Origin: a virus
Virus record (IMG/VR): IMGVR_UViG_3300049889_000020
Strand: one strand, 5' to 3'
Length of the DNA: 64,000 bases
Part shown: positions 1 to 64,000 of the stretch, piece by piece
Layout of the letters: every line of letters starts with the position of its first letter
How positions within the stretch are numbered: position 1 is the stretch's first letter
Notes under the pieces: model-generated
What the model was told of the DNA's origin: nothing
Database searches by the model: none
What the model saw: only the letters and a program-made list of their open reading frames with translations
Made by a program: the position numbers and the translations under genes

Positions 1-68
1 GCCTGCGTCGACTGCCTCGAAGCCTGACCCCCGACCACCCGTTCCGGCACCCCAGGAGAGACACCGTC

Positions 69-677
69 ATGATCCCCATCAGCCACGAAGACTTCACGGC
101 CCTCAAGGCCCTCGACGACGCCCGCCGCGCCGCCGCTCCTCTCACCACCCGAGTCGCCGACTCAGCCAGCAGAGCCTTCTGGTACTTCGCCGAAGAGGCC
201 CTGTGCATCAACCCCAACCCGACCACGCAATCACAGGCATACCCCGACCGGCTCCTGGGCCTCCTCATCGCCTACCCCGAACGCCCGCTGGAGGAGTGCC
301 TGAACGACATCGGGTACGCCGTTATCGAGCCCGACGCTGCGTCCGACCACAGATTGGACCCGCTGTGCTACATCGCCGTCTCGGGCGACACCGGCTCCCC
401 CGTCCGCGTCTTCGCCAATCCCGACGCCGCCTACGAGTTCTCCGGGAACACTGAAGCCGGCATCGGCACCGACATCCTCGACATTCCCTTCGAGCCCCAC
501 GTCGACGTCCCCGACGGCATGGACCTCGACCGGCTCGCCGCGCAGCTCGCTGACACCATCTCCGACCATCAGCACGCCGAAGGGATCGGCTTCAGCGTCA
601 ATACCGAAGCCGTCCTCCCCGCTCTGCCCGCGTTCATTACCGCCTGCCTCGCCCGGCAAGCCGAACTGGACTCATGA
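69..677 (+). CDS. hypothetical protein (first of a tandem paralog pair)
   Basis: ATG 69 with AGGAGAG upstream; G/C-rich third positions; stop overlaps the next start (ATGA). Shares blocks LLGLL.DYP.R.L.ECLN..GY.V..P and ALPAF..ACLA with 674..1390. Confidence 0.6.
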   Translation: MIPISHEDFTALKALDDARRAAAPLTTRVADSASRAFWYFAEEALCINPNPTTQSQAYPDRLLGLLIAYPERPLEECLNDIGYAVIEPDAASDHRLDPLCYIAVSGDTGSPVRVFANPDAAYEFSGNTEAGIGTDILDIPFEPHVDVPDGMDLDRLAAQLADTISDHQHAEGIGFSVNTEAVLPALPAFITACLARQAELDS

Positions 678-1390
678 TGATCGCCCTACCGCGCCCCGAA
701 TACGAGGCCATTGAGATCGCCGACAACGCCCGCCGCGTGCTCCGCAAGCGTTCCGCCAAGGCCGCCAACAACGCCACCCGGGCACTGCGGAGCTACCTCG
801 ACGACGTCATGGGCAGCGGCCACGCTGAAGCCCTCCTGGGTCTGCTCACCGACTACCCCGACCGCTGCCTCGGTGAATGCCTCAACGCCCTGGGCTACGT
901 CGTCACCGACCCTCCACCCGACCCCCAGGCGCCGAAGTGTTACATCGTCGTGCGCAATGACGATGACTGCGATTGCAAGACCCCCATCCACGCCTTCGTC
1001 CTTGAGACAGCCGCGCGCGAGTTTTGCAGCGATCCGTCCACCCACGTCGTCACTGTCGACTTCGAGCCCGCCCCCGAACCTGAGGTGCCCGAAGGACTCG
1101 ACCTCGACATGCTCGCTGCTGACATTTCCAAGATGCTCAGCCGCTACGGGTACGACGAGTGGGGCCTGGAGAACGTCAGCGACGACGAGATCCGTCCCGC
1201 CCTGCCCGCGTTCGTCGCCGCCTGCCTGGCGAACGCCGCCGCGAACAAACCGAGCTGCCCGGATGAGGCGACGTGTCACCACGAGTGCCGCTCCGTTTGT
1301 TTCCGAGTGAAGTATTGCAGTCCGTTGTCCGGCGTGTACCCCGGCGATGACTGGCCGGAGTCAGTGCGCGCGAAGCACGCGGGGGACTGA
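674..1390 (+). CDS. hypothetical protein (second paralog, with extra Cys/His-rich C-terminus)
   Basis: ATG 674 overlaps the upstream stop. Conserved blocks shared with 69..677. Extra tail CPDEATCHHECRSVCFRVKYC. Confidence 0.6.
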   Translation: MMIALPRPEYEAIEIADNARRVLRKRSAKAANNATRALRSYLDDVMGSGHAEALLGLLTDYPDRCLGECLNALGYVVTDPPPDPQAPKCYIVVRNDDDCDCKTPIHAFVLETAAREFCSDPSTHVVTVDFEPAPEPEVPEGLDLDMLAADISKMLSRYGYDEWGLENVSDDEIRPALPAFVAACLANAAANKPSCPDEATCHHECRSVCFRVKYCSPLSGVYPGDDWPESVRAKHAGD

Positions 1391-1397
1391 CCCAATT

Positions 1398-1766
1398 ATG
1401 AAACCCGGCCGCGTTGTCCTATTCCTACTCGCTGTACTCGTCGCACTGGGCATTTACGGTGCCCGCAACACACCTACCATCATCCCGGCCGGCGCCGACA
1501 CCCCACAATGCTGGCAACTTCACGATGGGATCAACCAGCCGTGCGCCTCCCACGGGAAGCTCCGCACAATGGTCGAGTGGCGCATCGTCGACAAACAGGG
1601 CCTCGACCACGACTGCTGGCGTCTCGCCATGACCCTGGCGCACCCCGGCCCCGATGACCCCGATGAGTCCAACTTCACTGACTGCAACAGCAAAGACACC
1701 TACGACCGCTACCAGATCGGTGACTCCTACTGGTCACCCGACTCCATGACCCAACTAGCCGGATAG
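1398..1766 (+). CDS. small membrane-anchored or secreted protein
   Basis: In-frame ATG 1398 followed by the hydrophobic helix VVLFLLAVLVALGIYG. The longer track ORF from 1347 overlaps the previous gene. Confidence 0.5.
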   Translation: MKPGRVVLFLLAVLVALGIYGARNTPTIIPAGADTPQCWQLHDGINQPCASHGKLRTMVEWRIVDKQGLDHDCWRLAMTLAHPGPDDPDESNFTDCNSKDTYDRYQIGDSYWSPDSMTQLAG

Positions 1767-1774
1767 GACTGCCC

Positions 1775-2083
1775 ATGGTCACCGCTAAGAATCCTCGCTT
1801 CTACCGCATTGAGTGGAAGGGCGACCTCATCGAAGCGCCAACCACAGTCAAGAGGTGCGGGACGGTGCCCTTCCGGCCCATGACCGCAGACATCACTTAC
1901 ATGCTCAAAGACGATCAATGGGTGCCCTACCTAGCCCTGATCACCGGGCCGCAGTTAAAGAAAGACAACACCGACGGCAAGTCACTGATCAGTTCTGAAT
2001 ATCACCTGAGCTGGGCCGATGACACCCCGGAATGGATCACCGCCCTCGCTCGCCTCCACACCCCCAAAGTGGTGTCCTCATGA
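1775..2083 (+). CDS. hypothetical protein
   Basis: 102-aa ORF with AGGA upstream and normal codon bias. Confidence 0.55.
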   Translation: MVTAKNPRFYRIEWKGDLIEAPTTVKRCGTVPFRPMTADITYMLKDDQWVPYLALITGPQLKKDNTDGKSLISSEYHLSWADDTPEWITALARLHTPKVVSS

Positions 2084-2256
2084 CGCGCCCTTCGCCCGCC
2101 ACCGGGGACTACACCGCTGAAGCCGAAGCTTGGCTAAGGAATGAGAACTACCTCCCCAGGGCCCGGCACGACTTCGCGGCAGCAATCGCGCAACTCGGCA
2201 TCCTCGCCCAACTCACCCGCATCGCTGATGCTTTGGAGGAGGCGAACCGCGAATGA
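2080..2256 (+). CDS. hypothetical small helical protein
   Basis: ATG 2080 overlaps the upstream stop (ATGA). The rest of the track ORF from 2032 lies inside the previous gene. Confidence 0.45.
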   Translation: MTRPSPATGDYTAEAEAWLRNENYLPRARHDFAAAIAQLGILAQLTRIADALEEANRE

Positions 2257-2780
2257 CGCAGCACTGGTCCGGCCTGCCGAGCTTCGGCTACTTCGACCAG
2301 ACCCTCCCCCAGCACCTCAAAGCGTGTGCCGCTGCCCACGAGGCATCCCACGCCGTGATCGGGGCGCACTTCGGTCTCACGCTAGGTGAAATCAGCATCA
2401 CCCTGCACCGCGAAACCGAAGACGTCTCCGGTCTGGTCGTCATCGAAGGTGATGAGGACGGGAAACGCATCTCTGAAACCCACCTGCCCTCCTGGCTGAT
2501 CGGATGCGCCGCCGGGCAGGTGGGCGAAGCGATGTGGTGGCAGCACTACAAACACTGCACCTTCGAGCAGGGGATGCTCAACGCCGACGCGGGCGCCGCC
2601 ACCGACCGTGCCATGTTCGCCAAGAACGGCGGCAAGAATCCACCCATCAGCCTGCCCCAGGCCCGGCTGATGGCACAGGCCCTCCTGATGCCCCGCTGGG
2701 CACTGGTCTCCCGCTACGCCGCGACCCTCGTCCACGACGGCCGCATGGCCGGCCGCAAGATCCAATCAGAGGGGAGGTAA
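2253..2780 (+). CDS. HExxH zinc-metallopeptidase-like protein (FtsH/M41-like motif)
   Basis: Motif AAAHEASHAVIGAHFG resembles the HEAGHA signature of M41 peptidases. ATGA coupling to the upstream gene. Confidence 0.45.
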   Translation: MTQHWSGLPSFGYFDQTLPQHLKACAAAHEASHAVIGAHFGLTLGEISITLHRETEDVSGLVVIEGDEDGKRISETHLPSWLIGCAAGQVGEAMWWQHYKHCTFEQGMLNADAGAATDRAMFAKNGGKNPPISLPQARLMAQALLMPRWALVSRYAATLVHDGRMAGRKIQSEGR

Positions 2781-2930
2781 CCATGCGGCACCCAGACAGC
2801 TACGAACACGAGCACTGCGGAACCGAGACCGTCGAGTAGAGCGATCCAGAGTCAGCACTGAGGGGAACCGAGACGGGGACAACCAGGGGAGGCCGACATG
2901 AACCGAGGGGACTAAACCCCCTCACACGAG

Positions 2931-2959
2931 AGACCCCCAGCAGACGCGGCTGGGGGTCT
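2931..2959. terminator. bidirectional hairpin between convergent genes
   Basis: 11-bp perfect stem AGACCCCCAGC/GCTGGGGGTCT with a 7-nt loop. No T-tract. Confidence 0.5.
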
Positions 2960-2994
2960 CTCTGCGTGCCGGAACACCGGGACATCAAGGGGGA

Positions 2995-3339
2995 TCAGTC
3001 GTCGCGCGTGTAGTCCTTCGGCACAGCCATGCGGGCACGCCGGTCGGTGTAGCGCCGCGCACGAGGCACCGGGATGCCCAGCGTCAAGAACACCCACGCC
3101 GCTGTCTTCAGCCGCTCCGGGTTGCCCCCACAGTGCCGGCAACGGTGGTAGCTGCCGTCAGCCTTGGGCGCGGGGCATCGGCCGCACTTGCGCAGCGGGT
3201 CGCGCTGCACCTTGACGAACCACCACAGTAGGCCAGCGACCACCGCCAGCGTGCCCAGTGCGGCGGGGGACATGCCGCTGGGGGCCGGTTCCGGGCCGGG
3301 AGCCTGCGCCAGTGCCGCCGCGTAAGCGATGGTCACCAT
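2995..3339 (-). CDS. small membrane protein with Cys4 zinc-ribbon (Spd-like position)
   Basis: Hydrophobic helix LGTLAVVAGLLWWFV followed by CGRC...CRHC. Lies downstream of the tra gene in the same orientation. Confidence 0.55.
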   Translation of the reverse strand: MVTIAYAAALAQAPGPEPAPSGMSPAALGTLAVVAGLLWWFVKVQRDPLRKCGRCPAPKADGSYHRCRHCGGNPERLKTAAWVFLTLGIPVPRARRYTDRRARMAVPKDYTRDD

Positions 3340-3361
3340 GTGTAGTCGCCGCCTTGGTCGT

Positions 3362-3503
3362 TGGATGGTGCTGGACTGTCCTGGATGGTTCTGGCTAGTT
3401 CTGGACGGTGCTGGCCTCTCCGCGAGATACCCCTAAGGTCGAGGGCTCGCTGACGGCCCGGCTGGACGGTGTTGGATGGTGCTGGACTCCAGCACCATCC
3501 AAC
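3362..3503. repeat. iteron-like array of a 13-nt motif TGGAYGGTKYTGG (5 direct + 1 inverted copy); candidate clt / protein-binding locus
   Basis: Copies at 3362, 3382 and 3402 are exactly 20 nt apart. Further copies at 3463 and 3473, and an inverted copy at 3489-3501. The last two copies form a 16-bp-arm palindrome (3471-3486 / 3488-3503) 8 nt after the tra stop codon. Confidence 0.7.
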
Positions 3504-3510
3504 CAGTTGG

Positions 3511-5676
3511 TCACTGTGCGTTACCGGAGTCCAGGCGGTACTCCTCGGGCACCATCGACGGAGACACCAGCCGGTAGTACTCCGAGCCCGCCGCGATCGG
3601 CACGATCGCCTGAGCCTCCTGCGCCTCCCGGCGCTTGTTCTGAGTCCACGACACCGACCGGTGGCACTTCTCCCGCAGGGTCTTCACCCGCACCCCGTCG
3701 CGGCCGGCCAGCTGGAAGACCTTCCAGAACTCTGCGGTGGCCTTCTCCGTCGACCAGTCCTCGTTCTCCTCCGCGTATCGCTTCTGTGCCGCCGCCAGAT
3801 CCTCAGCTTCAGCCTTGCCCTGCGGTACCAGCATCAACTCAATCGGGATGCTGTCCGCCACTGCTGTTGCGTCCATGGCCTGCTCCTTAGTGTCGTTCCC
3901 CGCCGGAGTCCCCGGCTCATTCCCCGCTGATTCCCCGACCGGATTCCCCGCCGGGCTCCCCTCCGAGTCCCCGCCCGACTCCCCGAGCATCGCCGCCAAC
4001 TCGACGTCGATAGCGTCGGGTCCGAGCGCCGGATCCGGGGTGTCGTCCTCGTCCTCATCACTCCACACGCCGCTGCTCGGCTTGACGTCCTCCGGGCGCC
4101 AGATCTTCCGGGCCCGGTACTCGTCGTTGCGGCAGTCGACGTTCGTGCTGCCGGCATCCAGGGGGCAGCACCGTGACCAGTACTTGCACACGATGTCGTA
4201 GATGCCGTCACGGTCGACGTTGCGAACCCGCAACGCCATGTCGCGCATGTAGCCCATCTCGGACAGGAAGCACCACCCGGCACCCTGATCGCCGCCGGGC
4301 TTGTCGGGGAACGTGGCATCCACGGCCCCGTTGTGGCGACCCAACGCGATCGCCTGGTGCGCGGTCTGCTGCACCCGGAAACAAAACCTCCGCAGAATGT
4401 TCGCCTGAAGCTGACTGGAGCCGATCGCGTCCAGAGTCGGGTACTGGGTTGCGGCGCACAACAGAACACCGACACCGGCACCCATCCGGCCGAGCTTTTC
4501 CACTAGCTGGAGGGCGTGGAAGTTCTCCATCTGCATGTTGAACACTTCCGCTGCCTCATCGACATACAGAATGATCAACGGGTGCTTCTTGCTGACCCGC
4601 CACACGTCCCAGCCCTTGCTGGCCGCGTAGTTCTCCCGGTAAATCATGATCGCGTTGATGCGCTCCAGCAGTGCGGCGGCCTCCTCCATGGCTGCCTCGT
4701 CGCGACCACACACCAGCCAGTGGAACATGGGCGCCCAGGGCCTCAGCGCCATTCCGCCCTTAGCGTCGATACCGAACCGCACCACATCGTCACAGTTCGC
4801 CGTCTCCGCCAGCATCAGGTGGTACAAACCGCTCTTACCTGACCGGGTCGCCCCAGCGGCAAGGGTGTGCGTGCCACCGAATCCCTGCTTGTACCAGTAG
4901 ATCTGACACATTTCGCCGTCGTCGTAAGGTCCGACGTCCATGGCGTCACAAATCGACGTCATGGTGGGCGAGGTGAACGCCACGGGGATGCGCCGGGCAG
5001 CATTGTCGGTGTTCTCGACGAGGTCGACACAGTCCGACCGGGTCATGTCACTGTCGTTCTTGACTTCCATGACCCGCAGCTGCCCCAGGGGAATACCCAG
5101 CGACGCCTCAATGCGGGGAGCGAGTCCCTTGATCTGAGACACCGTGTAATCGTCCCCATCCCACCACAGGCGACGCGTAGAGCCGTTCTTGGTCTTCTTC
5201 TTTGGGGTGATGCGGGACAGTTCAATTCCGAGCTTCTTAGCCTTGAACTGAGCCCACGCCTTGACCTCAGCGTCAACCTCACGACGCTTCGTCTCACGCT
5301 GGTCAGTCCAGTAGGCGCACCCGGACAGCATCACCGCACAGAACCAGGCGATGCCGAAATCGAGCTTGTATTCCGTCGCCCACGGCGTGTGACAGGCGAA
5401 CATCCACAACATGCCCAACACGAGGATGAAACGGTAGACGCGGCGCTGCATCGCATCGAGCAGGCCGATCGTCCACAGGAAAACCCCGAGCCCGGCGACA
5501 CTGACCCCCGCGACGGTCTGCCACCAGAAGGGCACGAGCAACGCATCGAGCACCCCGGCGAGACCCACGGCCGCCCCGGCAGCGAAAGGGTTCAACAGGC
5601 GGGAATGCTTGTTGTACCACTCTCCCCAGGTCTGGTCGTGAGCGATCGCCGGAGCGTGCCCGACGCGTCGACCCAT
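3511..5676 (-). CDS. FtsK/SpoIIIE-family DNA translocase (TraB/TraSA-like conjugal transfer protein)
   Basis: Walker A GATRSGKSG, Walker B LIILYVDEAAE, N-terminal hydrophobic segments. Start set at ATG 5676 (GAGGAG upstream). The track ORF up to 6033 overlaps the next gene and is low-complexity. Confidence 0.8.
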   Translation of the reverse strand: MGRRVGHAPAIAHDQTWGEWYNKHSRLLNPFAAGAAVGLAGVLDALLVPFWWQTVAGVSVAGLGVFLWTIGLLDAMQRRVYRFILVLGMLWMFACHTPWATEYKLDFGIAWFCAVMLSGCAYWTDQRETKRREVDAEVKAWAQFKAKKLGIELSRITPKKKTKNGSTRRLWWDGDDYTVSQIKGLAPRIEASLGIPLGQLRVMEVKNDSDMTRSDCVDLVENTDNAARRIPVAFTSPTMTSICDAMDVGPYDDGEMCQIYWYKQGFGGTHTLAAGATRSGKSGLYHLMLAETANCDDVVRFGIDAKGGMALRPWAPMFHWLVCGRDEAAMEEAAALLERINAIMIYRENYAASKGWDVWRVSKKHPLIILYVDEAAEVFNMQMENFHALQLVEKLGRMGAGVGVLLCAATQYPTLDAIGSSQLQANILRRFCFRVQQTAHQAIALGRHNGAVDATFPDKPGGDQGAGWCFLSEMGYMRDMALRVRNVDRDGIYDIVCKYWSRCCPLDAGSTNVDCRNDEYRARKIWRPEDVKPSSGVWSDEDEDDTPDPALGPDAIDVELAAMLGESGGDSEGSPAGNPVGESAGNEPGTPAGNDTKEQAMDATAVADSIPIELMLVPQGKAEAEDLAAAQKRYAEENEDWSTEKATAEFWKVFQLAGRDGVRVKTLREKCHRSVSWTQNKRREAQEAQAIVPIAAGSEYYRLVSPSMVPEEYRLDSGNAQ

Positions 5677-5699
5677 GATGGTGTGCTCCTCTCGTTTGA

Positions 5700-6797
5700 T
5701 TAGCTGGCGTTGGACAGGTACTGGCGGCCGGGATCGGGAGTGCCGCCCTGGTAGTGCTGGATCAGCGCCTGGTAGTGCGCGGTGATCGCCACGTGGGTGG
5801 CCGTGAAGTAGGCGCCGGCAGCGGAGATCTGGTCGGCGGCCCCGTTGAGCTGCTGGACGCAGGTGGGGTGAAAGCCGATCTGTTCCCCGTTGGGGCCGGA
5901 GCCCATGTTGATCATGCGGGCCTGGCGCTCCCGAATGGTCTGCCCGATGGCCACCATCAGCTGGTTCATCGCCTCCAGCTCGGCGACCATCTCGATGTGG
6001 GTCTTGGGCACGTTCTGTGCCCACGCCGTCCACGGCGTGAGCATCGCCCCGACCGTGGCGGAGCTGGCCGCGCCGGAGCTTCCGCCACCAGCTGCGCTTG
6101 CACCGTTGCCGTTGCCTGACTTGCTACCCCATGCCATTTGGGGGCTCCCTTCGTTGTTGTTCGCCCCTGCGGGCTTGGATCCTGCGATCGGGGTGATCGT
6201 CGCGCCGGCCGGCGCGACGATGGGCGCCGTGGGCATCTCCGCCTTGCCGGACAGCCGGTCCTTCAGCCGTTGGCGTCGGGTCGGTGCCGGCGTAGCCGGA
6301 GTGCCCGACGGTGCAGCGGGTGGAGCTTGCGGCGCTTGCGGTGCCGCAACTGGTGCCGGCGGGACTGCGGGCGCCGGCTGGGTTGCCGCCGTTGCCGCTG
6401 TGGTCTTGGCCGCTTTGGGCTGCGGCCCGCAGTCGTGCGTGCGAAGCTCGTCGGCCGTCATGGCCTTGCCGCATCCGGCGCAGTAGTTCTTAGCCCGACC
6501 CCGCCCCGCGCCCCCAGTGCGCTGGGAACGGCGGTACTCCACGCGTTGACGCCACGTCGGCACCGCGCTCTCGCGCATCTCTTTCAGCGCGAGCCGGTTC
6601 TCCCGGCGGGCCTCAGACTTCTTCACGCTGTAGCGGTAGACGCCCCGCACGGCTTTGGTCCACCCGCGCTTGTTCATCCACTTGCTGATCCGCTCAGCGG
6701 TGTGCTCGCGGGCGTTGGTGGGCTTGGGTGTGATGCGCTTCTGCCCCGGTAGCGGCGTGACCTTCGTCCGGGGCTTGGCCGTCGTCTTCGTGGCCAT
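5700..6797 (-). CDS. hypothetical protein (basic N-terminus, Cys motif, Ala/Pro-rich linker)
   Basis: 365-aa ORF coupled to the upstream gene (overlapping stop/start at 6795-6799). Contains CAGCGK...THDC and a long APAP linker. Confidence 0.55.
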   Translation of the reverse strand: MATKTTAKPRTKVTPLPGQKRITPKPTNAREHTAERISKWMNKRGWTKAVRGVYRYSVKKSEARRENRLALKEMRESAVPTWRQRVEYRRSQRTGGAGRGRAKNYCAGCGKAMTADELRTHDCGPQPKAAKTTAATAATQPAPAVPPAPVAAPQAPQAPPAAPSGTPATPAPTRRQRLKDRLSGKAEMPTAPIVAPAGATITPIAGSKPAGANNNEGSPQMAWGSKSGNGNGASAAGGGSSGAASSATVGAMLTPWTAWAQNVPKTHIEMVAELEAMNQLMVAIGQTIRERQARMINMGSGPNGEQIGFHPTCVQQLNGAADQISAAGAYFTATHVAITAHYQALIQHYQGGTPDPGRQYLSNAS

Positions 6798-7633
6798 CAG
6801 GCAGTCCTCCGCTCAGCGGTGAGCACGTGATCGACGATCTCGGGCAGGAACTTCTTGCAGTAGCCCTTGCCGGCGCCGATCGCGATGTCCAGCTCGGCGG
6901 CCACCGTGACCGCGATGTCCTGGCCGGCGCGGTGGCGACGGACCAGCTCGGCGACCGCCGCATCACGCAGGGTCGGCTTGGTGGTGCGCTTGACCGTGGG
7001 TTTCGGTACTGGGGTGCAGACCAGCGTCGGCCCGGTCAGCGCCGTGTTGACGACGGCCGCCGCTGCGGCGCGCTTGCGGGCGTCGGCCTCGTCGGCGATC
7101 CGCTTCGCGTCGGCCTCTTGGCGGGCGATGGTCGCGAGACGTTCCGCCCGTGCGATGGCGGCTTCGCTGTCGCGGTGGGCTTGCTCGGCGGCGAGCTGCG
7201 CGGCGATGGCTGCCCTGCCGGTGGCGCGGTGCTCACGGATCGCGGCGGCGATCATGTGGGCGGTGATGCCGCCGGTCAACGGGGGCAGCATGCCGATCAG
7301 CACCAGCCAGCCCACGGCGGGGCTGAGGTGCACCGGCAGCGCGAGGTGCAGCCCGGACACGACGGTGTCCAGGCCGATCGCGGAGTAGGCCATCCGGCGG
7401 GCATAGGTGCGGACGTCGACGGACAGGCTCTCGGTCATCGCGAAGATTGACGACACGAGCATCACGCCCGTGGTCGACGCCGATGGGATCCACGCGAGGT
7501 AGGCGGGGATGCCGCACGCCACGGCGAGCAGGAACACGCTCGCGGCGCCCCAGAGGATCAGGGGGGCGATGGTGAGCCCGACGGCGCCCCACGTCCAGCG
7601 GTTGAACAGGGGGGCCCTGGCGTCTGTGTCCAT
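6797..7633 (-). CDS. membrane protein, DUF2637-like architecture
   Basis: ATG 7633 with GGAGGGGGG upstream. Several hydrophobic helices, then the coiled tail AAEQAHRDSEAAIARAERLATIARQEADAKRIADEADARKRAAA. I recall this layout next to FtsK-like tra genes. Confidence 0.55.
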   Translation of the reverse strand: MDTDARAPLFNRWTWGAVGLTIAPLILWGAASVFLLAVACGIPAYLAWIPSASTTGVMLVSSIFAMTESLSVDVRTYARRMAYSAIGLDTVVSGLHLALPVHLSPAVGWLVLIGMLPPLTGGITAHMIAAAIREHRATGRAAIAAQLAAEQAHRDSEAAIARAERLATIARQEADAKRIADEADARKRAAAAAVVNTALTGPTLVCTPVPKPTVKRTTKPTLRDAAVAELVRRHRAGQDIAVTVAAELDIAIGAGKGYCKKFLPEIVDHVLTAERRTA

Positions 7634-7710
7634 GTCGCCCCCCTCCAGTTGGTAGCGCCGACCGGCGGGGTTCGTTCCACCCGTCCGGTCGGCGACGTCT
7701 TGTGGTCCCA

Positions 7711-7746
7711 CCACAGTACACCGGGTGTACGGACAGCTGAACAGCC
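7711..7746. promoter_or_regulatory. divergent promoter/operator region: 15-bp palindrome GTACACCGGGTGTAC plus CGGACAGCTGAACAGC box
   Basis: Perfect palindrome at 7716-7730 (GT..AC type, as for GntR operators). The 16-mer at 7730-7745 recurs at 9408-9423. Confidence 0.55.
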
Positions 7747-7759
7747 TGACAGGTCGGCT

Positions 7760-8590
7760 ATGATTCGTGGCGTGCCACTAACTGGGGTCCACTTCCGGAG
7801 CGTCAACCGCTTCGAGGTGGGTACGCCGCTGCATCGTCAGGTCGCCGACGCGATACGTCGTGCGATCACTGACGGCACCCTTGTCGCAGGTGAGACCCTG
7901 CCCGGTGAGCACACGATCGCCGAGATGGCCGGCGTCGCTCGCGCCACGGTGCGCACCGCCATGGATGATCTGGTAGCTGAGGGCCTGATCGTGAAGCGTT
8001 CGGGGTGCCCCACCCGAGTTGTGACCCCACCACAAGTCCGCCGGATGTCGACGCAGCGATACCAGGAGGCCCTGGACGCGATCCGCGCCAACGACGGCCG
8101 CCATCCGCTGTCGTCGGCGTTCACGGCGGATCACGGCGTGAAGTGGCCGGAACACAACGTGTTGGCCCACTACGTCGAAGAGCCGGCCAGTGAGGACTTC
8201 GCGGCGCGCCTGGGGCTGGCACCCGGAACGATGGTGCTCACGCGGGAGCTGATCAAGCAGGTGCGCGGGGTGACGGTGCAGCTGCAAACGTCAGTGATTC
8301 CCTTAGGCCTCGTGGCCGGCACGCCGGTCGCTGACCCTGATCGGCAGCCCTGGCCGGGGGGAACCCTGGCGGAGCTGTACTCCGTGGGGCTCGTGGTGTC
8401 GCGTGTCCTGGAGGAGGTCAGGGTTCGCCCCCCGACGCCGCGCGAGCGTCAGGTTCTGGGTATGGATGTGGTGGGCCCGGTGGGGGAGATCATGCGCGTG
8501 TTCTACGCGGGGGACCGGCCGGTGGAGTGTTCGATCGCGGTGATCGAGGCATCGAGCTACGTGCTCAGTTTCGAGACCACGATCACGTGA
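7760..8590 (+). CDS. GntR-family transcriptional regulator (Kor-like)
   Basis: Winged-HTH signature TLPGEHTIAEMAGVARATVRTAMDDLVAEGLIVKRSG. Start uncertain: ATG 7760, or a possibly leaderless GTG 7772, because TATGAT at 7759-7764 looks like a -10 box. Confidence 0.8.
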   Translation: MIRGVPLTGVHFRSVNRFEVGTPLHRQVADAIRRAITDGTLVAGETLPGEHTIAEMAGVARATVRTAMDDLVAEGLIVKRSGCPTRVVTPPQVRRMSTQRYQEALDAIRANDGRHPLSSAFTADHGVKWPEHNVLAHYVEEPASEDFAARLGLAPGTMVLTRELIKQVRGVTVQLQTSVIPLGLVAGTPVADPDRQPWPGGTLAELYSVGLVVSRVLEEVRVRPPTPRERQVLGMDVVGPVGEIMRVFYAGDRPVECSIAVIEASSYVLSFETTIT

Positions 8591-8853
8591 CCCATCCCCA
8601 GCAGCAGCCCGGTTACCTCACGACCCGCGTCGGGCCGGGGGGACGGCTGGAGATCTTGCACGCTGATCCGGTGGTGGAGTGCACTGATCGGTTCTTGCGC
8701 AGTGTGATGGCGGCGCCCACTGAGACGCTGGGCGAGTGCGAGGGTCCGTCGATCGTGTTGGTCACGTTCATGGGAACAAACAGGTCGGTGACCTACATGA
8801 TCGGTCCGTACGACGAGGCGCGTGATCTTTACACGCTGCGCTGGCCGGACTAG
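8587..8853 (+). CDS. hypothetical protein
   Basis: GTG 8587 overlaps the GntR stop (GTGA). Reasonable codon bias. Confidence 0.4.
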   Translation: MTHPQQQPGYLTTRVGPGGRLEILHADPVVECTDRFLRSVMAAPTETLGECEGPSIVLVTFMGTNRSVTYMIGPYDEARDLYTLRWPD

Positions 8854-8864
8854 TTCTACCTGAG

Positions 8865-8941
8865 TTGGCCGCCTGGGAGTCGAACCCAGGGCCGCCCCGC
8901 ACGGCGCCGTGCGGGCCGCTCTGCCGTTGAGCTAGCGGCCA
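8865..8941 (-). tRNA. tRNA-like gene, isotype undetermined (non-canonical anticodon arm)
   Basis: Acceptor stem TGGCCGC/GCGGCCA, D arm GCTC-AACGGCA-GAGC, T arm CTGGG-TTCGACT-CCCAG. The anticodon arm folds as 7 bp (CCCGCAC/GTGCGGG) with a 6-nt loop GGCGCC instead of 5 bp + 7 nt. No encoded CCA. Confidence 0.6.
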
Positions 8942-8949
8942 ATTCTTTC

Positions 8950-9129
8950 CTACCAGTCCCCGTCGGTGCCGACGACGTAGCTACCGTCATTCTGGCTGGA
9001 GTTGGTGGGCGGGTTGGGACAAAAGCCGGGGGTGTCGCCGCAGGCGAGCGCGGGCGCGGCAGTGAGGACGGCGCCTCCGGTGAGGGCACCGGTCACGGCG
9101 AGGACGGCAAGAGCGGGACGGAGGTTCAT
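8950..9129 (-). CDS. 59-aa putative lipoprotein / secreted peptide (below the ORF-track size cut-off)
   Basis: ATG 9129 with GGAAGGA upstream. Translation MNLRPALAVLAVTGALTGGAVLTAAPALAC|GDTPGFCPNPPTNSSQNDGSYVVGTDGDW has a lipobox-like ALAC. 180 nt in frame with a TAG stop. Confidence 0.45.
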   Translation of the reverse strand: MNLRPALAVLAVTGALTGGAVLTAAPALACGDTPGFCPNPPTNSSQNDGSYVVGTDGDW

Positions 9130-9146
9130 GGCGGGGATCCTTCCGG

Positions 9147-9386
9147 TCAGTGGCTGATACGGCTTATATCGCCGACCGCACCCCGCGTGTTACAGACCGC
9201 TTCGTTGATCGCGGCTGCGGCGATCTCACCGCAACGGTGGGCCTGCCGAGCCCGGCCATGGCAGGGGTCTTCCCTTAGGGCATTCAGGTGGGCGCGCCAG
9301 TTTTTGATCTCCCGCGCGGCGTTGTCGAGCAACGTCAGCGCGTCGGTCACGTCATCCGCATAGGTGCGAGTGCATGGTTGGGCCAT
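9147..9386 (-). CDS. hypothetical protein
   Basis: 79-aa ORF with acceptable codon bias, divergent from the sigma-factor operon. Confidence 0.45.
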   Translation of the reverse strand: MAQPCTRTYADDVTDALTLLDNAAREIKNWRAHLNALREDPCHGRARQAHRCGEIAAAAINEAVCNTRGAVGDISRISH

Positions 9387-9390
9387 GCGC

Positions 9391-9460
9391 TCACAGTAGC
9401 ACCTGTCCGGACAGCTGGACAGCTACGGAACTCACCCAGTAGACTGGCCCTCGTTCCGGT
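9391..9460 (+). promoter_or_regulatory. promoter/operator of the sigma-factor operon
   Basis: -35-like TGGACA (9416-9421), an 18-nt spacer, -10-like TAGACT (9440-9445), then TCGTTCCGGT (9451-9460). Palindrome TGTCCGGACA at 9404-9413. The box CGGACAGCTGGACAGC (9408-9423) is shared with 7730-7745. Confidence 0.5.
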
Positions 9461-9481
9461 ATCACCGAGGGAGGGATAACT

Positions 9482-9775
9482 GTGTCGACTCTGCAAACGC
9501 TTGACGAACGAGGCCCGTGCAAGGTATGCAACGCCACCGTCGTCGTCAGGATTCGCCGCGATGGCGGAATCCCCGTCACCGCTGACGGCTACACCGGTCT
9601 CACCGACGACGGCGACGACTACGTCTGCCGCGACCACTACTGTCCTGTGTGCGGCGGCTACCACACCAACGCAGCCGCGTTCGACCGCTGCGCCCACGAG
9701 GGCGTCGAAGGGGTCGACATGACCCCGCCGTGCAGCATCGAAGCTGCCTACGCGGTGCTCGGGGCGAGCGCATGA
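9482..9775 (+). CDS. small zinc-ribbon protein
   Basis: GTG 9482 with GGGAGGG upstream. Contains CKVC...CPVC. Confidence 0.55.
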   Translation: MSTLQTLDERGPCKVCNATVVVRIRRDGGIPVTADGYTGLTDDGDDYVCRDHYCPVCGGYHTNAAAFDRCAHEGVEGVDMTPPCSIEAAYAVLGASA

Positions 9776-10488
9776 GTACTGCCGTCGTCCCGCACTTCCG
9801 CTCCAGCATGCGCAAGCGACGCCCCGCTGACGAGGTTGAGCGCGGGGACTGCTGGGATCTCGTCGCATCCGCCCAAGGTGGGGACTCCGCCGCGTTCGGC
9901 ATGCTCTACGAGAGATACGTCGATGTGGTGTTCCGTTTCGTCCTCTACCGCACCGTGGACCGGCCCACCGCCGAAGACCTCACCAGCGAAACGTTCTGCC
10001 GGGCGCTGAAGCGCATCGACTCGGCGCACTACCAGGGCCGTGACGTCGGCGCGTGGTTCGTCACCATCGCCCGCAACCTCGTCCTCGATCACGTGAAGTC
10101 CAGCCGTCAGCGCCTGGAGATGCCTTCAGGCGATGCGATCGACACGGGCGAAAGTGCTTGGCCGAGCCCGGCGAACATGCGTTCAGTGGGGTTCAGCAAG
10201 CAGATGCGCCGCCAGGTCTTCGCGATCGGCCTCACGGAGGACGCCGACCCCGGCGAGGAGGCCACCAATGTGGTCTACCTCGACCACGCGCGCACCGCGC
10301 TGGATCGGGCCCGGAGTCAGCTCACCGCCGGTCAGCAGGAAGTACTGCACCTGCGGTTCGACCTGGAGCTGTCGGTCGCGCAGACGGCCGCCGCGATGGG
10401 TGAGGGCTATAACGAAGGGGCGGTGAAGGCGTTGCAGCACCGCGCGGTGCGCCGGCTGGCTGACCTGCTCCCCGAAACGATCCGGTGA
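9772..10488 (+). CDS. sigma-70 family (ECF-like) RNA polymerase sigma factor
   Basis: Region 2: YERYVDVVFRFVLYRTVDRPTAEDLTSETF, WFVTIARNLVLDH. Region 4 HTH: LSVAQTAAAMGEGYNEGAVKALQHRAVRRL. ATG 9772 overlaps the upstream stop. Confidence 0.8.
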   Translation: MSTAVVPHFRSSMRKRRPADEVERGDCWDLVASAQGGDSAAFGMLYERYVDVVFRFVLYRTVDRPTAEDLTSETFCRALKRIDSAHYQGRDVGAWFVTIARNLVLDHVKSSRQRLEMPSGDAIDTGESAWPSPANMRSVGFSKQMRRQVFAIGLTEDADPGEEATNVVYLDHARTALDRARSQLTAGQQEVLHLRFDLELSVAQTAAAMGEGYNEGAVKALQHRAVRRLADLLPETIR

Positions 10489-10817
10489 ACACCGGACCCG
10501 ATAAGAGAAATGGTGGTGGTCGCATGTCGACTATGCGAGATGTGCACGTGGGGCACGTCCGGACCGCTCGCAGCATGGCGGTGAGGGGCAACGCCAACCG
10601 CATCGACAACATCGACGAGCTGGAGGAGGCCGCACTGGCCCTGCCGGAGCACGCCAAGACGTTGCAGTGGGCCGCCGAACGCCTGCGCTTGGCCAACAGG
10701 GTGATGACCGAGATCGCCGACAAGCTGGGCGAGGTGGTCGAGTTCGAGCACATGGCCCGGCGGACTGACGCGGTTGTGGCAGCGCGGGAAGCCGCAGAGA
10801 CGGGGGTGCGGGCGTGA
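10485..10817 (+). CDS. hypothetical helical protein (alternative start ATG 10524)
   Basis: GTG 10485 overlaps the sigma-factor stop. Strong codon bias from 10524 onward. Confidence 0.5.
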   Translation: MNTGPDKRNGGGRMSTMRDVHVGHVRTARSMAVRGNANRIDNIDELEEAALALPEHAKTLQWAAERLRLANRVMTEIADKLGEVVEFEHMARRTDAVVAAREAAETGVRA

Positions 10818-11119
10818 CACTGGATGACGTGATGCAGTCGGACTTCGCTGTCCGGGAGCGGACTGAGGCGAGCATTCGGGGTTTGCACAGCGTGCACACC
10901 GAGGTGGCTTACGAGATCGCCGAGCAGGTGGCGCACGATCACGCGGAGCGCCTGGAGCGGTGCGCGGCGGACCTGCCTGGGCAGGCTGTTGCACTGAGCA
11001 GCGTGATCGAGGCCCTGCGGGCGTCGCAGCGCAACCTGCGCTGGGCGGAGGAGACGCTGGGACGCCTGGTTAGTGATTTGCGCACCGACGCGCGGGCGCA
11101 GGAGCCGGATTCGGTGTGA
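10814..11119 (+). CDS. hypothetical helical protein
   Basis: GTGA overlap with the upstream gene; good codon bias. Confidence 0.5.
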   Translation: MTLDDVMQSDFAVRERTEASIRGLHSVHTEVAYEIAEQVAHDHAERLERCAADLPGQAVALSSVIEALRASQRNLRWAEETLGRLVSDLRTDARAQEPDSV

Positions 11120-11168
11120 GGTCCGTGTTTCACTGACCCAATGCTCCATGTAAATTGCATATGCATGA

Positions 11169-11195
11169 GCCCCCGGTTAATTCCGGGGGTTTTTG
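11169..11195 (+). terminator. intrinsic terminator
   Basis: Stem CCCCCGG/CCGGGGG (11170-11176 / 11183-11189), loop TTAATT, then TTTTT. Confidence 0.75.
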
Positions 11196-11252
11196 CATGT
11201 CAAGGGGGGCTGTAACTGTGAGCGACCTAAAGATCACGAGAGGTGCACGGCC

Positions 11253-11441
11253 ATGGCACGACACCGAGCCCGGAATCTGCTCGGTTGCGGAGTTCTACGG
11301 TTGACCAATCACCGTGGAGTCAGCATCCATTTGCCCCTGAAGCCCGAGCTACTAAGGATGGTCACGGCACTGAATACGGCACCAACCCCCAGGGAGCTAC
11401 TGCGCCGCCCACGTCGCAACATCGTGGTCCTGGCCCGGTGA
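11253..11441 (+). CDS. small protein, possibly ribbon-helix-helix-like
   Basis: ATG 11253 with GAGAGG upstream. The segment GVSIHLPLKPELLRMVTAL looks like a strand-helix unit. Only moderate codon bias. Confidence 0.3.
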   Translation: MARHRARNLLGCGVLRLTNHRGVSIHLPLKPELLRMVTALNTAPTPRELLRRPRRNIVVLAR

Positions 11442-11641
11442 CCGAACCGACGCCCCCGACCCCGCGCGACCCGGAGATCATCCGGGATGTCTCCGCCGTG
11501 GGGCTGGGGGTAATCGGGGCCACCCTGATCGGAGTGTCCCTGTGGGGACTGTGGGGATGGGCGATCGCCGGACTGTGGTTCGGTGCCGTTCTGATCGCCC
11601 TAGCGGGACTGATCGGATTCGCGGCGGACAAACCCGTATAA
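11438..11641 (+). CDS. small membrane protein
   Basis: GTG 11438 overlaps the upstream stop. Two hydrophobic helices (VGLGVIGATLIGVSLWGLWGWAIAGLWFGAVLIALAGLIGF). Confidence 0.45.
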   Translation: MTEPTPPTPRDPEIIRDVSAVGLGVIGATLIGVSLWGLWGWAIAGLWFGAVLIALAGLIGFAADKPV

Positions 11642-11774
11642 TCGACGCTGGCGACCACCACCCGCCAGCATCACCCCTCCTATCGACGCGCCGGGCTCCC
11701 ACTCCCCGGCGCGTCGATGCGTTCCGGGCCTTCCGGCGTGGCTACATTGACCCGTCCGATCTTCGGAGGTGGTT

Positions 11775-13448
11775 GTGGCCCGTCGCTTCCTGCCGGCCCT
11801 GCGCGCGCGTTTCGCTGGGGCAGGCAGTCAAGGTGGCGGCCTGGACTCCCGAGTGGTCACCGGCCCGCGCGGCTACATCGTTCCCGGCCAGCCCTACGCC
11901 GTCGACTGGGACACCGACCGGGCGGTGCGCGAAGGCTACAGCTGGAACCCGTACGTCTTTCGCTGCGTGGAGTTCATCGCCGCCAATGAGCGCGCCAGAC
12001 AGATCGTGCTGCGCCGTGACAACCCCAACGACGGGGAGGTCATCGACCCCGGCCAGCAGGACCGGGAGCAGAAGCGGATCCTGCGCCGCCTGAACCGCCG
12101 CGCCAATGAGTGGGAGATCGCCCAGGTTTGGCGTCACCGCCTGGCCGCCCAGTTCATGCTGTCCTCACGCGGAGTGTTCGTCGAAGCGGTCCGCACGCGC
12201 GGCGGGGGCATCCATTCCCTGTACCTGCTTGACCCCGATTCGGTTCTCCCCGTACCGGGGCGGCGGAAAAAGAACCCGCAAGATCCGAATGAGATCGGTG
12301 TCGTCACCCCCATCGAGTCATTCCGGGTGACCACTGCCGTAGCCAACGGTTCCCCCCGGTGGGATTGGCGGCCACCGTTTGACCCCAACGCCACCCCGGA
12401 GGACCAGCCCAGCGGCATCGTGTGGCTGCGCTCCCCGCACCCCACGATGTTCGAGCGCGGCATGTCCCCCATGGAAGCGGCCGGCCTGTCCGCTGACCTG
12501 GATCGCTACGCGCGGCTCTACAACAGAAGGTTCATGCTCGAAGATGGCCGGCCGGGCGGCATCCTGGCCGTGAAGGGCCCGCTGGACCCGAACTATGAGG
12601 ACGTGCTGGCGGCGCGGTTCAACGGTGGCCCCAACGTTTCCAACGCCCGCACCACCGTCATCGAAGCCGACGACATGGCGTGGACGGACACGTCCGGGAC
12701 ACCACGGGACACCCAGTGGGCCGACACGATGGACCGCACCAAACGCGAGATCTGTGTCGCGTTCGGACTGCCTGAGTCCGTGGTCTCCGATGCGTCGGGG
12801 CAAACATTCGATAATGCTGATGCTGATTACGCTAAAGCGTGGGAACATTGCATGTTGCCGTTGTTCCGGTTATTGGACGCGCAATTGGATGTCCTGTCAC
12901 CGGGCGGCTATGACGATGAGACTTACCTCTCCCATGATGTTTCCGATGTGTGGGTGCTGGGCCGGCACCAGCGCGCCGATGAGGACCGCGCGGCGGCCGA
13001 CCTCGACCGGGGCGCGATCACCATCGACGAGTACCGCGAAGTGTGCGACCGCGATCCCCTGGACGTCCCTGGCTCGCGCGTGCTGTGGATCCCCTCAGCG
13101 CGACTGGCCATCGACGACGGCAAACCTGAGCACGACGGGGACGCTCACGCCGCCGGCAACGCCCCCATCGGCAACGGGCAGCTGGGTATGGCACCGGCTG
13201 GGGGCGCGGGCGGTGCCGGGGTGCCCAACGCGCTGCCGGCGGGGTTCGGTGTTGATCCGAGCGCGGACCTGGAAGGCCCTGGGCAGGGCGGGGGGGCGCC
13301 GGACGCTGCGGTGATGGCGGGGCCACCGAACCAGCGGGCCATCGGGCAGGCCGACCGCACCGCGCCGGGCAGCGCGGTCGACGCCGCGCCAGTTCAGGTC
13401 AAGAGCCTGGAGGATGAGCAGAGCGGGGGGCGACCCGCTCGCCGCTGA
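11775..13448 (+). CDS. phage portal protein
   Basis: About 557 aa and the first large gene of the structural block, immediately upstream of the MuF-like gene. GGAGG 5 nt before GTG 11775 (the track starts at GTG 11769). Confidence 0.65.
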   Translation: MARRFLPALRARFAGAGSQGGGLDSRVVTGPRGYIVPGQPYAVDWDTDRAVREGYSWNPYVFRCVEFIAANERARQIVLRRDNPNDGEVIDPGQQDREQKRILRRLNRRANEWEIAQVWRHRLAAQFMLSSRGVFVEAVRTRGGGIHSLYLLDPDSVLPVPGRRKKNPQDPNEIGVVTPIESFRVTTAVANGSPRWDWRPPFDPNATPEDQPSGIVWLRSPHPTMFERGMSPMEAAGLSADLDRYARLYNRRFMLEDGRPGGILAVKGPLDPNYEDVLAARFNGGPNVSNARTTVIEADDMAWTDTSGTPRDTQWADTMDRTKREICVAFGLPESVVSDASGQTFDNADADYAKAWEHCMLPLFRLLDAQLDVLSPGGYDDETYLSHDVSDVWVLGRHQRADEDRAAADLDRGAITIDEYREVCDRDPLDVPGSRVLWIPSARLAIDDGKPEHDGDAHAAGNAPIGNGQLGMAPAGGAGGAGVPNALPAGFGVDPSADLEGPGQGGGAPDAAVMAGPPNQRAIGQADRTAPGSAVDAAPVQVKSLEDEQSGGRPARR

Positions 13449-14754
13449 CGCCCTCCCGGCGTTGGCCGCGCAGGCCGCGATGGTCTCCGAAGCTCCCCCC
13501 GATCCGGAGCCCGGACCGATCCGTTCCGCTCTGGCCGATCACGGTGCGGCCCGCATCGACCGGGCGGTGGCGTTAATGGACGCCGCGATCGGCGGTTACA
13601 ACGATCGCCTCGAAGCGGTTGTCGAGGCCCGCATGCGTGGCCCGAAAGCCCGCAAGGGCACCCGCTTCTGGTCCGATGGGGTGAAATCGGTATCAGGGCG
13701 AGGGGAAGTGGCCTCTTACGGACATAGAACCGAAGTCAAGGCCCTCGACGCGTCCTACGTGCTACCCGAGCGGGTGGTCACTGAGGTCGCCGACGCCGTA
13801 CGTCCGGTGGGGTTGCGGATCGTGGCGGACGCTTCCGCAGCTGTCGCGAAGTCCCTGGGGCGTCCGAACACGGGGCTCGCGGCACTGGACTGGTCAGCGA
13901 TCTCCAGCGCGGTCGACTCGGTAGTGGGGCGGATGCTGGAAGTCAACGAACGCCACGCCGTCGACATCCGCCGGGAGATCCTGAACGCCGACTCCACGGC
14001 GGGGAACCTGTCTGAGGCGATCGACCGGGTCATGGAGGCCACCAAACGCGGCGGCCGATGGCTACTGATCAACGGGCGCACGCTGGCCACAGCGCTGGCT
14101 GGGGATGCAGCGCTGGGGGCGGCGAAAGCCCTGGGCGTCACCCACACTCAGTGGCTGTCGAGGCGTGATGACCGGGTGCGCCACACCCACGTCGAAGCCG
14201 ACGGGCAGATCCGGCCCGTGGGGGAGAAGTTCGCTGTCGGTGAGTTCGGGTTGCGCTTCCCCGCTGACCCGCTGGTGCTGCCGGCCGGGGGCCGCGAAGT
14301 GTTCGGGTGCCGCTGTTCGCTGCTTTTCTCGAGACCGGCCCCCGATAAGGCCCGCGCGGTGGGCCTGGCGCAGCGCGGGACACCGAAGGCGGCGACCCGG
14401 TTACTGCGGGCGGGGATCCCCCGCACCCATGGTCCGCTGGTGGTCAGTGCACCGGAGCTGGGGGAGCCGATGGCGATACCGGAGCTGGCGGTCCCGGCTG
14501 ACGTGGTGGGCTACCGGGTGCTCGGTGGCGAGGTGGCGGTGACACCGGGACAGCAGTTGTCTTGGCCGGGTGCGCTGGCGCTGGCGCTGGCCCCGCCTGT
14601 GGTCGCGGGGGCGGCGGTGCTGGCGGTGACGGTGCCGGCGGGCACGCTGGTAGGCGTCTCGGGTGGGGCGCTGGTGCTCGCGGCGGGCGTGGTGCTGGCG
14701 GTGGCGGCCGTGTCGGCGACTCAGATCGTGGCTACGCCGGTCGCTGCGGCTTAG
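13414..14754 (+). CDS. phage head morphogenesis protein, SPP1 gp7 / Mu F-like minor capsid protein
   Basis: Signature QWLSRRDDRVRHTHVEADGQIRPVGEKF...FGCRCS. Hydrophobic Ala/Val-rich C-terminus. Confidence 0.7.
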   Translation: MSRAGGDPLAADALPALAAQAAMVSEAPPDPEPGPIRSALADHGAARIDRAVALMDAAIGGYNDRLEAVVEARMRGPKARKGTRFWSDGVKSVSGRGEVASYGHRTEVKALDASYVLPERVVTEVADAVRPVGLRIVADASAAVAKSLGRPNTGLAALDWSAISSAVDSVVGRMLEVNERHAVDIRREILNADSTAGNLSEAIDRVMEATKRGGRWLLINGRTLATALAGDAALGAAKALGVTHTQWLSRRDDRVRHTHVEADGQIRPVGEKFAVGEFGLRFPADPLVLPAGGREVFGCRCSLLFSRPAPDKARAVGLAQRGTPKAATRLLRAGIPRTHGPLVVSAPELGEPMAIPELAVPADVVGYRVLGGEVAVTPGQQLSWPGALALALAPPVVAGAAVLAVTVPAGTLVGVSGGALVLAAGVVLAVAAVSATQIVATPVAAA

Positions 14755-14763
14755 GGTGCGCCC

Positions 14764-14931
14764 ATGATCGGACTAATTATCGGCCTGCTGATCCTGTGGG
14801 TCATTCTGGGCATCATCGGCGCGGCGGTGCACGTCGTGGGGTGGCTGCTCTACGTGGCCATCGTGTTGTTCGTCGTCACGGCGATCTGGGGCGCGGTCAC
14901 CCACTCCCGCAGCGGCAGCGGCCGGACCTGA
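14764..14931 (+). CDS. 55-aa membrane protein (below the ORF-track cut-off)
   Basis: MIGLIIGLLILWVILGIIGAAVHVVGWLLYVAIVLFVVTAIWGAVTHSRSGSGRT; good codon bias; followed by a strong hairpin. Confidence 0.5.
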   Translation: MIGLIIGLLILWVILGIIGAAVHVVGWLLYVAIVLFVVTAIWGAVTHSRSGSGRT

Positions 14932-14937
14932 GACGCC

Positions 14938-14976
14938 GCGAAACCCGGCCCGCTTGCTACACGGGCCGGGTTTCGC
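14938..14976. terminator. bidirectional terminator hairpin
   Basis: 15-bp stem GCGAAACCCGGCCCG/CGGGCCGGGTTTCGC with a 9-nt loop, between convergent genes. Confidence 0.7.
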
Positions 14977-15016
14977 ATGGCCGTAGACCGGGGTCCAGAG
15001 TCTGGCCCGATCGACT

Positions 15017-15274
15017 TTACGCCAGGGCGGCGATGGTGGCGCAGATGAACAGGACCATCACGGCGAGGCATACGTAGCCGATGACGAGTCCGGCGGTGGC
15101 GAGGCCCTTGCCCTTCTCTCCGGTGAGCTTGATCTGGTTGTGGGCGATGTGGCCGAGGACGAGCCCCACCGGCCAGCAGAAGAACGCGAAGACCAGCGAC
15201 AGGATCGCCAGGGTGTTGGTGCGCGGGCTGGGGGTGGTGGGTTCGGCGGCTGGGGTGGTGACTGCTGTGGTCAT
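15017..15274 (-). CDS. small membrane protein (DUF4190-like)
   Basis: Thr/Pro-rich N-terminus followed by two hydrophobic helices (LAILSLVFAFFCWPVGLVLG, GLVIGYVCLAVMVLFICATIAALA). Confidence 0.55.
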   Translation of the reverse strand: MTTAVTTPAAEPTTPSPRTNTLAILSLVFAFFCWPVGLVLGHIAHNQIKLTGEKGKGLATAGLVIGYVCLAVMVLFICATIAALA

Positions 15275-15329
15275 GCGGTGCTCGCTTTCGGTTGGGTCGG
15301 AACGCTTACGGCCGGTACATCGCAGAGTT

Positions 15330-15389
15330 GCGGGGCTGCGTTACAGTTGCGGCAATAGCGCAGCCCCGCTACACTCGAAAGTGTTCCGA
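15330..15389 (+). promoter_or_regulatory. inverted repeat GCGGGGCTGCG/CGCAGCCCCGC followed by -10-like TACACT and a degenerate GTGTTCCGA box
   Basis: 11-bp arms at 15330-15340 and 15359-15369. TACACT at 15370-15375. GTGTTCCGA at 15381-15389, lying 25 nt before ATG 15415. Confidence 0.45.
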
Positions 15390-15414
15390 CCGCACCCGAC
15401 AACTGGAGACCTCA

Positions 15415-16407
15415 ATGACCGCAGCACTCGCGACCGCTCCCGCCATCGACGGCCGCATTGACGCCATGGCCACCCTGGGCACCGACGTCCGCCACTCCGG
15501 CTCCGCCCACCAGGCCCTCATCGACGCCGGGATCGCCGGCATGTACGTCCGCAAGGTCCCGGTCCTCTCCGCCAACACGGGCACCCTCGTCGAAGGCCAG
15601 TACTGCCTGGAAAACGCGCTCGGTGAGCCCCTGCACAACATCACCGTCGGGGACGACTTCCAGGTCGTGCAGTTCGAGGACAACGCTGACGCCCTCGACG
15701 CCGTCGCCCGCCAGACCGGGGCCACCATCGCCAACGCCGGCAAGATCGACGTTCGGCACTACGGCATCGGCGGGGCGCGCGCGTTCGTCTCCCTGGAGCT
15801 GCCCGAGCCCATCGTCATCGGCGACGACCGCATGATCGGCTACATCACCGCGTTCATGTCCCACGGGCAGTCCTCGAACCACTTCATTCCCGGTGCGAGG
15901 CGCGCATGGTGCGCCAACCAGCAGTCCCAGATGGTCCGCGAAGGCCGCGACCTGAAGGTCACCATCCGGCACACCTCCTCAGCGCTGGAGCGCACCGCGC
16001 TGGCCGGTGACACCCTGCTGGCCACCGTCGCCGGCATGCGCGACCTGGAAACCGAAGGCCGCGAAATGCTCGCCACGCCCGTCACCGATGACGAGTTCGG
16101 CACGATTATCGACATCATGTACCCGCTCGGTGGGGAGTCCAAGGCCGCACAGACCCGCTACGACAAGCGCGTCGAAGCCCTCCAGGAGCTTTACACCGGT
16201 CCCACCAACGCCAACATCACCGGCACCGCGTGGGGCGCCTACCAGGCCATCAATGAGTACGGCCAGTGGGTGCAGGGCATCCGCAGTGGCGGTGACGACA
16301 ACCTCGACCGGGCCCGCGCCCGCCGGGCACTGACGTCCTCGACGCTGGCCGCCACCCAAGTCAAGGCCTACACCGTGATCCGGGAGATGTACGGACTGGC
16401 CGCCTGA
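15415..16407 (+). CDS. DUF932-like phage/plasmid protein
   Basis: ATG 15415 with GGAGA upstream. The pattern AL.DAG...V.K.P, GG.R.F..LEL, SHG.S, R..C.N, IRHT.S, TAWGAYQAINEY matches my recollection of the DUF932/TIGR03299 family. Confidence 0.55.
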   Translation: MTAALATAPAIDGRIDAMATLGTDVRHSGSAHQALIDAGIAGMYVRKVPVLSANTGTLVEGQYCLENALGEPLHNITVGDDFQVVQFEDNADALDAVARQTGATIANAGKIDVRHYGIGGARAFVSLELPEPIVIGDDRMIGYITAFMSHGQSSNHFIPGARRAWCANQQSQMVREGRDLKVTIRHTSSALERTALAGDTLLATVAGMRDLETEGREMLATPVTDDEFGTIIDIMYPLGGESKAAQTRYDKRVEALQELYTGPTNANITGTAWGAYQAINEYGQWVQGIRSGGDDNLDRARARRALTSSTLAATQVKAYTVIREMYGLAA

Positions 16408-16616
16408 TGCGCTACAAGACGCTCTCAGAGCTGCAAGCCGCTTACGCGTCAGGCGACGATTTGAGCCCAGTGATCCTCGACAATGACACGGTTGACGCCT
16501 ACTCCAACACTGAGGTCAATGATCACGGCGAAGACCTCCAGATCTACCACTCCGACCCGTGGGCGATCCTCCGTGAGGCCCTGACCTTATTGAACATCCC
16601 CTGGGACGGGGCCTAA
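16407..16616 (+). CDS. hypothetical acidic protein
   Basis: ATG overlaps the upstream stop; 69 aa. Confidence 0.5.
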   Translation: MRYKTLSELQAAYASGDDLSPVILDNDTVDAYSNTEVNDHGEDLQIYHSDPWAILREALTLLNIPWDGA

Positions 16617-16712
16617 CCCACAGACTCCCAGGGACCTCCAGAAGCGGGCATCGGGGAAGGATCGCTCACGACTGGCGCAGGCCCAATCGCCGGGTGGGAG
16701 CCGGTGCAGTAA

Positions 16713-16758
16713 GGAACGGTTCCGCTCTCCCTCGTCGGAACAAGAGCGGAACCGTTCC
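16713..16758. repeat. perfect 16-bp inverted repeat GGAACGGTTCCGCTCT / AGAGCGGAACCGTTCC (14-nt spacer)
   Basis: Read directly from the sequence. The right arm contains a CGTTCCGG box (16753-16760). Could be a terminator or an operator. Confidence 0.6.
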
Positions 16759-16839
16759 GGGACGGTCCCCCTGCCTAGTGGCACTGGGCGGGGTGGCCGT
16801 CCCCTCGCCCGTTCCGGCACCCCGCAGACAGGAGACCCC

Positions 16840-17388
16840 GTGTCCGCCATATCTGAATCCGGTGATCGCTACCACCGGATCTCCACTGTCCTGGCCCACT
16901 ATCAGGCCCCTATGTTCATCGTCGCGCTCACCGTCGACGCCGCGCTCGCGCTGACCCATCAGGCCCGCACCCCGGCCGGTTACGTCATCGGTTTCGTCGC
17001 CCTCTTGGCCGTCATGGCGACCATGCTGGCGGAGCTGCGTCACTCCCGATCACCGTGCGAGCGGTGCGCCGCCAAGACCCCCCTGGATCCGCAAGCCGCA
17101 GTGCAGCGCCGCGCCCGGTGGCTACGGTTATTCCACCTCCTCAACAGCGTTCCCGCGCTCACCGTGCTGATCGTGCTGTATGTCACGGGAATCCTCGTGC
17201 TCCCCGCTGACTTCTCCTCCTACCTGGCAGAGGCGCCGCTGTACCTGTTCTGGGCGGTGGCGGCAGCCGCGAACCTCATTCACCGACCGCTGGAGCCGTG
17301 GTGCCCACAGTGCAACTGGGGCGACGGCGGCGACGAGGAAGACGTACCCGCACCGTCACCCGTTCCGGCCGCCACCAACACCCACTAG
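16840..17388 (+). CDS. membrane protein with CxxC...CxxC
   Basis: GTG 16840 with GGAGA upstream. Four hydrophobic helices; CERC and CPQC motifs. Confidence 0.55.
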   Translation: MSAISESGDRYHRISTVLAHYQAPMFIVALTVDAALALTHQARTPAGYVIGFVALLAVMATMLAELRHSRSPCERCAAKTPLDPQAAVQRRARWLRLFHLLNSVPALTVLIVLYVTGILVLPADFSSYLAEAPLYLFWAVAAAANLIHRPLEPWCPQCNWGDGGDEEDVPAPSPVPAATNTH

Positions 17389-17395
17389 GAGCGTC

Positions 17396-17560
17396 ATGAA
17401 GCGTTGGCACATCCTGCCCCGGCGCGTGCGCCGATTCCTTCACACCCACGGGTACTGCAACTGCCCCGCCAACCGCCGACTGCGCGAGCCGTCGCCGCAG
17501 CAACGCCGCCTCGACGCTGTTGAGCGGGCCATCCAGGAGCGTCGCCGTGGCACTTCGTAG
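17396..17560 (+). CDS. small basic protein
   Basis: ATG 17396 with AGGAG upstream; 54 aa. Confidence 0.35.
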   Translation: MKRWHILPRRVRRFLHTHGYCNCPANRRLREPSPQQRRLDAVERAIQERRRGTS

Positions 17561-17939
17561 ATCGAAGCTCAAGCGCAGCAGCCAATTCCAGCGCATCGAA
17601 GACCTACCCTCGTGGCTCCGCGACAAGATCGAAGCCGATCGGACGCTGTGGCACGACGGCAAGTCCAAGACGTGCATGCACAACCCGACCCCCCGAAACG
17701 GCATGCCCGTGGTGATGTCCGCCGCGAAGTGCGGGCTCGTCGTTTGCGGCCTGTGCACCGACCTGGTGACCGCACCCAGTTCCCGCCGCGTCGCGAACCT
17801 CACCTGCGACGGATGCGGTCACGTCGTCGAGGACACCGCTACCGATCACCTCGTCGGGGCGATGGCGAAGCTCCAGGGTCTGACGTACGTCTTCGCCGTG
17901 TGCTCACTGTGCCGGGGTCGGATGTCGCAGGCCCGTTAA
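17547..17939 (+). CDS. Cys-rich (zinc-binding-like) protein
   Basis: GTG 17547 with AGGAG 7 nt upstream. Multiple CxxC motifs (CGLC, CDGC, CSLC). Confidence 0.45.
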   Translation: MALRRSKLKRSSQFQRIEDLPSWLRDKIEADRTLWHDGKSKTCMHNPTPRNGMPVVMSAAKCGLVVCGLCTDLVTAPSSRRVANLTCDGCGHVVEDTATDHLVGAMAKLQGLTYVFAVCSLCRGRMSQAR

Positions 17940-17945
17940 CGCGAA

Positions 17946-17969
17946 CAGCCCGCCATTGCTGGCGGGCTG
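17946..17969 (+). terminator. hairpin after 17547..17939
   Basis: 9-bp stem CAGCCCGCC/GGCGGGCTG with a 6-nt loop. Confidence 0.45.
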
Positions 17970-18120
17970 TCCCGGTTCCGGCCTCACCCGAGGGTTATCC
18001 CACAGAGGCATAGCCTCAATGTGGGTCCCGAGATCCGCAAGGCCGAGTGTAACAGGGCAGTGCGGGCGATTCCAGATCATGCGGCGTGCCCCAGCTCCCG
18101 TCAGCGCCGTGGCTGACACC

Positions 18121-18390
18121 ATGCGCTACGTGCAGCTCACTATCGGTGCCCGCGTGCACTACCGCAGCCACGGAAGCCCCATCCTGATCGACGGGTCGCA
18201 GGTCCACGCGCCCAAATGCCGTCCTGCTGATGTGGTCGAGATCATGGGCGGCGAGTTGTGCACCCTGTTCGTGATTAACCCGTCGGGCATTTTCTTTGAC
18301 GAGTGCCGCCACGATGAGTCCCGCTGGCCCAAAGAGCCCCCCGGTACTGGCGGCACCTGGCACTGGCCGTGTGACGTGGTTGATGGCTGA
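18121..18390 (+). CDS. hypothetical protein
   Basis: Strong codon bias begins at ATG 18121. The upstream part of the track ORF is weaker. Confidence 0.5.
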   Translation: MRYVQLTIGARVHYRSHGSPILIDGSQVHAPKCRPADVVEIMGGELCTLFVINPSGIFFDECRHDESRWPKEPPGTGGTWHWPCDVVDG

Positions 18391-20257
18391 CGAGGCGCCG
18401 AAGACCTACAGCGGGGGCATGCTCGCACTGATCCCCGACAATCCCGGTGAGCTGGTTGTTGAGGGCGGTGACCCTGCCGAGCAGATTCACCTCACGCTGC
18501 TCTACCTGGGCGATGACGTGGCGCAGTGGCCGGCGGGGCAAGCCCAGCATCTGAAAGAGCTGATCACGGCGAGCGGGCCGGGTCTGGACGCGGTCACCGC
18601 CCGAATCATGGGCCACGCCGTGCTGAACCCCGACGGGGACGCCGGCAGTGACAAAGAACCGTGCGCGGTCTACCTGGTGGGCGACACGCCCGACCTTGAC
18701 CCGCTGCGCAAATGGGCCACCTGGGTCATGGCCACGGGTGAGGATTACCCGGATCTACCCGACCAGCACACCCCTGTCCTGTGGCATGTGACGGCCGGCT
18801 ACGGGATCGGTATCGACGCGTTGAGCTACATCGGCCCGGTGCGCTTCGCCACGCTGCGTCTCGCGCTGGCTGGTGACGTGCTCGATGTGCCGCTGGGAGA
18901 TCAGGAGGCGGGCATGCCCGGACCACAGGTCAAGTCGATCACGTTCACGCCACCGAAGGCGGTGCGCGACGCGGCGGAGGGTCTGGACGGCCCGTACGCG
19001 CAGGAGGTGATCGAGGGCAAGGCCCTGGATATGTCGGGGCTGATCTGGGTCGCGGGGGCGTGCGGGCCGGCGGGATTGTCGTGGGCTGGGGACATGATGG
19101 GCCGCGCGGAGGTCAAGGCCGCTGTGCGGGAGATGAACATGGGCCGGGTGGTCAACGACGGCCCGCGCCTGGAGTCCATTGATGATCTGCACCGGGCGAT
19201 CGAGGAGCACGGGAACTGCCCGGCTGAGGATCGGCCGGCACGGGTGCGGGTATTACGGGGCCACGCGAAGCGCCTGGGGGCTAACGCGCACACCCTGTCC
19301 CGCATCGACACCCTGGAAGGCGCGAGCACCGACGGCAGCGGTACGAAGTCTGCACCTGAGGATGAGGTTGAGACGAAGTCGTGGGCGCCCGGTAATGCCG
19401 CGCCCGCGCCGTTGCCGCACCTGGCCGCGCTGCACGCCGCGATCCGGGCGCACCCGAAGGTCCGCGACAGCCACAAGGCCAAGCACAAGGAACACCTCGC
19501 GGCCGAGGCGATCCGGTTGGGCGCCGAGCCCCACGTGCACGCCCAGATCGGCTACCTAGAGCCGCACTCGTTCCATGGGAAGTCCCTGGAGGACGGGGTC
19601 GAGGTCAAGGTCACCTCACCGTCGCCGGGGGCGTCGCGGTTGCGTAACTTCTGGGCACGCACCGCTAAGGGCCGGGCGAAGTGGAAGCCGGGCATTCCCG
19701 GTGATTTCAAGCGCCTGCGCCGGCACCTGGCGAAATACGTGCACAATCCGCGCATCCTGAATGGTTTGACCGCGAACATCCACAAGATCGCCACGGGTGA
19801 GTGGCCCGGCAAGAACGCGCACACCGCGAAAGCCAAGCCCGGCAAGCCGATCACTTATGGCGTGAAGTCTCTGGTCGATTGGGAGTGGGATGCCACGGAG
19901 ATCAAGAGTCTGGCTGCGGCCGAGCCGGACCTAGCGGAGATGTTCGCCGGCATCGACGACTGGGGGCAGATCTTCGATGAGCCGTGGGTGGCGGGTTACC
20001 TCGCGGAGCTGGCCGAAGCCCAGGGCGACACCGATGAGGACGCCGAGCCGGCCAGTGAGGTGGAGCGCACCGCCGCGCTGGCCGCGTTGGGCTCCAAGCT
20101 CGTCGCCGACCCCGACCCCGTGGTGGTCGAGGAGGCCGAGCCGGAGCCAGATGCGGACCCGGTCGACGAAGCGCCGTCGGGCGACCCGGACTCCGGCGCT
20201 GATGACGGTGGCTGGGGCGCGCTGTTCGAGGCGGCATCGGCGGAGGCCGTGACGTGA
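18383..20257 (+). CDS. 2H-phosphoesterase (LigT-like) domain fused to a long repeat-containing, acidic-tailed extension
   Basis: Two H-x-T-x motifs in typical context: IHLTLLYLG (His codon 18488-18490) and LWHVTAGYG (His codon 18785-18787). ATG 18383 overlaps the upstream stop region. Confidence 0.65.
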   Translation: MADEAPKTYSGGMLALIPDNPGELVVEGGDPAEQIHLTLLYLGDDVAQWPAGQAQHLKELITASGPGLDAVTARIMGHAVLNPDGDAGSDKEPCAVYLVGDTPDLDPLRKWATWVMATGEDYPDLPDQHTPVLWHVTAGYGIGIDALSYIGPVRFATLRLALAGDVLDVPLGDQEAGMPGPQVKSITFTPPKAVRDAAEGLDGPYAQEVIEGKALDMSGLIWVAGACGPAGLSWAGDMMGRAEVKAAVREMNMGRVVNDGPRLESIDDLHRAIEEHGNCPAEDRPARVRVLRGHAKRLGANAHTLSRIDTLEGASTDGSGTKSAPEDEVETKSWAPGNAAPAPLPHLAALHAAIRAHPKVRDSHKAKHKEHLAAEAIRLGAEPHVHAQIGYLEPHSFHGKSLEDGVEVKVTSPSPGASRLRNFWARTAKGRAKWKPGIPGDFKRLRRHLAKYVHNPRILNGLTANIHKIATGEWPGKNAHTAKAKPGKPITYGVKSLVDWEWDATEIKSLAAAEPDLAEMFAGIDDWGQIFDEPWVAGYLAELAEAQGDTDEDAEPASEVERTAALAALGSKLVADPDPVVVEEAEPEPDADPVDEAPSGDPDSGADDGGWGALFEAASAEAVT

Positions 20258-20900
20258 CCACAACGTTCCCGGATGACGTCGAGACTCCGGAGGACATGGA
20301 CGCGCTGGAATGGAAGGCGCTGCCCACGGCGGAGATGACCTCCCCGCTGACCGGGGTGATCGGTCACGACGACGCCGACGGCACGATCACGGCGCTGGTC
20401 GCGGTGTCCGGGGTGGTCGATGAGGTTGGTGACGTCATCGTGCCAGGGTCGCTGGCTACGGCGATCAAGCGGCTGAAGCCCAAGGGCGTGATGTCACACA
20501 ACTGGTCGGCGAAGGTGTCGCGACTGGTGTGGTCGAAGGAACTCATGCCGGGTGACCCGCAGCTGCCCAGGACGACCCCGCAGGGCGAGCCGTGGCCGGC
20601 CAACGCGGGCGGTCTGCTGATCAAAGCGAAGTACAACCTGGATAAAGAGATCGGCCGCGACGCTTACGCGGACGCCAAGTTCTACGGGCCGGAGGAATGC
20701 TTCTCCATTGGGTACAAAGTGCGCCCCGGTGGCTATCGGATGCGCAGCGGCAAACGTTACCTACACGATTACGATCTGTATGAGTGGTCCCAGGTATTGC
20801 ACGGTGCACATAAGCTCGCGCACTTGACGGGGGTGAAATCCCTTTCCGAGACTGTCGCCGACGCATGGTATGATGACCCTCGTTCCGGTGTCACCGACGA
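20254..20900 (+). other. prohead (capsid maturation) protease domain, HK97 / S78-U35-like
   Basis: GTITALVAVSGVVDEVGDVIVPGSLATAIKRLKPKGVMSHNW ... FSIGYKV ... YEWSQVLHGAH matches the family pattern as I recall it. Occupies the protease slot between portal/MuF and capsid. Confidence 0.65.
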
Positions 20901-23900
20901 GGGGACCACTGTGCTTGATGGCGTGGAGTACAAGGGCATCCGTGTCGTGCGCGACGCCGAGTTCTGGGGCATGCCCCTGGGCACCCCCATCAAGGCCGGC
21001 ATGCGCCCCCGCAGCGGCCAGACACCCACCACCGCGCAGATCGCGGCCACCACCGCACCCGGCAGCGCGGACGCCAAGCCTGAGGTCCCCGGCAAGCCCG
21101 GCGTCCCCGGTGCTGCCGGCGTACCTGGCGCGCCCGGTGACCCCGCCCTGGCCCCGCTCGCCCCACCCGGCCCCGGTGTCCCCAAAGCACTGGCCGCGCT
21201 GCACCAGCGCTACCAGGAACTCAATGAGCAAGTCCAGCAGACCCCGGCGTTCGGTGACTCCAGCCTCGCCGAGAACTCCCTGGCGATGCTCGCCCAGTTC
21301 GCCGCCCCCGGTGCCGATGTCCACGCGTCCACCGACGGGCAGCTCGCCGCCGTCCACGGGCCCGCCGGCTGGACAATCGTCGACACCGCCAACGCGGGCA
21401 GCGGCCTATCCAACGCCGCCCAGATCCCCCCCGACGCGCCCCCCGACCAGATCGACGCCGCTCTCGAACACCTCACCCAGATCGGCATCCCCTGGGATGA
21501 CATCGAAGCGCGTAAGAAGCGGTGGGCCAACGCGAAGCAGAAGACGGCCGACCAGCAGGCCGTCCGTGACGTCCTGTCTCAGATCACCCCGTTCTCCGCC
21601 CCCGCACCCGTCGGCGAGGACGACGCGGCCGGTGCCCGTGATGACGCCGAGTCGGCGATCGCCACCCAAGACCGTGATGGGCTCGCTGAAGCCCTCACGC
21701 GGATGGGCCTGCCGCCCGATCAGGACCCCCGTGAGATGGCCGCCAGTCTGCTGGTGCTGCCATCGGAGGTCGCCGCCAAACGTCTCGACGCGGTCGCCGC
21801 GCAAGCCGTGATCCCCCAGGTAGGTGCTGCCCCCGATGGCGGGCAGCAAAAGCCGGGCGTCGCAGGCCCGGCTCCGACGGTTCCACCGGGGGCAGCACCG
21901 CACGCTAACCCGCCCGCGCCCGTTAAGCCGAACCCGGTAGGCACCGCCCACGCTGACGGCACCACCACCGTGACGGCCGGTGCGAACACCATCCCCGGCG
22001 GCCACGACCTGCCCCAGACGCCGCCCGCTGCCCCGGAAGCGCCGGCCGCGCCCGCTGATGACCGCAAGTACGGCACCCCGGTGCTGGTCAACACCTACGG
22101 GGTGAAGCCCGGTAGCTACCCCACAGTGAAAGCCAGTGAGGTCCGTACGGGTGACCACGTCATGCTGTCGCGCCACGATGGCGGCAAGGTCACCCAGGCC
22201 AAGCCGGGCCGCACCGGGCAAACACTGATCACCTACGACGACGGCACGGGTGGCGGCACCCAAACCCGTGGGGTTAAGAACGGTTCCGCGCTGCCGCTGG
22301 TGTCCGCCGGCACGCCGGCTGTCGACCCGAGCAAGCCCCAGGCCGCGCCCGAGCACGAGTACAAGCCCACCGGCAACCACAACGCCCCCGAGAAGCTGAC
22401 CGACGCGCAGCTCGCGGCGGAGTCTGAGGCAGCGCACAAGCGGCACATGGCGGCCCGGTCGAACAATCTGCCCAAGAACTCCCTGGAGTACAGCGACTCG
22501 AAGCTCGCCGCTACCCGCTTCGGTGACGAGGCACGCCGCCGGGCCGCCGCGACCGTCGCGGAGTCGACACCGGCCCCCGAGGTCGACGCTCACCCGCTGG
22601 TCACCCCGGCCGCCCCCGATGACGCCGCTCTGCTCGCCCAACTGTCCGGGCATGTCACCGCGCCGCAGTTGTCCGCCGCGCTGGCGACCATCGCCCGCGA
22701 CCAGAGCGACCCGGCGCTCGCCCACGCGGCGACCATCGCCCGTGGCAGTCTGGATTCCCCGTCGGCGAAGACGCCGGAGAAGCTGGCCGCTGAGCTGATC
22801 CGGGTTAAGAACCAGATGGCGCAGGCGCCTGACTCGGCTACTTTGCACGCCACTCTGGACGGCCTGGAGCGCATCGTTAAGGCGCTGAAGGCCGATAACT
22901 CGAAGATCCAGGTGGGCGGCAAGGCCCGCGCGGGCTCCCCGCAGCGCCAACTCCTGCACGAGAACCTGGCCGAGTACACCCGCCACGTTCGGGGCGCGCT
23001 GCACGCTGACGAGAACCCCGACAAGCCCGCTGACCAGCCTCCGGCGACCGCACCGGAGGGCACCGGAGGGCCGGAGGCCAAGCCTGACCCGCTGCGGCCC
23101 GCGCCGGGGCAGGTCAACTACACCGCGATTCAGAAGCGCAGTCACCCCGCCTATCGGGACGCGGCACTGCGCCAGCTTGATGACGCTGAGCTTGCGTCGG
23201 TCAAGCGGGAAGCCGCCCGACGCGGTGGGCACGGCGCCAACATGGCCGACAGTGTCCACACGGAGGAGATCCGTCGTCGCATCACTCCCGACGAGCTGCG
23301 CAAGCGCGCCGACAAGACGGGCGGTGGCGCGTCCGACGGTGAAGCCAAGCGGATGCGGGACCGCGCCGACGATTACGAGCGTCGCGACGCCGCCGGCATC
23401 GGCCGCCATGACTTCGCGGCCCTGCCGTTGGGCGAGCACCCGAAGACACCGGAGTCCACTGGCGGGGAAGTGCCCGAAGGCACCCCGGACGGCACCGTGC
23501 CCGTGCCCCCGGAGGTCGCCGACTCCGCTCACCGCATCCGGGGTGAGGCCCTGGGCCTCACGGACGGCCCCGATGGGCAGGAGGAGGTCACCCAGGAGGT
23601 CGCCGACCGCCAGGAGCGGGTGGCGGCACTGCTGGAGACCGGGGAGACCGGCCTGGCCGACCAGACCGACCCGCAGCTGCACGAAACCCGCAAAGACCTC
23701 ACCGACGAGCTGGCGCTTCAGGACGAGCTGCACCGTCGCGACACCGAACGCAAGCGGGAAGCGGCGGTCAAGAAGGCGGAGGCCGGGGCGTCTTCCGTGT
23801 CGGCGACGGACGCCCCGGCCGGGCCGGAAGATACCGGCCCGAAAGTCCGTCCCGGTGTCGCGGGTGCCGCTGAGGATCTGGGCGACGCCCTGAACGCGAC

Positions 23901-26900
23901 CCCGCGCGATGACGCTGCGGTCGCGGTCGCCGCTGAACGCTTCGCGAAGATGATGCGCCGCCACGGGGAGTCCACGGCGTTCGACGACATCCGCACCGCC
24001 ATCGGTGACGGTGACGTTCACACCGCGATCGCTTCCGGGAAGCTCAAGGCCGGCATGCTGTTCACCGCCGCCGGGGCGTTGCGTGAACAGCGTCGGGTGA
24101 AGCGCAATGAGGGCGCGAAGGCCCGCCGGCTCGCGAAGCGCCTGGACCGTGACCGGATCAAGTCCCTGATCGGTTCAGTGGATGCGGAGTTGCGTCGCCG
24201 TAAGGGCGCGACCGAAGATGGCAAGCGCGGCGCGGCGAACGTGGCCATTGGTCCGGTTTCGAGCACCGCCGCGCCGTCCAAGACCGCCCCGGCCGCCGAG
24301 CCCGCACCGCACCCGCAGCAGGCCCGTCGCGACGAACGCGACGCCCGCCTAGCCGCCGACGGCAACCGCGTTCAGCGCGCCCAGGAGCACATGCGGGAAG
24401 CCCGCACCGCCGCCGATGGCGGTGATTTCGAGGGCGCATTCGCTCACCTCGATCAGGCGCAGGAACTGAATCCGGAGCGCCAGCGACTCTGGGATAAAGC
24501 GCGTGGAATCGTCACCGGGCAGCGCGACCGCAGTAAGTCCACCGCTACACCAGCGGAGCCCGATCAGGCTCGTCGTGCTGAGTTCGATAAGGCCGTCGCT
24601 GAGGACTTCCCCCCCGACGCCTCTGTGCGACTGTTTCAAGACTGGGATCGGGACCACTCCCGCCCTGACCTGGCCAGCGATGTCACCGCTGTTCGCCGAG
24701 CCCGCAATGGTTACGTCACTGTGCGGGAGTCCAAGGGCACCACAGTTGACGTGTTCCCACGGCAGCTAGAGCTGGTCGGCAGCGCCCAGGGTGCACAATC
24801 GCCCCAGAGAGAGGGTGATGATCGTGGGAGTTCTGGCGAGACAAACCGAAGCGTGGTACCGGACGTACCAGCCGCAGACGTACGCGGGGATCAAGGACAA
24901 GCAGACGTTCTTCGCCGATCTGGAGGAGCAAGCCCGCCAGCAGATACAGCAGACAGCCGACCAGCTGGCCGGGCCGGATCCGGAGGGGGAGACCTACCAG
25001 GAGAAGCTGGGGCGCCTGAACGCCGCGCAGCAAGCGGCGACAGAGAAGGTGATGCGGGAGTTCCTGATGAGCCCGCCGCCCCCGAACGCCCCGGACAACG
25101 CGCTGCCACTGCCGGCGACACCGGACCCGTCGATGGTGCCGACGCAGGACCCGATAGATCAGGCGCTGACTCAAGCGCTGGCGGACTTCCAGGAGGCGGC
25201 CGACGAGCTGAGGCGTCAGGAGAGGGAGAGCGCGAAGGCGGCGATGCCGACACTGCCGGCGCGCCCAGCGCACCTGAGTTAACCGAAGCCGACCAGCCCA
25301 GCGCCGACATTGGGCAGGTCGATGCGATCCCCGACACCGGGGAGTCCTTTCACCCCACCGGGCTGGACGACTTCGCTCCGGCCGGTAAGAAGTCGAAGCT
25401 CGAAGCGAACCTCGCGGCGCTGCGCACGTTGCGCCAGTTGCAAGACGACCGCCGCAGCGCCACCCCCGAAGAGCAGGCCGTGCTCGCTCGCTGGGCCGGT
25501 TGGGGTGGACTGCCGGAAGTCTTCGACGACAACAAACCCGAGTACGCGAAACAACGGGAGGAGCTGCGTGGACTGCTGTCGGACTCTGAATGGGCAGAGG
25601 CTCGCCGCAATACCCTCAACGCCCACTACACCGACCCCCGCGTGGTGCAATCGCTGTGGAAGGCAATGGGAGATCTGGGGTTCGACGGTGGTCGCGTCCT
25701 CGAACCCGGCTCCGGATCCGGAACGTTCATCGGATTCGCGCCCGGCAACGCCGACATGGTCGGAGTCGAGTTGGACTCGACGACAGCTGCGATCTCTCGT
25801 GCCCTCTACCCGCACGCGACGATAAGAAACGAGTCCTACGCGGCCACCCGGCTACCGGCCGGCTCGTTCGACGCGACGATCGGCAACGTCCCCTTCGGTG
25901 ACTTCGCCCTGACCGACCGGGTGCACAACCCCAATCGCAAGATGTCGATCCACAACCATTTCATCGCCAAGGCCCTGGCCCAAACCAAACCCGGCGGGCT
26001 AGTCACCCTGCTCACGTCGCGCTACACCCTGGACTCGAAAGACTCCGCCGCGCGCAAGAAGCTGGCCGAGCTGGGCGACCTGGTTGGTGCGGTGCGCCTG
26101 CCTACGGGGTCGCACTCCCGGATGTCGGGCACCGATGTCATTGAGGACGCCCTGATCTTCCGGCGCCGGGAGCCCGACGCGGCACCGTTGACGTCGCAGG
26201 ACTGGGTGAACTCCCACGATCAGGACATCAACGGTCACACGGTCACCATCAACGACTACTTCACCGCCCATCCCGAGCAAGTGCTGGGTGAGGTCACCGC
26301 AGAGGCCGGCCAGTACGGCAGCGGGTCACTGATCGTCAAGGGCGACAAGACGATGGCGGACCTGCCGGCCGCGCTGGACCGGATCGTGGAGTCGGCGAAA
26401 GCCGACGGCATCACCGCGTCGCCCCGCATGGAAGGCCTCACGGCGTTCACCACCCCCGACGATGACCGCCACGAAGGCCACATCGCTGCCCACGAAGACG
26501 GCACATTCACCCAAGCCGAACAGGGCACCGCCGTGCCCCTGGACGTGCCCGCCAAGCACGCTGACGCGGTGCGCGGGCTGATCGGCCTACGCGACACCCT
26601 GCGGTCCCTGCTGGCCGCTGAAGCGGCTTCGGTGTCGGACTCCCCGGACATCAAGGCGCTGCGCAAGCAACTCAACGACCGCTACGACGCGTTCGTGAAA
26701 AAGTACGGCCCGGTCAACCACTACACGCTGACCAAATCTGGGGCGCGCAAGCCCGACCCGGCCCGCAACCTGTTCCGCAAAGACCCCATGTCGGCGATCG
26801 TCCGCGCCCTGGGCGCTTACGACGCCGAGACCGGCACCGAGGCGAAGACCAGCATCTTCCGCAAGCGCGCCAGCACCCCACGGGAGATCCCCACCCACGC

Positions 26901-29900
26901 CGACAGTCCCGAGGACGCCGTCGCGCTGTCCATGGACACCTACGGCCGGGTGGACCTCCCCGCGATCGCCACCATGCTGGGCACCGATGAGGCCGGCGCA
27001 CGGGAACGCCTGGGCGATCTGGTCTTCGAGCAGCCGCCACTGTCAGCGGCCGACGCCGACGCCGCGTTCCGCGCCCACATCGAAGAGGCGTCCGGGATTG
27101 CCAGCGACGGCGGGCGTTTCGGTGGGATCTCAGCGGGCCTGAACCTCGACGACGCCCCGGACACCTCCGTGCTGGACTCCGTCGGGGAGGCGGTGCGCTC
27201 CGAAGGTTCCCTGGAGCCGGCCGCCGCGTATTTGTCCGGCAACGTGCGCCGCAAGCTCGCCGCCGCCCGCGAGGCCGCCAAGCGCGACGACCGCTTCGCC
27301 AAGAACGTCACCGCGCTGGAAGCGGTGATCCCCCCGGACCTGGGTGTCGACGAGGTCGACGGGCGTCTGGGCGCGGCGTGGATCCCCGCCGATGACGTTC
27401 GGGCGTTCATGGTGGAGCTGCTTTCCGACGGTGATGACCCGTACAACTCCATCAAGGTCTCCACGTCAGGTGGCGGCATCTGGACCGTGGAAGGCGGCCA
27501 GTGGGGCACTAAGGCCACTGAGGAGTGGGGCACTGACCGGCTTTCCGCCGGGGAGATCATCCAGTCCCTGCTGGAGCAGCGATCCATTCAGGTCCGCGAC
27601 ACCATCAAAGACGCCGACGGTAAGTCGAAGTCCTACCCGAACTTAGAAGCGACCACGGCCGCCCAGGCCAAGGCTGAGGAGTTGTCGGACCGGTTCTCCG
27701 AGTGGCTGTGGGAGGACTCCGATCGCACTCGGCGCCTGCTGGCCGCCTACAACAACCAGTTCAACGCGATCCGGTTGCGTTCCTACGACGACATGCCACG
27801 GGTGTTCCCCGGCATGGCCGACAGCTTCGACCCTTTCGATCACCAGGTGGGCGCGGTCAACCGCATGGTGTCCGAGCCGTGCGCGTTGCTCGCCCACGTT
27901 GTCGGCGCCGGCAAGACCGCCGAGATGGCGATGGGCACCGCTGAGCTGAAGCGCCTGGGTCTGGCGAACAAGCCCGCCATTGTCATCCCCAACCACATGC
28001 TGGAGCAGTTCTCCAGCGAATACATCCAAATCTACCCCAACGCTAAAATCTTGGCCGCCGGTACCGATGACCTGACCGGGGATAAGCGCCGGGAGTTCGT
28101 CGCCCGCGCGGCCACGGGTGAGTGGGATGCCATTATCCTCACTCAAAAGGCCATGGAAGCCATTCCGATGTCGCGCCCGGCGATGCAAGCCTACATCGAC
28201 CGGGAAATGGCGACGATGAAAGCGCAGCTCGCGTCTGCGCAGGCATCGGCGGCGGGTGACTCCGCTAAAGAGAAGACCGTTAAGAAAATGGAGAACTCGC
28301 TGATCAAGGCTGAGGAGGCCCTGAAGGCGAAGCTGGACAAGGTCAAAGACGCCGGGGTGAGCTGGGAGGAGACCGGCATCGACTACCTGTGTGTTGATGA
28401 GGCGCATATGTACTCCAACCTGCGCACCATCTCCAACATCCAGGGCGCGGGGGCGACCGGGTCGGACATGGCGTCGGACCTGCACATGAAAATGGAGCAC
28501 CTGCGGGCGAACAATAAGTCGGGCCGGGTGGGGACGTTCGCCACGGGCACCCCGATCCGCAACACGGTCACCCAGGCTTACATCATGCAGCGCTACCTCG
28601 ACCCTGAGACGTTGCGCCAGGCCGGTATTCACTCATTCGACCAGTGGGCGGCGACGTTCGGCAAGACTGTTGATGAAATGGAACTCAAGCCCGAGGGCAC
28701 CGGGTTCCGTCAGACCACTCGTTTCGCGAAGTTCCGCAACGTCCCTGAGTTGCTCAGATTGTTCCACCTGTTCGCCGATGTGAAGATGGCCGATGACCTG
28801 AACCTGAAGACCCCGAACCTGACCACGGGTGGGGTGCAGAACGTCATCGTGCCGGCGTCGCCGGAGCTGTCCGCCTATGTCCAGGAGCTGGGCCAGCGCG
28901 CCGAAGATGTCCGCAACGGCAAAGTCAAGCCCGAAGAAGACAACATGCTCAAGATCTCCGGTGATGGCCGCAAGGCCGCCCTGAGCATGGCGTTGGTGGG
29001 GCAGAAGCATCAGCCGGGCAAGATCGAACAAGCGGCCGACAACATCTACAAGATCTGGGATGAGAACAAAGACCGGCCCGTGCCGAAAGACATCAACGAC
29101 CCCGCTGGTGGCGACGACCCGCCGCCCGGTGGCATGCAGATCGTGTTCTGCGACATGGGCACCCCCGGCGGTGCCGGCATGAACGCGTATCAGAAGTTGC
29201 GTGACGAGCTGGCCGCCCGTGGCATGGACCCGAAGTCGATCCGGTTCATGCACGAAGCCAAAAACGATCGGGAAAAGGCGGAGCTGTTCGCCGCCGCCCG
29301 CAACGGTCAGGTCTCCGTGCTCGTGGGGTCGACGGAAAAAATGGGTGTCGGCACCAACGTGCAGCGCCGCGCCGTCGCGCTGCACCACCTCGACGCCCCG
29401 TGGCGCCCCAGCGATGTGGAGCAGCGCGACGGCCGGATCATGCGCCAGGGCAACACCAACGCGGAGGTAGCGATCTTCCGCTACGTCACTGAGGGCAGTT
29501 TTGATGCCTATATGTGGCAGACGCTGGAGCGCAAAAAGAAGTTCATCGACCAGATCATGCGCGGCAAGATGGGCGACGTCCGGGAGATCGAAGACGTCGG
29601 CGACACCGCCCTGTCCTACGCCGAAGTCAAGGCCCTAGCCACCGGGAACCCGCTGCTCATGGACAAGGCGAAAGTCGACGTCACGGTCGGCAAGCTCACC
29701 CGCCTGGAGCGCCAGCACGCCAGGACCCAAACCAACCTGCGCCGCGACGTGGTCTCCTACGGGGCCAACGCGGAACAAGCCGACGCTGACGCCGCCGCCT
29801 ACAACGCCGCGATCGCCAAGCGCACCGACATCAGCGGTGACAAGTACTCCATCAACGTCGCCGGCATTACCGCCCGGACCCGCGCCGACGGGGCGACCCT

Positions 29901-31188
29901 GCTGAAGTCGGCCATGCAGGACCAGATCCGGGAACGCCGCTACGGCTACGCCGGCTCGAAACCCAAACCGCTGGCCACCATCGGCGGTCACGTGCTGCTG
30001 GGCCAGCCCGAGATCCACTACGACAAGCTCGGCACGAAGCGCTTCGGGATGACGCTGTCCTGGGAGGGCCTGCCCGGCACCATCGTGCACATCAGCCCCG
30101 ACGACGTCGACAAGCTCGGCGCGGGCATCAACACCACCCTGACGAACTCCCTGAACAATCTGGAGTTCCGCCGCGACCTCCAGGTCGACCGGGCGACGTC
30201 GCTGCGCAGCGAAGCCGAGACGATGAAGGCCCGCATCGGGGTGCCGTTCGCCCACGCTGAGGCCCTGAAGGAAGCGACAGCGGAATCAGCCCGGTTGCAG
30301 GCCGCCATGGAGGCCGCCGGCATGAAGGGCGACACCGGCCCGCAACAGGATGAGGCCACTAAGGGCCTGGCCACGGCACGAACGAAGGCCACCGTGAAGG
30401 TCGGTCACATGGGCCGGGGCAGCGCCGGGCCGGAGAAGGACCGCCTGAAGCGGTTCTCCATCCCCGCCGCGTCCCCTGACGCCGCCGCGTCACCGGATGG
30501 CACCCTGGCTGCCCTGGGCAGCGGCGACAAGCTCCAGGTGTTCATGACGTCGGACGGGGAGCTGGTCCCCCGACCCGATGACGCGCGCGGGGCGATCGAC
30601 AACGTCCACGCCCTGCTCGATGACCTCGCGGCGCTGGACTTCCCGTGGGCCGAGGGGCACTGGGCGATCAACCGTCGCATTCAGCCCGGCTACAGCGGTG
30701 GCTACGAGGCCCCGGACTACTCCAAGCCTTATGAGGAGCGCGAGCGGATCCGCAAGGCGAAAGAGGCCGCGCGACAGGCCGAGGTTGATGCGGAGCGGGC
30801 GAAAATCGACGCGGTGTGGAAGCGTCACCTCGTGGGCGCTGCGGAGGAGAAGACGGCCGAGTCGCTGGTCGATGAGTGGACGATGCTGCGCGCCGCCCGG
30901 TTGGGTGTCGAGTTCAAGCTGCGCACCGAGCAGGGCCCCAAACCGTCGGACACGGGCGCGGATGGCCCCGACACTGACGGCGATGACGATGTGGAGTCCT
31001 ACGAGGACACCGTCATTGAGGGCTACCGCTACGTCATGGACGCCGCCGGCATCCTCGTGAAGGTCGCGCCCTGCCCGGAGTGCGGCAACGACATCATGAT
31101 CCCCGCCTACGGGATGGTCGGCACGGCACCGTGCCCGTCGTGCGGCACGGGCGCGTTGCAGGGCCGGGCGACCGCCACGGTGGGCTAG
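20254..31188 (+). CDS. giant polyvalent protein: HK97-type prohead protease + unknown domains + N6-adenine DNA methyltransferase + SNF2-family helicase + C-terminal zinc ribbon
   Basis: Uninterrupted 3,644-codon ORF. GTG 20254 with GGAGG 7 nt upstream. Domain motifs are listed in the sub-features. Caveat: codon bias leaves this frame between about 24805 and 25283. Confidence 0.75.
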   Translation: MTTTFPDDVETPEDMDALEWKALPTAEMTSPLTGVIGHDDADGTITALVAVSGVVDEVGDVIVPGSLATAIKRLKPKGVMSHNWSAKVSRLVWSKELMPGDPQLPRTTPQGEPWPANAGGLLIKAKYNLDKEIGRDAYADAKFYGPEECFSIGYKVRPGGYRMRSGKRYLHDYDLYEWSQVLHGAHKLAHLTGVKSLSETVADAWYDDPRSGVTDEGTTVLDGVEYKGIRVVRDAEFWGMPLGTPIKAGMRPRSGQTPTTAQIAATTAPGSADAKPEVPGKPGVPGAAGVPGAPGDPALAPLAPPGPGVPKALAALHQRYQELNEQVQQTPAFGDSSLAENSLAMLAQFAAPGADVHASTDGQLAAVHGPAGWTIVDTANAGSGLSNAAQIPPDAPPDQIDAALEHLTQIGIPWDDIEARKKRWANAKQKTADQQAVRDVLSQITPFSAPAPVGEDDAAGARDDAESAIATQDRDGLAEALTRMGLPPDQDPREMAASLLVLPSEVAAKRLDAVAAQAVIPQVGAAPDGGQQKPGVAGPAPTVPPGAAPHANPPAPVKPNPVGTAHADGTTTVTAGANTIPGGHDLPQTPPAAPEAPAAPADDRKYGTPVLVNTYGVKPGSYPTVKASEVRTGDHVMLSRHDGGKVTQAKPGRTGQTLITYDDGTGGGTQTRGVKNGSALPLVSAGTPAVDPSKPQAAPEHEYKPTGNHNAPEKLTDAQLAAESEAAHKRHMAARSNNLPKNSLEYSDSKLAATRFGDEARRRAAATVAESTPAPEVDAHPLVTPAAPDDAALLAQLSGHVTAPQLSAALATIARDQSDPALAHAATIARGSLDSPSAKTPEKLAAELIRVKNQMAQAPDSATLHATLDGLERIVKALKADNSKIQVGGKARAGSPQRQLLHENLAEYTRHVRGALHADENPDKPADQPPATAPEGTGGPEAKPDPLRPAPGQVNYTAIQKRSHPAYRDAALRQLDDAELASVKREAARRGGHGANMADSVHTEEIRRRITPDELRKRADKTGGGASDGEAKRMRDRADDYERRDAAGIGRHDFAALPLGEHPKTPESTGGEVPEGTPDGTVPVPPEVADSAHRIRGEALGLTDGPDGQEEVTQEVADRQERVAALLETGETGLADQTDPQLHETRKDLTDELALQDELHRRDTERKREAAVKKAEAGASSVSATDAPAGPEDTGPKVRPGVAGAAEDLGDALNATPRDDAAVAVAAERFAKMMRRHGESTAFDDIRTAIGDGDVHTAIASGKLKAGMLFTAAGALREQRRVKRNEGAKARRLAKRLDRDRIKSLIGSVDAELRRRKGATEDGKRGAANVAIGPVSSTAAPSKTAPAAEPAPHPQQARRDERDARLAADGNRVQRAQEHMREARTAADGGDFEGAFAHLDQAQELNPERQRLWDKARGIVTGQRDRSKSTATPAEPDQARRAEFDKAVAEDFPPDASVRLFQDWDRDHSRPDLASDVTAVRRARNGYVTVRESKGTTVDVFPRQLELVGSAQGAQSPQREGDDRGSSGETNRSVVPDVPAADVRGDQGQADVLRRSGGASPPADTADSRPAGRAGSGGGDLPGEAGAPERRAASGDREGDAGVPDEPAAPERPGQRAATAGDTGPVDGADAGPDRSGADSSAGGLPGGGRRAEASGEGEREGGDADTAGAPSAPELTEADQPSADIGQVDAIPDTGESFHPTGLDDFAPAGKKSKLEANLAALRTLRQLQDDRRSATPEEQAVLARWAGWGGLPEVFDDNKPEYAKQREELRGLLSDSEWAEARRNTLNAHYTDPRVVQSLWKAMGDLGFDGGRVLEPGSGSGTFIGFAPGNADMVGVELDSTTAAISRALYPHATIRNESYAATRLPAGSFDATIGNVPFGDFALTDRVHNPNRKMSIHNHFIAKALAQTKPGGLVTLLTSRYTLDSKDSAARKKLAELGDLVGAVRLPTGSHSRMSGTDVIEDALIFRRREPDAAPLTSQDWVNSHDQDINGHTVTINDYFTAHPEQVLGEVTAEAGQYGSGSLIVKGDKTMADLPAALDRIVESAKADGITASPRMEGLTAFTTPDDDRHEGHIAAHEDGTFTQAEQGTAVPLDVPAKHADAVRGLIGLRDTLRSLLAAEAASVSDSPDIKALRKQLNDRYDAFVKKYGPVNHYTLTKSGARKPDPARNLFRKDPMSAIVRALGAYDAETGTEAKTSIFRKRASTPREIPTHADSPEDAVALSMDTYGRVDLPAIATMLGTDEAGARERLGDLVFEQPPLSAADADAAFRAHIEEASGIASDGGRFGGISAGLNLDDAPDTSVLDSVGEAVRSEGSLEPAAAYLSGNVRRKLAAAREAAKRDDRFAKNVTALEAVIPPDLGVDEVDGRLGAAWIPADDVRAFMVELLSDGDDPYNSIKVSTSGGGIWTVEGGQWGTKATEEWGTDRLSAGEIIQSLLEQRSIQVRDTIKDADGKSKSYPNLEATTAAQAKAEELSDRFSEWLWEDSDRTRRLLAAYNNQFNAIRLRSYDDMPRVFPGMADSFDPFDHQVGAVNRMVSEPCALLAHVVGAGKTAEMAMGTAELKRLGLANKPAIVIPNHMLEQFSSEYIQIYPNAKILAAGTDDLTGDKRREFVARAATGEWDAIILTQKAMEAIPMSRPAMQAYIDREMATMKAQLASAQASAAGDSAKEKTVKKMENSLIKAEEALKAKLDKVKDAGVSWEETGIDYLCVDEAHMYSNLRTISNIQGAGATGSDMASDLHMKMEHLRANNKSGRVGTFATGTPIRNTVTQAYIMQRYLDPETLRQAGIHSFDQWAATFGKTVDEMELKPEGTGFRQTTRFAKFRNVPELLRLFHLFADVKMADDLNLKTPNLTTGGVQNVIVPASPELSAYVQELGQRAEDVRNGKVKPEEDNMLKISGDGRKAALSMALVGQKHQPGKIEQAADNIYKIWDENKDRPVPKDINDPAGGDDPPPGGMQIVFCDMGTPGGAGMNAYQKLRDELAARGMDPKSIRFMHEAKNDREKAELFAAARNGQVSVLVGSTEKMGVGTNVQRRAVALHHLDAPWRPSDVEQRDGRIMRQGNTNAEVAIFRYVTEGSFDAYMWQTLERKKKFIDQIMRGKMGDVREIEDVGDTALSYAEVKALATGNPLLMDKAKVDVTVGKLTRLERQHARTQTNLRRDVVSYGANAEQADADAAAYNAAIAKRTDISGDKYSINVAGITARTRADGATLLKSAMQDQIRERRYGYAGSKPKPLATIGGHVLLGQPEIHYDKLGTKRFGMTLSWEGLPGTIVHISPDDVDKLGAGINTTLTNSLNNLEFRRDLQVDRATSLRSEAETMKARIGVPFAHAEALKEATAESARLQAAMEAAGMKGDTGPQQDEATKGLATARTKATVKVGHMGRGSAGPEKDRLKRFSIPAASPDAAASPDGTLAALGSGDKLQVFMTSDGELVPRPDDARGAIDNVHALLDDLAALDFPWAEGHWAINRRIQPGYSGGYEAPDYSKPYEERERIRKAKEAARQAEVDAERAKIDAVWKRHLVGAAEEKTAESLVDEWTMLRAARLGVEFKLRTEQGPKPSDTGADGPDTDGDDDVESYEDTVIEGYRYVMDAAGILVKVAPCPECGNDIMIPAYGMVGTAPCPSCGTGALQGRATATVG
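20869..20913 (+). promoter_or_regulatory. internal promoter/leader-like element with in-frame GTG 20911
   Basis: TATGAT (20869-20874), 5 nt, TCGTTCCGGTGTCACCGA, then GAGGGGA and GTG 20911. 36 of 47 nt are identical to 9438-9484 upstream of the sigma operon start, with identical spacing. Confidence 0.45.
24818..25282 (+). CDS. embedded 154-codon gene in an alternate frame of the giant ORF (helical protein, TnpV-like by recollection)
   Basis: This frame has near-uniform G/C third positions. GAGAGGG lies before ATG 24818 and TAA at 25280. Protein begins MIVGVLARQTEAWYRTYQPQTYAGIKDKQTFFADLEEQARQQIQ...GRLNAAQQAATEKVMREFLM. Confidence 0.55.
   Translation: MIVGVLARQTEAWYRTYQPQTYAGIKDKQTFFADLEEQARQQIQQTADQLAGPDPEGETYQEKLGRLNAAQQAATEKVMREFLMSPPPPNAPDNALPLPATPDPSMVPTQDPIDQALTQALADFQEAADELRRQERESAKAAMPTLPARPAHLS
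25330..26170 (+). other. N6-adenine DNA methyltransferase domain of the giant ORF
   Basis: Motif I VLEPGSGSGTF (25702-25728). Motif IV GNVPFG (NVPF at 25885-25896). Confidence 0.75.
27835..29460 (+). other. SNF2/DEAH helicase domain of the giant ORF
   Basis: Walker A GAGKT (27904-27918), DEAH (28396-28407), motif III TGTPIRN, motif VI QRDGRIMRQGN. Confidence 0.8.
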
Positions 31189-31197
31189 GGAATAAGA

Positions 31198-31252
31198 GAC
31201 GGCCCCGTCGGGGGGGGATCGGGGCCGTCGGGCTGGGGCTACTTACCCCAGC
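31198..31252 (+). terminator. two tandem hairpins after the giant ORF
   Basis: GACGGCCCCG/CGGGGCCGTC (31198-31229) and GCTGGGG/CCCCAGC (31232-31252). Confidence 0.55.
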
Positions 31253-31435
31253 GGGGAGACCTTCACTGTAGCTGACATGGCGGCGTGTCGCTGCCGCCAT
31301 TTGCGTCACCAGTGATCTACTGCGCGCAACGCGCCTGGTACTGACCGGTGCGAGTCCCCGAGCACGATGGGGGTTCGCTTCGGCCTACCCGCTTCCCGTG
31401 CTCGAACACACACCGAGCGCAAGGGAGACGCGGCA

Positions 31436-32791
31436 GTGACCGCACCTACTCTCGACCGCCACGACAAAGACCTCATTGATCGTGGCAAGGTCGAAGTGAA
31501 GTCCATCAACGCACAAATGGACGAGATCACCAAGTCAGGTTGGCTCGACGGCGAAGGCAACATGCACGTCAAGCCCGAAGCCCTCACCGAGTTCAAGGCC
31601 CTGCTGGCCAAGGCTGAGGAGACTCACGGCATCGTCACCGCCCTGGAGCGCAAGGGCCTCCTGGATGAGTGGCTGGACGCCCCTGCCGGCACCCCGGTGG
31701 CGATGGGTGGAGCCCCGGCCGGTATCGGCATGACGGCGATGCCCGAGTACAAGTCATTGGGGCAGCGCTTCGTCGAGTCGGATGCTTTCAAGAGCCACCG
31801 TGACTCCGGTTTCATGGACAAGGCGTTCGCTATCGAGGGCGAGGAGATCACCTCCCCCAACGGCGGCGTGCAGTACAAGGATGTCCACTCCGGCAGCATC
31901 GGCACCGTTGTGCACCCCGGTTTCGGCACGGTGCAGCGGGCCCCGATGGTGAGCGCACCGATGCTCACCTGGCGGGTGCGTGACCTGTTCCCGCAGATGA
32001 ACACCAACTCGGTGATGATTGAGTTCATCGAGGAGCTTGGGTTCGTCGATGCGGGCGACAACGCTGCGGCGATGATTCCCGAGCGCGACGGTCTGAGTCC
32101 GGAGAACTTCGGTCTGAAGCCGAAGTCCCAGATCCACTTCAACATCAAGACCACGCCGATCCGGACTCTCGCCCACTGGGTGCCCGCGTCGCGCAACGTG
32201 CTTGATGACGAGCCGCAGTTGCGGGGAATCATCGACACCCGGCTGCTTTACGGCCTGCGGTTGGTCGAAGACCAGCAGCTGCTTCTGGGTGACGGCACGG
32301 GACAGAACCTGCTGGGCATCTTCAACACCCCAGGTATCCAGTTGTTCCCCTCTGGCGGCTATCACGCACCGACTAACGAGACCTACGTCGATGCCATTCG
32401 CCGGGGCGCCACTCGCGTCATGTTGGCACAGTATGACCCGACCGGCGTGGTTGTGCACCCTTACGACTGGGAGCGCATGGAATTGACTAAGGACACCCAG
32501 GGCCGCTATTTGGTCGCGGGGTCGGTCACTTCCGGTGCGGAGAAGCGGCTGTGGCAGATGCCCGTTGTCGCTACTCCGGCGTGCCCTGAGGGCACCGCGC
32601 TGATCGGCGCTTTCGGGTTGGGCGCGCAGGTTTTCGACCGCATGCAGTCCAACATCCGCACCGCTGACCAGCATGCGGACTTCTTTATTCGTAACGCCAT
32701 CGTGGTCCTGGCCGAAGAGCGGCTGGGGTTGGCCGTCTACCGTCCCGCTGCCATGGTCAAGGTCAACCTGGCCGCCGCGATCGCAGCCTGA
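31436..32791 (+). CDS. major capsid protein, HK97 fold with N-terminal delta-like coiled domain
   Basis: GTG 31436 with GGGAGA 7 nt upstream (the track starts at ATG 31367). The stretch VRDLFPQMNTNSVMIEFIEE...PERDGLSPENFGLKPKS...LRLVEDQQLLLGDGTGQNLLGIFNTPGIQ is typical of HK97-family capsids. Confidence 0.85.
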   Translation: MTAPTLDRHDKDLIDRGKVEVKSINAQMDEITKSGWLDGEGNMHVKPEALTEFKALLAKAEETHGIVTALERKGLLDEWLDAPAGTPVAMGGAPAGIGMTAMPEYKSLGQRFVESDAFKSHRDSGFMDKAFAIEGEEITSPNGGVQYKDVHSGSIGTVVHPGFGTVQRAPMVSAPMLTWRVRDLFPQMNTNSVMIEFIEELGFVDAGDNAAAMIPERDGLSPENFGLKPKSQIHFNIKTTPIRTLAHWVPASRNVLDDEPQLRGIIDTRLLYGLRLVEDQQLLLGDGTGQNLLGIFNTPGIQLFPSGGYHAPTNETYVDAIRRGATRVMLAQYDPTGVVVHPYDWERMELTKDTQGRYLVAGSVTSGAEKRLWQMPVVATPACPEGTALIGAFGLGAQVFDRMQSNIRTADQHADFFIRNAIVVLAEERLGLAVYRPAAMVKVNLAAAIAA

Positions 32792-32823
32792 TCGGCGACT
32801 AGCACAAGAATAGGAGTAATCGA

Positions 32824-33300
32824 ATGGCTATTCTGGCCGCCGATGGCACCACTGTGCTGAGTCTCACGGCGTTGCAGGCCAAGACCACCGATGTTCCCGC
32901 GACCGATTGCATCGTCAACGAGGACATTTTCGAGACGTTCAACTACGCCCCGTATAAGGACAATTTCAAGAACTTTGACGGGGAGCGCCGGATCAAGTTC
33001 AAGGCCGGCGAGCAGGTGCGCAAGGCCGACATCGTCGCGCTGTTCCCGGCCGCGTCGGTTCTGTCGATCAGCCCGGCCACGGGTGCCGCCGCTGGTGGCA
33101 CTCCAGTCACGATCAAGGGTGTCAACTTCGACGGTGCGTCGGGTGCCGCCCTGGGTGGCGTGGCGTTGACCAGCTTCACGGTGGTCAACAACACCACCAT
33201 CACGGGTGTCTCCGGTGCGCACTCCGCTGCCACTGTGGCCACCACGGTGACCGACGACAGCGGGACTTTGACGCTGGCCGCCAGTTACGTCTACGTGTGA
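32824..33300 (+). CDS. IPT/TIG-domain protein (head decoration-like)
   Basis: ISPATGAAAGGTPVTIKGVNFDGASGAALGGVALTSFTVVNNTTITGVSG; AGGAG upstream. Confidence 0.6.
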   Translation: MAILAADGTTVLSLTALQAKTTDVPATDCIVNEDIFETFNYAPYKDNFKNFDGERRIKFKAGEQVRKADIVALFPAASVLSISPATGAAAGGTPVTIKGVNFDGASGAALGGVALTSFTVVNNTTITGVSGAHSAATVATTVTDDSGTLTLAASYVYV

Positions 33301-33304
33301 TGAA

Positions 33305-33346
33305 GCGAAACGGGGCCGACGCCCACTCGGGTCGGCCCCGTTTCGC
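33305..33346 (+). terminator. strong hairpin terminator after the capsid/decoration genes
   Basis: 16-bp stem GCGAAACGGGGCCGAC/GTCGGCCCCGTTTCGC with a 10-nt loop. Confidence 0.7.
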
Positions 33347-33401
33347 ACGTTTGCGCAGCGTGTGGGCATCGCCGCGTACGTGGCGACGGTTTCACGGGGC
33401 G

Positions 33402-33587
33402 ATGACGGTGGTGTGGCTCTTGCTCGGCATCCCGTCGGTGTTGTGGTGGCGGGAGTCGATCGCCTGGCTGGTTTTCATGAGCGTGTGGGCGAACGTGGCG
33501 GGTCACTTCTCTGGCTGGCAGGGCTCGCGCGCGGAGGACAACGCGGGGTCAGCCGACGCTGGCCGGGAGGGCTCCGTAGGCGAGTAG
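33402..33587 (+). CDS. small membrane protein (alternative start GTG 33360)
   Basis: MTVVWLLLGIPSVLWWRESIAWLVFMSVWANVAGHFSGWQGSRAE. The track ORF start at 33297 lies inside the terminator. Confidence 0.4.
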   Translation: MTVVWLLLGIPSVLWWRESIAWLVFMSVWANVAGHFSGWQGSRAEDNAGSADAGREGSVGE

Positions 33588-33758
33588 CGCCCGGATGAGT
33601 CCGGCGAGCGCGGCGGGCTCGACGTAGACCTGCTCCCCGTCGGCGGCGAGGGAGTCGAGGTCGGTGAGGATCTGCTGCCAGGTCTTGCCGTAGGTGCCGT
33701 CGAGGGTCAAGACCAGCCCGCCGGCCGATTCGACCACATTACGTGAGCGACTGATCAT
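33549..33758 (-). CDS. hypothetical protein
   Basis: 69 aa with strong codon bias. Confidence 0.5.
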   Translation of the reverse strand: MISRSRNVVESAGGLVLTLDGTYGKTWQQILTDLDSLAADGEQVYVEPAALAGLIRALLAYGALPASVG

Positions 33759-33764
33759 GGCGGG

Positions 33765-33956
33765 TCAGCCGATCGGGAATCGGAGTAGCGACCAGAGAAA
33801 AAAGATCAGGAAGATCATCGTGACGAGCGCGGGGACGGCCGTCGCCACCAACGGGGCCACTGTGTAAACGACCAGCGTGATCCCCAGGCAGGCAACTGTG
33901 ATGCCGCCCAGGATCTTCGCGGTCTCGACCTCGAAGGGCTCGCGGGGTCCGCTCAC
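33765..33956 (-). CDS. small membrane protein
   Basis: GTG 33956 overlaps the upstream stop (GTGA). Two hydrophobic helices. Confidence 0.45.
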   Translation of the reverse strand: MSGPREPFEVETAKILGGITVACLGITLVVYTVAPLVATAVPALVTMIFLIFFLWSLLRFPIG

Positions 33957-34255
33957 GGCTGGTCCTCCGTCCAGTGCTCCATGCAGTGCCGGCACGGCGC
34001 CATCACGAAACCGCAACCGCAACCGCCGCAGTCGAAGTCGACCATGCACTCGCGGGTGTAGGGCTGCACTGAAGCGCGGGACCGATCGGGTCCGTGCGCC
34101 GCGTAGGCACCGTCGTAGCGTTCCGGGTCTCGCTGCGGGGCGTGCTCGCTCGGCGGTGCGGCCACCGCATCGGAGACCAGTGGCGCCTCATCTTCGACCG
34201 TGAGCAGCCATTCCCGGTCAACGGCGTTCCACACGCAGCCCTCGCCGGGCCTCAT
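33953..34255 (-). CDS. Cys-rich protein
   Basis: ATG 34255 overlaps the upstream stop. Contains CMVDFDCGGCGCGFVMAPCRHC. Confidence 0.5.
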   Translation of the reverse strand: MRPGEGCVWNAVDREWLLTVEDEAPLVSDAVAAPPSEHAPQRDPERYDGAYAAHGPDRSRASVQPYTRECMVDFDCGGCGCGFVMAPCRHCMEHWTEDQP

Positions 34256-34962
34256 CGGATCGCCGCCTGACGGGTGCGACTCACGCGGCGGTCGGTGCCG
34301 ATGTCGGCGTTGCGCCCGGCGATGGCGCCAGCCCCGCCGCCGCTGCCGGTGAGGTTGCGCTTGAACGGCTTGCCCAGCTTGGGGAATAGGTCATCGAAGG
34401 TGTCGGCGACCAGCGCGGCGCGGTCACGGAGCACGAGCGCGGTGGACGGCCCGTCGCTGACGTGTTCGGTCACGGCCTTGGCGTGCGCGGCTTTCAGGCG
34501 CTTCTCGATGACGTAGGCGAAGCCCAGCCACCAGGTGCGCCGGTAGGCGGCAATGGACTCCATGGCGTCCCAGGGGCGCTGGCGGACCACCTGGGTGGTG
34601 CCTTGTAGGAGCAGGCTCGTGTAGAGCATTTCGACGAGTTCGAGGTCGGCGGGCATGCCTACGACGGTGGCGTAGTCGCTGGTGCGGGTGGTGCCGAAGA
34701 TGGCGACCTTGCAGCCCAGTGGTTCGGTGACGCACCCCAGCAGGGTGGCCTTCTCCAGGCTGTAGGGATTGTCGAAGTTGATGCGGATAGAGGTGGCGCT
34801 GGGGCGCCGGCCGCTGACGGCGTCGATGTGGGCCTGTTCTACGCCGTGGGTGGTCATCATTTCGAGTGCCTTGGCGGTGCAGCTGTCGGCTTCGGCGGGG
34901 AACTCGGTTGATTCGGCCTTGGCGAGCAGGCCACGGATGCGGGCGAGGACTTTGGGGTCCAT
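34252..34962 (-). CDS. DUF2786-like protein
   Basis: ATG 34962 with GAGGGAGA upstream. The N-terminus KVLARIRGLLAKAESTEFPAEADSCTAKALEMM matches my recollection of DUF2786. Confidence 0.5.
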   Translation of the reverse strand: MDPKVLARIRGLLAKAESTEFPAEADSCTAKALEMMTTHGVEQAHIDAVSGRRPSATSIRINFDNPYSLEKATLLGCVTEPLGCKVAIFGTTRTSDYATVVGMPADLELVEMLYTSLLLQGTTQVVRQRPWDAMESIAAYRRTWWLGFAYVIEKRLKAAHAKAVTEHVSDGPSTALVLRDRAALVADTFDDLFPKLGKPFKRNLTGSGGGAGAIAGRNADIGTDRRVSRTRQAAIR

Positions 34963-35141
34963 GTGGGTGGGTCTCCCTCGTACGGTCGGTCGGAACGAGT
35001 CCAACCCTACCATGGTTGCACAGCCCCGCAACACGCGGGTTCCTGAGAGGACCCTAAGAGCGTGACCGTCCGTACACGCGCGGTAATGTCCGCTCGCTAC
35101 CGGAGCACCACCCGTTCCGGCCCCACGTAAGAGGAGATCAC

Positions 35142-35861
35142 GTGCGCGCACGCAAGACCATCCTGACCGCCGTCACGGCGGGGGCATTCCTGCTCCCCCT
35201 GGCGATCGCCGCCCCCGCCTCCGCCGACCCCGGCCCCCGCCCGCTGTGCGAGAACCACGTCAACTGCGACGCCGGCAACCGTGACCTCATCCGCGTCAAC
35301 GTCGGCATCGGCAACGGCGGCAACTGCGATCAGGACCGGCTGCTCCTGGTGCAGGTCCGGATCGACGCCGGCCGGCGCGACCAGCAGGTCTCTGACGCCC
35401 AACGTGAGGACCGCAACGCCCGAGAAGCGCTGCGCACCGCACAGAACACCTATGACTCCGCCGTCGCGGGATTCCACGCGACTCCCCCCACCGCCACCCA
35501 GGGCGACGTGAACCTGGCCAAGAATCGGCTTGACGCCGCGCAGACCAGAGCCAACACCGCCCGGCGCCACCTCGACGAGGTGCGGGAGTCCGGTCGCCTG
35601 CTCGACGCGAAGATCGCCCTGCTGACCGACCGGATCCACGGCTCCGAGTGCGCCACCCCCGCCCCGCTGCCCGTACCGGTGCCCGCGCCCGTGGACACCC
35701 CCGACCAGCCGCCCGCACCCGTAACCGACCAGCCGGCACCCCCGACGGTGATCAACAACGGCCCCATCGTCGTGACTCCCCCCAGTAACCCGCAGGTCGG
35801 CGAGGTTCCGTCGGGTCCCGCCCCCACTGGTGGTGGCGCCCTGCGCGACCAGATCTCTTGA
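35142..35861 (+). CDS. secreted coiled-coil / Pro-rich protein
   Basis: GTG 35142 with GAGGAG upstream. Signal peptide MRARKTILTAVTAGAFLLPLAIAAPASA. Confidence 0.6.
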   Translation: MRARKTILTAVTAGAFLLPLAIAAPASADPGPRPLCENHVNCDAGNRDLIRVNVGIGNGGNCDQDRLLLVQVRIDAGRRDQQVSDAQREDRNAREALRTAQNTYDSAVAGFHATPPTATQGDVNLAKNRLDAAQTRANTARRHLDEVRESGRLLDAKIALLTDRIHGSECATPAPLPVPVPAPVDTPDQPPAPVTDQPAPPTVINNGPIVVTPPSNPQVGEVPSGPAPTGGGALRDQIS

Positions 35862-36487
35862 TCCGTGGTCGCGTCGCACTGCTGTCTGCGTTAGCAGTGC
35901 TCGCCCTCGCTACCGGCTGCTCAGCGGCCGGTAGCGGGGACACCCCCCCTCCGAGCGCCCCGCCGGTTCACAACATGGCGGCACCGCCCCCGGTGCAGCC
36001 GGCCAGCATCGACATTCCCCAGATCGGGGCGCACTCGTCGCTGATACCGATCGGCATCAACCCGAAGACCAAAGAGCTGACAGAGCCCGACGTCACGCAC
36101 CCCCAGCAGGCCGCCTACTACTGCCAGACCGACGTGATCCCCGCGACGTCGTGTAAGTCCGGGGTGGTGCCCGGTCAGGCCGGTCCGTCGATCATCATCG
36201 GGCATGTTGACGGGTCGGTCGTGCACGGTGCACACCAGGAGGGGATCTTCTTTCACCTCCACGAGCTGCGCGTCGGCGACAAGATTTCAGTGACCCGCGT
36301 GGATGGCACGGTGCTCAACTACACCGTCTACCGGCTCATACAGAAGCCCAAGCCGCAGTTCCCCACCCAGGAAGTCTACGGCTACACCCCGGTATCGGAG
36401 TTGCGCCTGATCACTTGCTCCGGTCAGTTCATCGGGGGACAGTTCGGCTACGCCGACAACACCATCGTCTTTGCGAGGCTCGCCTGA
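35858..36487 (+). CDS. class F-type sortase (lipobox-anchored)
   Basis: IIIGHVDG (His), LRLITCSG (Cys), NTIVFARL (Arg). N-terminal LATGC lipobox. Confidence 0.75.
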   Translation: MIRGRVALLSALAVLALATGCSAAGSGDTPPPSAPPVHNMAAPPPVQPASIDIPQIGAHSSLIPIGINPKTKELTEPDVTHPQQAAYYCQTDVIPATSCKSGVVPGQAGPSIIIGHVDGSVVHGAHQEGIFFHLHELRVGDKISVTRVDGTVLNYTVYRLIQKPKPQFPTQEVYGYTPVSELRLITCSGQFIGGQFGYADNTIVFARLA

Positions 36488-37074
36488 TGAAGCACCGTCG
36501 CCGTCGCTCAACCACCCCGTATCTCGCTGCCCTCGCATCGGTGGGCACGGTCGCGGCGATGGTCGCGGTCCCCGCTGCCGCCACCGCCGACCCGTGCCCG
36601 GTGGGGCAGATCGTGGGCGGCAACGTGCTGTGCGAGCCCATCTTCACTCCCGGCGACGGACTGGCCGCGCCTCCCCCGCCTGGGCTGGGGGGTCCGCCGC
36701 CGCGCGCGGTGCCGGTCGTACCACCGTGCCAGCCGCCGAAGGTGCTCTCGGGTGTGCTGTGCGTCGAGGTCGGCCCGCCCGTGGCAGCGCCGCCACCTAT
36801 GGTCGTACCGCCAGCGCCGGTCGCACCCCCGGTGATGGCGCAGCCGGTTCACCGGGCACCCGTCCGGCCGGTACCGCTGCCCCGACCGCATCCGATAGTG
36901 CGCCAGCCAGTCGCGCCGCCGCGTCACGCAGCCACGCTGCCCGCGCTGACCCCGCCGGCCCCGCCGGCCCCGGTGGAGTCTGCGCCGGCCGCTCCGGTCG
37001 CCCAGGACTGCCCACCGCAGGAGGCGCTGGTGACCATTCGGGTCGCCTGGGTACCGCTGCGGGTGGGCCTCTGA
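36487..37074 (+). CDS. secreted proline-rich protein
   Basis: ATG 36487 overlaps the sortase stop. Signal peptide followed by long PPxP tracts. Confidence 0.55.
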   Translation: MKHRRRRSTTPYLAALASVGTVAAMVAVPAAATADPCPVGQIVGGNVLCEPIFTPGDGLAAPPPPGLGGPPPRAVPVVPPCQPPKVLSGVLCVEVGPPVAAPPPMVVPPAPVAPPVMAQPVHRAPVRPVPLPRPHPIVRQPVAPPRHAATLPALTPPAPPAPVESAPAAPVAQDCPPQEALVTIRVAWVPLRVGL

Positions 37075-37146
37075 CAGCCTGGCAGACGTAGGCCCCCGGT
37101 CCGGCTCTCCGCGAAAGCGCGACTCCCACCGGGGGCATCGCTTTGT

Positions 37147-37308
37147 TCAGAGCAGGTTCGGGCGCTCACTGCTGACGATGGGTGTGCCGGGTCCGAGGCC
37201 GTAGTCGGCACGGATCGCGGCGAGCGCCTGTTCGGGGCGCAGTTCCACGCGGATCCGCTGCGGGGGCAGCACGGTCATGATGTCGCGTAGCTCTGTGCAG
37301 TCGGTCAT
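37147..37308 (-). CDS. 53-aa hypothetical protein (below the ORF-track cut-off)
   Basis: MTDCTELRDIMTVLPPQRIRVELRPEQALAAIRADYGLGPGTPIVSSERPNLL; high G/C at third positions. Confidence 0.35.
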   Translation of the reverse strand: MTDCTELRDIMTVLPPQRIRVELRPEQALAAIRADYGLGPGTPIVSSERPNLL

Positions 37309-37337
37309 GCCGCAGCGTAGAACGCTGGCGCGTGTTC

Positions 37338-37417
37338 CGCAGCCCCGCAGTTAACTGGTAGAGTAGGTGTCGTTCCGGTCTACGGGGAGGCGCCATGCGT
37401 AGCGACCGCTTGTGATG
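37338..37417 (+). promoter_or_regulatory. promoter-like element plus 6-codon uORF coupled to the hydrolase gene
   Basis: CGCAGCCCCGCAG (37338-37350), TAGAGT (37359-37364), TCGTTCCGGT (37370-37379), GGGGAGG. The uORF ATG 37395 .. TGA 37413-37415 overlaps ATG 37415 (TGATG). Confidence 0.45.
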
Positions 37418-38614
37418 TCCACCGGGCACTCGATCTCGGGTGCCACCGCCGGCTACGGCGTTTGCCTGTTCTTTGAGCTGTGCAGTGGCATCAACCTCGC
37501 GTGGGGCATCCCGCACATCGTGGCCGTCATCGTCGCCGGCTGGGCCAACTGGCCCGACTGCGACACCCGGAAGTCCACCGTGACCACATCGCTGGGTGCG
37601 CTGACCATCGCACTGCATCACCTCGTCGTCACCCTGTGCGCGGTCATCTACTACGCCACCCGATCTGAAGCCGACGACCCCAAAAAGCCCGTCATCCACC
37701 GGGGCGCCACCCACACCTGGCCCGGTGCCGCGTTCATGGGCGCCCTGGTGGCCGTGATCTGCGCCGTCTGGCCGCACTGGGGCACACCCATCGTGCTGGG
37801 CATCTCCCTGCACTGGGCCGCACGCGGGCTCTACATGCCCACCAACCCCGATCGACAGCTGTCCGCCAGTCGCCTGAAAGGCAAAAGCGCGCCCCGTCGC
37901 CTGGGCATCGTCATCTACCACAACATTGGGCTAGCCCTGAAACACGTTGCCGTGAAAGCGATGCGCTCAAAGTGGGTACCGCTGCCAGGGAAGTACCTGC
38001 GCGCATCGGGCCGCTCCGGCACGGCAGCAGTGTGCATGGGCCTCGCGTTCTACCTCACGCAATTCACTGGCGGGGCCCTAGACACCCACTGGACGGGGCT
38101 GCTCGGCGCTGCCGCGACCCTGGGGTGCCTCACGCACATGCTCGGCGACTCCGTCACCGAATGCGGCATCTGCTGGCTGTTCCCGTTCAAGCACCCCCGC
38201 ACCGGTAAGCGCTGGGAGTTCGTGCACCTCCCGAAGTGGCTGGCTTTCAAGACCGGCAAGGCCTTCGAGATCGGCATCATGTACCCGCTACTCATCGCGG
38301 GGGCGTTCGTCGCCGCGCCGGGCGGCTACCCGCTGGTCGCCCGCATGGTCACCGCGTGGCGTGACGGTGCCGCCATGGCCATGGCGTTACCGTTCGGCGC
38401 ATGGCCGATGACCACAGAGACACCCGCAACGATGCCGCCGCAGCGGTGCGCAACCGTCGCACGAGCACCCCGAAGCCGTCCCGCCCCCAAGCGGTGCTCG
38501 GCGGGGGCGACACGGCCCCCGAATCAGCGCCCGTGTCGACGCCCGCCGGGTCGGCCGCGCGGTCGCGGCAGCTTGAGGTCTCAGCGGACCCGGCGTCCCC
38601 GGCGCACACCCTGA
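37415..38614 (+). CDS. membrane-bound metal-dependent hydrolase, YdjM/DUF457-like
   Basis: Motifs HRGATHTW and HMLGDSVTECG between hydrophobic helices. The last ~70 codons lie out of frame over the next gene and look non-coding. Confidence 0.55.
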   Translation: MSTGHSISGATAGYGVCLFFELCSGINLAWGIPHIVAVIVAGWANWPDCDTRKSTVTTSLGALTIALHHLVVTLCAVIYYATRSEADDPKKPVIHRGATHTWPGAAFMGALVAVICAVWPHWGTPIVLGISLHWAARGLYMPTNPDRQLSASRLKGKSAPRRLGIVIYHNIGLALKHVAVKAMRSKWVPLPGKYLRASGRSGTAAVCMGLAFYLTQFTGGALDTHWTGLLGAAATLGCLTHMLGDSVTECGICWLFPFKHPRTGKRWEFVHLPKWLAFKTGKAFEIGIMYPLLIAGAFVAAPGGYPLVARMVTAWRDGAAMAMALPFGAWPMTTETPATMPPQRCATVARAPRSRPAPKRCSAGATRPPNQRPCRRPPGRPRGRGSLRSQRTRRPRRTP

Positions 38615-38889
38615 CCGGTTCATGGATCGCGGGGCACACCACCTCAGCGGACTACGAGCCAGCCAAGGACGACGCTTACTACTCCTGGTATCCGGAAGGT
38701 TGCCAGCAGCCGTCGTGCCGGAAGCTGTGGAACCGTGGCCAGCACGTGCTGCGCAGCGTTTATGCCCGCTACGGCGGTGACGACGCCCCCAACACTCCGG
38801 AGACGGCGATGCCCGTGAATGAACCCGGCGGGGGCCTGCTCAGTGAGGCGCGCGGAACCCAGTCGCTGGGCGCGGGCGTCGGAGTCTAA
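38401..38889 (+). CDS. hypothetical protein
   Basis: Strong codon bias from ATG 38401; 162 aa. Confidence 0.5.
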   Translation: MADDHRDTRNDAAAAVRNRRTSTPKPSRPQAVLGGGDTAPESAPVSTPAGSAARSRQLEVSADPASPAHTLTGSWIAGHTTSADYEPAKDDAYYSWYPEGCQQPSCRKLWNRGQHVLRSVYARYGGDDAPNTPETAMPVNEPGGGLLSEARGTQSLGAGVGV

Positions 38890-39492
38890 GTGGCCCTGGT
38901 TGTCACTGTTCAGCAGGTCAACGACTACCTGTCGAACCCCCCGTGGAGCGCGCATCAGACTGCTACGTGCGCGCTGCTACTCGCACGCCGCCAGACGGAC
39001 TTAGAACGGTGGATGCGCTGCCCCATCGACCCCGTGGAGCGCACCGAGGTAGTGCCGATCCTGCGGCGCACGGGGATCGTGGCGGCCAGCGCCCCAGTGT
39101 TCCGGGTCATCGACATCGACGGGGTGACAGCTGGTGGGTCGGCCACCTATGGGATGTCCCTACCCGCGCCGTACTCGTGGCGTGAGGAGGGCTGGATCGG
39201 TGTTCCGGTCGCCCCCGACACTCTGGCCTACACCTCACGCCCGTTTTCCCTGACCACCCCCCAGGACTACGACCAGCGGATCACGCTGCACTACATGGCC
39301 GGCTGGGGGCCGGTCGGTGACATCGTGGGGGCGATCGTCGACAAGGTGGGCGCGACGATGCTCAACCGTCACGACGACACAGTCGTTGCCCGCGCGCTGG
39401 ACGCGAAAGAGCCACCCGCGCTGAAAGAGGGCTGGACTGACGACGAACTGCTGATGCTGCGGTCCCGGCGACGGTTACGGACCAGCGGATGA
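38890..39492 (+). CDS. putative head-tail connector / adaptor
   Basis: First gene of the collinear tail-proximal block. N-terminus VVTVQQVNDYLSNP is reminiscent of gp6-like connectors. Confidence 0.35.
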   Translation: MALVVTVQQVNDYLSNPPWSAHQTATCALLLARRQTDLERWMRCPIDPVERTEVVPILRRTGIVAASAPVFRVIDIDGVTAGGSATYGMSLPAPYSWREEGWIGVPVAPDTLAYTSRPFSLTTPQDYDQRITLHYMAGWGPVGDIVGAIVDKVGATMLNRHDDTVVARALDAKEPPALKEGWTDDELLMLRSRRRLRTSG

Positions 39493-39974
39493 TCCGGGTT
39501 AGCATCGAGGGCCTGGATCAGGTGCGCCGCAACCTCGAAGAGATGCGGGCACGGTCGACGGAGCTGTCCCCGGCGTGGGAGGAGTTCTTAACGTGGTGGG
39601 CGGTGACCAACGTTGAGCAGTTCAACTCACGCGGGGCCCGCTGGCGCACCCCGTGGGCACCATTGATGCCGGCCACGATCGCGCAGAAGCGCGGTCAGGG
39701 GTTCCTCAGTGAGCCGCTGGTGCGCACGACGTCGATGCGCTCGGAGTTGACGCGGCGCCCGCTGGGCGTGGAGCACATCCGGGCTCACGAGGTCGAGGCC
39801 GGCACTGACATCTCTTACGCGCACTTCCACCAGTCCGGTACTCGCCGGATGAAGGCCCGCCGGCTGATCAACGCTCACCAGGTCGCCGCTGAGGGGGCGG
39901 CGAGTTCGACGGTGCTCACGTGGATTATCGACGGGGTGCCCAACACGGGCGGTTCTAGGAAGCTGGAGCGGTGA
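39489..39974 (+). CDS. phage virion morphogenesis (tail completion, P2 gpS / Mu gpG-like) protein
   Basis: Pattern LSPAWEEFL...FNSRGARW...PL.PATIAQKRG...VEAGTDISYAHFHQSG. Confidence 0.55.
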   Translation: MIRVSIEGLDQVRRNLEEMRARSTELSPAWEEFLTWWAVTNVEQFNSRGARWRTPWAPLMPATIAQKRGQGFLSEPLVRTTSMRSELTRRPLGVEHIRAHEVEAGTDISYAHFHQSGTRRMKARRLINAHQVAAEGAASSTVLTWIIDGVPNTGGSRKLER

Positions 39975-39976
39975 CC

Positions 39977-40306
39977 ATGTGCCCCTTCTGTGAACGCATC
40001 GCCGCCGGACAGTTCTCCCCGGTGACGGCGAACTCTTACGCGGTGGTCTTCGAGCCGCTGAACCCGGTCGTTGCGGGACACCTACTGGTGGTGTCGCGCC
40101 GGCACATCATTGACGCCACGTCGGACCCGTTCACCACGGCGAAGGTGATGGAGCTGGCGGCGACGATCGCCCGTGGCTGGGGCGACGCCAATATCATCAC
40201 GTCGATCGGTTCGGCCGCCACCCAGACCGTGCCGCACCTCCATGCACATCTGGTGCCCCGCTACGACGGGGACGGCCTGAAGCTGCCCTGGAGCGACCAG
40301 CTGTGA
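39977..40306 (+). CDS. HIT-family (histidine triad) nucleotide hydrolase/transferase
   Basis: MCPFCERI... and the histidine triad VPHLHAHLVPR. ATG 39977 with GGAG 9 nt upstream (the track starts at GTG 39971). Confidence 0.8.
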   Translation: MCPFCERIAAGQFSPVTANSYAVVFEPLNPVVAGHLLVVSRRHIIDATSDPFTTAKVMELAATIARGWGDANIITSIGSAATQTVPHLHAHLVPRYDGDGLKLPWSDQL

Positions 40307-40935
40307 CCGTGCCGTCTGAGCATGGTGCGATCGCCGTGCGGGATCAGGTGGCGAACCTGCTCATCGCTGATCTGCCGGGCCGGATCGCGGGCATGGTGCA
40401 CTTGTGGGCGCTGGGTGAGAAGGAGATCCCCACCCCGGACATGATCACTTCGGGGGAGGCGGCGGACAACGCGCTGGATCACCGGGGTGACACCTGGGTC
40501 GAGGTCATCACCCCCAGGCTGATGCCCCGCACCCGTGCGATGGGCCTGAACAACCTGGGCTACATGATCTACCGTTACCGCTACACCGCGCGGATCTACG
40601 TCTGGGTGCTGTCGAAGGAATGGAAGACCACCCTGGATCAGCGTGACCGGCTCGCCGCCGCGTGCCGTGACTCACTGATGACCTACCCGACACTGGCGCC
40701 GCCGCCGGCTTTCGGGGACACCGGGTTCCTGCTCAATCCCGCCACGATCTCCGAGGAGTCATCGGAGCCGGTGCGGCTGAAGACCACCCACGTCCGGGCC
40801 GCCGCGCTGTTGGCTTACGAGATCGACCACGAGTACCCCTCCGGGATCCCCTCGACCCTGCCGGACCTGGGGACGTTCGACACGTTGGATCTGCGCGTCA
40901 CCCTCGTCCCGTTCACGCACCCGATCGGAGCTTGA
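40303..40935 (+). CDS. hypothetical virion protein (neck/tail terminator position)
   Basis: GTGA coupling. Located between the tail-completion and sheath genes. Confidence 0.4.
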   Translation: MTVPSEHGAIAVRDQVANLLIADLPGRIAGMVHLWALGEKEIPTPDMITSGEAADNALDHRGDTWVEVITPRLMPRTRAMGLNNLGYMIYRYRYTARIYVWVLSKEWKTTLDQRDRLAAACRDSLMTYPTLAPPPAFGDTGFLLNPATISEESSEPVRLKTTHVRAAALLAYEIDHEYPSGIPSTLPDLGTFDTLDLRVTLVPFTHPIGA

Positions 40936-40938
40936 CCG

Positions 40939-41145
40939 ATGGCCACCGCGAGTAAGAAGTCCACCCCCAGCACTTTGATCAACCCCGGTAAGGCGGGCGT
41001 GGTCTACACCGATGCCGGGGACAGTCTCGGCGGCGGGGAGCGCGTCGAGGTCGCCGAGGTCGACGACGTGGGGCGCACCGCGCTGGACACGGGACAGCTA
41101 CTGCTGGCCCCACCGAAGGCTGACGGCGCGTCGCGGACTGACTAG
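40939..41145 (+). CDS. hypothetical protein
   Basis: 68-aa ORF directly upstream of the sheath gene. Confidence 0.4.
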   Translation: MATASKKSTPSTLINPGKAGVVYTDAGDSLGGGERVEVAEVDDVGRTALDTGQLLLAPPKADGASRTD

Positions 41146-41195
41146 GCCCTTCGCGATGCGATGATCCGCCCCGTGTCCACATCCGGGAGGGCCGC

Positions 41196-42659
41196 ATGGC
41201 TGTAGGTGTCACCGTCACCCGCACCGCTGCGGCCGGCTCACTGTTCCCCATCCCCGTACCGAGCGCGTCCTACTTCGTAGTAGGGCTGGCTGCACGCGGG
41301 TCGGCCACCGATGTGGCGCGCGTGACGTCACTGGCACAGTTCGAGGCCACCTTCGGCACCCGACCGTCCTACGGCAACCTCTACGACGACGTCGCGATGT
41401 TCTTCGCTGAGGGCGGCGGGGAGGCCTACGTCGCTCGTGTCGTCGGCCCGGCCGCCACCCAGGGCTCCCTGGGGACGCCGCTGGTCGACCGGGCTGGGAC
41501 GCCGCTGTCAACGTTGCAGGTGACCGCCAAGGGCCCCGGCTCGTGGTCCTCAGACGTCACGGTGCAGATCCTCGCGGGCACGGTGCCCAACACGTTCATC
41601 CTCTCGATCCTTTATCTCGGGATCGAAGTGGAGCGTTACGCCAACCTGTCTTCCCCGCAGGACGCGGTCACCAAAACCGCCGGCAGCTCGTGGGTCGCGG
41701 TCACCGACCTCGCGTCGGCCACAGTGGCGCCGAACAACAACCCGGCCGTCGTCGGCCCGGTCGCGCTGGGCGCGGGCACCGATGACCGCAGCTCGGTCAA
41801 CGCCGCCTCACTGGTCACCGCCCTGGCCCGCTTCGGTCCCCAGTACGGGGACGGCGCCGTGGCCATCCCCGGTGGTGGCGACGCCACCCACGCCGGGCTG
41901 ATCTCACACGCGAAGCAAAACAACCGTCTCGCGATCCTGGTGTCCGCGCGCGGGTCGACGGCCACCCAGCTCGCCACCCTGGCCGCGTCCTACGACTCCG
42001 AGTACGCGGGACTGTTCGGCCCGTGGGTGCAGACCCGCGACGCTTTCGGCGGCCTGTCCTCCATTCCGTGTGACGGCTACATCGCGGCTGTGCGGGCACG
42101 GGCGCACCGCGACGTCGGACCGTGGCAGGCCCCAGCGGGTGACCGCGCCCGCTCGGTCGTGGTGGTGGCCCCGGATCAGATCTTCGACTCCGCCACCTCC
42201 AATGCCCTGGAGGACGCGAAGGTCTCCCCGATCCTGCCGGTGTCCGGTGGGGTCCGGCTCTACGGCTGGCGGTCGCTGTCTTCCGACATCGCCAACTGGC
42301 GGCTGCTCACCGGCATTGACGTCATCAACCGCATCGTCGTCGCCTCCCAGCAAGCCCTGGATCCGATGGTGTTCTCCACCATCGACGCGCGGGGGCACCT
42401 GCTGGCCCGCGTCGAGGGCGCCCTGACGGGGCTCGTGCTGCCGATGGCTGACGCTGGCGGGCTCTACCCGTGGATCGACGCCGACCCGCTGGGCGGTACC
42501 CCGATCGAACGTGACCCCGGCTTCTCGATCACCACTGACCCCAGCCGGGAGGTGGCCAGCGCGAACATGGTGCAGGCGACGTGCGCGGTGCGGGTTTCCC
42601 CCACGGGGGCGTTGATCGCGCTCACCGTCACCAAGGTCGGCGTGACCCGGCGATTCTGA
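41196..42659 (+). CDS. contractile tail sheath protein
   Basis: 487 aa. The C-terminal pattern VSPILPVSGGVRLYGWRSLS...INRIVVASQQALDPMVFSTID...LTGLVLPMADAGGLY is typical of sheath proteins. Followed by a tube-sized gene. Confidence 0.7.
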   Translation: MAVGVTVTRTAAAGSLFPIPVPSASYFVVGLAARGSATDVARVTSLAQFEATFGTRPSYGNLYDDVAMFFAEGGGEAYVARVVGPAATQGSLGTPLVDRAGTPLSTLQVTAKGPGSWSSDVTVQILAGTVPNTFILSILYLGIEVERYANLSSPQDAVTKTAGSSWVAVTDLASATVAPNNNPAVVGPVALGAGTDDRSSVNAASLVTALARFGPQYGDGAVAIPGGGDATHAGLISHAKQNNRLAILVSARGSTATQLATLAASYDSEYAGLFGPWVQTRDAFGGLSSIPCDGYIAAVRARAHRDVGPWQAPAGDRARSVVVVAPDQIFDSATSNALEDAKVSPILPVSGGVRLYGWRSLSSDIANWRLLTGIDVINRIVVASQQALDPMVFSTIDARGHLLARVEGALTGLVLPMADAGGLYPWIDADPLGGTPIERDPGFSITTDPSREVASANMVQATCAVRVSPTGALIALTVTKVGVTRRF

Positions 42660-42670
42660 GGAGTAGGTAG

Positions 42671-43084
42671 ATGAAGGCTGCGGCACGTCAATTCTTGGTC
42701 ACGGTGGCCGCCTTGGGCTCCCGGACGTTCACCGAGCAGACCGGCGGTGAGAAGAAGTCCGATGTGACGAAGTGGCGCGACGGTGGGGCGATCTCCAGCG
42801 ACAACATTTTCTCCCCCCCGGAGACGTCGGATGTGGTGGTGAAAAACGCCTACGACTCCGATGTTGACGGCGCGATGCTGTCCAACCTGCTGGGGCAGGT
42901 GGGGGTGCTGTCGACCACGATCACTAAGGTGCCGCTGTTCGGGGATATGTCCCGGATCGCTGGGGTGAAGCCGTTCGTCTACACCGGGGCGGTGCTGTCC
43001 GGGGTGAAGCTCCCCGACGTCAACGCCAACTCCGGTGAGGCCGCCACCTACGAGCTGACCTTCGCGGTGAACAACCTGAGTTAG
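42671..43084 (+). CDS. tail tube protein
   Basis: 137 aa immediately after the sheath gene, with GAGGAG upstream. Confidence 0.55.
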   Translation: MKAAARQFLVTVAALGSRTFTEQTGGEKKSDVTKWRDGGAISSDNIFSPPETSDVVVKNAYDSDVDGAMLSNLLGQVGVLSTTITKVPLFGDMSRIAGVKPFVYTGAVLSGVKLPDVNANSGEAATYELTFAVNNLS

Positions 43085-43101
43085 CCGCCTGCGGGCGGTG
43101 C

Positions 43102-43137
43102 GGGCCGGTCTCGGCTTCACAGGGGCGAGACCGGCCC
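43102..43137 (+). terminator. hairpin after the sheath/tube genes
   Basis: 12-bp stem GGGCCGGTCTCG/CGAGACCGGCCC with a 12-nt loop. Confidence 0.5.
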
Positions 43138-43169
43138 GGACCGTCTGACCGCCCCTGTGAGGAGATCGC

Positions 43170-43739
43170 GTGACCAACGTTTACGACCCTCTTGCCCCCC
43201 AGCCGGACATCTACACCGCCACACGCCCGTCCGATGATCCGCAGATAGCCGCCGCGCCGCCCGCGATGTCGAGTCTCGATGACCTGCGCCTGGCGCTGGA
43301 TCAGGCCAGTGAGGTCGCTGATCAGGACTTCCCCGACTTCGAGCTGTACTCCCCCGGTGACGTGATCCGCTTGACCTGCTCAACGGATCTGGCGCAGCCG
43401 GACTTGAAGCGCATCCAGCTCGCGGCGCTACCACTGGCGGCGCGGCGCAAGCGCATCCCGGACCTAAAGAAGCTCGACGAGGTCACGATGTACGCCGGCC
43501 TCATCGGTGAGCAGGTCACTGAGATCGCCCTGAAGCAGCCCGACGGCTCCTACCGGCCGCTAGCGGGTGGGTTCGACTCCCCGGCGGTTCTTGCGGCGTT
43601 CGGGGCCGCTGAGGCAGCGGTGGCGGTGCAGCGCATCTTCGTCAAAGACGTGTTCCTGCTGCGCGCGGGGGAGGCCCTGCTGGATCGCTGCGGCTACGGG
43701 GAGTCCAAGCCGGGCGAGAGTGATGCGGACCCTACATAG
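43170..43739 (+). CDS. tail assembly chaperone (gpG-like)
   Basis: Position between tube and tape measure; GAGGAG upstream. Followed by a start-less coding ORF in the -1 frame. Confidence 0.55.
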   Translation: MTNVYDPLAPQPDIYTATRPSDDPQIAAAPPAMSSLDDLRLALDQASEVADQDFPDFELYSPGDVIRLTCSTDLAQPDLKRIQLAALPLAARRKRIPDLKKLDEVTMYAGLIGEQVTEIALKQPDGSYRPLAGGFDSPAVLAAFGAAEAAVAVQRIFVKDVFLLRAGEALLDRCGYGESKPGESDADPT

Positions 43740-43960
43740 CGCCGCATCCGCGCGAGCTGCGGCGTGAAGCGACCATCGAATGGCTAGCGGGCTTGGGGCT
43801 GGTGCGGGAAGCGGCGATGGTGGCGCGGATGTTCCGGCAGGACCCGGCCGCGATGCTCGATGACGGCGGTGACGACTGGCGGATGCTGGTGCGGATCGCG
43901 GCGGCCCGGTATGTGGCCCGCAGTGAAGAGGCCGAAGCCAAGCGCGCCCAGCAGTCCTAG
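43724..43960 (+). CDS. -1 frame extension of the tail assembly chaperone (gpGT-like)
   Basis: The frame opens at 43724 after TGA 43721-43723. It has strong codon bias and no start codon near its 5' end, and ends at TAG 43958-43960. Confidence 0.45.
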   Translation, partial: CGPYIAPHPRELRREATIEWLAGLGLVREAAMVARMFRQDPAAMLDDGGDDWRMLVRIAAARYVARSEEAEAKRAQQS

Positions 43961-44028
43961 CCCCTGCGTGTCTGCCGGTCACCGACTGGCCGCGCTGCGA
44001 CGATCACCCCTGACCCTGGGAGGTGATT

Positions 44029-46569
44029 GTGGCCGGCGCTGACGACGACGTGCATATCAGGGCGTCGATGTCCGGCGACATCACCGAGGCACTGGACAAG
44101 GCCACGGTCGCGGCGGAGGAGGCCGATCACGCGCTTGGCTCCCTGGGTAAGACCGGGGTGAAGGTCGGTGAAGAACTCGACGAAGGAATGGACAGGGCCA
44201 AGAACTCCACCCAGCGCGCCCGCAACGCTCTGGGCCAGTTCGTGCCCGCCGCTAACGCCGCTGGCAACGCCGCTGCCGCGTCGGGCGCGAAGGCCGCAGC
44301 GGGCAGTCTCGGGTACACCAAGCTAGCCAACTCGGTCAAGGGCGCCACCCAGGCCACGAACTCCTCGACCGGCGGCGCCAAGAAGCACGTGTCGCAGCTG
44401 GAGGCGTGGGCGAAGTCGGCGGATAAGGCCAGCAAGGCGACCGGCGGCCTGAAGTCAATGATCATGCTGATCAAGTGGGGCACGATCCTCACGGGCGGCC
44501 AAGCCGTCGTCGGCATGCTGGTTTCCCTGGGTGCCGGCGCGGTGATGGCCGTGGGCCACATGGCGCCCCTGGTGGGCGTCGCGGGGGCGCTGGGGCCGGC
44601 GCTGTTCCTCGCTGCCGCCGGCATGGCCCTGATGAAGATAAGCGGCAAGGACATCGGGGCACTGCTGCGCCCGCTGACCAACGACTTCATGGCGATGCGC
44701 ATGGAGATCAGTCAGAAGATGGTGCCCGGCTTCCAGGCGTTCGATCGGGAGATCCATGATCGGATGATCCCCACCCTGCGCACCGGACTGGTGGGGCTGG
44801 CCGGGGCGTTCGGTGGCGCGGTCGCCCACGTCGGCGACATGGTCTCCGGGGCGCGCCAGGTAAGCCAGATCGGCACCCTGTTCGCCGGGGTGACCCCACT
44901 CGTCGGGCTGATGGGCAACTCCCTGGGCCACGTGCTGATCACGCTACTCAACCTGGCCGTCGCGGCGCTGCCCATGACGACGTCGATGGCACAGGGGCTC
45001 GACCGCGTCACCACGAAGCTAGACGCGTGGTCGAAGCGGATGACCGACTCCGGCAAGGCTCAAGCGTTCATGTCGCGGGCCTGGAATCAGCTCAAGACCG
45101 ACGGCCGGATCTTAGAAGACCTCATCGTCGGGCTGTTCCACATCTTCTCCATCGCGGGCGGGGTCGCGCGCGACCAGCTCGGCGGGGGCATGGAGACCGC
45201 CGCTAAGAGGTTCCGGGACTGGACGACGTCGGCGGCCGGCGCCGCCCGGATCACGAAGTTCTTCACCGACTCCGTGCCCATCCTGCGCGAGACGGGTCTA
45301 CTGCTACTGGCATTGCTGCACGGCATCAGTGGAATTGGCACCAACCCACAGGTCGCCGGGCTGATCCGGCAGATCCGCACGGAACTGCTACCGGCGCTGG
45401 GCGCGCTGTTCCACAACCTGGCCGGCACCAGTACCGGCGGGTTCGGCAGCGCCCTGGTCACCGCGTTCACCCAGATCGCGCTAGCCCTGAGCAAGATCCC
45501 CCTGGGCGGGCTGACGATCATCATTCAGGCGATCGCGGTACTCGCCGGGGGCATCGTCTTCCTAGTCGCCCACGTGCCCGGCCTGGGCCTGCTCATCGGA
45601 ACGGCCCTGACCCTGTTCACTGTGTTCGGCGCTGGCGCGAAGGCCGTGGGCAGCGTGTTGGGCCTGTTCGCCAAGGTCGAGAAAATCATGGAGTGGTCGA
45701 AGTCCATCGGCGCCCTGGGGTTCATCCTGCGCTGGGTGGTGCCGCTGTTCCAGGGGCTCGGCGAAGGGATCCTGTTCGTCGCCCGCTCCCTGCTCTACGC
45801 GGCCATCTCCAACCCCGTCGGCGCGATCATTGTTGGCCTTACGCTGCTGGTGCTGGCTTTCATCTACGCGTGGAACCACTACGCGTGGTTCCGCGACGGG
45901 GTCAAAGCCATCGGGCGCGCCGTTGTCGACGCGTTCATTTGGATGGCCCAAGCCGCCGCTGCCCCGTTCATCAAACTGTGGGACATCATCAAGGGCGCCT
46001 ACAACCTGATCGCCAAGGGCTGGAACCTGATCCCCACCATCGCGGTCCCCACCTGGGTGCCATTGATCGGGGGCACCAACTTCACCCTGCCGAAGATGCC
46101 GCTACTCGCCGAGGGCGGCGTGATCCAGTACTCCACCGCCATCGTTGGCGAGCAAGGTCCCGAAGCTCTCATCAAGGGCGGCCAGTTCCTGGGCATGATC
46201 GGCACGCACGGCCCGGAGCTGCGCACCGACCTCCCGCCGGGCGGCTACGTCGTGCCTAACCTGGGCACGTTGAGCAAGTTCCCGATGCTCGCCGACCGGC
46301 TACCGGCATCGGTCGCTGACGCGGTGGCCGGGGCGATCCCCGGTTACGGGGCACTGCTGGGCCGGGGCAGTGCGGCACCGGGCTCCCCGCACGTGTCGGT
46401 CAATGTCGACACCGGCTCGAAGGAAGTGGTCGACGCCATCAACGACCTGGCCGCTGCCGTGCTGGCCAGCACGCGCCGGCCACCCGACCAGCCGCCCCCG
46501 GTGCGCTCGTCTGAGCGTCTCGCCGGGCTGTCCGACCGGTACCGCTACAGCTCACCCAGGAGGCCGTGA
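44029..46569 (+). CDS. tape measure protein
   Basis: About 846 aa, Ala/Gly-rich with many hydrophobic helices, following the chaperone pair. GGGAGG 5 nt before GTG 44029. Confidence 0.7.
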   Translation: MAGADDDVHIRASMSGDITEALDKATVAAEEADHALGSLGKTGVKVGEELDEGMDRAKNSTQRARNALGQFVPAANAAGNAAAASGAKAAAGSLGYTKLANSVKGATQATNSSTGGAKKHVSQLEAWAKSADKASKATGGLKSMIMLIKWGTILTGGQAVVGMLVSLGAGAVMAVGHMAPLVGVAGALGPALFLAAAGMALMKISGKDIGALLRPLTNDFMAMRMEISQKMVPGFQAFDREIHDRMIPTLRTGLVGLAGAFGGAVAHVGDMVSGARQVSQIGTLFAGVTPLVGLMGNSLGHVLITLLNLAVAALPMTTSMAQGLDRVTTKLDAWSKRMTDSGKAQAFMSRAWNQLKTDGRILEDLIVGLFHIFSIAGGVARDQLGGGMETAAKRFRDWTTSAAGAARITKFFTDSVPILRETGLLLLALLHGISGIGTNPQVAGLIRQIRTELLPALGALFHNLAGTSTGGFGSALVTAFTQIALALSKIPLGGLTIIIQAIAVLAGGIVFLVAHVPGLGLLIGTALTLFTVFGAGAKAVGSVLGLFAKVEKIMEWSKSIGALGFILRWVVPLFQGLGEGILFVARSLLYAAISNPVGAIIVGLTLLVLAFIYAWNHYAWFRDGVKAIGRAVVDAFIWMAQAAAAPFIKLWDIIKGAYNLIAKGWNLIPTIAVPTWVPLIGGTNFTLPKMPLLAEGGVIQYSTAIVGEQGPEALIKGGQFLGMIGTHGPELRTDLPPGGYVVPNLGTLSKFPMLADRLPASVADAVAGAIPGYGALLGRGSAAPGSPHVSVNVDTGSKEVVDAINDLAAAVLASTRRPPDQPPPVRSSERLAGLSDRYRYSSPRRP

Positions 46570-47261
46570 TGGCACTGGCGGTCATCCGTGACCCGGTGTC
46601 CGGGGTGAGCTTCACCGCTGTTCCCGGCCAGCGCGCCTACCTGCTCACTGAGGACGGGTCGGCGAGCTTCACGTTCCGTTTCGCGCCGCCGGTCATCGAG
46701 TACGGCGTGTGGGAGCAGGATTGGGTGCAAGTCTCGAGAGTGGGTCTCGTGCCGCTGCTGGTGCGCAAGGCCGACAAGCTCGACACGATGCGGTTCACCA
46801 TCAACATCGGTGACCCGGACGACTTCTACGGTGACCAGTCGGGCTACATCAACACGCTGAAGCTGGTCTCGAAGTCCCGGATGCGGGTCATGATGCGCTA
46901 CTCCGATCAGGAGGCCGGGCTGTGGCGGATCACCGCGCTGGCGGTGTCCAGTGTGTTGCGCCACCCGGACACGAACCTGATCATCCGGGCGACCGCCGAC
47001 ATCACGATGACCCGCGCCAGTGAGACCTCCCCGAACACCGGCCCGGTGTCCTCACCTGTGGCTCCCGCACCGGTCGCGGCACCGCAGAGCAATGCCCCGG
47101 CGAAGTCGTACACGACGGCACCGGGGGACACGCTGTGGGGGATCGCGCAGAAGCTCTACGGGCGCGGTGACCGGTGGCCGGTCATCTATGACGCGAACCG
47201 TGACAAGATCGCGACCCCGCAGACAATGGCCGTGGGGATCACGCTGGTAATTCCGCCGTAG
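46569..47261 (+). CDS. LysM-domain tail protein (gpX-like position)
   Basis: C-terminal LysM: DTLWGIAQKLYGRGDRWPVIYDANRDKIATPQTMAVGITLVIP. Confidence 0.6.
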   Translation: MALAVIRDPVSGVSFTAVPGQRAYLLTEDGSASFTFRFAPPVIEYGVWEQDWVQVSRVGLVPLLVRKADKLDTMRFTINIGDPDDFYGDQSGYINTLKLVSKSRMRVMMRYSDQEAGLWRITALAVSSVLRHPDTNLIIRATADITMTRASETSPNTGPVSSPVAPAPVAAPQSNAPAKSYTTAPGDTLWGIAQKLYGRGDRWPVIYDANRDKIATPQTMAVGITLVIPP

Positions 47262-47997
47262 GAGGGCTCTCATGCCGTGGCTCAACGCTTTGATCATGCT
47301 CATCATCGGGGTGGTGCTGGTCGCCATCAACGGCCTGCTGCCCTACCCGCTCAGTGTCATCTGCTACATCGTGGGCATCATCGTGGCTATCGTCGGGCTG
47401 GTCTTGCTGATCGTCGGCCTGGTGCGGGGCAGCGGGTGGAACACTCGCGTCTAGGACGGCCGCCCGTGGAGTGCCCCGGCGGTGCCGTGCGACCGCGACC
47501 GCGAGTACCTGATCGCCGTGCGGGGTGCGCCCAGCGGGCTTGAAAACGGACAGCGCGGTGGCGCCGAGCAGGCATAGCAGTGCCAGCACGCGGGGCAGCA
47601 GGGTAGGGCCGTGCAGTGCAACGGTGATAGCACCGACGATGGTCAAGACGTACACGGCAACGACCTTGCCCACGATCCACCAGTAGCGGAACAGTCCCCA
47701 CACGGTGCTCGCCGACAGCGCGAGCCCGGTGACCAGCGAGACGGCCACGGTGGGAACCACCGCCCACCATGCCAGGTGGGCGATGAGGGCGCTCACGTTG
47801 GACGCTTCGACAGTGTTCCGGCTGGTGCGTCGGACGATCTCTAGGCCGACGACCGCGCCGTCGATGGTGAGCCATCCGACTGAGGCGGTGATGTGCACGG
47901 TCAGCAGTAGGGGCCGGGCCCACCGTGGGAGCCGCCAGACGACGGCGTGCGTCGTCCAGTGGGGCTCGTGCCCGGCAGGCCCGGCCGCGATGGTCAT
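47239..47997 (-). CDS. multi-pass membrane protein (moron); its 3' ~215 nt run antisense through 47272..47454
   Basis: Five hydrophobic helices in the first ~180 codons. The tail is D/H/Q-rich antisense-type sequence before the first stop. Confidence 0.5.
   Translation of the reverse strand: MTIAAGPAGHEPHWTTHAVVWRLPRWARPLLLTVHITASVGWLTIDGAVVGLEIVRRTSRNTVEASNVSALIAHLAWWAVVPTVAVSLVTGLALSASTVWGLFRYWWIVGKVVAVYVLTIVGAITVALHGPTLLPRVLALLCLLGATALSVFKPAGRTPHGDQVLAVAVARHRRGTPRAAVLDASVPPAAPHQADDQQDQPDDSHDDAHDVADDTERVGQQAVDGDQHHPDDEHDQSVEPRHESPPTAELPA
47272..47454 (+). CDS. 60-aa two-helix membrane protein
   Basis: AGGAGGG upstream; very high G/C at third positions. Confidence 0.55.
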   Translation: MPWLNALIMLIIGVVLVAINGLLPYPLSVICYIVGIIVAIVGLVLLIVGLVRGSGWNTRV

Positions 47998-48182
47998 TCA
48001 GACATGCTTCCCCGCTGGTGGGGGATGCGGGCGAAACACGCCGGTTCAGGGGCGGGGTCGATGGGGGCATCGAGACAGCCGTGGACACCGTAGATGTCCA
48101 TGACGATCAGGGTGGTCTGTTCTCGACGCGCGGTGGAGCTACGAGACTCTTCACAGGGGTCCATCGAAGGATGCGACCACAC
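47994..48182 (-). CDS. small protein coupled to the membrane protein (alternative start 48101)
   Basis: ATGA overlap with the downstream gene; good codon bias from 48101. Confidence 0.35.
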   Translation of the reverse strand: MWSHPSMDPCEESRSSTARREQTTLIVMDIYGVHGCLDAPIDPAPEPACFARIPHQRGSMSE

Positions 48183-48342
48183 GTTACGTGATCAGGCAAT
48201 CACCCAGAGGTGCCTATCTTACTCACGCTGAGTGATCGGAGTGTCGGACCCTCCGAAGCCACGCCGCTGCGTAGGGTAACGCCGACGATCACCCCCGGCA
48301 CCTCCGGTAGCCCCGTCCACAGATCGGAGGCGCCCCCCGTCC

Positions 48343-50208
48343 ATGGCCGCCGGTCAGATCCACCTCACCGGGCCACAGGTCGCCCAACTCGTCGTCGAGG
48401 TCAACTTCCCGCCGGAAGACCGCGTCACCATGGTCGCCATCGCCAAAGCCGAATCCGGCTGGACAGTCGACGCCATCAACACCGCCAACTCAAACGGCTC
48501 CACCGACCGTGGCCTGTTTCAGATCAACTCCGTTCACTCGCAGTACAACGCCCAGCAACTGCTGTCCGACCCCCGCTACAACACCCAGGCCGCCAAAGAC
48601 ATCTACGACTCCCAGGGCCTGAAAGCGTGGTCGACCTACAACGCCGGGGCGCAAACGCCCTACATGAACGAGTCCGCCCAAGCCGTCGCCAACGCGGGCG
48701 GGCTCGTCGGACTACCCCCCGTGGCCGGCTCAGACCCGGCCAGTCAAACCGTCGTCTACGGCCCGCCCGGTGGCGAGGAGGTACGCGCCGGCAAAGCGTT
48801 CCCACTGGAGTTCAATACCCCCACCGCCGACGGGTCGATCGGCATCATCCGCATCATGGGCACCCAGATCGCCGGCAGTCTCGGACTCCAGATCATCGAC
48901 GAGCCCACCTTCCGGGCCGCCATGGACATGGTCCCCCACATCACGTTCTCCGTGCTAGACCCCGGTTTCAACCTGTCCAACTCGAAGCTGTTCACCCCAG
49001 GCAACCTGCTCACCTGGCGCGACGCCACCATGCGCACCGACACCGTGTCCTACATCCCCGGTGACCACGGGCAAGGTCAAGCCGACGTCACCGCCGAAGA
49101 CGACATCGTCCACGCCCTGAAGCAGCTACGCGGGCCGCACACCGCGAGCAACATCGACGCCACCACGTGGCTGTTCCAAGAGATCTCCACCGTCGGCTAT
49201 GACCCTACGAAGTTCCTGCTCGGCGAGTCCGTGCCCACCCAGACCACCATCGCCCGCGACGTCTGGGACCCGTCCATGGGTGTCGTCGCCGACACCGAGT
49301 TTCCGTCCGCGTGGACGACGATCGTGCGTCTCGCGCGCGAGCTGGGCAAGTGGGTGTTCGTCTCCGGCCGGCGCATCGTCTTCGGCTCCGCCCAGTTCGC
49401 GATGGCCTGGGCCGCCGCCGCCCCCGTGCGCATCGGGTGGGACAACGCGGTGCCCGAGGAGGCGTTCATGGACATCCCCACCACCGTGCGCGCCACCATC
49501 GCCGACCGGGTGCAAACGTTGCAGGTCAAGGGGCGGGTGCCGCACGCGCGCGCGGCGCTGTTCCGCCCCGGTGTGCCGGTGGACGTCTACGGGGTGATGG
49601 GTGCCGACAACACCCCCAACATCCAGCCCCGCAACACCGCCGCCGCACCCATCCGCATGATGGTCAGCGACATCGAACACGTCCTGGCCACCGACACCGA
49701 CGGCGCCGACGTCACGTTCATTGAGCCCGTCAACCCCATCCCGCAACCGCCGGGATCCACCAACGACCCGAACAAAAACCCGCTCACCGCCGGGGCCGCC
49801 GGGATCAGCGGTGGCGGAGCCGATGGGCAAGTCGAAACTTTCGTGCGCAACGCCCTCCAGGAGACCGGCAAGACCTACGTCTACGGCGCCACCCCCGCCG
49901 CGACTGACCCCGACCCGCGTGCGTTCGACTGCTCCAGCCTGGTGCAGTGGGCGGCGACCCGCGCCGGCATCCCCAACGTGCCCCGCACGAGCGAGCAGCA
50001 GATCGCCGCGTGTGACCTGATCTCCGTGGCGACCGCCATCAACACGCGCGGGGCACTGCTGCACCAGCCTGGCCACATCGCCATCAGCTTGGGCAACGGG
50101 CGCACCATCGAAGCCAGCCAAGACGGGGTGCCCGTCGGCCAGCTCAACGCCACCGGCCGCAAGTGGGATCAAGGCGGCAAGCTGCGCGGGGCGTTGGGCT
50201 ACCTATGA
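48343..50208 (+). CDS. baseplate hub / tail-associated lysin (lytic transglycosylase + NlpC/P60-like)
   Basis: N-terminal AIAKAESGW...RGLFQINS (SLT-like). C-terminal FDCSSLVQWA...GHIAISLG (NlpC/P60-like). Confidence 0.65.
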   Translation: MAAGQIHLTGPQVAQLVVEVNFPPEDRVTMVAIAKAESGWTVDAINTANSNGSTDRGLFQINSVHSQYNAQQLLSDPRYNTQAAKDIYDSQGLKAWSTYNAGAQTPYMNESAQAVANAGGLVGLPPVAGSDPASQTVVYGPPGGEEVRAGKAFPLEFNTPTADGSIGIIRIMGTQIAGSLGLQIIDEPTFRAAMDMVPHITFSVLDPGFNLSNSKLFTPGNLLTWRDATMRTDTVSYIPGDHGQGQADVTAEDDIVHALKQLRGPHTASNIDATTWLFQEISTVGYDPTKFLLGESVPTQTTIARDVWDPSMGVVADTEFPSAWTTIVRLARELGKWVFVSGRRIVFGSAQFAMAWAAAAPVRIGWDNAVPEEAFMDIPTTVRATIADRVQTLQVKGRVPHARAALFRPGVPVDVYGVMGADNTPNIQPRNTAAAPIRMMVSDIEHVLATDTDGADVTFIEPVNPIPQPPGSTNDPNKNPLTAGAAGISGGGADGQVETFVRNALQETGKTYVYGATPAATDPDPRAFDCSSLVQWAATRAGIPNVPRTSEQQIAACDLISVATAINTRGALLHQPGHIAISLGNGRTIEASQDGVPVGQLNATGRKWDQGGKLRGALGYL

Positions 50209-51191
50209 GCATGCAGCTCGCCGACTTCGGCACGATGCACCGGGGCCTCGTCGTGGCCGTCGACACCCACGGCGTCACCGTGGAGATTCCCCTGCTGGCG
50301 CCCAACGCCCCGATGGGGCCCTACCCGACAGCGGTGCCCAACCTCGCTATCGGTGAGGCGGTGCTGCTCTGCCAGATCTCCACCTCCCGCGACAGCCTCG
50401 CGGTGATCGGGCGCATCCCCGGCCGGGCGCCCACGATCGCCGAAATCCTCACCCTGGCCTCCACTCTGACCGCGATCCAAGCGGCGGCGACCGCATTGAC
50501 CACCCGCGTGACCACCGCCGAAGGCAACATCACCACCAACACGACCAACATCACCGCCAACGCTGTCGCGATCGCCGCCCATGGGGTGCGGCTGACCACC
50601 GACGAGACGAACATCGCGGCCAACGCTGCCGCGATCACCGCTCTGACCACGCGGGTGGGCACCGCCGAAACGAACATCACCGCCATTCAGGCGGCGGCAA
50701 CCGCGCTGGCCGCGCGGACGGCGGTGCTGGAGGACACCACCCGCGTAGGCGCGACCCGGTATGTCTTCCAGGCCGCCGACGCGACGGGGATTGTCAGCCA
50801 GACCACCCCACAGGCGACCAGTCTGATCATGTCGGTGCTCGCCGGGGCGACCTACGAGTGGGAGGCGCTGGTCATCGTTGACGTGCAGCCCACCCCAGGT
50901 TGCAAGATCACCTTCACGGTCCCCACCGGTACCGCCGTACCTCGTGTCGCGCCGTGGTTCTCCGGTGACCCCGCCGGCAACGCCGCCATCTGGCACGACG
51001 TGTTCGACGGACCCTCCTACGTCATGGGCGGCAAGACCGGCGGCGGGATGATGTCCTCGCGCCCCGCTGGCGGGCTCGTCGTCGCGGCCACCGCCGGGAA
51101 CTTCGCCATCCAATACAGTCAGAACGTCTCCGATCCGTCCACCACACTGTTCAAGGCCGGATCGAAACTGAAGATGACCAGAGTGGCCTGA
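50205..51191 (+). CDS. baseplate spike, gpV-like OB-fold N-terminus + repeat-rich coiled region
   Basis: MHRGLVVAVDTHGVTVEIPLL...IGEAVLLCQISTSRDSLAVIGRI, then NIT-type repeats. ATGA coupling to the upstream gene. Confidence 0.5.
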   Translation: MSMQLADFGTMHRGLVVAVDTHGVTVEIPLLAPNAPMGPYPTAVPNLAIGEAVLLCQISTSRDSLAVIGRIPGRAPTIAEILTLASTLTAIQAAATALTTRVTTAEGNITTNTTNITANAVAIAAHGVRLTTDETNIAANAAAITALTTRVGTAETNITAIQAAATALAARTAVLEDTTRVGATRYVFQAADATGIVSQTTPQATSLIMSVLAGATYEWEALVIVDVQPTPGCKITFTVPTGTAVPRVAPWFSGDPAGNAAIWHDVFDGPSYVMGGKTGGGMMSSRPAGGLVVAATAGNFAIQYSQNVSDPSTTLFKAGSKLKMTRVA

Positions 51192-51213
51192 CCACTCGGT
51201 TACCTTGTTTCCC

Positions 51214-52266
51214 ATGGCCTTGCGAACGCACATCGTCGGCAGCGTCAGCCCCGACAACATCGTCGCGTCGATGAACCTGCTTGTCGACGAGCTGGGCGAC
51301 ACCATCACCACGCTGCCCTTCGAGCGCCGCCGCCACTGGGTCATCGAGTTCCTTGAGCAGCGCGCGCAGGACCCCCGCTACCGGATCCTGCGCCGGTCGC
51401 GCATGAGTGAAGACCGCGACCTGCGACCCCTGCTGGACCCGCCGCGCGCCATCCCCCGCCACGGCGTGAAGGTCACCGCCGACTCCCTGCCCCTGCCTTA
51501 CGCCGCTGAGGTCGCCTACGCGCTGCCCATCATGCGAGCAATCCCCAGGCTGCGCACCGCCGTACGCCCGCAGGCCGGCATCGCCGACCCCATGAACGTC
51601 GGTGGATTTTTCTGGCTCAACCCGATGCGCCATTACGACGCCGAGGTCGGCGCCGCGCTGCGCGAAATCGACCTCATTCATGGCCTCACTTTCGGCAACG
51701 CCGTCTACCAGTGGGAAGGCCCCCTGCAAACCGTCGCCGTCGCGAAAGCTCCCCGCCGACTACAGGGAGTAGTCGCCGAGAAGATGGCTCGTCGGGCGTG
51801 CGAGTTCATCGCCCAGTCCCCGAAAGACTCCGTCTGGATCCTGCACTTCTGTTACGGCAACAAAAATGACTCCCCGCTGGCCAGCCCGCCCGACGCCGGC
51901 CCGCTGGTGGAGCTGGCCAACGCGATGTGGACCTACTGGCCCAAAAATCAGATCCTCGACGCGATCCACCTCCCCTTCGGCGACCGACACCACCCCACCC
52001 CGTACTCCCGGCACTTCTACCTCCCGATGGGCGAGCTGATCGCGCCCGAGACGGTGCACATCTCCGCCGGGTTCGTCCGCGCCATGGTCGCGTCCAACCA
52101 CCCGCACTGGGAACCGCAGCTGGAGCAGCACCGCTGGGCCTGGGATGCCTTCACCCGGATGGTGAACCGTGACAACGTCGGATGCTCCACCGGGTGCGGC
52201 TGGGGCCGCCAGCCCGGCGCCGTAGTGGCCACCGCGAAGCTACTGTCGGCGGTCGCGCACTTCTGA
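51214..52266 (+). CDS. MetE/UROD-like superfamily protein (enzyme-like gene inside the baseplate module)
   Basis: N-terminal THIVGS and an H-x-C-Y motif (HFCYGN, 51844-51855) resembling the Zn site HMCYCE of cobalamin-independent methionine synthase. Good codon bias. Confidence 0.4.
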   Translation: MALRTHIVGSVSPDNIVASMNLLVDELGDTITTLPFERRRHWVIEFLEQRAQDPRYRILRRSRMSEDRDLRPLLDPPRAIPRHGVKVTADSLPLPYAAEVAYALPIMRAIPRLRTAVRPQAGIADPMNVGGFFWLNPMRHYDAEVGAALREIDLIHGLTFGNAVYQWEGPLQTVAVAKAPRRLQGVVAEKMARRACEFIAQSPKDSVWILHFCYGNKNDSPLASPPDAGPLVELANAMWTYWPKNQILDAIHLPFGDRHHPTPYSRHFYLPMGELIAPETVHISAGFVRAMVASNHPHWEPQLEQHRWAWDAFTRMVNRDNVGCSTGCGWGRQPGAVVATAKLLSAVAHF

Positions 52267-52307
52267 CCCCGCGCGCCCCGCTAGAGATCACCTGGCGACA
52301 TGCCAGG

Positions 52308-52628
52308 ATGCGCCACGTGGCACAAGTGTGGGACTTCCCCTTCGCGCTCGGACCGGGCGGCTCGGTGGCCGTCGTCGATCAGAACTCCGACCGTGATGTG
52401 GAGAACCAACTCGCCGTCGCTGTCCTGACCCGCCCCGGCGAGCGGGCCACCGTGCCCACCTTCGGCATCGCCGACCCCGCGTTCTCCGGCTGGGAGGCAC
52501 CCGCGCTGTCGCGTCACGTCCTGGACTTCGGCCCGGCCGTCGACGTCACCTCCGTGCGGGTACGGCGCGGCGGGGACACCCGTGGAGACCGGGAAGAGGT
52601 CGCTATCGACTGGGAGCGCCAAACGTGA
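52308..52628 (+). CDS. baseplate wedge protein, GPW/gp25-like
   Basis: FPFALGPGGSVAVVDQNSDRDVENQLAVAVLTRPGERATVPTFG. Confidence 0.6.
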   Translation: MRHVAQVWDFPFALGPGGSVAVVDQNSDRDVENQLAVAVLTRPGERATVPTFGIADPAFSGWEAPALSRHVLDFGPAVDVTSVRVRRGGDTRGDREEVAIDWERQT

Positions 52629-53785
52629 GCGCACCACTGATCAGGCCCCCCACCGACCTGGGCGCCTACGTCGACCTGCGTGTCTTCGACGTCCCCTCAT
52701 CGGACCTGATCTCAGCGATGATCGCCTACTACGGGATCGTCAACCCCGGATGGGTCGCCCGCGAAGGCAACACCGAAGTCGTTCTCATGGAAGCGATCGC
52801 ACTGGCCATCGCGGAGAACGTCGCCACCATCAACCGCCTACCCGGCGCCGTGGTCGAGGCGATCCTGCACCTCGCCGGGGTCGACAAGGACTTCGGTGCC
52901 CCCGCGATCGCCACGGCCACCATCAACGTCGCCGACGGCCTGGGCTACACCATTCCGACGGGGACGAGATTCTATTTGCCCTTGGCCACGGGCACGGTGG
53001 TGTTCCTGGCACAGACCCCGGACACCCAGATCCCCGCCGGGGCCACCTCAGCGACCGTGAGCCTCATCTCCCAGATCAACACCGCCGCCGCCAACGGGGT
53101 CGCCGCCGGGGCCCGGCTGGTGCTCGCCGACCAGCTGTCCATGGTGCAGACCGTGACCCTGGCCTCGACGGTGGCCGGCGGACGCGACGCCGAAACCGAC
53201 ACCGCGTGGCGTGATCGTGGCGTCGCCCGACTTCAGCGGCTTTCCGACTGTCTTGTGGTCCCGCGACAATTCAACGCCGCTGTTGATGAAGATGTGCGGG
53301 TCGGCCGCGTGATGACAGTGGATCTGTGGGATGGGTCTGTGGGCTCACCACATACGCCCGGCGCGGACCCCGGTCACATCACCATTTGCGTCCTGGACCC
53401 CACGGGGCTCCCCCTGACCACCCCGGACCTCACGAGCATCCAAACCACCATCCAAGCCCAGTCGGCGGCGATGCTCGCTGTGCACGTCATCAACGCCGCC
53501 CTGGACACCATCGCGGTGGTGGCCAGCATCCGCACCGCCGCCGGATTCACGCCCGCCACGGTGGCCGCCGCTGTAGTCGCCACGGTCCGCAACTACATCA
53601 ACCCGCTGACCTGGGCACCGGGCGCACCGCTGCGCCACAATGAGTTCGTCTCCGTCATCGACCAGGTACCCGGTGTCGACTACGTCGTCAGCGTCACCCT
53701 CAACGCGGGCTCTGGGGATGTCGCGGCGACCACACCAAAGGCCCTGCCGCAGGCCGGGACGGTCACCATCACCGAGGCGCCTTGA
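52625..53785 (+). CDS. baseplate J-like protein
   Basis: 386 aa, GTGA-coupled after the gp25-like gene, as in Mu/P2 baseplates. Confidence 0.5.
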   Translation: MSAPLIRPPTDLGAYVDLRVFDVPSSDLISAMIAYYGIVNPGWVAREGNTEVVLMEAIALAIAENVATINRLPGAVVEAILHLAGVDKDFGAPAIATATINVADGLGYTIPTGTRFYLPLATGTVVFLAQTPDTQIPAGATSATVSLISQINTAAANGVAAGARLVLADQLSMVQTVTLASTVAGGRDAETDTAWRDRGVARLQRLSDCLVVPRQFNAAVDEDVRVGRVMTVDLWDGSVGSPHTPGADPGHITICVLDPTGLPLTTPDLTSIQTTIQAQSAAMLAVHVINAALDTIAVVASIRTAAGFTPATVAAAVVATVRNYINPLTWAPGAPLRHNEFVSVIDQVPGVDYVVSVTLNAGSGDVAATTPKALPQAGTVTITEAP

Positions 53786-54072
53786 TGACCGATCCGACCG
53801 GCGACGTCATGAACCGCAACGCCTGTAGGAATTGCCGCCGGCCCATCTACCTACTCCGCAACATCGGCTGGCTACACGGTGAGCTGCCGCAGTACGCCTA
53901 CGAGACTCCCACTTGCGACCACGCCGTGCCGGTGGACCCGCGCTGCCCGCACTGCGATGACCTCGTGCCCGCGATCTCCGTGGTCGGTGGCGTGCAACTG
54001 GTACTGCATCACATGCCAGGCATTCGACGCCCCTGCCCCGGTAGCGGCACCCTGACAGCGAGACCGCAGTGA
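53785..54072 (+). CDS. small Cys-rich protein
   Basis: CRNC...CDH...CPHC...CPG. Confidence 0.4.
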   Translation: MTDPTGDVMNRNACRNCRRPIYLLRNIGWLHGELPQYAYETPTCDHAVPVDPRCPHCDDLVPAISVVGGVQLVLHHMPGIRRPCPGSGTLTARPQ

Positions 54073-55268
54073 GCACCGTCATCCCCACCCTGCCGGCGCG
54101 CCCGGTAGTGAACGGTTTCGCGACCCGCATCTTCGACCGCCTCCCGGAGGCCTACCGGACCTTCGACGCGAACACCGGCTACCCGTTCCTGCTCTACATC
54201 GACGCCGTCACCCAGGAGCTGGGGGCGATCGACACCGTCATCGCCCGCATCGCTGGGCAGCGCCCAGTCGGACCCGCCGCGCCGCTGCCGTGGTCACTGC
54301 ACCCCGATGCGGTGGCCGACTACAACGCCAACCGCGTGCTGCGGCTGTCGGAACTGGGCGACCCCACGGTGGCCGACGCGGCGTGGCTGCCGTGGCTGGT
54401 GCAGATGGTCGGCGGCACCCTGGATCCGGCCGCGTCCGTCGCCGAGCAGCGCGACACCATCCGTTACGCCACCTCCGGCTGGCTGGCCGGCAGCGCGGCG
54501 AGCATTGAGTACGCGGCGCGCACCGCCCTGACCGGGTCGCAGTACGCGAAATGTGTTCCGCACATGACCGACGGGGGCGCGCCGGGCGGCCCGTGGGATG
54601 TGGCGATCATGACCCGGTCATCGGAAACCCCCGACCCGTCAGCGGTGCTCGGTGCGATCACCCGCAAGGGCGTCAAGCCCGCCGGGGTGATCCTGCACCT
54701 GGTGAACTTCGGTGCCTCCTGGGACATTCTGGAGTCCGCGCGCCCCACCTGGGACCTGTGGGAGTCCGACAGTCTCGGACCGGTCACCTGGGACCGGCTC
54801 GCCGACACGGGCCTGTCCTACGCCGACGTGCCCGGCAACCTGGTACCCAACGCGTCCTACGAGGTCAACGTCACCGGCTGGACGGCCGGGGCGAACACCA
54901 CGGTCACGTGGCTGGCCGGCGGCGTGGACGGCCTGGGGCAAGCCATCGTGCACGCCACCGCAGCGGGGCAGGTCAAGCTCACCTCCTCGACGTTCCCGGT
55001 GACCGCCACGCACGACTACCGAAGCGCGTGCTCCCTGAAGCCCAGCAACGTCCGTACCGGGCGCCTGATCCGCACGTGGTCGACTGGGGCGACGGCGACG
55101 AGCCCGGACTTCACCCTGGCGGCCGGCGTGTGGACCCGCGTGCCGTTCTTTGTGGCCACCGCCCCGACGGGGGCGACCACCGCCAGCGTCGCAGTGCAGA
55201 TCGACGGCATGGGCGTGGCGGAAACCATCGCGGTAGATGCGTGGGACGGTAGGGAATATCACGGTTAG
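54069..55268 (+). CDS. tail protein, P2 gpI-like
   Basis: Position after the J-like gene. N-terminus RLPEAYRTFDANTGYPFLLYIDAVTQELG. Confidence 0.4.
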   Translation: MSTVIPTLPARPVVNGFATRIFDRLPEAYRTFDANTGYPFLLYIDAVTQELGAIDTVIARIAGQRPVGPAAPLPWSLHPDAVADYNANRVLRLSELGDPTVADAAWLPWLVQMVGGTLDPAASVAEQRDTIRYATSGWLAGSAASIEYAARTALTGSQYAKCVPHMTDGGAPGGPWDVAIMTRSSETPDPSAVLGAITRKGVKPAGVILHLVNFGASWDILESARPTWDLWESDSLGPVTWDRLADTGLSYADVPGNLVPNASYEVNVTGWTAGANTTVTWLAGGVDGLGQAIVHATAAGQVKLTSSTFPVTATHDYRSACSLKPSNVRTGRLIRTWSTGATATSPDFTLAAGVWTRVPFFVATAPTGATTASVAVQIDGMGVAETIAVDAWDGREYHG

Positions 55269-55459
55269 TCATAGAGTGTGCCCAGGTCGCCTGGGGGTCA
55301 AGGCCGTCCCCGCCACTTCATAGTCCAGCGGTTAAGGTACGTTCGGCTGGGTCATTGTTGGGGATTCCGCCCGGCTGCCATGAACGTTCCTGCCCCCGGC
55401 GACCTGCCTCCCGCGTGTCACTCCCGGTCGGACCCCACTGCGCCTGACACGATCACGCC

Positions 55460-57202
55460 GTGACCCTCACCCGCACCCCCCGGCTGGGGCTGGAGCAGTG
55501 GTCTAGTGGCGTCGACTCCCCTTCGCGGACCGGGTTCAACACCGACTACCTGGATTTAGAGACGCGGGTCGCGGTCGATCAGCGCACCGCCGGGGCGACC
55601 CTGCCGATCGGTTCACCCGCGCTGGTGTCCGCCGAATACTTCCAGCGCACCCTGGATTTGGGCTCCGGCGCCACCGCCTACGGGCTGTACCGCACCGACG
55701 CGGGCGGTACCTGGCATGCGCAGTCCTGGATCCCCGAGCGCCTGCTGGTGCGCCCCCCGGACACGACACCGGGTGTCACGACTGAGGCCCTGCGAATCGA
55801 GCACACCAGTGTCGCCACCGCTGGGCTGACCTCGTCATGGGATGGCACGGTCAAGGCCCGCACCGCTCTGATCCTGGGCAACGCCGCCGAGCCCACCATC
55901 GGCCGTCTCGCGGTCGGCTCCCTGGACTCACTGCCGGCGGCCGTGCGGGCCCGGATCACCGCGTTCGGGGTGGAGCGGGCGCTGGAGCTGAAGGCCGGCG
56001 ACGCCAACGTCACAGAGCTGCTGCGGGCGATCGACTCCAGCGGCAGCAACGTGTTGACCATCTCGGGCACGGGACAGCTCACATCCACGCAGAGCGCCGC
56101 GTTCGGTGGGGTCACGCCTAGTACGGCGGCGGGACTGTCGGTGGCACCGCAGGCCACTGGGGCCATCAACACGGGCCTGCTGGGCTACGGGCAGGAGTCC
56201 GCGCCGACACGGGTGATCTGGCAGGCGAACCGCTTCCAGCCGGGCAGCACCGACGCCGCGTCGATCTTCTCCGTGGCCCCGAATCTGATCAGCATCGGCC
56301 GGATCACCACGGACTGGACTGGTGAGCTGGACGTCGGGGCGAGCCTGGTGAAACTGGCCACTGCGCGTCTCGCGTGGTTCCCCAACGCCGCGTCGCAGTC
56401 GGGCTCCACTCCGTTCAACCCGTTCCCCGGCATGACCGGCTTCGTCGGGATTGATCAGACCAACGGCCTGAGTTCCACAGTGAGCACCCAGTTCAACAAC
56501 TACGGTGACCCGACGCGCGACGCCGCCCGTTTCGCCTCCTACCCGTCATCGACGGCGACGTGGACCGGTGACCTGTCCCGCTGGTACCAGGCAGAGATCA
56601 TCTCCGGGTCACCGGACTCGGTGATCGTGGCGAAAGTCAGCCCGTTCGGGCAGATGCTGTCCAACGCCCCGTGGCGGGGCAGCGGCACCAAACCGAACAA
56701 CCTGCGTGACGTCCGCCAGCCCGTCGTGCACACCAGCAAGAAGATCTGGGTGGTGCCGGGCGACTACCCCGACGGCCAGTTCGTCGCCAGCAACGGCAGC
56801 TTCACCTACGACTGGCCCACGATGACGGTGCGCAGCGCGTCGATCACGCAGCTAGAGGTCGAGATGCGCCTCGAAGCCCTGTTCTTTAAGCAGAACTCCG
56901 GCGCCAACCCTGACCGCCAGGTACTCCAGATCCGCTGGTTTTACTCCATCGGTGGGGGCTCGTTCACGCTGGCCGACACCGACTACCAGGAGGCCGCGTC
57001 CACGACGGTGGACTCCACCTGGCCGCAGGCACCCGGTGTTCAGAACACCTGGACGGTGACCGTTCCCGTCACGGCGGCGGCCGGCACCACATTCCGCATG
57101 CGCTTCCAAGCTCTGCTCTACGCCTACGCCAGTGACGCACGTCTGCGTCGGGCGGACCTCAAGGTGAGGGAAAGCATCGTCGAGACCTACACGGCGGCCT
57201 AA
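55460..57202 (+). CDS. tail fibre protein
   Basis: 580 aa, rich in Gly/Thr/Ser/Ala, following the baseplate genes. Confidence 0.4.
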   Translation: MTLTRTPRLGLEQWSSGVDSPSRTGFNTDYLDLETRVAVDQRTAGATLPIGSPALVSAEYFQRTLDLGSGATAYGLYRTDAGGTWHAQSWIPERLLVRPPDTTPGVTTEALRIEHTSVATAGLTSSWDGTVKARTALILGNAAEPTIGRLAVGSLDSLPAAVRARITAFGVERALELKAGDANVTELLRAIDSSGSNVLTISGTGQLTSTQSAAFGGVTPSTAAGLSVAPQATGAINTGLLGYGQESAPTRVIWQANRFQPGSTDAASIFSVAPNLISIGRITTDWTGELDVGASLVKLATARLAWFPNAASQSGSTPFNPFPGMTGFVGIDQTNGLSSTVSTQFNNYGDPTRDAARFASYPSSTATWTGDLSRWYQAEIISGSPDSVIVAKVSPFGQMLSNAPWRGSGTKPNNLRDVRQPVVHTSKKIWVVPGDYPDGQFVASNGSFTYDWPTMTVRSASITQLEVEMRLEALFFKQNSGANPDRQVLQIRWFYSIGGGSFTLADTDYQEAASTTVDSTWPQAPGVQNTWTVTVPVTAAAGTTFRMRFQALLYAYASDARLRRADLKVRESIVETYTAA

Positions 57203-57205
57203 CTG

Positions 57206-57442
57206 ATGCAATACAAGAACCTGACCGGGCGCGACATCGACGCGCTGCGCGCCGAGCGGATCACCGTGCTGGAGGGCGAGCACTTCCGGCTCGTGCTGCG
57301 CCGCGAAGAGGCCGTCGAGGTTGCCGAGTTCGAGCAGCTCAGTGCGCAGCTGGCCGAGCTAGAGCGACGCATCGAGCTGCACCGGGCCGATGAGGCACCG
57401 ACCGAAGCACCCGCTGACGAGACCGTGAAGGGGTCCGCGTGA
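57206..57442 (+). CDS. hypothetical coiled-coil protein
   Basis: 78-aa ORF. Confidence 0.4.
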   Translation: MQYKNLTGRDIDALRAERITVLEGEHFRLVLRREEAVEVAEFEQLSAQLAELERRIELHRADEAPTEAPADETVKGSA

Positions 57443-57858
57443 GCACCCCCGAGGCGTCACCACTGACGAAGCCTTGGCGACGGATCCCCTTTCAGACGAC
57501 ACTGACCGCGATCATTCCCACAGTTCTGGGGCTCGCGCTGATAATCCAGTCCGGCCGATGGTTGCGCACCCCCGCCTACGGCAACCTGTTGCGCATCATG
57601 CCCGCCGACACCTGGGGCGCCATCTACCTCATCGTGGCGGCTTTACTGATCGGCGGCATCGTTTACCGGAAGTACCACGCTCTCGGCATCGCCGGACATA
57701 CAGCTGGCTTTGTGCTACTGGCGGTGTGGGAAGTGGGATTCATAATTCGGTGGATAACAGATCATAATACGACGATCGCCAACGTGCTCTCCTGGGGAAT
57801 CTTCCTGTCACTGCTCGTGTGGTCTGCGAAGACGGCCGCTCGGCGGCCGAGTCCGTGA
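57439..57858 (+). CDS. four-helix membrane protein
   Basis: GTGA coupling; hydrophobic helices. Confidence 0.5.
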   Translation: MSTPEASPLTKPWRRIPFQTTLTAIIPTVLGLALIIQSGRWLRTPAYGNLLRIMPADTWGAIYLIVAALLIGGIVYRKYHALGIAGHTAGFVLLAVWEVGFIIRWITDHNTTIANVLSWGIFLSLLVWSAKTAARRPSP

Positions 57859-58196
57859 ATGCCACAGTCCTCACCACAATAATCGGACTGGCTATCACGG
57901 CCATCGGAACGATCCTGTTCCCGCTCTACCTCAATCGCAGCAAGCACACCGAGACCGTCGCCGAACAGGACTCGGTAGACAGTCGCGAAGTAGCAAAGAT
58001 GTTCAAGGAAGAACGCGACCGGCTCCAGCTCCGCCTCGACACCATGCAAGCGAACTACGAGCGCCAGATGGCCACCATGGAAGCCGGGTGGCGCTCGCAG
58101 CACGACAAGGATCAGGCACAGATCAATGACCTGCGGGCTGAGCTGCAAGGCGTCTACCGCCAGCTCTACCAGCAGCCCCCGCGTCCCGCTCCGTGA
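57855..58196 (+). CDS. single-pass membrane + coiled-coil protein
   Basis: GTG 57855 within TCCGTGAATGC. N-terminus VNATVLTTIIGLAITAIG. Confidence 0.45.
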   Translation: MNATVLTTIIGLAITAIGTILFPLYLNRSKHTETVAEQDSVDSREVAKMFKEERDRLQLRLDTMQANYERQMATMEAGWRSQHDKDQAQINDLRAELQGVYRQLYQQPPRPAP

Positions 58197-58999
58197 ATGC
58201 GACGCTCCTGGGGGCACTGCTGCTGGCGGTGTCCCTGGTGAGCGTGGTGATTTATATGAGTGCCCTGGGGCAATTACTGATCGGAACTCGACGGCCCGGA
58301 CTGGTGCGTACCGCCGTCTGTCGCCTGTTCGCCGCATTGCTCTATGTCGGGGTCGGACTGACCACTTTGCAAACCAGTCAGAACGGACCGCTCATCGGAC
58401 TGGGAGTATTCACCGTTGTTCAGCTCATGTGGCAAGCCAATTCCGTGGCCGACGTCAGGCTAGCCCGACAGGCGAGAGGTGATCGCATGCCAGACCCACA
58501 TTTCGACCCACCGGGCGTCACCGATCCAGTGGCGAATTACGCTGTGCCATTGCCTCCGGCCGTAGTCGCCGCCGAGATCGACCGGCTGTCGGAGAAGATG
58601 AACAAAATAACACGCCGCTTCGACAAGAAGCAGGAGGACGAAGCGGGAGAACGTGCCACCCACCAACTTTGGCGCGGTATTGTAGTGTTCGCTGTCATCC
58701 TGGGAATATGTGGTCTCATCTTCAGTTTGGTTGTGTTCGGTCGCGCCGATCGAGCCGACGCACTCGCCCAGCAGAATGCGCAGCTCATCGCCCAGATGCG
58801 CTTGACTCAGGATCGCTTGAACCTGTCAGTGCACGAGAATTGTGTGCTCTACGGGATACTCTTATCGACCTACAGCACCCGAGCTAAGGCCGCCAGCCCA
58901 GGGGGACCGGAAACTTACGACTCCGACTTCCGCAGGGCTCTCGCCAGCTCGGATCATCTCGGATGCAACTTGACCCCACCGCCGGGGCTGCCAAGCTGA
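58193..58999 (+). CDS. multi-pass membrane protein
   Basis: GTG 58193 within the same TCCGTGAATGC junction. N-terminus VNATLLGALLLAVSLVSV. Confidence 0.5.
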   Translation: MNATLLGALLLAVSLVSVVIYMSALGQLLIGTRRPGLVRTAVCRLFAALLYVGVGLTTLQTSQNGPLIGLGVFTVVQLMWQANSVADVRLARQARGDRMPDPHFDPPGVTDPVANYAVPLPPAVVAAEIDRLSEKMNKITRRFDKKQEDEAGERATHQLWRGIVVFAVILGICGLIFSLVVFGRADRADALAQQNAQLIAQMRLTQDRLNLSVHENCVLYGILLSTYSTRAKAASPGGPETYDSDFRRALASSDHLGCNLTPPPGLPS

Positions 59000-59200
59000 C
59001 CCACCCTTGCGTCGGGCTCTCGGCGCGTCGCCCCGATAACCCGGTGCGCACGCTCGATGATGGCGGGCGTGACCGAAGACCACGCGCAGCACGCTGGAGC
59101 CGTCGGGCACGAGCGGCACGGGCACCCGACCGACTCTGGCCGGTCGCTCATGCAGGAACTACGTCACATCCAGCGGCAGCACCGACACATTGGAGACCTC

Positions 59201-59479
59201 ATGGCTGACGAGCAGACCCAGATCGACCGCCTCAACACCGACGTGGGCAACTACGTCACCGCGATGCGTGGGCAGGTTCAGTCCCTGAAGGACCAGCTCG
59301 CCACCGTCTCGGGTCAGGTGTCGACCGCAGCGGCCGACCAGATGTCCGCTGATGCGCAGGGCCTGTCCGACACCCTGGACAAGCTGGAGGCCGCGTTCGC
59401 GCAGGACAACCCCCCGGCCGCTCCGGCTGACCCTGGCACCGGTACCGACCCAAACGCCCCGGCCGCCCGCCGTCGGTGA
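59201..59479 (+). CDS. coiled-coil protein
   Basis: ATG 59201 with GGAGA upstream. The upstream part of the track ORF has poor coding character. Confidence 0.45.
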   Translation: MADEQTQIDRLNTDVGNYVTAMRGQVQSLKDQLATVSGQVSTAAADQMSADAQGLSDTLDKLEAAFAQDNPPAAPADPGTGTDPNAPAARRR

Positions 59480-59569
59480 TCAGCAAGATCCTGGAGTTCC
59501 TGGCGATCAAGAAGTTGATCAATTGGCTTCGCGGTAAGCCGAAGCCGCCAGCCGACTCCGCATGAACGT

Positions 59570-59605
59570 CCGGTCCGGGGGGACTCCTCGCGCCCCCCGG
59601 ACCGG
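59570..59605 (+). terminator. hairpin before the lysis cassette
   Basis: 13-bp stem CCGGTCCGGGGGG/CCCCCCGGACCGG with a 10-nt loop. Confidence 0.55.
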
Positions 59606-59624
59606 CACTTAACGAGGAGGACCC

Positions 59625-60575
59625 ATGCGCCACCCCTACCTGGGGAGCGTCCTGTGGTCCGACGTGTCGAAGTACCAGACCTGGGTAGACGACACCTACC
59701 CCTACCAGGTGCTCGCCATCCGCAGCAACGACGGCACCTACCGCGACGACAAGTTCCCCGCCAACCTCGCGTGGTCGAAGTACGCCCTGGACACGAGCCG
59801 GCTCCGGGCGCTGATCGACTACGTCGTGTACCGGCCCAACTGGCAACAGACCCTCGACACGCTCAAGGCGATGGTCGGCACCCCGGATCCCCGCATGGCC
59901 GTCATGGTCGATGTGGAGTCCTGGAGTGGCCAGATCAAAGGTGACCAGTCGGTTGGGGTGAACAACCTGGTCAACGGGCTGGCCGCCTGGCTCGGCGACA
60001 ACCGCAAGGTCATCGGCTACGGCAACACCGGAGACCTGAACAGCCTATGGCCCCGCAAGCCCACCGGAATGCGCCTGATCATCGCCGCCTACGGGTCGAA
60101 CCCGGACTACCCCGGCAAGCTGGGCCACCAGTTCACCGACGGCGTCACGAAAGATCACCTACTCGTGCCCCCGTTCGGCTACGCCGACGTCAACTCAGCC
60201 GACGGCTACGACATCGACTCATTCTGCACCGCGCTGGGGATCGGTAACCCGCCCACGTTAGGAGAAGACATGCCCGCCAACGAATGGGCCACCAGCACTA
60301 CCCCACAGCAACACGCGGCGTGCTACCCGATCGGTGCGAAGGTCTCCAGTCTGACCGCCCAGGGCTGGCTGAGCATCTTCCCCAGCACCGACGCCGACAT
60401 TCACGCCGACATCTACGGGGGTGGCCGGATCCTGGCCACCTTCACGGAGAAGGCCGCCGGGGTCAACAGATGGTGGAAAGAGCTGCCAGACGGCACGGAG
60501 GGGGCGCTGGTGACGATCTCGACGAAGGTGCCCGGTGTAGCCGGCTGGTGTTTGGAACTGAAGCCGAAACCGTGA
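59625..60575 (+). CDS. endolysin, GH25-like muramidase domain + C-terminal domain
   Basis: SDVSKYQTWVD (DVSxxQ) and VMVDVESW (DxE-type) motifs. GAGGAGG upstream. Followed by a holin-like gene. Confidence 0.55.
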   Translation: MRHPYLGSVLWSDVSKYQTWVDDTYPYQVLAIRSNDGTYRDDKFPANLAWSKYALDTSRLRALIDYVVYRPNWQQTLDTLKAMVGTPDPRMAVMVDVESWSGQIKGDQSVGVNNLVNGLAAWLGDNRKVIGYGNTGDLNSLWPRKPTGMRLIIAAYGSNPDYPGKLGHQFTDGVTKDHLLVPPFGYADVNSADGYDIDSFCTALGIGNPPTLGEDMPANEWATSTTPQQHAACYPIGAKVSSLTAQGWLSIFPSTDADIHADIYGGGRILATFTEKAAGVNRWWKELPDGTEGALVTISTKVPGVAGWCLELKPKP

Positions 60576-60586
60576 GGGGAAAGTAG

Positions 60587-60952
60587 ATGCTGAAGATCTT
60601 CGGGCGCGAGCCCGCGCAGTGGGCGCACCTGCTGGGTGGCCTGCTGATGATGCTGGTGCCCATCCTGCACCTGACCCCCGACCTGACCGGTGCCGTCCTG
60701 GCCGTCATCGCCGCCGGATCCGGGATCCTCACCGCCGCCACGGCCGGTGCTGAGAAGGCCGCCCCGCTGGTCGCCGGCCTGATCAAAGCACTGCTCGCGG
60801 TTGCGATCGCCGTGCACTTCGACCTCTCGCCCGAGGTCCAAGCCGGGATCATGGTGTTCGTCGAGGCCACTGTCGGCTTCTACCTGCGCACCCAGATCGT
60901 CGCCCCGGTCGCTCCCGCTCCCGTACCTGTGGCGGCACCGCAAGCGATATGA
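60587..60952 (+). CDS. holin-like membrane protein
   Basis: Three hydrophobic helices, immediately after the lysin. Confidence 0.45.
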   Translation: MLKIFGREPAQWAHLLGGLLMMLVPILHLTPDLTGAVLAVIAAGSGILTAATAGAEKAAPLVAGLIKALLAVAIAVHFDLSPEVQAGIMVFVEATVGFYLRTQIVAPVAPAPVPVAAPQAI

Positions 60953-61305
60953 GCCGGCCGAGCCTGAAGCAGGGGACATCGCGGACGGTCCGCGCTTTCA
61001 ACATCGTTGATGGCGCGGATCAGCCGCTGACTGTCACCGGCTGGCTTGTCCACGGGGTCGCCCGCGCCGACAACGATGAGGGCCCGGTGCTCGCCGAATG
61101 GTCGGACACCCCCACAGGTTTCCAGGGCCGGGCGACCGCGTCGGGGCGCACGGTGAACCTGTTCATCACCCCGGCGATGTCACTGGCCTGGGTTTGTGAT
61201 CGCGTCGTCATCCAGGCGAAGATCACCAATCCACTCGACGCCACGCAGGTGGAACGGATCATCGACGTGGTCTACGACTTCGACCGGGAGGTCATCCCCG
61301 CATGA
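60949..61305 (+). CDS. hypothetical protein
   Basis: ATGA coupling; 118 aa. Confidence 0.45.
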   Translation: MSRPSLKQGTSRTVRAFNIVDGADQPLTVTGWLVHGVARADNDEGPVLAEWSDTPTGFQGRATASGRTVNLFITPAMSLAWVCDRVVIQAKITNPLDATQVERIIDVVYDFDREVIPA

Positions 61306-61604
61306 CACAGGGACTCGTGCTGCACCGTGACTGGGTGTGCGCCAAAGACTGCGGCAGCTCCGCACGCACCTACGACTCCGCCCTGCCCCACCACCCGTGC
61401 AAGGCCATGGCCGGACTCATGGTGCCCCTGATCCTCGCGGGCACGAAAGCCAAGGTCGAAGCACAGCCCAGGCAGGACTACGTCGGCAAAGAGATCGTGC
61501 AGCGCGACGCCGACGGCAAGGTTTGGATGTCCACGGTTGTCACCAGGGATGAGGGTCAGGACTGCTCTGTCTACGCCCCCACCGCACTAGGTAAGAGGGA
61601 GTAG
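61302..61604 (+). CDS. hypothetical protein
   Basis: ATGA coupling; 100 aa. Confidence 0.45.
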   Translation: MTQGLVLHRDWVCAKDCGSSARTYDSALPHHPCKAMAGLMVPLILAGTKAKVEAQPRQDYVGKEIVQRDADGKVWMSTVVTRDEGQDCSVYAPTALGKRE

Positions 61605-61606
61605 CA

Positions 61607-61918
61607 GTGACCGAGCAAGAGATCGAGCAGCAGCGGCGTGAGGACGTCGCCGCTGTTGACCTGCATGTGCGGGAGGTCGCCGCCGCGCAGGAGCGGGTCA
61701 ACGGGGCCGCCGACAAGGTCGAGAAGTTCACTGATCACCTCAAGAATCTCAAAGAAGATCTGCGGGCAGCGAAGGCGAACCTCGCGGTCGAAGAGGAGAT
61801 CCTGACGAAGGTCCGCAAGCGCGCCGCTGACGTTCTCGCCGAAGGCCCGGTCTCCATCAGTGGCGAAATGGTGTACGCGGTCGCCGAGACCGCCCACGGC
61901 CTGGGGAGCGTGAACTGA
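61607..61918 (+). CDS. coiled-coil protein
   Basis: GTG 61607 with GAGGGAG upstream. Confidence 0.45.
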   Translation: MTEQEIEQQRREDVAAVDLHVREVAAAQERVNGAADKVEKFTDHLKNLKEDLRAAKANLAVEEEILTKVRKRAADVLAEGPVSISGEMVYAVAETAHGLGSVN

Positions 61919-62388
61919 TGGCGTTCACCGCCAGCCACATCAACCGTTCATACCTCGCGGATGTCCTCGACAACACCACCGCACTGGATCTCGGGTCGGA
62001 CGCTTTCAAGGCCGCCCTGTTCGGCAACACGGGCACCCCGGATGAGAACGCCACCTCCGCCAACACCGCGTTCGGCGTCGGCCAGTGGGTCACCGGTAAC
62101 GAGATCTCCCAAGCCGGCCAGTGGCCCACGGGTGGCGTCGCCCTGACCAGCCCATCACTGAACTCGGGCACGTCGGATGTGGTGTTCTTTACCGCCTCGA
62201 ACACTGCTTCCGGTGCGGCGGCGACCCTGGCGAACATCTACGGCGTCATGGTCTACGACACCACCGTGGCAACGCCGGTCGCCAGCCAAGGGATCTGTTT
62301 CAACTACTACGGCGGCCCCAACTCCGTCACCAACGGCACCTTCACCTCCGTATGGGCAGGTACCGGCATCGCGCGGTTCACTCTCTAG
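61918..62388 (+). CDS. hypothetical virion-type protein
   Basis: ATGA coupling; 156 aa, rich in Thr/Gly/Asn/Ala. Confidence 0.45.
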   Translation: MAFTASHINRSYLADVLDNTTALDLGSDAFKAALFGNTGTPDENATSANTAFGVGQWVTGNEISQAGQWPTGGVALTSPSLNSGTSDVVFFTASNTASGAAATLANIYGVMVYDTTVATPVASQGICFNYYGGPNSVTNGTFTSVWAGTGIARFTL

Positions 62389-62422
62389 GCGTTTGCTTGG
62401 GCTAACGGGATAGGAGCTGTGG

Positions 62423-64000
62423 GTGGCGACACGGCTCTATTTCAACAACACCACAGCCCCCTATACCCCGCCCACCATTCGGGGCACCTGGAGCACTACC
62501 GCTAGCGCAGTCACAAAGTTGCTGGGCGCGGTACACGACACGGGTGCGCCAGCCACGGTCGCCATCGCTGAAGCGGTCACCACTAACCCCTACAACGTGC
62601 TGTGGGGAAGATGGGTCTCCGCACCAGCGGTAGCCGCAGGGAACCTCTCCGGCGTCGTCTCCTGGGCTGTCGGTGTCAAGGAATCGAGCCTTAGCGCCAA
62701 CGATTTCCTGCGCATTCACATTTACGTCACTACCGGTAGCACCGACACCCCGCGCGGCACGCTGCTCACCAACCTCACCGACACGGTCGAGTTCACCACC
62801 ACTGCCGCTGGCATCTCCGCCCTCGACAAAGCGATCAGCACCGTGGCCGTGCAGGTCGGTGACCGTGTCGTCGTAGAGATCGGCTACCAGGCGCAGAACA
62901 CCGTCACCACGCCGTTCACCGGCACCATGAACTACGGCGGCAACCAGTTCTTTCGGGACCTGCTCGCCAACGGCGCCGGAGCACGCGGCACCGACCCCGC
63001 TACCCGCTTTGGCTGGGTGCAGTTCTCCGACCCGAACAACGTGCTCGCCGCCGCCCCGGTCGCCGCCGCGAACCGCTGTTGGAATCCGTCAGCGAAGACC
63101 TTCCAGGACTTCTGGTCAACGGCGGCCGGGACCACGGTCACCTCACCCCCTCAGACCGGCTTCAGCCGCACCACCGGGCTGCACGTCGTCGTCGGAACCG
63201 CCGGGGACCCGAACGTCAACCTCCCCGTAGTCCCGGCAGGCGTCGGGGAGACGTGGTCGATCTCCGTCCAGGCCAAGGGGTCGATCACTGCCGGGAACAC
63301 CACAACCTGTTGGCTGAACTTCACTGACGCAAACGGGAGCTTCCTCACCCCGAACCCTTCCCAGAACATCACGCTATCCAGCACTGCACAAACAATCACG
63401 TTCAACAATTACACCGCGCCCGCCAACACCGCCTATGTCGGAATGTCCATCGAGGGCACCGCTGCGGTCGGCGACACTTTCGACGTCACCTGCGCCTATT
63501 ACGACATTGTCAGTGCCGTACCGGGCTATAACGATGGCGATTCCACGCTGTGGTCCTGGGACAATGGCCTCACTGACGGTGACTCGGCATCGCGCGCCCT
63601 GCCGGCGACCAACGCCAGCGCACCCACGGCCACCGCGACAGCAGCGGCGAACAACCCGAGCACCACTGTCGCTCCCGCCGCCCCGAGCGCCACCAGCGCC
63701 GCCAGTGCGCCGGCCCCGGCCGCCAGCGTCCGAGCCAACCCCACGACAGCGGCCAGCGCGGCCAGCGCCCCCGTCCCGTCGGTGTCAGTGGCCGCCAATG
63801 CGATCACTGCCACCGCTGTAGGCAGCGCCCCCGCCCCGTCAGTGGCGGTGCTGGGCAACGCGGTCACCTCGACCGCAGTGGGCACCGCCCCGGCCCCCAG
63901 CGTGTCGACCAGTGTCAGCGCCACAGCCGCCACCGCCACGGCCACGGCGGCAGCCCTGGGCGCCACCGGCAAGGTCTCGCCCACACCGGGGGTCGCCACT
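62423..64000 (+). CDS. large tail / receptor-binding-like protein, 3'-partial (absent from the ORF track because it has no stop in the window)
   Basis: GTG 62423 with TAGGAG 6 nt upstream. 526 open codons to the window end with strong codon bias. Contains a jelly-roll/CBM-like segment and C-terminal tandem repeats. Confidence 0.6.
   Translation, partial: MATRLYFNNTTAPYTPPTIRGTWSTTASAVTKLLGAVHDTGAPATVAIAEAVTTNPYNVLWGRWVSAPAVAAGNLSGVVSWAVGVKESSLSANDFLRIHIYVTTGSTDTPRGTLLTNLTDTVEFTTTAAGISALDKAISTVAVQVGDRVVVEIGYQAQNTVTTPFTGTMNYGGNQFFRDLLANGAGARGTDPATRFGWVQFSDPNNVLAAAPVAAANRCWNPSAKTFQDFWSTAAGTTVTSPPQTGFSRTTGLHVVVGTAGDPNVNLPVVPAGVGETWSISVQAKGSITAGNTTTCWLNFTDANGSFLTPNPSQNITLSSTAQTITFNNYTAPANTAYVGMSIEGTAAVGDTFDVTCAYYDIVSAVPGYNDGDSTLWSWDNGLTDGDSASRALPATNASAPTATATAAANNPSTTVAPAAPSATSAASAPAPAASVRANPTTAASAASAPVPSVSVAANAITATAVGSAPAPSVAVLGNAVTSTAVGTAPAPSVSTSVSATAATATATAAALGATGKVSPTPGVAT
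63690..63920 (+). repeat. in-frame 60-nt (20-aa) tandem repeats, about 4 copies
   Basis: Anchors GCCAGTGCGCCGGCCCCGGC (63701), GCCAGCGCCCCCGTCCCGTC (63761), GGCAGCGCCCCCGCCCCGTC (63821) and GGCACCGCCCCGGCCCCCAG (63881) are spaced exactly 60 nt apart. Confidence 0.65.

What the first reader, a model, noticed from the sequence alone, without database searches (positions are those of the whole stretch)
35..37397. Strand-biased CGTTCCGG box at a fixed 21-22 nt upstream of start codons across both the conjugative-like and phage-like parts
Seen: top-strand copies at 40-47 (ATG 69), 9452-9459 (GTG 9482), 16810-16817 (GTG 16840), 20881-20888 (in-frame GTG 20911) and 35113-35120 (GTG 35142). Each leaves 21 or 22 nt to the start codon, with the SD in between. 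Further top-strand copies: 11720-11727 (47 nt before portal GTG 11775), 16753-16760 (in the 16-bp inverted repeat), 17361-17368 (27 nt before ATG 17396), 37371-37378 (16 nt before uORF ATG 37395) and 34119-34126 (inside a minus-strand gene, possibly chance). There is also a degenerate GTGTTCCGA at 15381-15389. I found only two copies on the other strand (8223-8230, 25718-25725). My rough composition-based expectation is 2-3 per strand. Two sub-classes exist. One is TAnnnT-N5-TCGTTCCGGT (9440, 20869, 37359). The other is CCCGTTCCGGC(A/C)CC (38-52, 16808-16822, 35111-35125, 17359-17373); the first two of these share a 16-nt identity, CCCGTTCCGGCACCCC. Inference: the box could be a +1-proximal operator for an element repressor, a promoter element read by the element's own sigma factor (9772..10488), or an RNA leader motif next to the SD. 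Its presence on both sides of the tRNA suggests the two halves are co-regulated.
Basis: seen in the sequence. Interest (0 to 1): 0.65.

Follow-up and report, generated by a model that had tools for sequence, protein, structure and literature searches.

The report
Phage promoter-start and leader box GTTCCGG
A short sequence, (C/T)GTTCCG(G/A), sits at the predicted transcription start of many promoters, and in the leaders before other genes, of a large uncultured soil actinobacterial phage and its relatives; it is a real, conserved regulatory signal, but what reads it is unknown.

Summary
All 12 CGTTCCGG copies lie where stated, 10 on the + strand and none beyond 37.4 kb.

The raw 8-mer excess is modest (12 against 5.4 expected). 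The architecture is decisive. Across 352 kb from 14 related phage genome pieces, TAnnnT-N6-N-GTTCCG occurs 40 times against about 1 expected.

The core is Y-GTTCCG-R.
- **Class 1 (about half the copies):** the box follows an extended -10 promoter (TGGTAnnnT) in a fixed register. The base before the G is a pyrimidine in 48 of 48 cases, so transcripts probably begin with GUUCCGR. The start codon follows 14-33 nt later (median 22).
- **Class 2:** no promoter. The box has C-rich flanks in intercistronic leaders and often follows a strong hairpin.

The "strand bias" is a transcription-direction bias: minus-strand genes carry the box on the minus strand. One copy inside a 3644-aa DarB-like gene is held by selection on the nucleotides, not the amino acids.

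The window is a single phage genome, not a conjugative element plus a prophage. Neither the element's sigma factor nor its GntR protein tracks with the box.

I favour a sense-strand leader signal read on the RNA (confidence 0.4). A DNA operator or stoperator-like site (0.3) is the main rival. It is a new variant of the repeat motifs known in actinophages.

The parts
40..47 (+). Box CGTTCCGG, promoter-less class with CCC/CACCCC flanks, 21 nt before ATG 69
   Evidence: the orthologous site in the 120-kb relative has a 30-nt spacing (L025 9963)
2969..2976 (-). TGTTCCGG in the 3' UTR of minus-strand gene 2995-3339, just before its terminator hairpin (about 2929-2962)
   Evidence: the 7-mer is kept in L025/L002 and in the 69% relative L033 (AGTTCCGG) although the flanks differ
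9416..9445 (+). Sigma-70/sigma-A-type promoter TGGACA-18-TAGACT
9452..9459 (+). Box at predicted -1/+1 (6 nt after TAGACT), 22 nt before GTG 9482 (Zn-ribbon protein, then sigma factor)
   Evidence: orthologous promoters in ctgA, L003, L028 (CGTTCCGA), L029 and L030 (TGTTCCGG), L033
11684..11716 (+). 12-15 bp GC hairpin ahead of the portal gene
   Evidence: both stem arms are conserved in seven of the nine sequences compared (not L031, L032) while the loops vary
11720..11727 (+). Box 3 nt after the hairpin, 47 nt before portal GTG 11775; it occupies the -35 position of a conserved -10-like TACATT (11743-11748)
   Evidence: exact in window/L002, L029, L031, one mismatch in L028 and L030, lost in L003 and L033
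15297..15304 (-). CGTTCCGA 22 nt before ATG 15274 of minus-strand gene 15017-15274
15370..15389 (+).
   Evidence: in six genomes the TTG of the -35, four -10 positions (T, A, A, T) and all 7 box bases are invariant while the flanks vary
16753..16760 (+). Box inside the palindrome CGGAACCGTTCCG (terminator-like hairpin)
16759..16803 (+). Long hairpin; the arms differ between relatives (GGACGG/CCGTCC in the window, GGGCGG/CCGCCC in L002), which by eye keeps the pairing
16810..16817 (+). Box 6 nt after the hairpin, 22 nt before GTG 16840
   Evidence: L004 5598 keeps hairpin plus box with different flanks
17361..17368 (+). Box in the last codons of gene 16840-17388, 27 nt before ATG 17396; the second of two direct repeats that flank a gene absent from the 97% relative
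17946..17981 (+). Hairpin (17946-17969) plus GGTTCCGG (17974-17981), at the head of a conserved 140-nt leader before ATG 18121
   Evidence: hairpin plus box kept in 9 genome pieces, down to portal relatives of 57% identity
20866..20888 (+). Internal promoter TGGTATGAT-N6-CGTTCCGG inside the 3644-aa DarB-like ORF, followed by GAGGGG and the in-frame GTG 20911
   Evidence: in 9 genomes the codon supplying the last T of TAnnnT encodes D, G, A or P but always ends in T; the CGT/TGT, TCC, GGY codons are kept
34119..34126 (+). Exact copy of unresolved status, in a 493-nt stretch with no confident gene call, 3' of minus-strand gene 34252-34962
   Evidence: conserved only in the 97% relative
34990..35009 (-). 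Promoter TAGGGT-N6-CGTTCCGA for the minus-strand DUF2786 gene (ATG 34962)
35084..35120 (+). GGTAATGT -10-like hexamer (35084-35089) with the box at about +17 (35113-35120), 21 nt before GTG 35142
   Evidence: L008 13389 has the same layout (TAAGGT, 24 nt, box)
37356..37378 (+). Promoter TGGTAGAGT-N6-CGTTCCGG, 16 nt before ATG 37395 (6-codon uORF overlapping the YdjM-like gene start)
   Evidence: in ctgA the same promoter and box drive a different gene
8223..8230 (-). Antisense copy inside the GntR gene; a background copy
25718..25725 (-). Antisense copy inside the giant ORF; a background copy

Best explanation
**Shown.** Y-GTTCCG-R is a conserved, direction-specific cis element of a clade of large soil actinophages, probably infecting Pseudonocardiaceae. 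It takes two forms.
- **Class 1.** The box is fused in a fixed register to a host sigma-A-type extended -10 promoter. The consensus is T-G-G-T-A-n-n-n-T, a 6-nt discriminator with G at two positions, Y, then GTTCCGR.
- **Class 2.** The box stands without a promoter in intercistronic leaders, with flanks CCC-box-CCCC. It is often 0-9 nt downstream of a strong hairpin and mostly 16-37 nt before the next start codon.

**Inferred, high confidence.** In class 1, transcription starts at the G of the box, by the Y(-1)/R(+1) rule of start-site choice. These mRNAs therefore begin with pppGUUCCGR and consist of box, a short pyrimidine-rich spacer, the SD and the start codon.

**Inferred, my commitment.** The heptamer works after initiation, as a sense-strand leader signal on the mRNA or nascent RNA. 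Some conserved factor reads it: host machinery, or a phage protein conserved across the clade. That factor sets the translation or stability of a regulon of about 25-30 early and accessory transcription units. The promoters are positioned so that the transcript begins exactly at the signal. In operons, the upstream hairpin insulates the signal, or marks a processing point that would again leave the box at or near a 5' end.
For: **Architecture.**
- 40 N6 sites against 0.95 expected, and 48 N5-7 sites against 1.75 expected.
- Logo of the 48 sites: T/G/G/T/A at -16 to -12, T at -8, G-rich at -6/-5. Position -1 is a pyrimidine in 48 of 48, although the search pattern allowed any base there.
- In promoter-less copies position -1 is variable (C 11, G 5, T 4, A 3). 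The pyrimidine is therefore a start-site constraint, not part of the box.

**Direction.** In the listings inspected, the intergenic start-proximal copies are sense to the gene downstream. This includes minus-strand genes in the window (15297-15304, 34990-34997) and in L008, L010 and L033. In class 1 promoters the box never lies upstream of the -10.

**Spacing to the start codon.** 14-33 nt for 42 of the 43 class 1 sites, median 22.

**Conservation.**
- Box and -10 positions are invariant while the flanks drift at the DUF932 promoter.
- Selection acts on the nucleotides inside the DarB-like ORF.
- Hairpin plus box is kept at 17974 in 9 genome pieces.

- The heptamer is unchanged between lineages whose portals are only 57-65% identical (L010, L030, L031). 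An immunity repressor site would be expected to diversify.
- In L010/L031 the -10-to-box spacing is N5 at six of the seven promoters found there (one is N7). This still puts a Y-G at a normal start distance.

**Length and form.** A 7-nt asymmetric site with no partner half-site fits single-strand recognition better than duplex recognition (inference).

**Hairpins.** A strong hairpin ends within 10 nt upstream in 12 of 45 promoter-less start-proximal copies. The figure is 3.6% at random positions and 2 of 48 at promoters.

**Density.** About 28 sense intergenic copies lie in 64 kb of the closest relative. Sixteen of them are in the 23 kb of small genes just upstream of the window's start.
Against: - No transcript data exist: no RNA run holds this DNA. 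Start sites and processing are therefore inferred.
- No conserved pairing between the box and the SD or other leader parts was found.
- Predicted accessibility gives little support. Promoter-less intergenic boxes are no more unpaired than coding copies (0.38 against 0.34, P=0.21). Class 1 boxes are only slightly more open than random 5' ends (0.51 against 0.45, P=0.014).
- Two conserved copies are not start-proximal: 17974 is 139 nt before its gene, and 2969(-) lies in a 3' UTR.
- The rigid -10-to-box register is explained equally well by a DNA site that must overlap RNA polymerase.
- No reader was identified.
Confidence: 0.4

Rival explanations
1. DNA operator plus stoperator-like site. A phage-encoded, sequence-specific DNA-binding protein (an immunity or early-shutoff repressor) binds the asymmetric box. 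At class 1 promoters it overlaps +1 and blocks initiation or escape. At intergenic copies it acts as an orientation-dependent roadblock, as the L5 gp71-type repressor does in cluster A mycobacteriophages.
For: - Many copies per genome, an asymmetric site, orientation tied to transcription, and presence both at promoters and in short intergenic spaces. This is the published description of cluster A operators and stoperators (PMC9283540).
- The fixed register with the -10 hexamer.
- A conserved copy at the end of a minus-strand operon (2969-2976) fits a roadblock better than a translation signal.
- RNA accessibility gives no support to the RNA model.
- A plasmid- or prophage-like lifestyle is plausible: a GntR or XRE regulator divergent from the early operon, an FtsK/TraB-like gene, and iteron-like repeats.
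Against: - Only 7-8 bp are conserved and the flanks differ between the two classes, whereas stoperators are 13-14 bp.
- The core is identical across lineages with 57-65% portal identity, whereas immunity specificities normally diverge.
- No repressor candidate tracks with the box. GntR is replaced in L029, and Pfam and PHROG scans of about 75 window ORFs found nothing resembling a stoperator-type repressor.
- No integrase was seen in the window.
- Sense copies inside genes are at background frequency (40 sense, 30 antisense).
Confidence: 0.3
2. A core-promoter feature only. GTTCCGR is a favoured initially transcribed sequence read by host RNA polymerase (start-site choice, escape or pausing) in a promoter cassette that has been copied around the genome. 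Promoter-less copies are relics of such cassettes, or microhomology scars of cassette exchange.
For: - The conserved block runs continuously from -16 to +7, like the consensus promoters of other phages.
- Gene 16840-17388 is flanked by direct CGTTCCGGC repeats and is absent from the 97% relative. The same promoter and box drive different genes in the window and in ctgA at 37371. The boxes therefore sit at mosaic joints, as reported for cluster O repeats (PMC4351075).
- The portal-upstream copy decays in some lineages.
Against: - Promoter-less copies have their own distinct conserved flanks (CCC...CCCC) and are kept at orthologous sites in deeply diverged genomes. Examples are 17974 in 9 genome pieces and 16810 in the 73% relative, where the flanks differ.
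- They keep a start-codon-proximal position and sense orientation.
- Relics should decay at the box as fast as at the lost -10.
Confidence: 0.15
3. A promoter element (-10 CGTT or -35) for the phage's own ECF-like sigma factor (9772-10488).
For: - CGTT resembles ECF -10 motifs (from general knowledge).
- A sigma gene lies in the operon behind the 9452 box.
Against: - The box sits 6 nt downstream of a strong extended -10, too close to be a second -10 with its own -35.
- I saw no conserved -35 element 16-18 nt upstream in promoter-less copies, where that region is hairpins of unrelated sequence.
- The first C is not conserved (C, T or G).
- Relatives with boxes lack the sigma gene at the syntenic position.
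Confidence: 0.03
4. A strand-skewed word unrelated to gene expression: a KOPS or TraB-recognition (TRS/clt) type motif for the FtsK-like translocase, a Chi-like site, avoidance of inverted Type III restriction sites, or plain chance.
For: - It is an 8-mer with strong strand skew in an element that encodes an FtsK/SpoIIIE-like protein.
- The raw count excess is modest.
Against: - Such words are not expected to lock to -10 hexamers at N6, or to sit 14-33 nt before start codons.
- Copies switch strand with gene direction.
- There is no clustering of the clt kind. A different repeat cluster (3340-3510) next to the FtsK-like gene is the better clt or iteron candidate.
- Copies inside genes are not skewed (40 sense, 30 antisense).
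Confidence: 0.02

Closest known systems
Start-associated sequences (SAS) and extended SAS of cluster K mycobacteriophages (Pope et al. 2011, PMC3203893)
   Same: - A short asymmetric repeat present in 11-19 copies per genome.
- One orientation, immediately upstream of start codons of non-structural genes.
- Conserved across subclusters even before unrelated genes.
- About half the copies are preceded by an inverted repeat.
- Function still unknown, with a role in translation suspected.
   Different: - SAS is 13 bp (GGGATAGGAGCCC), contains the SD, and lies 3-7 bp from the start codon. The box here is 7-8 nt, lies upstream of the SD at 14-33 nt, and has a different sequence.
- SAS is not described as fused to -10 promoter hexamers.
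- ESAS inverted repeats share a consensus within a genome. The hairpins here are unrelated in sequence and look like terminators.
Operators and stoperators of cluster A mycobacteriophages (L5 gp71-type repressor; PMC9283540)
   Same: - More than twenty asymmetric sites per genome.
- Found both at promoters and in short intergenic spaces.
- Orientation strictly correlated with the direction of transcription.
   Different: - Stoperators are 13-14 bp and are bound by a two-domain monomeric repressor of a temperate phage. Here only 7-8 bp are conserved and no repressor is identified.
- About half the sites here are promoter-linked.
- The core does not vary between deep lineages, and lysogeny is not shown.
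17-bp repeat TGTTCGGNNNCCGAACA of cluster O mycobacteriophages (PMC4351075)
   Same: - The half-site TGTTCGG differs from TGTTCCGG by one base.
- More than 30 copies, many of them intergenic.
- The repeats flank gene insertions and deletions, as the two boxes here flank gene 16840-17388.
   Different: - The cluster O repeat is a palindrome with no meaningful orientation and is not tied to start codons or promoters.
- The box here is a single oriented half. Palindromic forms occur only at 16700-16760.
Phage consensus promoters whose conserved block extends into the transcribed region, e.g. T7-type promoters conserved from -17 to +6 (from general knowledge)
   Same: A conserved block that spans the start site and fixes the first transcribed bases of many phage transcripts.
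   Different: - The upstream half here is an ordinary host sigma-A extended -10, not a promoter for a phage polymerase.
- The transcribed half also occurs on its own, without any promoter.

Membership tests
Actinobacterial sigma-A extended -10 promoters (class 1 sites) | TAnnnT -10 hexamer | tested here: met
   The hexamer was part of the search pattern. It occurs with the box 40 times at N6 against 0.95 expected. It is invariant at orthologous sites.
Actinobacterial sigma-A extended -10 promoters (class 1 sites) | TGn immediately upstream of the hexamer | tested here: met
   T in 32 of 48 and G in 40 of 48 at the two TG positions. These were not part of the search pattern.
Actinobacterial sigma-A extended -10 promoters (class 1 sites) | Transcription start 6-8 nt after the hexamer at a purine preceded by a pyrimidine | tested here: inconclusive
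   The sequence fits: a Y-G dinucleotide at 7/8 nt in 48 of 48 sites. No RNA data exist to map the 5' ends.
Cluster A stoperator/operator system | Asymmetric site, many copies, oriented with transcription, at promoters and in short intergenic spaces | tested here: met
Cluster A stoperator/operator system | 13-14 bp site | tested here: not met
   Only Y-GTTCCG-R is conserved, and the flanks differ between the two classes.
Cluster A stoperator/operator system | Cognate monomeric HTH-plus-stoperator-domain immunity repressor in a temperate phage | tested here: inconclusive
   No such protein was recognised in Pfam or PHROG scans of about 75 window ORFs. Only 64 kb of about 115 kb is in the window, and no profile specific to that repressor was searched.
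Cluster K start-associated sequences | 13-bp GGGATAGGAGCCC that contains the SD, 3-7 bp before the start codon | tested here: not met
   The sequence is different. The box lies upstream of the SD, 14-33 nt from the start codon.
Cluster K start-associated sequences | One orientation, start-proximal, before genes of different families, restricted to part of the genome | tested here: met
   no copies in the tail module from 38 to 64 kb
Promoters of the element's ECF-like sigma factor | Conserved -35 and -10 pair at 16-18 nt spacing, co-occurring with the sigma gene | tested here: not met
   No conserved upstream element was seen. The sigma gene is absent from the syntenic position in box-bearing L028, L029, L030 and L033.
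FtsK KOPS / TraB TRS (clt) motifs | Skewed 8-mers independent of gene starts (KOPS), or tight clusters of repeats in a clt locus (TRS) | tested here: not met
   The box is locked to -10 hexamers and leaders, and switches strand with gene direction. It shows no clusters.

The most novel reading that the evidence does not exclude
The phage gives a whole regulon of its mRNAs the same 5'-terminal tag, GUUCCGR, by two routes: precise initiation at about half the units, and cleavage just after intercistronic hairpins at the rest. A conserved factor (ribosome, RNase or a phage takeover protein) then recognises this 5' tag to favour or time the expression of phage messages. It would work like a sequence-defined leader or cap-like mark in a bacterial virus.
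Probability: 0.12. Interest if true: 0.8.

Novelty: new variant of a known kind. Interest (0 to 1): 0.5.

Why it matters
Genome-wide, oriented short repeats near gene starts are known in a few groups of actinophages. Only the cluster A stoperators have a worked-out mechanism; the cluster K and cluster O repeats remain unexplained.

This clade offers an unusually clean case. The same heptamer is welded to the predicted start site of dozens of host-type promoters, and it also stands alone in operon leaders. It is conserved across deep lineages, and it is maintained inside a coding sequence against amino-acid change.

That makes the question directly testable. Is such a repeat read as DNA or as RNA, and by host or by phage factors? 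A handful of reporter constructs and one 5'-end mapping experiment could answer it.

It also gives a practical consensus (TGGTAnnnT-N6-Y-GTTCCGR) for annotating promoters and early transcription units in an uncultured group of phages of about 100-120 kb, probably infecting Pseudonocardiaceae.

Tried and rejected
**Mechanism tests that gave nothing.**
- A hairpin between the box and the SD that would hide the SD. Folding 18 leaders gave no common structure.
- Selection for single-stranded accessibility of the box. The result was weak or absent.
- Known RNA families. There were no Rfam hits at gathering score in the whole window, and only sub-threshold hairpin noise in 16380-18200.

**Candidate readers.**
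- The element's sigma factor and the GntR protein were both rejected on synteny and site geometry.
- The 3644-aa protein as a virion RNA polymerase using hairpin promoters, as in N4. It was rejected: the protein is a DarB-like methyltransferase/helicase antirestriction protein (PHROG 10089, E=0), with no PDB sequence match.
- The conserved Zn-binding 97-aa protein (9482-9775). AlphaFold gave a mean pLDDT of 68.5, and no PDB fold match had E below 0.1. It remains uninformative.

**Other kinds of motif.**
- KOPS, TRS, Chi or Type III avoidance were rejected on the positional evidence.
- Pairing of the box with the 16S rRNA helix 45 loop, or mimicry of the rrn BoxA. I considered both from memory only and judged them unlikely. 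Neither was tested.

**Searches for data or relatives.**
- Transcript evidence: no RNA runs hold this DNA, and the DNA runs are soil metagenomes.
- Close relatives among isolates: none by megablast in phages or plasmids, and none in GTDB genomes. The nearest genome hits are an Actinophytocola MAG (46% capsid identity) and Streptosporangium (35%), with at most one degenerate site. The nearest isolated phage, Brevibacterium phage Cantare, lacks the motif in its first 50 kb.
- One metagenome scan found nothing.
- A second pattern scan of viral contigs returned almost only chance singletons.

Full report
**1. The observation**

Ten copies are on the + strand and two on the - strand, and none lies beyond 37,378.

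The raw excess is modest.
- Dinucleotide shuffles expect 5.4 copies, and 2 of 100 shuffles reach 12.
- Per strand, 10 against 2.7 expected gives a Poisson P of 5e-4. Within the first 37.4 kb it is 6e-6.
- The box did not appear among the 15 most over-represented + strand 8-mers I listed, which look codon-driven.
- One-mismatch variants are at background, 119 against 124.

The stated spacings to start codons (21, 22, 22, 22 and 21 nt), the two sub-classes and the shared 16-mer are all correct.

**2. What the window is**

The DNA is 63-71% G+C. It encodes the following phage functions:

| Function | Coordinates |
|---|---|
| Portal | 11775-13448 |
| MuF-like head protein | 13414-14754 |
| HK97-type capsid | 31367-32791 |
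| Tail sheath | 41196-42659 |
| Tail tube | 42671-43084 |
| LysM protein | 46566-47261 |
| SLT/NlpC lysin | 48343-50208 |
| Baseplate J | 52625-53785 |

The "conjugative-like" left part holds an FtsK/SpoIIIE-like gene (3511-6033, minus strand) and a GntR/UTRA gene (7649-8590). It is syntenic with the portal block in related loci from contigs of about 39-115 kb drawn from soil metagenomes and assemblies; related contigs in this set reach 120 kb.

Portal homologues carry names such as Pseudonocardiaceae, Pseudonocardia and Actinophytocola. The nearest isolated phages are Brevibacterium phage Cantare and Gordonia myoviruses, at 42-47% capsid identity.

This is one large phage genome, possibly phage-plasmid-like. 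It is not an integrative element next to a prophage. The tRNA-like gene at 8864-8941 is a phage tRNA position, since L003 has two tRNA-Gln genes there.

**3. Anatomy of the box: class 1**

Relatives show that the first base varies (C, T, sometimes G) and that the last G can be A. The core is therefore Y-GTTCCG-R.

I built a set of 14 non-redundant genome pieces totalling 352 kb.
- TAnnnT-N6-N-GTTCCG occurs 40 times against 0.95 expected from third-order Markov simulations.
- With N5-7 spacing the count is 48 against 1.75.

These 48 sites fall at 25 or more different loci, and they lie on whichever strand the downstream gene is on.

Their logo reads T-G-G-T-A-n-n-n-T, then a discriminator with G at two positions, then a pyrimidine, then GTTCCG(G 35 / A 13), then T or C. 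This is a textbook extended -10 promoter of the sigma-A type.

The 9440 copy also has a TGGACA -35 at 18 nt. The DUF932 promoter has a conserved TTACAG/TTG -35.

In promoter-less copies that position is variable. I read this as the Y(-1)/R(+1) preference of start-site choice. Transcription would then start at the G, and these mRNAs would begin with GUUCCGR.

In the L010/L031 lineage the spacing is N5 at six of the seven promoters found there (one is N7). This still places the Y-G at a normal start distance.

The start codon follows the box by 14-33 nt in 42 of the 43 class 1 sites that have a called gene, with a median of 22.

Window sites of this class are:
- 9440-9459;
- 20866-20888;
- 34990-35009 on the minus strand, which drives the DUF2786 gene;
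- 37356-37378.

**4. Anatomy of the box: class 2**

The other copies have no -10 hexamer at that distance. Their flanks are distinct: CCC before the box and CCCC after it.

Most lie 16-37 nt before a start codon, in the sense orientation.

Many follow a strong G+C-rich hairpin by 0-9 nt. Window examples are 11684-11716, 16759-16803 and 17946-17969. Others are L029 15471, ctgA 21081 and ctgA 7286.

A strong hairpin ends within 10 nt upstream in 12 of 45 such copies. The figure is 3.6% at random positions and 2 of 48 at promoters.

The hairpins have unrelated sequences. By eye, the arm differences between the window and L002 at 16759-16803 keep the pairing. They look like U-less terminators or RNA-end structures rather than a common protein site.

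Some copies fit neither simple picture.
- 35113 lies at about +17 of a GGTAATGT promoter.
- 11720 sits at the -35 position of a conserved TACATT hexamer ahead of the portal gene, and it decays in some lineages.
- 17974 heads a conserved 140-nt leader.
- 2969-2976 (minus strand) lies in a 3' UTR before a terminator and is kept in a 69% relative.
- 34119 is unresolved.
- The two antisense copies (8223, 25718) are inside genes and look like background.

Across the family, GTTCCGR inside genes is not skewed, with 40 sense and 30 antisense copies.

**5. Conservation**

At the DUF932 promoter, six genomes share the TTG of the -35, four -10 positions (T, A, A, T) and all seven box bases, while the flanks drift.

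The copy inside the giant ORF is the most telling. Nine genomes were compared, down to 65% portal identity.
- The codon supplying the last T of TAnnnT encodes D, G, A or P but always ends in T.
- The next conserved codons are CGT or TGT, then TCC, then GGT or GGC. Neighbouring third positions vary freely.

Selection here therefore acts on the DNA or RNA, not on the protein. A GAGGGG and an in-frame GTG, TTG or ATG follow in eight of the nine genomes. An internal promoter and start that make an N-terminally shortened DarB-like protein are plausible.

In 64 kb of the closest relative there are about 28 sense intergenic copies. Sixteen lie in the 23 kb of small genes just upstream of where the window begins. 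The tail module has none.

A stringent pattern scan of 2.9 million viral contigs found multiple hits only in contigs of this clade, including nine in the 120-kb relative.

More distant relatives have no copies or only degenerate ones. These are the Actinophytocola MAG, Streptosporangium and the first 50 kb of Cantare.

**6. How it most likely works**

*Shown:*
- a direction-specific heptamer under purifying selection;
- fusion in a fixed register to host-type promoters;
- separate occurrence in operon leaders.

*Inferred with good confidence:* class 1 transcripts start at the box.

*What reads the box is not shown.* I favour a post-initiation, sense-strand reading on the RNA, affecting translation or stability (0.4), for these reasons:
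- In the listings inspected, the intergenic start-proximal copies are transcribed and sense.
- In class 1 promoters the box is never upstream of the -10.
- The site is 7 nt long, asymmetric and has no partner half-site.
- It is unchanged across lineages that are otherwise deeply diverged. This suggests a conserved reader rather than an immunity repressor, whose specificity usually diversifies.
- Promoters are placed so that the message begins exactly at the box.

Against this:
- I found no conserved leader structure.
- There is no clear selection for accessibility.
- No transcript data exist.

The main rival is a DNA operator plus stoperator-like roadblock (0.3). It matches the published description of cluster A sites closely in copy number, asymmetry, orientation and location. 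It also explains the fixed register and the 3' UTR copy. It is weakened by the short core, the invariance of the box across lineages and the lack of a candidate repressor.

A third reading treats the box as only an initially transcribed promoter feature whose promoter-less copies are relics or recombination scars (0.15). It fits the box-flanked indel at 16810/17361 and the mosaic joint at 37371. It does not explain the conserved, distinctly flanked promoter-less copies.

Reading by the phage sigma factor, and readings such as KOPS, TRS or Chi, are rejected on geometry and synteny.

**7. Comparison with known systems, and verdict**

The closest known things are:
- cluster K start-associated sequences with their upstream inverted repeats;
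- cluster A operators and stoperators;
- the cluster O repeat, whose half-site TGTTCGG is one base from this box.

The box meets the shared features: many oriented copies, a position near gene starts, and restriction to part of the genome. It fails the defining ones of each family:
- SAS: the sequence, inclusion of the SD and a 3-7 bp spacing;
- stoperators: a 13-14 bp site with a cognate repressor;
- cluster O: palindromy.

Its own distinguishing feature is the weld to the predicted +1 of extended -10 promoters. I did not find that described in the papers read.

I rate it a new variant of a known kind. The feature is real and well supported, its mechanism is open, and its interest is moderate (0.5).

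Noticed in passing
window 20254-31188: A 3644-aa ORF between the MuF-like and capsid genes is a DarB-like antirestriction protein with methyltransferase and helicase regions (PHROG 10089, E=0). Relatives have 2600-3500-aa versions. It probably has an internal promoter, SD and in-frame start at 20911, which would give a shorter isoform.
   Followed up: partly
window 3340-3510: The 171-nt gap between gene 2995-3339(-) and the FtsK/TraB-like gene holds several direct repeats of about 14 nt (CTGGAYGGTKCTGG). Relatives have different repeated words at the same place (GTCCAGTGGAC in L032; TGTCAA/GACAC in L030). It is a candidate iteron, or a clt/TraB-recognition array.
   Followed up: no
window 1-8590 and relatives L028-L033: An FtsK/SpoIIIE-like gene, a GntR/UTRA (KorSA-like) regulator and, in L032, a DUF2637 protein are syntenic parts of these phage genomes. 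Together they resemble an actinomycete plasmid-transfer module. This hints at a phage-plasmid or conjugation-capable lifestyle. No integrase was seen in the window.
   Followed up: partly
window 9403-9414: A perfect 12-bp palindrome, CTGTCCGGACAG, lies next to the -35 of the 9440 promoter. L028 has a related inverted repeat there. It is a likely operator for the neighbouring divergent regulator.
   Followed up: no
window 9482-9775: A 97-aa protein has nine invariant Cys/His residues (C13, C16, C49, H52, C54, C57, H61, C70, C84). It is the first gene behind the box promoter in all relatives. A sigma factor follows it only in the window, the 120-kb relative and L003. It has no Pfam or PHROG hit and no PDB fold match.
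   Followed up: partly
window 8864-8941 (-): A tRNA-like gene is called with a 4-base anticodon (cggc) and no assigned amino acid. It is conserved in the 97% relative. L003 has two ordinary tRNA-Gln genes at the same position.
   Followed up: partly
window 16810-17396 vs L002 14821: Gene 16840-17388 is flanked by direct CGTTCCGGC repeats. It is missing from the 97% relative, where the hairpin and one box join directly to the sequence that follows the second box. This looks like an indel by recombination between boxes.
   Followed up: partly
window 17982-18120: A 140-nt leader before gene 18121-18390 has blocks conserved in six genomes (GAGTGTARCAG, TTTCCAGATCATGCGGCGTGCC, GGCTGACACC-ATG). It could be a second kind of promoter or a structured leader. 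There is no Rfam match.
   Followed up: partly
window 16408-16839: A 432-nt stretch with no confident gene follows the DUF932 gene. It contains the palindromes GGAACGGTTCC and CGGAACCGTTCCG. L029 has about 400 nt at the same place.
   Followed up: no
window 37395-37415: A six-codon uORF behind the 37371 box ends in a TGATG overlap with the start of the YdjM-like gene. In the 120-kb relative the same promoter and box drive an unrelated 65-aa gene.
   Followed up: no
L227 8356-8400: A distant relative in an Actinomycetota MAG (34% capsid identity) has two boxes in tandem, TGTTCCGGtaaCGTTCCGG, after a TTACAT hexamer.
   Followed up: no

Follow-up and report, generated by a model that had tools for sequence, protein, structure and literature searches.

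A giant phage open reading frame joins a prohead protease to a DarB-type methyltransferase–helicase, with a tnpV-like gene nested within it

In a 64,000-nucleotide stretch of viral DNA (IMG/VR record IMGVR_UViG_3300049889_000020; hereafter the window), we found one open reading frame (ORF) that begins with a prohead protease domain, continues through a conserved helical domain into a DarB-type methyltransferase (MTase)–helicase module, and overlaps a tnpV-like gene that is read separately, in the +1 frame (Table 1). The ORF is far longer than could arise by chance and it is conserved. Its DarB-type module, with the nested tnpV, matches in sequence a cassette of actinobacterial conjugative plasmids. 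Our reading, which we consider probable, is that an uncultivated, contractile-tailed, soil-type phage of high-G+C (and probably actinobacterial) hosts carries the ORF as a single genuine late gene. Its product would be a 388-kDa polyvalent protein consisting of the protease, a disordered region, the helical domain and a zinc-ribbon tail, the DarB-type module having been inserted after the helical domain and ahead of the tail.

Table 1 Features of the giant ORF and its surroundings (positions in the window; aa, residues of the giant protein)
Feature	Position	Strand	Details
Portal gene	11769-13448		Flanks giant ORF
MuF gene	13414-14754		Flanks giant ORF
Translation start region	20242..20257	+	Shine-Dalgarno GGAGG 20242-20246; GTG at 20254
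Giant ORF	20254..31188	+	3,644 codons; GTG start; predicted product 388 kDa
Prohead protease domain	20350..20823	+	HK97/S78-type (assemblin fold); aa 33-190
Conserved post-protease motif VEYKGIRVVRDAEFWGMPLGTPIKAGMRPRSG	20923..21018	+	Family consensus VRDxxYWGLPxGTPIxPGMKP
Variable Ala/Pro/Gly-rich region	21019..23430	+	Few small conserved modules, e.g. aa 703-759
Conserved helical domain	23503..24207	+	aa ~1084-1318; common to every protease-led family member
252-nt in-frame segment	24530..24781	+	Absent in L004 and L006; ends just upstream of tnpV ribosome-binding site
Frame-0 linker of giant protein	24782..25347	+	Gly/Ala/Arg/Asp/Pro-rich; overprinted on tnpV; stop-free
Frame-0 stretch of giant protein in linker/tnpV overlap			GDLPGEAGAPER
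Conserved nucleotide motif AGGGTGCACAATCGCC	24788-24803	+	Retained in L004, L015, L016
tnpV ribosome-binding site AGAGAGAGG	24806-24814	+	After motif AGGGTGCACAATCGCC
tnpV-like gene	24818..25282	+	+1 frame of giant ORF; 154 aa; 17 kDa; pI 4.6; ATG start; TAA stop
DarB-type module	25348..30345	+	aa ~1700-3364; LPD36-MTase-SNF2
LPD36-like helical region with GWGG	25348-25530	+	Part of DarB-type module
N6-adenine MTase		+	Motif I EPGSGSGTF 25702-25728; motif IV NVPF 25885-25896
SNF2-like helicase	~27826-29454	+	GAGKT 27904-27918; DEAH 28396-28407; TGTPIRN 28543-28563; QRDGRIMRQGN 29422-29454
Phage-specific C-terminal extension	30346..31185	+	Past end of homology to plasmid DarB-like proteins
Conserved tail	aa 3516-3644	+	RYVMDA...CPEC(x16)CPSC; zinc ribbon 31072-31143
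Zinc-ribbon cysteine pairs		+	CPEC 31072-31083; CPSC 31132-31143
GC-rich hairpin GACGGCCCCG / CGGGGCCGTC	31198..31229	+	10 nt past stop; terminator-like, without T run
Major capsid protein gene	31367..32791	+	PF05065 E 4e-40, phrog_10; HK97 fold aa ~227-471

The giant ORF and its protease and helical domains

A first-pass annotation of the window had reported a single uninterrupted ORF at 20254-31188; the ORF listing agrees (3644 aa, + strand), and every motif quoted in that annotation lies exactly where it was placed. The GTG start overlaps the TGA stop of an upstream 653-aa ORF (GTGA), and in the relatives L004, L016 and L018 the gene overlaps its upstream neighbor by the same 4 nt. An uninterrupted giant gene adjoining the capsid gene also occurs in four other assemblies, L004/L005 (IMG/VR), L016 and L017 (Logan), with lengths of 3563 aa (L004/L005), 3330 aa (L016) and 3507 aa (L017); in none of them does a stop codon or frameshift split the protease from the rest. 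Compared with L004, the closest relative, substitutions fall mostly at third codon positions, codon differences outside the tnpV overlap number 489 synonymous versus 148 non-synonymous, and all indels are multiples of 3 (7/7); by these sequence comparisons the frame is under purifying selection along its whole length. GC3 in the frame of the ORF is 0.77-0.95 throughout, the sole exception being ~24780-25290, where it is 0.37-0.50 and the signature is that of the +1 frame. Self-BLAST detected no internal repeats in the ORF. A scan of 18-33 kb yielded promoter and terminator sites no more numerous than in shuffled sequence, and neither an Rfam search of the window nor a megablast of positions 18000-33000 against phages returned a match.

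The HK97-family protease blocks that had been assigned to the N terminus of the ORF are borne out by a match to phrog_80 ('head maturation protease'; E 2.4e-14) and by an assemblin-type fold in AF2/Foldseek analyses. Because the window's own sequence falls below Pfam and TIGRFAM thresholds (for aa 1-260, no Pfam match at E<=1, and 31.8 bits to TIGR01543 with a cut-off of 59), we base the assignment on the PHROG match, on homologues that bear PF04586 and on the predicted fold. The 29 closest protease homologues are 36-51% identical and most contain PF04586, which is also matched directly by 13 of the 23 members of the protease-led family described below. In the AF2 model, pLDDT exceeds 90 at aa ~40-180, and the best Foldseek match in the PDB is T4 gp21 (5JBL; probability 1.00, E 1e-3, TM 0.52 on target), followed by the proteases of EBV, HSV, PRV, VZV and HCMV, all with modest E-values. 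His82 (20497-20499), Ser151 (20704-20706) and Glu177 (20782-20784) are invariant in a 16-sequence alignment, and by analogy we infer that they are catalytic-type residues; S150 and G152 are invariant across the 23-member family alignment. The domain is like HK97 gp4 and Peptidase_S78 in fold class, in its invariant His/Ser and in the position of its gene directly upstream of an HK97-fold capsid gene, but the closest Peptidase_S78 homologues are proteins of 143-422 aa, whereas here the protein is 3,644 aa long and carries an effector enzyme. (Sequence searches of the PDB with the protease, middle and DarB parts returned nothing.) A second protease in the window was considered and rejected, since a six-frame HMM scan matched only the N terminus of the giant ORF (S78).

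The ORF had been described as occupying the protease slot between the portal/MuF genes and the HK97-type capsid gene. The flanking genes are as described, but MuF and the ORF are ~5.5 kb apart, with other genes in between; in L016, L017 and L018 the protease is likewise placed with portal and capsid genes. The capsid protein, which is the presumed substrate and partner of the giant protein's protease, has an N-terminal extension of ~225-250 aa ahead of its HK97 fold, possibly serving as a delta or scaffold domain.

Immediately beyond the protease lies a conserved motif whose W, P, G, T and I columns are nearly invariant among 23 family members. It is predicted to be disordered (pLDDT <50) and matches phrog_21406 and phrog_960 over short stretches; we regard it as a candidate element for docking or cleavage. 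The variable region that follows has no Pfam, PHROG, NCBIfam or PDB assignment, and a viral scan with aa 260-1459 found nothing. For the helical domain, an exhaustive HMMER search recovered 26 proteins at E<=1e-10, with 29 invariant columns, and the AF2 model is nearly all helix (mean pLDDT 91.2, pTM 0.71). Foldseek searches of the PDB and BFVD gave no significant structural neighbor for this domain, and no Pfam family matched. For phages lambda and P2, the idea of a protease with an attached helical segment that interacts with the capsid is established, in the protease-scaffold fusions lambda C/Nu3 and P2 gpO. That the helical domain here is scaffold-like or capsid-binding is a guess, and the domain has no detectable similarity to known scaffolds.

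The DarB-type module and the nested tnpV-like gene

The first-pass annotation had also proposed a DarB-type MTase and SNF2 helicase in the C-terminal part of the ORF, and homology searches agree: the module matches phrog_10089 ('DarB-like antirestriction'; E=0, 1286 bits) and aligns by BLASTP with P1 DarB in three collinear segments (E 5e-22, 1e-21 and 2e-15; identity 26-38%). Pfam matches comprise Helicase_C (above cut-off) and ResIII. Directly N-terminal to the MTase, ARWAGWGGLPEVF at aa 1745-1759 fits the LPD36 GxGU by motif and position only. The LPD36-MTase-SWI2/SNF2 module is the third most prevalent element of polyvalent proteins (PMC5512222). Like the window's module, P1 DarB has an N6-adenine MTase followed by an SNF2-like helicase, its motif IV (GNVPFG) contains the same NVPF variant of NPPF, and its gene lies in or next to the head-morphogenesis genes. 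However, P1 DarB is encoded by a separate gene of 2,255 aa, darB, which is divergent from prt-pro and has neither a protease fusion nor a nested tnpV, whereas here the DarB-type module belongs to the protease gene and makes up its C-terminal two-thirds. The terminal CPEC...CPSC zinc ribbon was found where it had been placed, and the tail that contains it is kept in L004 and in the proteins P0061 (which is without the DarB module), P0062 and P0086.

One part of the first-pass annotation needs revision. Of the linker that it left unassigned, ~465 nt constitute a separate gene in the +1 frame, recognizable by the shift in GC3 and by its homologues. The 31 TnpV homologues, some of them named 'TnpV protein' by NCBI, all stand alone as proteins of 114-172 aa, which led us to reject the idea that TnpV is an in-frame domain scrambled by frameshifts. 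The product matches 130-135-aa 'TnpV protein' entries of Citricoccus and Kocuria (E 1e-9 to 3e-11) and has matches in 20 actinobacterial plasmids, 9 of them annotated TnpV; pairwise comparison with a plasmid TnpV gives E 1e-19. We presume that the protein is linked to the TnpV of Tn4451 from Firmicutes. No Pfam TnpV family matched at E<=0.1 and no NCBIfam model at E<=0.01, and tblastn against 50,697 phage records found nothing. The +1-frame gene is conserved in L004, L006, L007, L015, L016 and L017, and in the comparison with L004 substitutions within the overlap cluster at third positions of the tnpV frame.

All 9 tnpV copies tested keep frame 0 free of stop codons over tnpV, and some of the phage lineages among them share no more than 45-52% TnpV identity. 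Under a synonymous-recoding null the probability that the frame would be open is 0.009-0.30 per gene, and among the other genes of the window (the genome is 67% G+C) 5% of 160-codon windows are open in the corresponding alternative frame. The nested tnpV is a clean, statistically supported and conserved instance of a gene within a gene in bacteria and mobile elements. A programmed -1 frameshift from tnpV into the DarB frame was considered and rejected, since there is no conserved X XXY YYZ heptamer (two non-homologous matches in 10 loci).

The same pair of genes, in the same order, is found in conjugative plasmids and integrative elements (ICEs) of Citricoccus, Kocuria, Paenarthrobacter and Micromonospora. 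There too the frames are related by -1 (DarB relative to tnpV), and the whole length of tnpV is stop-free in the DarB frame. The phage and plasmid versions are 35% identical in TnpV and 44% identical in the MTase-helicase, the latter over ~1,670 aligned positions for a Citricoccus conjugative-element protein. The plasmid DarB homologues adjoin genes for a relaxase and a T4SS coupling protein. The plasmids examined mostly (L010, L011, L012, L019) give the DarB-type ORF a start of its own, ~75-85 nt ahead of tnpV, with a ribosome-binding site and a conserved N-terminal peptide (M..GQLSxDxxLFPEPE). In the phage, by contrast, this start has given way to an in-frame fusion with a protease chassis of ~1,500 aa, and a zinc-ribbon tail is added. 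The comparison indicates that a plasmid anti-restriction cassette can enter a phage by way of a single in-frame junction.

A family of protease-led proteins

The window's protein is one of a family. Approximately 25 protein clusters start with a protease, have the helical domain, and continue with DarB, Zeta_toxin or ADPrib_exo_Tox; the protease is N-terminal in the window and in all 23 aligned members, and in the four Zeta members the effector is C-terminal of the helical domain, in the slot that DarB occupies here. At the syntenic position in L018, a gene of 1634 aa encodes the protease, the helical domain and the zinc-ribbon tail without DarB or tnpV, which marks the DarB module as an insertion into a shared chassis. 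Among syntenic homologues the protease and the MTase-helicase are never separate genes: they are fused (L004, L016, L017), or the DarB module is absent (L018). No family member was found among 50,697 deposited phage genomes (tblastn with the helical domain) or 185,579 species genomes (helical-domain alignment scan), and the family therefore has no experimental system.

The first-pass annotation knew of no described fusion of a protease to a DarB-type protein, a statement that proves too strong in view of work on polyvalent proteins and of protease fusions in actinophages. Iyer, Burroughs, Anand, de Souza and Aravind (Iyer et al. 2017, J Bacteriol, PMC5512222) reported assemblin-like peptidases in polyvalent proteins, where they are rare and 'always at the C termini', and gave them a predicted role in processing during virion assembly; the phage polyvalent proteins were predicted to be head-packaged. 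As in those proteins, which carry many enzymatic domains on one polypeptide and are encoded among virion genes, the window's head module combines protease, MTase and helicase, but the peptidase here and in the ~25 related clusters is N-terminal and is followed by the helical domain. Neither TnpV nor a dual-coding linker is mentioned in that paper (0 occurrences). Among related cultured actinophages, gp52 of Streptomyces phage Gilgamesh (641 aa) joins an S78 protease to NUDIX, and gp27 of Gordonia phage DalanDe (1,633 aa) has its protease at aa ~1120-1300. These protease domains are 42-47% identical to that of the window, are fused to other material and are encoded just upstream of the capsid gene; tblastn against phage records detected no helical domain in either protein. 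In the open-access literature we found no report of an N-terminal prohead-protease effector fusion or of a tnpV nested in a helicase gene.

Proposed head loading and alternative explanations

The explanation we favor is that the fusion serves to load an anti-restriction enzyme into the phage head. Translation of the giant gene would be coupled to that of the head gene upstream, and TnpV would be made separately from its own ribosome-binding site. The HK97 gp4 protease co-assembles with the capsid protein in the procapsid; by analogy, the protease and/or helical part of the giant protein may co-assemble with the capsid protein and carry the DarB module along. Once activated, the protease might trim the N-terminal extension of the capsid protein and cut its own cargo free, and an MTase-helicase of ~180-220 kDa would then stay in the head, exit with the DNA and protect it from restriction in cis, as does P1 DarB. 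Head loading, self-cleavage and anti-restriction, like the role of TnpV, are inferences. The idea of a protease that targets the capsid and releases itself gains indirect support from the family, whose chassis elsewhere bears Zeta toxin and ADP-ribosyltransferase, both of them effectors that are typically injected, and from the lack of any other S78 protease in the window. In P1, packaging of DarB depends on other Dar proteins (the Hdf/DarA/DdrA/DdrB/Ulx head-incorporation system). The HK97 protease is present in tens of copies per head, and at such a copy number the cargo would fill a sizeable share of the capsid volume, which counts against our favored explanation. So does the capsid protein's own long N-terminal extension, which could provide scaffolding. 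To our knowledge, how large enzymes enter phage heads is understood in few systems only, among them the capsid-targeting sequences of T4, the P1 Dar hierarchy and the N4 vRNAP. If the explanation is correct, a protease that leads its own cargo would be a simple and genetically compact solution to head loading.

We also put forward, tentatively and as something short of probable, a broader proposal with two parts that are to be taken jointly. The first is that dual coding is obligatory for the DarB-type module in high-G+C phages and plasmids: selection would keep the ~465 nt of tnpV stop-free in the other frame, where they would specify the giant enzyme's flexible linker, and both products would be made. 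The second is that the S78 protease and helical domain (with the zinc-ribbon tail in the window's clade) may constitute a modular, capsid-loading and effector-delivering chassis of uncultivated actinophages that takes host-directed effectors (the DarB-type MTase-helicase, Zeta-toxin kinase, ADP-ribosyltransferase) C-terminal to the helical domain. Were this so, a maturation protease would double as address label and release mechanism for injected weapons, and the chassis would lend itself naturally to engineered delivery of proteins by phages.

The most serious alternative, which we nevertheless regard as unlikely, accepts the fusion as real but holds that the DarB part is not ejected: fusion to a late head gene would only set the timing and dose of a protein that the protease releases in the producer cell or prohead and that methylates progeny DNA there, before packaging or while it proceeds, and protection in the next host would come from DNA that had been modified beforehand. 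Intact MTase motifs and the late co-expression that the fusion guarantees are what one would expect on this account. It fits poorly, however, with the sister proteins of the family, whose Zeta toxin and ADP-ribosyltransferase are host-directed and would be of little use in a dying producer, and with the plasmid homologues, whose association with conjugation genes is consistent with action in a recipient. Moreover, Iyer et al. (2017; PMC5512222) describe the nearest functional model, P1 DarB, as a component of the virion head that acts in cis to shield the entering DNA from type I restriction.

Rather improbable, in our view, is that the ORF is open but yields separate products, namely a protease/helical protein, TnpV and an internally started DarB-like protein, any read-through being incidental or minor, somewhat as with the nested products of lambda C/Nu3. 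The plasmid DarB-type ORF does begin just upstream of tnpV with its own ribosome-binding site and conserved N-terminal peptide, the conserved nucleotide motif ahead of the phage tnpV could be an internal promoter, and at 67% G+C an alternative frame stays open over 160 codons ~5% of the time. But the plasmid-type start peptide is missing from the phage copies, frame 0 offers no ATG, GTG or TTG from the tnpV stop up to where the conserved LPD36 region lies, and no conserved slippery heptamer would allow a -1 shift from tnpV into DarB. With no stop in frame 0, ribosomes that start at 20254 must reach 31188, the frame is open in all nine copies, and the indels relative to L004 are all multiples of 3.

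Finally, although the frame-0 translation of 24780-25290 resembles out-of-frame sequence and has the lowered GC3 noted above, we find it scarcely credible that the ORF arose artefactually, through chimeric assembly or compensating frameshift errors near 24.8 and 25.3 kb, or that it is a pseudogene in decay. TnpV homologues never form part of a large protein as an in-frame domain, and purifying selection extends along the whole ORF. Independent IMG/VR, Logan and ENA assemblies, as well as finished plasmids from cultured bacteria, show an identical two-frame layout, which leads us to reject assembly error or a double frameshift. Public records annotate either tnpV together with a truncated helicase or a long helicase without tnpV, and in two further plasmid records a long CDS is annotated across tnpV.

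The giant ORF and its setting

The window encodes the structural module of a phage with a contractile tail; genes for sheath, tape measure, baseplate and endolysin lie downstream of the capsid gene. The first-pass annotation had described in this module a giant ORF fusing a prohead protease to a DarB-like methyltransferase (MTase)-helicase, and the coordinates, the length, the single open frame and the position of every motif quoted were borne out. The GTG start of the ORF overlaps the TGA of a preceding 653-aa ORF (GTGA), with GGAGG upstream, and a GC-rich hairpin lies 3' of its stop. Third-position GC in the giant frame is 0.77–0.95 along the ORF, except between ~24780 and ~25290 (the tnpV stretch), where the codon-position GC pattern moves to the +1 frame.

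A syntenic gene occupies the same slot, directly upstream of the capsid gene, in five other assemblies, with the 4-nt start/stop overlap retained wherever checkable. In the IMG/VR contigs L004 and L005, which are identical over the compared ORF, the gene encodes 3,563 aa and is ~95% identical to that of the window; in the Logan assemblies L016 and L017 it encodes 3,330 and 3,507 aa with the same architecture, and in a third, L018, 1,634 aa. In no relative are protease and MTase-helicase separate genes. The seven indels that separate the window from L004 each have a length divisible by three, and outside one short region the codon differences comprise 489 synonymous and 148 non-synonymous changes. 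Because of these in-frame indels and the synonymous excess, together with the syntenic assemblies, the possibility that the giant ORF is an artefact or a pseudogene is ruled out for practical purposes.

Translational coupling links the giant ORF to the 653-aa ORF, which has syntenic homologues of 622–793 aa in L016 and L018, and has no match in Pfam or NCBIfam; its residues 30–208 match a domain within phrog_18402 ('head maturation protease', positions 398–564 of 861) and also the C-terminal part of phrog_2659 ('RNA ligase'), and its product may be another head-associated cargo protein. Between MuF and the protease gene, the head module includes a DUF932 (PF06067) gene, at a position kept in L016 and L018. 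Upstream of the structural module is a gene for a sigma-factor-like protein (phrog_1740, E 5e-18). A single tRNA-like gene was reported by ARAGORN; its anticodon has four bases (cggc), and no amino acid was assigned to it. Rfam at gathering threshold gave no match anywhere in the window.

Coordinates of features in the window and of tnpV copies within DarB-type ORFs elsewhere
Feature	Source	Coordinates	Strand or frame	Remarks
tRNA-like gene	window	8864-8941	- strand	
Sigma-factor-like protein	window	9649-10488		
Portal	window	11769-13448		
MuF	window	13414-14754		
DUF932 gene	window	15292-16407		
653-aa ORF	window	18296-20257		
Giant ORF	window	20254-31188	+ strand	GTG start, 3,644 codons, predicted product 388 kDa
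252-nt segment	window	24530-24781		
Conserved motif	window	24788-24803		AGGGTGCACAATCGCC
tnpV-like gene	window	24818-25282	+1 frame of giant ORF	154 aa, ATG start, AGAGAGAGG ribosome-binding site (RBS)
HK97-fold capsid protein	window	31367-32791		
tnpV	L010	1467-1874	+1 frame	
tnpV	L011	3455-3847	+1 frame	
tnpV	L012	2369-2725	+1 frame	
tnpV	L019	~1205-1561	+1 frame	
tnpV	L020	~7001-7387	+1 frame	

A protease-led family and its DarB-type member

Residues ~33–190 of the giant protein are an HK97/S78 prohead protease. The window's own sequence scores below the Pfam and TIGRFAM thresholds, and the assignment therefore rests on transitive homology and fold. In particular, the domain matches phrog_80 (E 2e-14), its closest homologues are proteins of 143–422 aa with PF04586 in most, residues His82, Ser151 and Glu177 are invariant in the protease alignment, and the confident core of the AF2 model has T4 gp21, then herpesvirus assemblins, as best PDB neighbours. 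It is the sole S78-type domain within the 64-kb window.

An exhaustive HMMER search with residues 260–1459 recovered 26 representatives at E<=1e-10, nearly all of them proteins of 930–3,500 aa that, by BLAST mapping, have in common the same N-terminal protease domain, a conserved disordered motif, VRDxxYWGLPxGTPI (window residues 224–255), and a conserved helical domain of ~230 aa (window residues ~1084–1318). The helical domain has a confident predicted fold of long helices (pLDDT 91), with no significant structural neighbour in PDB or BFVD. Among 23 members, Pfam detected Peptidase_S78 in 13, Zeta_toxin in 4 and ADPrib_exo_Tox in 1, as well as helicase domains in the DarB-bearing members. 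The Zeta toxins lie 130–240 aa after the helical domain, in the slot taken by the DarB module in the window, and the L018 protein combines protease and helical domain with the same zinc-ribbon tail, and has no DarB module. Most simply, these proteins can be read as a chassis led by the protease, with effectors inserted into it. Searches of 50,697 deposited phage genomes and 185,579 species genomes did not detect the helical domain that is the family's signature, and the family appears so far to be known from metagenome assemblies only.

Residues ~1700–3364 are an LPD36-MTase-SNF2 (DarB-type) module, a type catalogued by Iyer et al. 2017 (PMC5512222). The module matches phrog_10089 (E=0), aligns with P1 DarB in three collinear BLASTP segments with motif IV GNVPFG in common, and shares 44% identity, across ~1,670 aligned positions, with proteins of ~1,650 aa from conjugative elements of Citricoccus and Kocuria. 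The tail (residues 3365–3644) is phage-specific and terminates in a conserved RYVMDA...CPEC-x16-CPSC. (Note that several standalone proteases of 320–400 aa, P0001, P0002, P0007, P0009, P0014, P0016 and P0018 in alignment A1, have CxxC...CxxC after the protease domain; the terminal ribbon may be homologous to theirs, and these zinc ribbons may be capsid-targeting tails.)

A tnpV gene nested in the giant frame

Dual coding of the tnpV stretch is an unexpected and well-supported feature. Homologues of the tnpV product, which has no match among curated Pfam or NCBIfam models, are all standalone proteins of 114–172 aa, several bearing the NCBI name TnpV. Substitutions relative to L004 fall here on third positions of the +1 frame, and in the giant frame the stretch encodes a linker rich in Gly, Ala, Arg, Asp and Pro. 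The gene is nested in the same way in L004, L006, L007, L015, L016 and L017, with TnpV identity as low as 45%. When each tnpV was recoded synonymously with local codon usage, the giant or DarB frame stayed open in 0.9–30% of trials per gene, probabilities that are not to be simply multiplied since the tnpV lineages are related; the actual copies were open in 9/9 tested. That alternative frame was open in 5% of the 160-codon windows taken from other genes of the window. Chance is a poor explanation for the open frame across tnpV. A -1 frameshift joining tnpV to the DarB frame was unsupported.

Nesting of a tnpV-like gene within a DarB-type ORF, in its +1 frame, occurs in phages and actinobacterial conjugative plasmids alike. 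In the conjugative elements compared (Citricoccus, Kocuria, a metagenome contig, Paenarthrobacter pTC2 and a Micromonospora plasmid), tnpV is found at the 5' end of the DarB-type gene, the two frames are related as in the phage, and the DarB-type frame is uninterrupted through the entire tnpV. Where no domain is fused upstream (L010, L011, L012 and L019), that frame begins ~75–85 nt upstream of tnpV, at a start that has its own RBS, and encodes a conserved N-terminal peptide. Public annotation gives tnpV with a 5'-truncated helicase in Citricoccus and Kocuria, and a long 'helicase' without tnpV in Paenarthrobacter pTC2 and Micromonospora. The 2,502-aa 'helicase' CDS of Micromonospora sp. NBC_00821 plasmid NZ_CP108881.1 (L020, 5713-13221) comprises, in order, a ~430-aa N-terminal part that by eye may be primase-like, the tnpV-overprinted linker and the DarB-type module; the dual-coding linker therefore travels with the module when fused to other domains.

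Evidently, the phage took over the whole dual-coding cassette through a single in-frame junction a short way before the tnpV RBS, marked by a 252-nt in-frame indel and a conserved nucleotide motif. The 252-nt segment (84 aa; GC3 only ~0.62–0.68) ends 25 nt ahead of the RBS and is missing from both L004 and L006, which are close relatives. The motif, just upstream of the RBS, is kept in L004, L015 and L016, although TnpV identity in L015 and L016 is only ~52–58%; it could be an internal promoter, a regulatory site or a mark of the cassette junction.

Proposed mechanism and relation to known proteins

The giant protein belongs among polyvalent, presumably head-delivered, proteins. In the mechanism that we consider most likely, and probable rather than assured, it would be made as a single chain; its protease and/or helical part would co-assemble with the capsid protein in the procapsid; the protease would cut the N-terminal extension of the capsid protein and its own chain; and the MTase-helicase would remain in the head, exit with the DNA and blunt restriction like P1 DarB, whose function is summarised by Iyer et al. 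(PMC5512222). We infer loading, cleavage, ejection and anti-restriction from sequence-level facts, with support from the family's effector repertoire and from the position and uniqueness of the gene. We consider it less likely that methylation takes place in the producer cell before packaging, or that separately initiated products are made instead of a single chain.

The first-pass annotation, whose interpretation is supported in part, knew of no such fusion. The fusion and its domains stood, but there is prior art: Iyer et al. 2017 recorded assemblin-like peptidases as rare in polyvalent proteins and 'always at the C termini'. The protease-led family reverses this order, with the protease N-terminal, and adds a helical domain for which no counterpart was found among known families or structures. 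TnpV is absent from that paper, and neither the N-terminal protease-effector family nor the nested tnpV was found described in the open-access literature. Cultured actinophages offer looser precedents, namely DalanDe gp27, with a protease near its C-terminal end, and Gilgamesh gp52, an S78 + NUDIX fusion. In Gilgamesh (a Streptomyces phage, MN234216.1; L009, 11979-25853 and 27165-29090), the 4,624-aa gp48, without a Pfam match, lies between a portal-MuF fusion and the protease, and gp52, annotated 'hydrolase', is followed closely by the capsid gene.

Follow-up and report, generated by a model that had tools for sequence, protein, structure and literature searches.

In a 64-kb stretch of viral DNA (IMG/VR record IMGVR_UViG_3300049889_000020, hereafter the window), a small gene of the TnpV family lies out of frame within a giant ORF. 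Very probably, tnpV is a nested gene with its own initiation, and the reading of its -1 frame supplies the linker of a DarB-like polyvalent protein. tnpV would be translated from its own SD and start within the giant ORF, and the giant ORF would be read straight through it in the -1 frame, yielding a disordered G/A/D/P/R-rich linker that would connect an N-terminal module to a DarB-like methylase-helicase with no start codon of its own. Among plasmids and integrated elements of Actinomycetota, this nesting would be ancestral to the tnpV/methylase-helicase pair and maintained by selection.

Coding signature of the giant ORF

We assessed coding potential in 180-nt windows. Between 24754 and ~25200, GC3 drops in the giant frame from 0.77-0.88 to 0.40-0.53, and position 1 of that frame, equivalent to position 3 in the +1 frame, climbs to 0.82-0.90 (Table 1). 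From ~24790 to 25282, the GC3 signature has moved from the giant ORF to the +1 frame. The linker encoded by the giant frame in this region consists of 19% G, 18% A, 12% D, 10% P, and 9% R. An ORF and codon scan found no stop or start codon in the giant-frame linker, and ATG, GTG, and TTG are absent from the giant frame between GTG 24853 and TTG 25429. Three non-canonical candidates, ATT 25309, ATC 25327, and CTG 25363, are present in this frame.

These data are in agreement with the initial annotation, which had described the loss of GC3 in the giant frame and its gain in the +1 frame, a stop-free giant frame of low complexity, and the absence of the three canonical start codons over that interval. 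The GAGAGGG, ATG, TAA, and TAG sites that it had listed were all found in the sequence. Its statement that the methylase-helicase has no means of independent initiation is valid for the window and for most of the family, where the vicinity of the tnpV stop is devoid of canonical starts. Two points are absent from it, namely the generality of the arrangement across the family and the identity of the window as a phage head module.

Six independent contigs from different samples (L004-L007 from Logan/ENA, L086 and L087 from IMG/VR) carry the same giant ORF, so the layout is not an assembly artefact. The same frame structure is also found in finished plasmids.

Table 1. Positions of the giant ORF, the nested gene, and associated features in the window
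Feature	Position	Strand	Basis or content
Giant ORF	20254..31188	+	3644 aa; phage-specific N-terminus, tnpV-overlapping linker, DarB-like N6-adenine methylase, SF2/SNF2 helicase
N-terminal region peculiar to the phage lineage, ~1,430 aa	20254..24537	+	phrog_80 match; C-terminal motif
Window-specific in-frame insertion, 252 nt (84 codons), relative to L086, L004, L006	24538..24789	+	DNA alignment; includes TAG 24767-24769
Putative giant-frame linker, ~180 aa, G/A/D/P/R/S/E-rich	24790..25329	+	Composition; within 24818-25282 it is the tnpV -1 frame
SD-like GAGAGGG	24809..24815	+	Sequence; precedes the tnpV start
tnpV, 154 codons, TnpV family, +1 frame of the giant ORF	24818..25282	+	GC3, homologues, position-3 substitutions, helical AF2 model; TAA 25280-25282
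Start of the conserved MTase module (PDTGESFHPTGLDDFAPAGKKSKLEANLAALR...)	25330..25899	+	tblastn homology; motifs
Helicase core	28396..29451	+	DEAH 28396-28407, Helicase_C ~29230-29451, QRDGR 29422-29436

The nested gene tnpV

The tnpV frame is closed upstream by the TAG within the insertion and offers three in-frame start candidates, GTG 24815, ATG 24818, and GTG 24824. DNA alignment showed that the block comprising GAGAGGG and the start is unchanged in L086, L004, and L006. The exact start is uncertain, with GTG 24824 as the alternative, because GAGAGGG ends merely 2 nt ahead of ATG 24818. The GC3 of the frame is ~0.88 (range 0.85-0.90), and the window and all six contigs have an uninterrupted ORF with both start and stop, down to 52% identity.

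The closest homologues share 95, 79, and 52% identity with the window protein and are followed by ~130-aa proteins (E 1e-10 to 1e-14) to which NCBI assigns the name "TnpV protein". The window TnpV matched neither PF14198 (E <= 0.1) nor any of the NCBIfam models, and 12 of 18 aligned relatives match PF14198 weakly (best E 5e-4). A profile search with the family reached 1141 clusters at E <= 0.001; the best 150 matches are 76-276 aa long, and none of these is a domain of a large protein. The AF2 model of the 154-aa protein is helical, with a pLDDT of 72-84 over residues 10-85 (moderate confidence). A Foldseek search of the model against the PDB gave no match below E = 1, and the fold gave no function. 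The initial annotation had likened the product to the TnpV-like proteins encoded beside methylase-helicases, a comparison that proved correct, and had predicted a credible helical protein, in line with the model.

Substitutions in close tnpV pairs pile up at position 3 (3/4/16, 6/10/20, and 5/10/25 at positions 1/2/3). At larger distances, the profiles are almost flat (24/25/33 and 54/55/60), and the invariant residues of the family are retained in the phage lineage. Together, the GC3, the named homologues, the profile, and the position-3 excess argue that tnpV is a real gene. Its product, with loci on plasmids, integrated elements, and phages, has the features predicted for a small stand-alone helical protein of mobile elements. 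A TnpV tblastn against the INPHARED phages found nothing, as did a near-identity DNA search of 23800-26300 against plasmids and phages, and a tblastn with a Kocuria TnpV reached no Firmicutes TnpV genes.

Domains and genomic context of the giant protein

In tblastn, relatives and DarB-like phage proteins show homology from residues 1-19 of the PDTGESFHPTGLDDFAPAGKKSKLEANLAALR... stretch onwards. MTase motif I (VLEPGSGSGTF) lies at 25696-25728 and motif IV (GNVPFG) at 25882-25899. In Pfam, Helicase_C scored above its cut-off, and ResIII, SNF2, and Eco57I matched weakly; NCBIfam returned partial DrmD/SNF2-like matches for the helicase part. Over ~570 aa, the MTase-helicase part shares ~35% (34-37%) identity with phage proteins designated "DarB-like antirestriction" in RefSeq. 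The order of N6-adenine MTase motifs followed by an SF2/SNF2 helicase, predicted in one polypeptide, is that of the DarB-like polyvalent proteins, and the gene is located, as are theirs, among phage late/head genes. The giant ORF sits between the portal/MuF gene and the major capsid gene, with sheath, tape measure, and endolysin genes downstream.

Residues 36-205 of the N-terminal region match phrog_80 (E 5.9e-13). This was the sole match, as comparison of the N-terminal 1,500 aa with Pfam, NCBIfam, and PDB sequences yielded nothing of use, and for this reason we do not call the region a protease; the label "head maturation protease" of phrog_80 was dropped for lack of Pfam backing. The region ends in a conserved C-terminal motif, QEHMREAR..ADGGDFEGAFAHLDQAQELNPERQRLWDKARG, which L004-L007 and L086 preserve in the giant frame; the C-terminal 514 aa of the upstream region, used as a homology query, retrieved one remote homologue only. 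Within the insertion that follows, the giant frame alone is stop-free. The inserted segment "RRARNGY...RQLELVG" bears at most a suggestive resemblance to "RRSGYNDxQLSFEALW" of the plasmid N-terminal peptide described below. By analogy with DarB of phage P1, and judging from gene position and the names of homologues, the N-terminal region may take the enzyme into the procapsid, from which it would be injected with the DNA and protect it from restriction. TnpV may be a partner or regulator of the methylase-helicase.

Conservation of the nested layout across Actinomycetota

We compared 80 loci from plasmids, integrated elements, and phages of Actinomycetota, which form 21 clusters at 60% TnpV identity. 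In 78 of the 80, the helicase frame coincides with the -1 frame of tnpV, is stop-free over the whole of tnpV, and begins upstream, its nearest upstream stop lying 5' of the tnpV start. The frame rule is violated in two MAG loci (L009 and L012), exceptions that we tentatively attribute to indels. Over the family, tnpV measures 104-175 codons and the overlap 350-520 nt.

In the plasmids and integrated elements, the helicase ORF opens 76-190 nt 5' of tnpV with a conserved basic peptide of ~25 aa that includes GQLSF. This N-terminal peptide, M-A-x-R-K-K-Q-I-D-G-Q-L-S-F-E-A-L-W in the plasmids, begins at an ATG after an SD, and its entropy at codon positions 1/2/3 is 1.12/0.92/1.61 (51 distinct DNAs). 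The GQLSF peptide resembles a clamp-binding motif. MTase homology sets in 3-51 nt past the tnpV stop in most loci; it overlaps the stop in L019, L030, and L040 and begins later in a few (e.g. L001, L015, L020, L021, L024, and L079). A canonical start at this onset is mostly absent across the loci.

The N-terminal position is occupied by a DnaG primase core in Micromonospora plasmids, by 865 aa in a portal-carrying Streptomyces replicon, and by ~1,430 aa in the phage lineage; other modules thus appear to have been acquired repeatedly at this position. The Micromonospora linker contains "EQLLLDFGG", which could be taken for a remnant of the N-terminal peptide; we rejected this interpretation, since the segment is the -1 reading of the conserved TnpV stretch "PDPxxFFxxLGEQ".

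In the Kocuria and A. agilis plasmids, a recombinase gene lies directly 5' of tnpV, a neighbour that the window does not have. PGAP annotates separate TnpV and helicase genes in both; its helicase starts lie at least 87 nt inside the conserved homology, with the loss of at least 29 conserved codons. In the alternative miscall, PGAP absorbs tnpV into a 2,502-aa or 5,355-aa "helicase". Annotation pipelines miscall the nested layout more often than not, and it explains both systematic errors, the truncated helicase and the swallowed tnpV.

Selection on the helicase frame

When synonymous codons of tnpV were redrawn from local codon usage, the giant frame was open in 7.7% of simulations, and the same procedure gave 3.9-6.7% in the relatives L004, L006, and L007. 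In helicase-gene controls from 66 related loci, the equivalent frame contains 2.2 stops per 130 codons, and 20% of the 130-codon windows are open. The probability of an open frame is 0.04-0.08 from simulation and 0.13-0.20 empirically; the simulations and the helicase-gene windows being so rarely open, the stop-free giant frame exceeds what chance would be expected to give.

More direct evidence came from codon choice within tnpV. T at tnpV position 3 before AA, AG, or GA codons, where it would create a stop in the helicase frame, was found in 0/820 cases compared with 99/1911 in safe contexts (Fisher p = 3.3e-16), whereas the control helicase gene has no such avoidance (222/3919 versus 913/14946). 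L080, which has lost the helicase, provides a natural control: three stops interrupt that frame within its tnpV. The wobble phase follows the order helicase, tnpV, helicase in three plasmid clades. At four-fold sites, tnpV is ~30% less diverged than the adjoining helicase gene; a stronger codon bias of tnpV could explain part of this difference. These statistics overstate independence, as the loci share descent; yet they comprise 21 clusters below 60% identity.

The data argue that the giant, or helicase, frame is held open by selection over the whole of tnpV. From its conservation, we infer that the helicase frame is translated from 5' of tnpV. The two genes form a same-strand nested pair in which each frame carries signs of selection.

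Alternative explanations

Programmed -1 frameshifting could produce a TnpV-methylase-helicase fusion if translation started at tnpV and slipped near its end, either as the sole route to the helicase or as an extra product. Such a mechanism would account for the exact -1 relation of the frames in 78 of the 80 loci and for MTase homology that begins, with no start codon, within ~50 nt of the tnpV stop in most of them. We nevertheless regard it as quite improbable. The 21 cluster representatives share no conserved X XXY YYZ heptamer within tnpV, the window being without any, and an Rfam scan of 24000-26000 yielded no credible element. A short overlap would suffice for slippage, yet the frame is open over all of tnpV and further 5', where it opens with a conserved peptide under protein-level selection. 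The initial annotation had proposed that TnpV belongs to the giant protein as an in-frame domain, connected to it by a +1 and then a -1 shift, whether programmed or due to sequencing errors, and giant-frame coding sequence does flank the embedded frame on either side. There is next to no chance of this: the frames are identical in the six independent contigs and the finished plasmids, slippery sites are not conserved, tnpV has its own SD, ATG, and stop, and its best 150 relatives stand alone. Moreover, a route that shifts in and out of the tnpV frame would have no need for the stop avoidance in the giant frame, which points to selection over the whole of tnpV.

It is very improbable that the frame is open by chance in GC-rich DNA, with the upstream protein, TnpV, and the helicase as three separate products, the last initiated at a non-canonical codon or by ribosomes that reinitiate past the tnpV stop. 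The ~20% of open control windows, the separate PGAP genes in Kocuria and A. agilis, and the ATT, ATC, and CTG codons of the giant frame would fit such a scheme. However, the frame is open in every clade, with no risky T among 820 positions (p = 3e-16), and is lost with the helicase in L080; the PGAP helicase starts lie inside conserved homology, and the helicase frame has a conserved N-terminal peptide. The upstream gene has no stop, and therefore its ribosomes must continue. Another explanation concerns the phage lineage, in which the tnpV frame could be a decaying, unexpressed relic captured with a plasmid-type helicase gene, so that the giant protein alone matters. The fast evolution of TnpV in this lineage (79% and 52% identity, near-flat 24/25/33 and 54/55/60 profiles), the short spacing between the SD and ATG 24818, and the absence of TnpV from the INPHARED phages speak for it. 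We consider it improbable, as the ORF is intact in the window and all six contigs even at 52% identity, the close pairs retain a position-3 excess, and both the GC3 of 0.85-0.90 and the invariant family residues are preserved.

The sequence evidence supports a tnpV gene overprinted in a disordered linker of the giant protein, which was the first option of the initial annotation. Its last option, three ancestral genes that lost their stops, stands in part: the ~1,430-aa upstream fusion is peculiar to the phage lineage, but the nesting of tnpV in the helicase gene appears old and family-wide.

Discussion

Prokaryotes are held to have hardly any long overlaps between genes on the same strand, and the abstract of one preprint describes co-directional overlaps over 60 bp as nonexistent except for some instances (10.1101/724807). 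Here, a gene of 104-175 codons is fully nested out of frame, and selection retains this layout in at least 21 diverged clades of actinobacterial mobile elements. Our literature search for TnpV with helicase, methyltransferase, or overlap returned nothing relevant and no description of this layout. The arrangement suggests how protein fusions can arise: a large ORF can co-opt another reading frame of an adjacent gene to link its domains. It also connects the TnpV family, so far unexplained, with the antirestriction enzymes of the DarB type and provides a testable hypothesis for both.

We tentatively propose that the nesting is a working device, a possibility that we hold to be less likely than not to be right in full. 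Both frames of the 350-520-nt stretch would be translated in hundreds of actinobacterial plasmids and integrated elements and in some phages. The -1 frame would be an obligatory disordered tether from a delivery or recruitment module (the basic GQLSF peptide, a primase, or the phage head-module region) to the DarB-like enzyme. Helicase-frame ribosome traffic over the tnpV SD and ATG would set the ratio of TnpV to the enzyme, of which TnpV would be an obligate partner. If this is true, the overlap is among the longest and most widely conserved same-strand overlaps in prokaryotes.

The giant protein belongs with the methylase-helicase dyad of "polyvalent proteins", exemplified by DarB of phage P1 (Iyer et al. 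2017, PMC5512222). As in these proteins, one polypeptide combines an N6-adenine MTase with an SF2/SNF2 helicase, the additional domains vary, and the gene resides either in a late/head module of a phage or in the transfer region of a plasmid. Identity between the DarB-like phage proteins and the window protein is ~35%, and gene position and homologue names suggest possible packaging and antirestriction. The words TnpV, overlapping, frameshift, and linker are absent from that paper (PMC5512222). TnpV of Tn4451/Tn4453 (Pfam PF14198) is a postulated Xis-like excision factor (PMC3158075). The TnpV proteins described here are likewise small helical products of mobile elements, and such genes often adjoin a serine recombinase gene; the link through PF14198 is weak (best E of the relatives, 5e-4), and nesting in a helicase gene, as found here, is not described for Tn4451.

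Nested same-strand genes are known from other mobile and bacterial systems. In the spanin genes of phage lambda, Rz1 is wholly embedded in the +1 frame of Rz, with both products assigned to a single process. tnpV is likewise a small gene with its own start, on the same strand, out of frame, and fully nested in a larger gene of a mobile element. Unlike Rz1, which is a lineage-specific partner, tnpV belongs to an old, widely conserved family, and its host ORF would use the overlap merely as a low-complexity linker of 350-520 nt, kept across the plasmids and phages of a phylum, with both frames predicted from conservation to be translated. comS of Bacillus subtilis, a regulatory gene of 46 codons, also sits out of frame within srfAB, a very large gene for a multidomain protein with which it is cotranscribed; comS lies in a catalytic domain, whereas tnpV, at 104-175 codons, lies in an inter-domain linker. 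Programmed -1 frameshift pairs such as dnaX, IS3 orfA/orfB, and the tail chaperones G/GT share with our system a downstream ORF in the -1 frame of the upstream ORF, without its own start at the junction. In contrast to these pairs, the tnpV system has no slippery heptamer, and its overlap covers the whole upstream gene and extends further 5', to a conserved start and peptide of the helicase frame itself.

The giant reading frame and the gene embedded in it

Over the segment that contains tnpV, the coding signature of the giant ORF moves into another frame. In 180-nt windows, giant-frame GC3 is 0.77–0.90 almost everywhere and falls to 0.40–0.53 from 24754 to ~25200, where G+C at giant-frame position 1, which is position 3 of the +1 frame, rises to 0.82–0.90. 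This confirms the initial annotation, in which the GC3 bias was said to leave the giant frame and reappear in the +1 frame. The GAGAGGG, start, stop, and upstream TAG that it had named are all present, and the giant frame does lack ATG, GTG, and TTG between 24853 and 25429. In the window, the start of tnpV can be placed only to within two codons. Across the tnpV region, the giant frame translates to a 180-aa stretch with 19% G, 18% A, 12% D, 10% P, and 9% R.

Features of the window and of the open frame in L086, a related IMG/VR viral contig
Feature	Position	Remark
Portal	11769-13448	
MuF-like	13414-14754	
Giant ORF	20254..31188	3,644 codons
TAG closing the +1 frame upstream	24767-24769	
GAGAGGG ahead of the tnpV start	24809-24815	
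tnpV ATG	24818	GTG 24815 and GTG 24824 likewise in frame
tnpV stop TAA	25280-25282	
Major capsid protein	31367-32791	downstream of giant ORF
Sheath, tape measure, lysozyme/NlpC, endolysin genes		downstream
L086 open frame	5623..16365	3,580 codons; ~3,563 aa from first start at 5674

The embedded frame encodes a probable TnpV-family protein

The 154-aa tnpV product has database homologues at 95, 79, and 52% identity, and its more distant homologues include many ~130-aa proteins of Kocuria and Citricoccus named "TnpV protein" by NCBI and UniRef, which bears out the TnpV likeness noted in the initial annotation. By tblastn, the window protein matched 20 actinobacterial plasmids, often at a CDS annotated TnpV. 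Conservation is high in the first 85 residues, where P19, F32, L35, AG.D, E58, K63, and GRL.A are invariant. Pfam PF14198 (TnpV) was matched weakly by 12 of 18 relatives and had no match to the window protein itself. At E ≤ 0.001, the family profile retrieved 1,141 clusters; every one of the top 150 is 76–276 aa long, and thus none of those is a domain of a large protein. An AlphaFold model (mean pLDDT 64.6) predicts a helical protein, with helices at 5–17, 19–24, 28–51, 60–83, and 112–141; no structural neighbour of the model was found in the PDB. Together, these comparisons indicate a genuine gene in the embedded frame, probably a member of the TnpV family. Between close relatives, tnpV substitutions fall mostly at codon position 3 (3/4/16, 6/10/20, and 5/10/25 at positions 1/2/3), which places TnpV under purifying selection in the phage lineage as well.

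The two-frame layout in phage contigs and actinobacterial loci

The initial annotation had considered paired sequencing-error frameshifts in the window. Against this stand six further contigs with an identical open giant frame: four short metagenomic contigs (L004–L007; TnpV identity 95, 95, 79, and 52%) and two IMG/VR viral contigs (L086 and L087; 90%). The giant frame is stop-free over tnpV in all six, runs open along the whole of L004–L007, and forms an open frame of 3,580 codons in L086/L087. Upstream of tnpV, all six keep the giant-frame motif AHLDQAQ.LNPER..LWDKARG, and the MTase N-terminus ESFHPTGLDDFAPAGKK comes next in that frame wherever the contig extends that far (all except L007). 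On these comparisons, we exclude an assembly error as the origin of the layout.

Relative to L086, L004, and L006, the window alone carries a 252-nt insertion (24538-24789), an exact multiple of three. Its GC3 is lower (0.62–0.68), and its translation (...RRARNGYVTV...FPRQLELVG...) is loosely like the plasmid-type N-peptide (RRSGYNDxQLSFEALW).

A scan for TnpV peptide patterns, covering one genome per species, gave 78 loci, from Arthrobacter, Paenarthrobacter, Kocuria, Micromonospora, Streptomyces, Leifsonia, Jiangella, Pseudonocardia, Solirubrobacterales MAGs, and others. Positioning by tblastn succeeded for both tnpV and the MTase N-terminus in 80 loci. Of these, 78 have the MTase-helicase in the −1 frame of tnpV, stop-free throughout tnpV. 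The remaining two (L009 and L012) are MAGs, and their frame break is probably due to a shift of one base against a sister locus. The nearest upstream helicase-frame stop lies 79–331 nt before the tnpV start in ordinary plasmids, at −1276 to −1405 nt in Micromonospora, and at −4612 nt in the window. MTase homology mostly starts no more than ~50 nt from the tnpV stop, overlapping it in three loci (L019, L030, and L040); it starts ~90–140 nt past the stop in Micromonospora and Kribbella loci and later in L024 and L079. In most of the 78 loci, the tnpV stop has no canonical start codon close to it. The nesting of tnpV in the helicase frame thus appears to be a property of the whole family.

Two surveyed loci, L044 and L070 (WNZI01000021.1 and WNZI01000040.1), are recorded under "Vibrio cholerae strain 35D" and are of the Arthrobacter type; L044 has the same N-peptide and feature spacing as Arthrobacter sp. 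NPDC092385 (L045). That assembly is probably contaminated.

Predicted translation of the helicase frame and selection on it

In plasmid loci, an SD precedes the ATG or GTG that opens the helicase-frame ORF, and the conserved N-peptide encoded there has the consensus M-A-[GR]-R-K-[KR]-x-Q-[IV]-[DE]-G-Q-[LA]-S-[FLI]-[DE]-A-[LF]-[WL]-...-P-E-E-[DV]-R-[DN]. Among 51 distinct DNA versions, codon entropy at positions 1/2/3 is 1.12/0.92/1.61, and codons for the invariant G, Q, and D/E differ at the wobble position alone. The final codons (ccGGAGGAag...) also serve as the tnpV SD. Along the locus, the codon phase that varies most changes in each of three separate plasmid clades: it is the helicase wobble upstream of tnpV, the tnpV wobble within it, not dominated by any phase in the variable TnpV tail, and the helicase wobble again immediately past the tnpV stop. 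In each divergence bin, four-fold sites show ~30% less divergence in tnpV than in the helicase gene next to it, and TnpV protein nevertheless diverges faster. Such a deficit is expected of a second reading frame, with a possible share from stronger codon bias. Slippery heptamers are not conserved in tnpV among 21 cluster representatives, and no Rfam element was found in 24000-26000 of the window. These patterns argue that the helicase frame is translated from a start upstream of tnpV.

The N-peptide (a basic run followed by [DE]GQ[LA]S[FLI][DE]A[LF][WL]) lies ~20–70 nt upstream of tnpV starts, as at 1129-1204 of locus L002. It resembles the bacterial sliding-clamp-binding motif QLSLF/QLxLxL, a likeness that we offer as a lead only.

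Chance does not account for the open host frame. When tnpV codons were re-drawn synonymously, it stayed open in 4–8% of trials; in helicase genes of the same loci, stops in the equivalent frame number 2.2 per 130 codons, and 20% of windows contain none. A host-frame stop inside tnpV arises only from a T-ending codon followed by an AA, AG, or GA codon. Among representatives of 21 clusters at 60% TnpV identity, T-ending codons number 0/820 in these contexts versus 99/1,911 in harmless ones (Fisher p = 3.3e-16, which overstates independence given shared ancestry), and the helicase gene shows no avoidance (222/3919 versus 913/14946). A natural control is the uncultured Arthrobacter MAG L080, which has lost the helicase: tnpV is intact (3260-3664), the former helicase frame has three stops inside it, and the N-peptide is degraded. 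The family-wide open host frame is far beyond chance.

The large protein and its phage context

By its gene content, the window is the structural region of a phage or prophage. Motifs I and IV of an N6-adenine MTase are present in the last 1,950 aa of the giant ORF, together with DEAH, Helicase_C, and QRDGR; these 1,950 aa are 34–37% identical over ~570 aa to phage proteins named "DarB-like antirestriction" in RefSeq. This part corresponds to the methylase-helicase dyad of "polyvalent proteins" (Iyer et al. 2017, PMC5512222), whose archetype is the P1 virion protein DarB (PMC5512222).

The N-terminal module differs among lineages. Ordinary plasmids have a 25-aa peptide here; in Micromonospora plasmids (L001, L020, and L021), a DnaG primase core (PF08275) is joined to the methylase-helicase ORF upstream of the nested tnpV; the Streptomyces replicon L089 has 865 aa behind a portal gene, in a CDS of 5,355 aa; and the window lineage has ~1,430 aa, where residues 36–205 match phrog_80. 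The position upstream of the nested tnpV is thus a site of domain accretion. From context, it may carry a delivery or recruitment function, which in the window phage would be incorporation into the procapsid.

Several neighbouring observations were made. In L015 (M. parastrephiae), the upstream reading frame is lost via a stop or indel. L089 (Streptomyces sp. MBT27 "plasmid" NZ_CP070374, record 4659-23422) is a 130-kb circular replicon in which the 5,355-aa "helicase-related protein" CDS follows the phage portal gene and contains a divergent nested tnpV of 104 codons; it may be a phage-plasmid. In the window, a 653-aa ORF (18296-20257) overlaps the giant ORF start with its stop (GTGA 20254-20257). 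Its N-terminus matches phrog_2659/phrog_18402 and has two H-x-T motifs (IHLTLL and WHVTAG), a pair typical of 2H phosphoesterases; the product is probably a further injected effector, with translation coupled to that of the giant ORF. In the major capsid protein, the Phage_capsid domain (match 252–467) is preceded by ~250 residues that may be a scaffolding or delta domain.

Annotation and known parallels

PGAP annotations of the locus are of two incompatible kinds. TnpV is called in Kocuria rosea and Arthrobacter agilis, and the helicase there starts past tnpV, at least 87 nt inside conserved homology, whereas in Micromonospora and Streptomyces a single long "helicase" is called and TnpV is omitted. 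In pTC2, as annotated in 2006, the helicase begins with the N-peptide ATG and TnpV is left out.

In Kocuria and A. agilis plasmids, a gene for a serine "recombinase family protein" (8218-8931 in Kocuria L003, 6214-6813 in A. agilis L088) immediately precedes the N-peptide and tnpV, reminiscent of the way TnpX and TnpV are paired in Tn4451. The TnpV of Tn4451 is only "postulated to be involved in excision," from its similarity to lambda Xis (PMC3158075).

Our literature search found no description of TnpV nested in methylase-helicase ORFs, nor of any link between TnpV and the methylase-helicase dyad. DarB-like polyvalent proteins are already known, as are out-of-frame nested genes such as lambda Rz/Rz1, comS in srfA, and those of phiX174. 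Four features are unusual here: the nested tnpV is the older, conserved member of the pair; the host ORF appears to employ the overlap as a linker; the overlap is long (350–520 nt); and, judging from the loci compared, it is conserved among mobile elements of one phylum.
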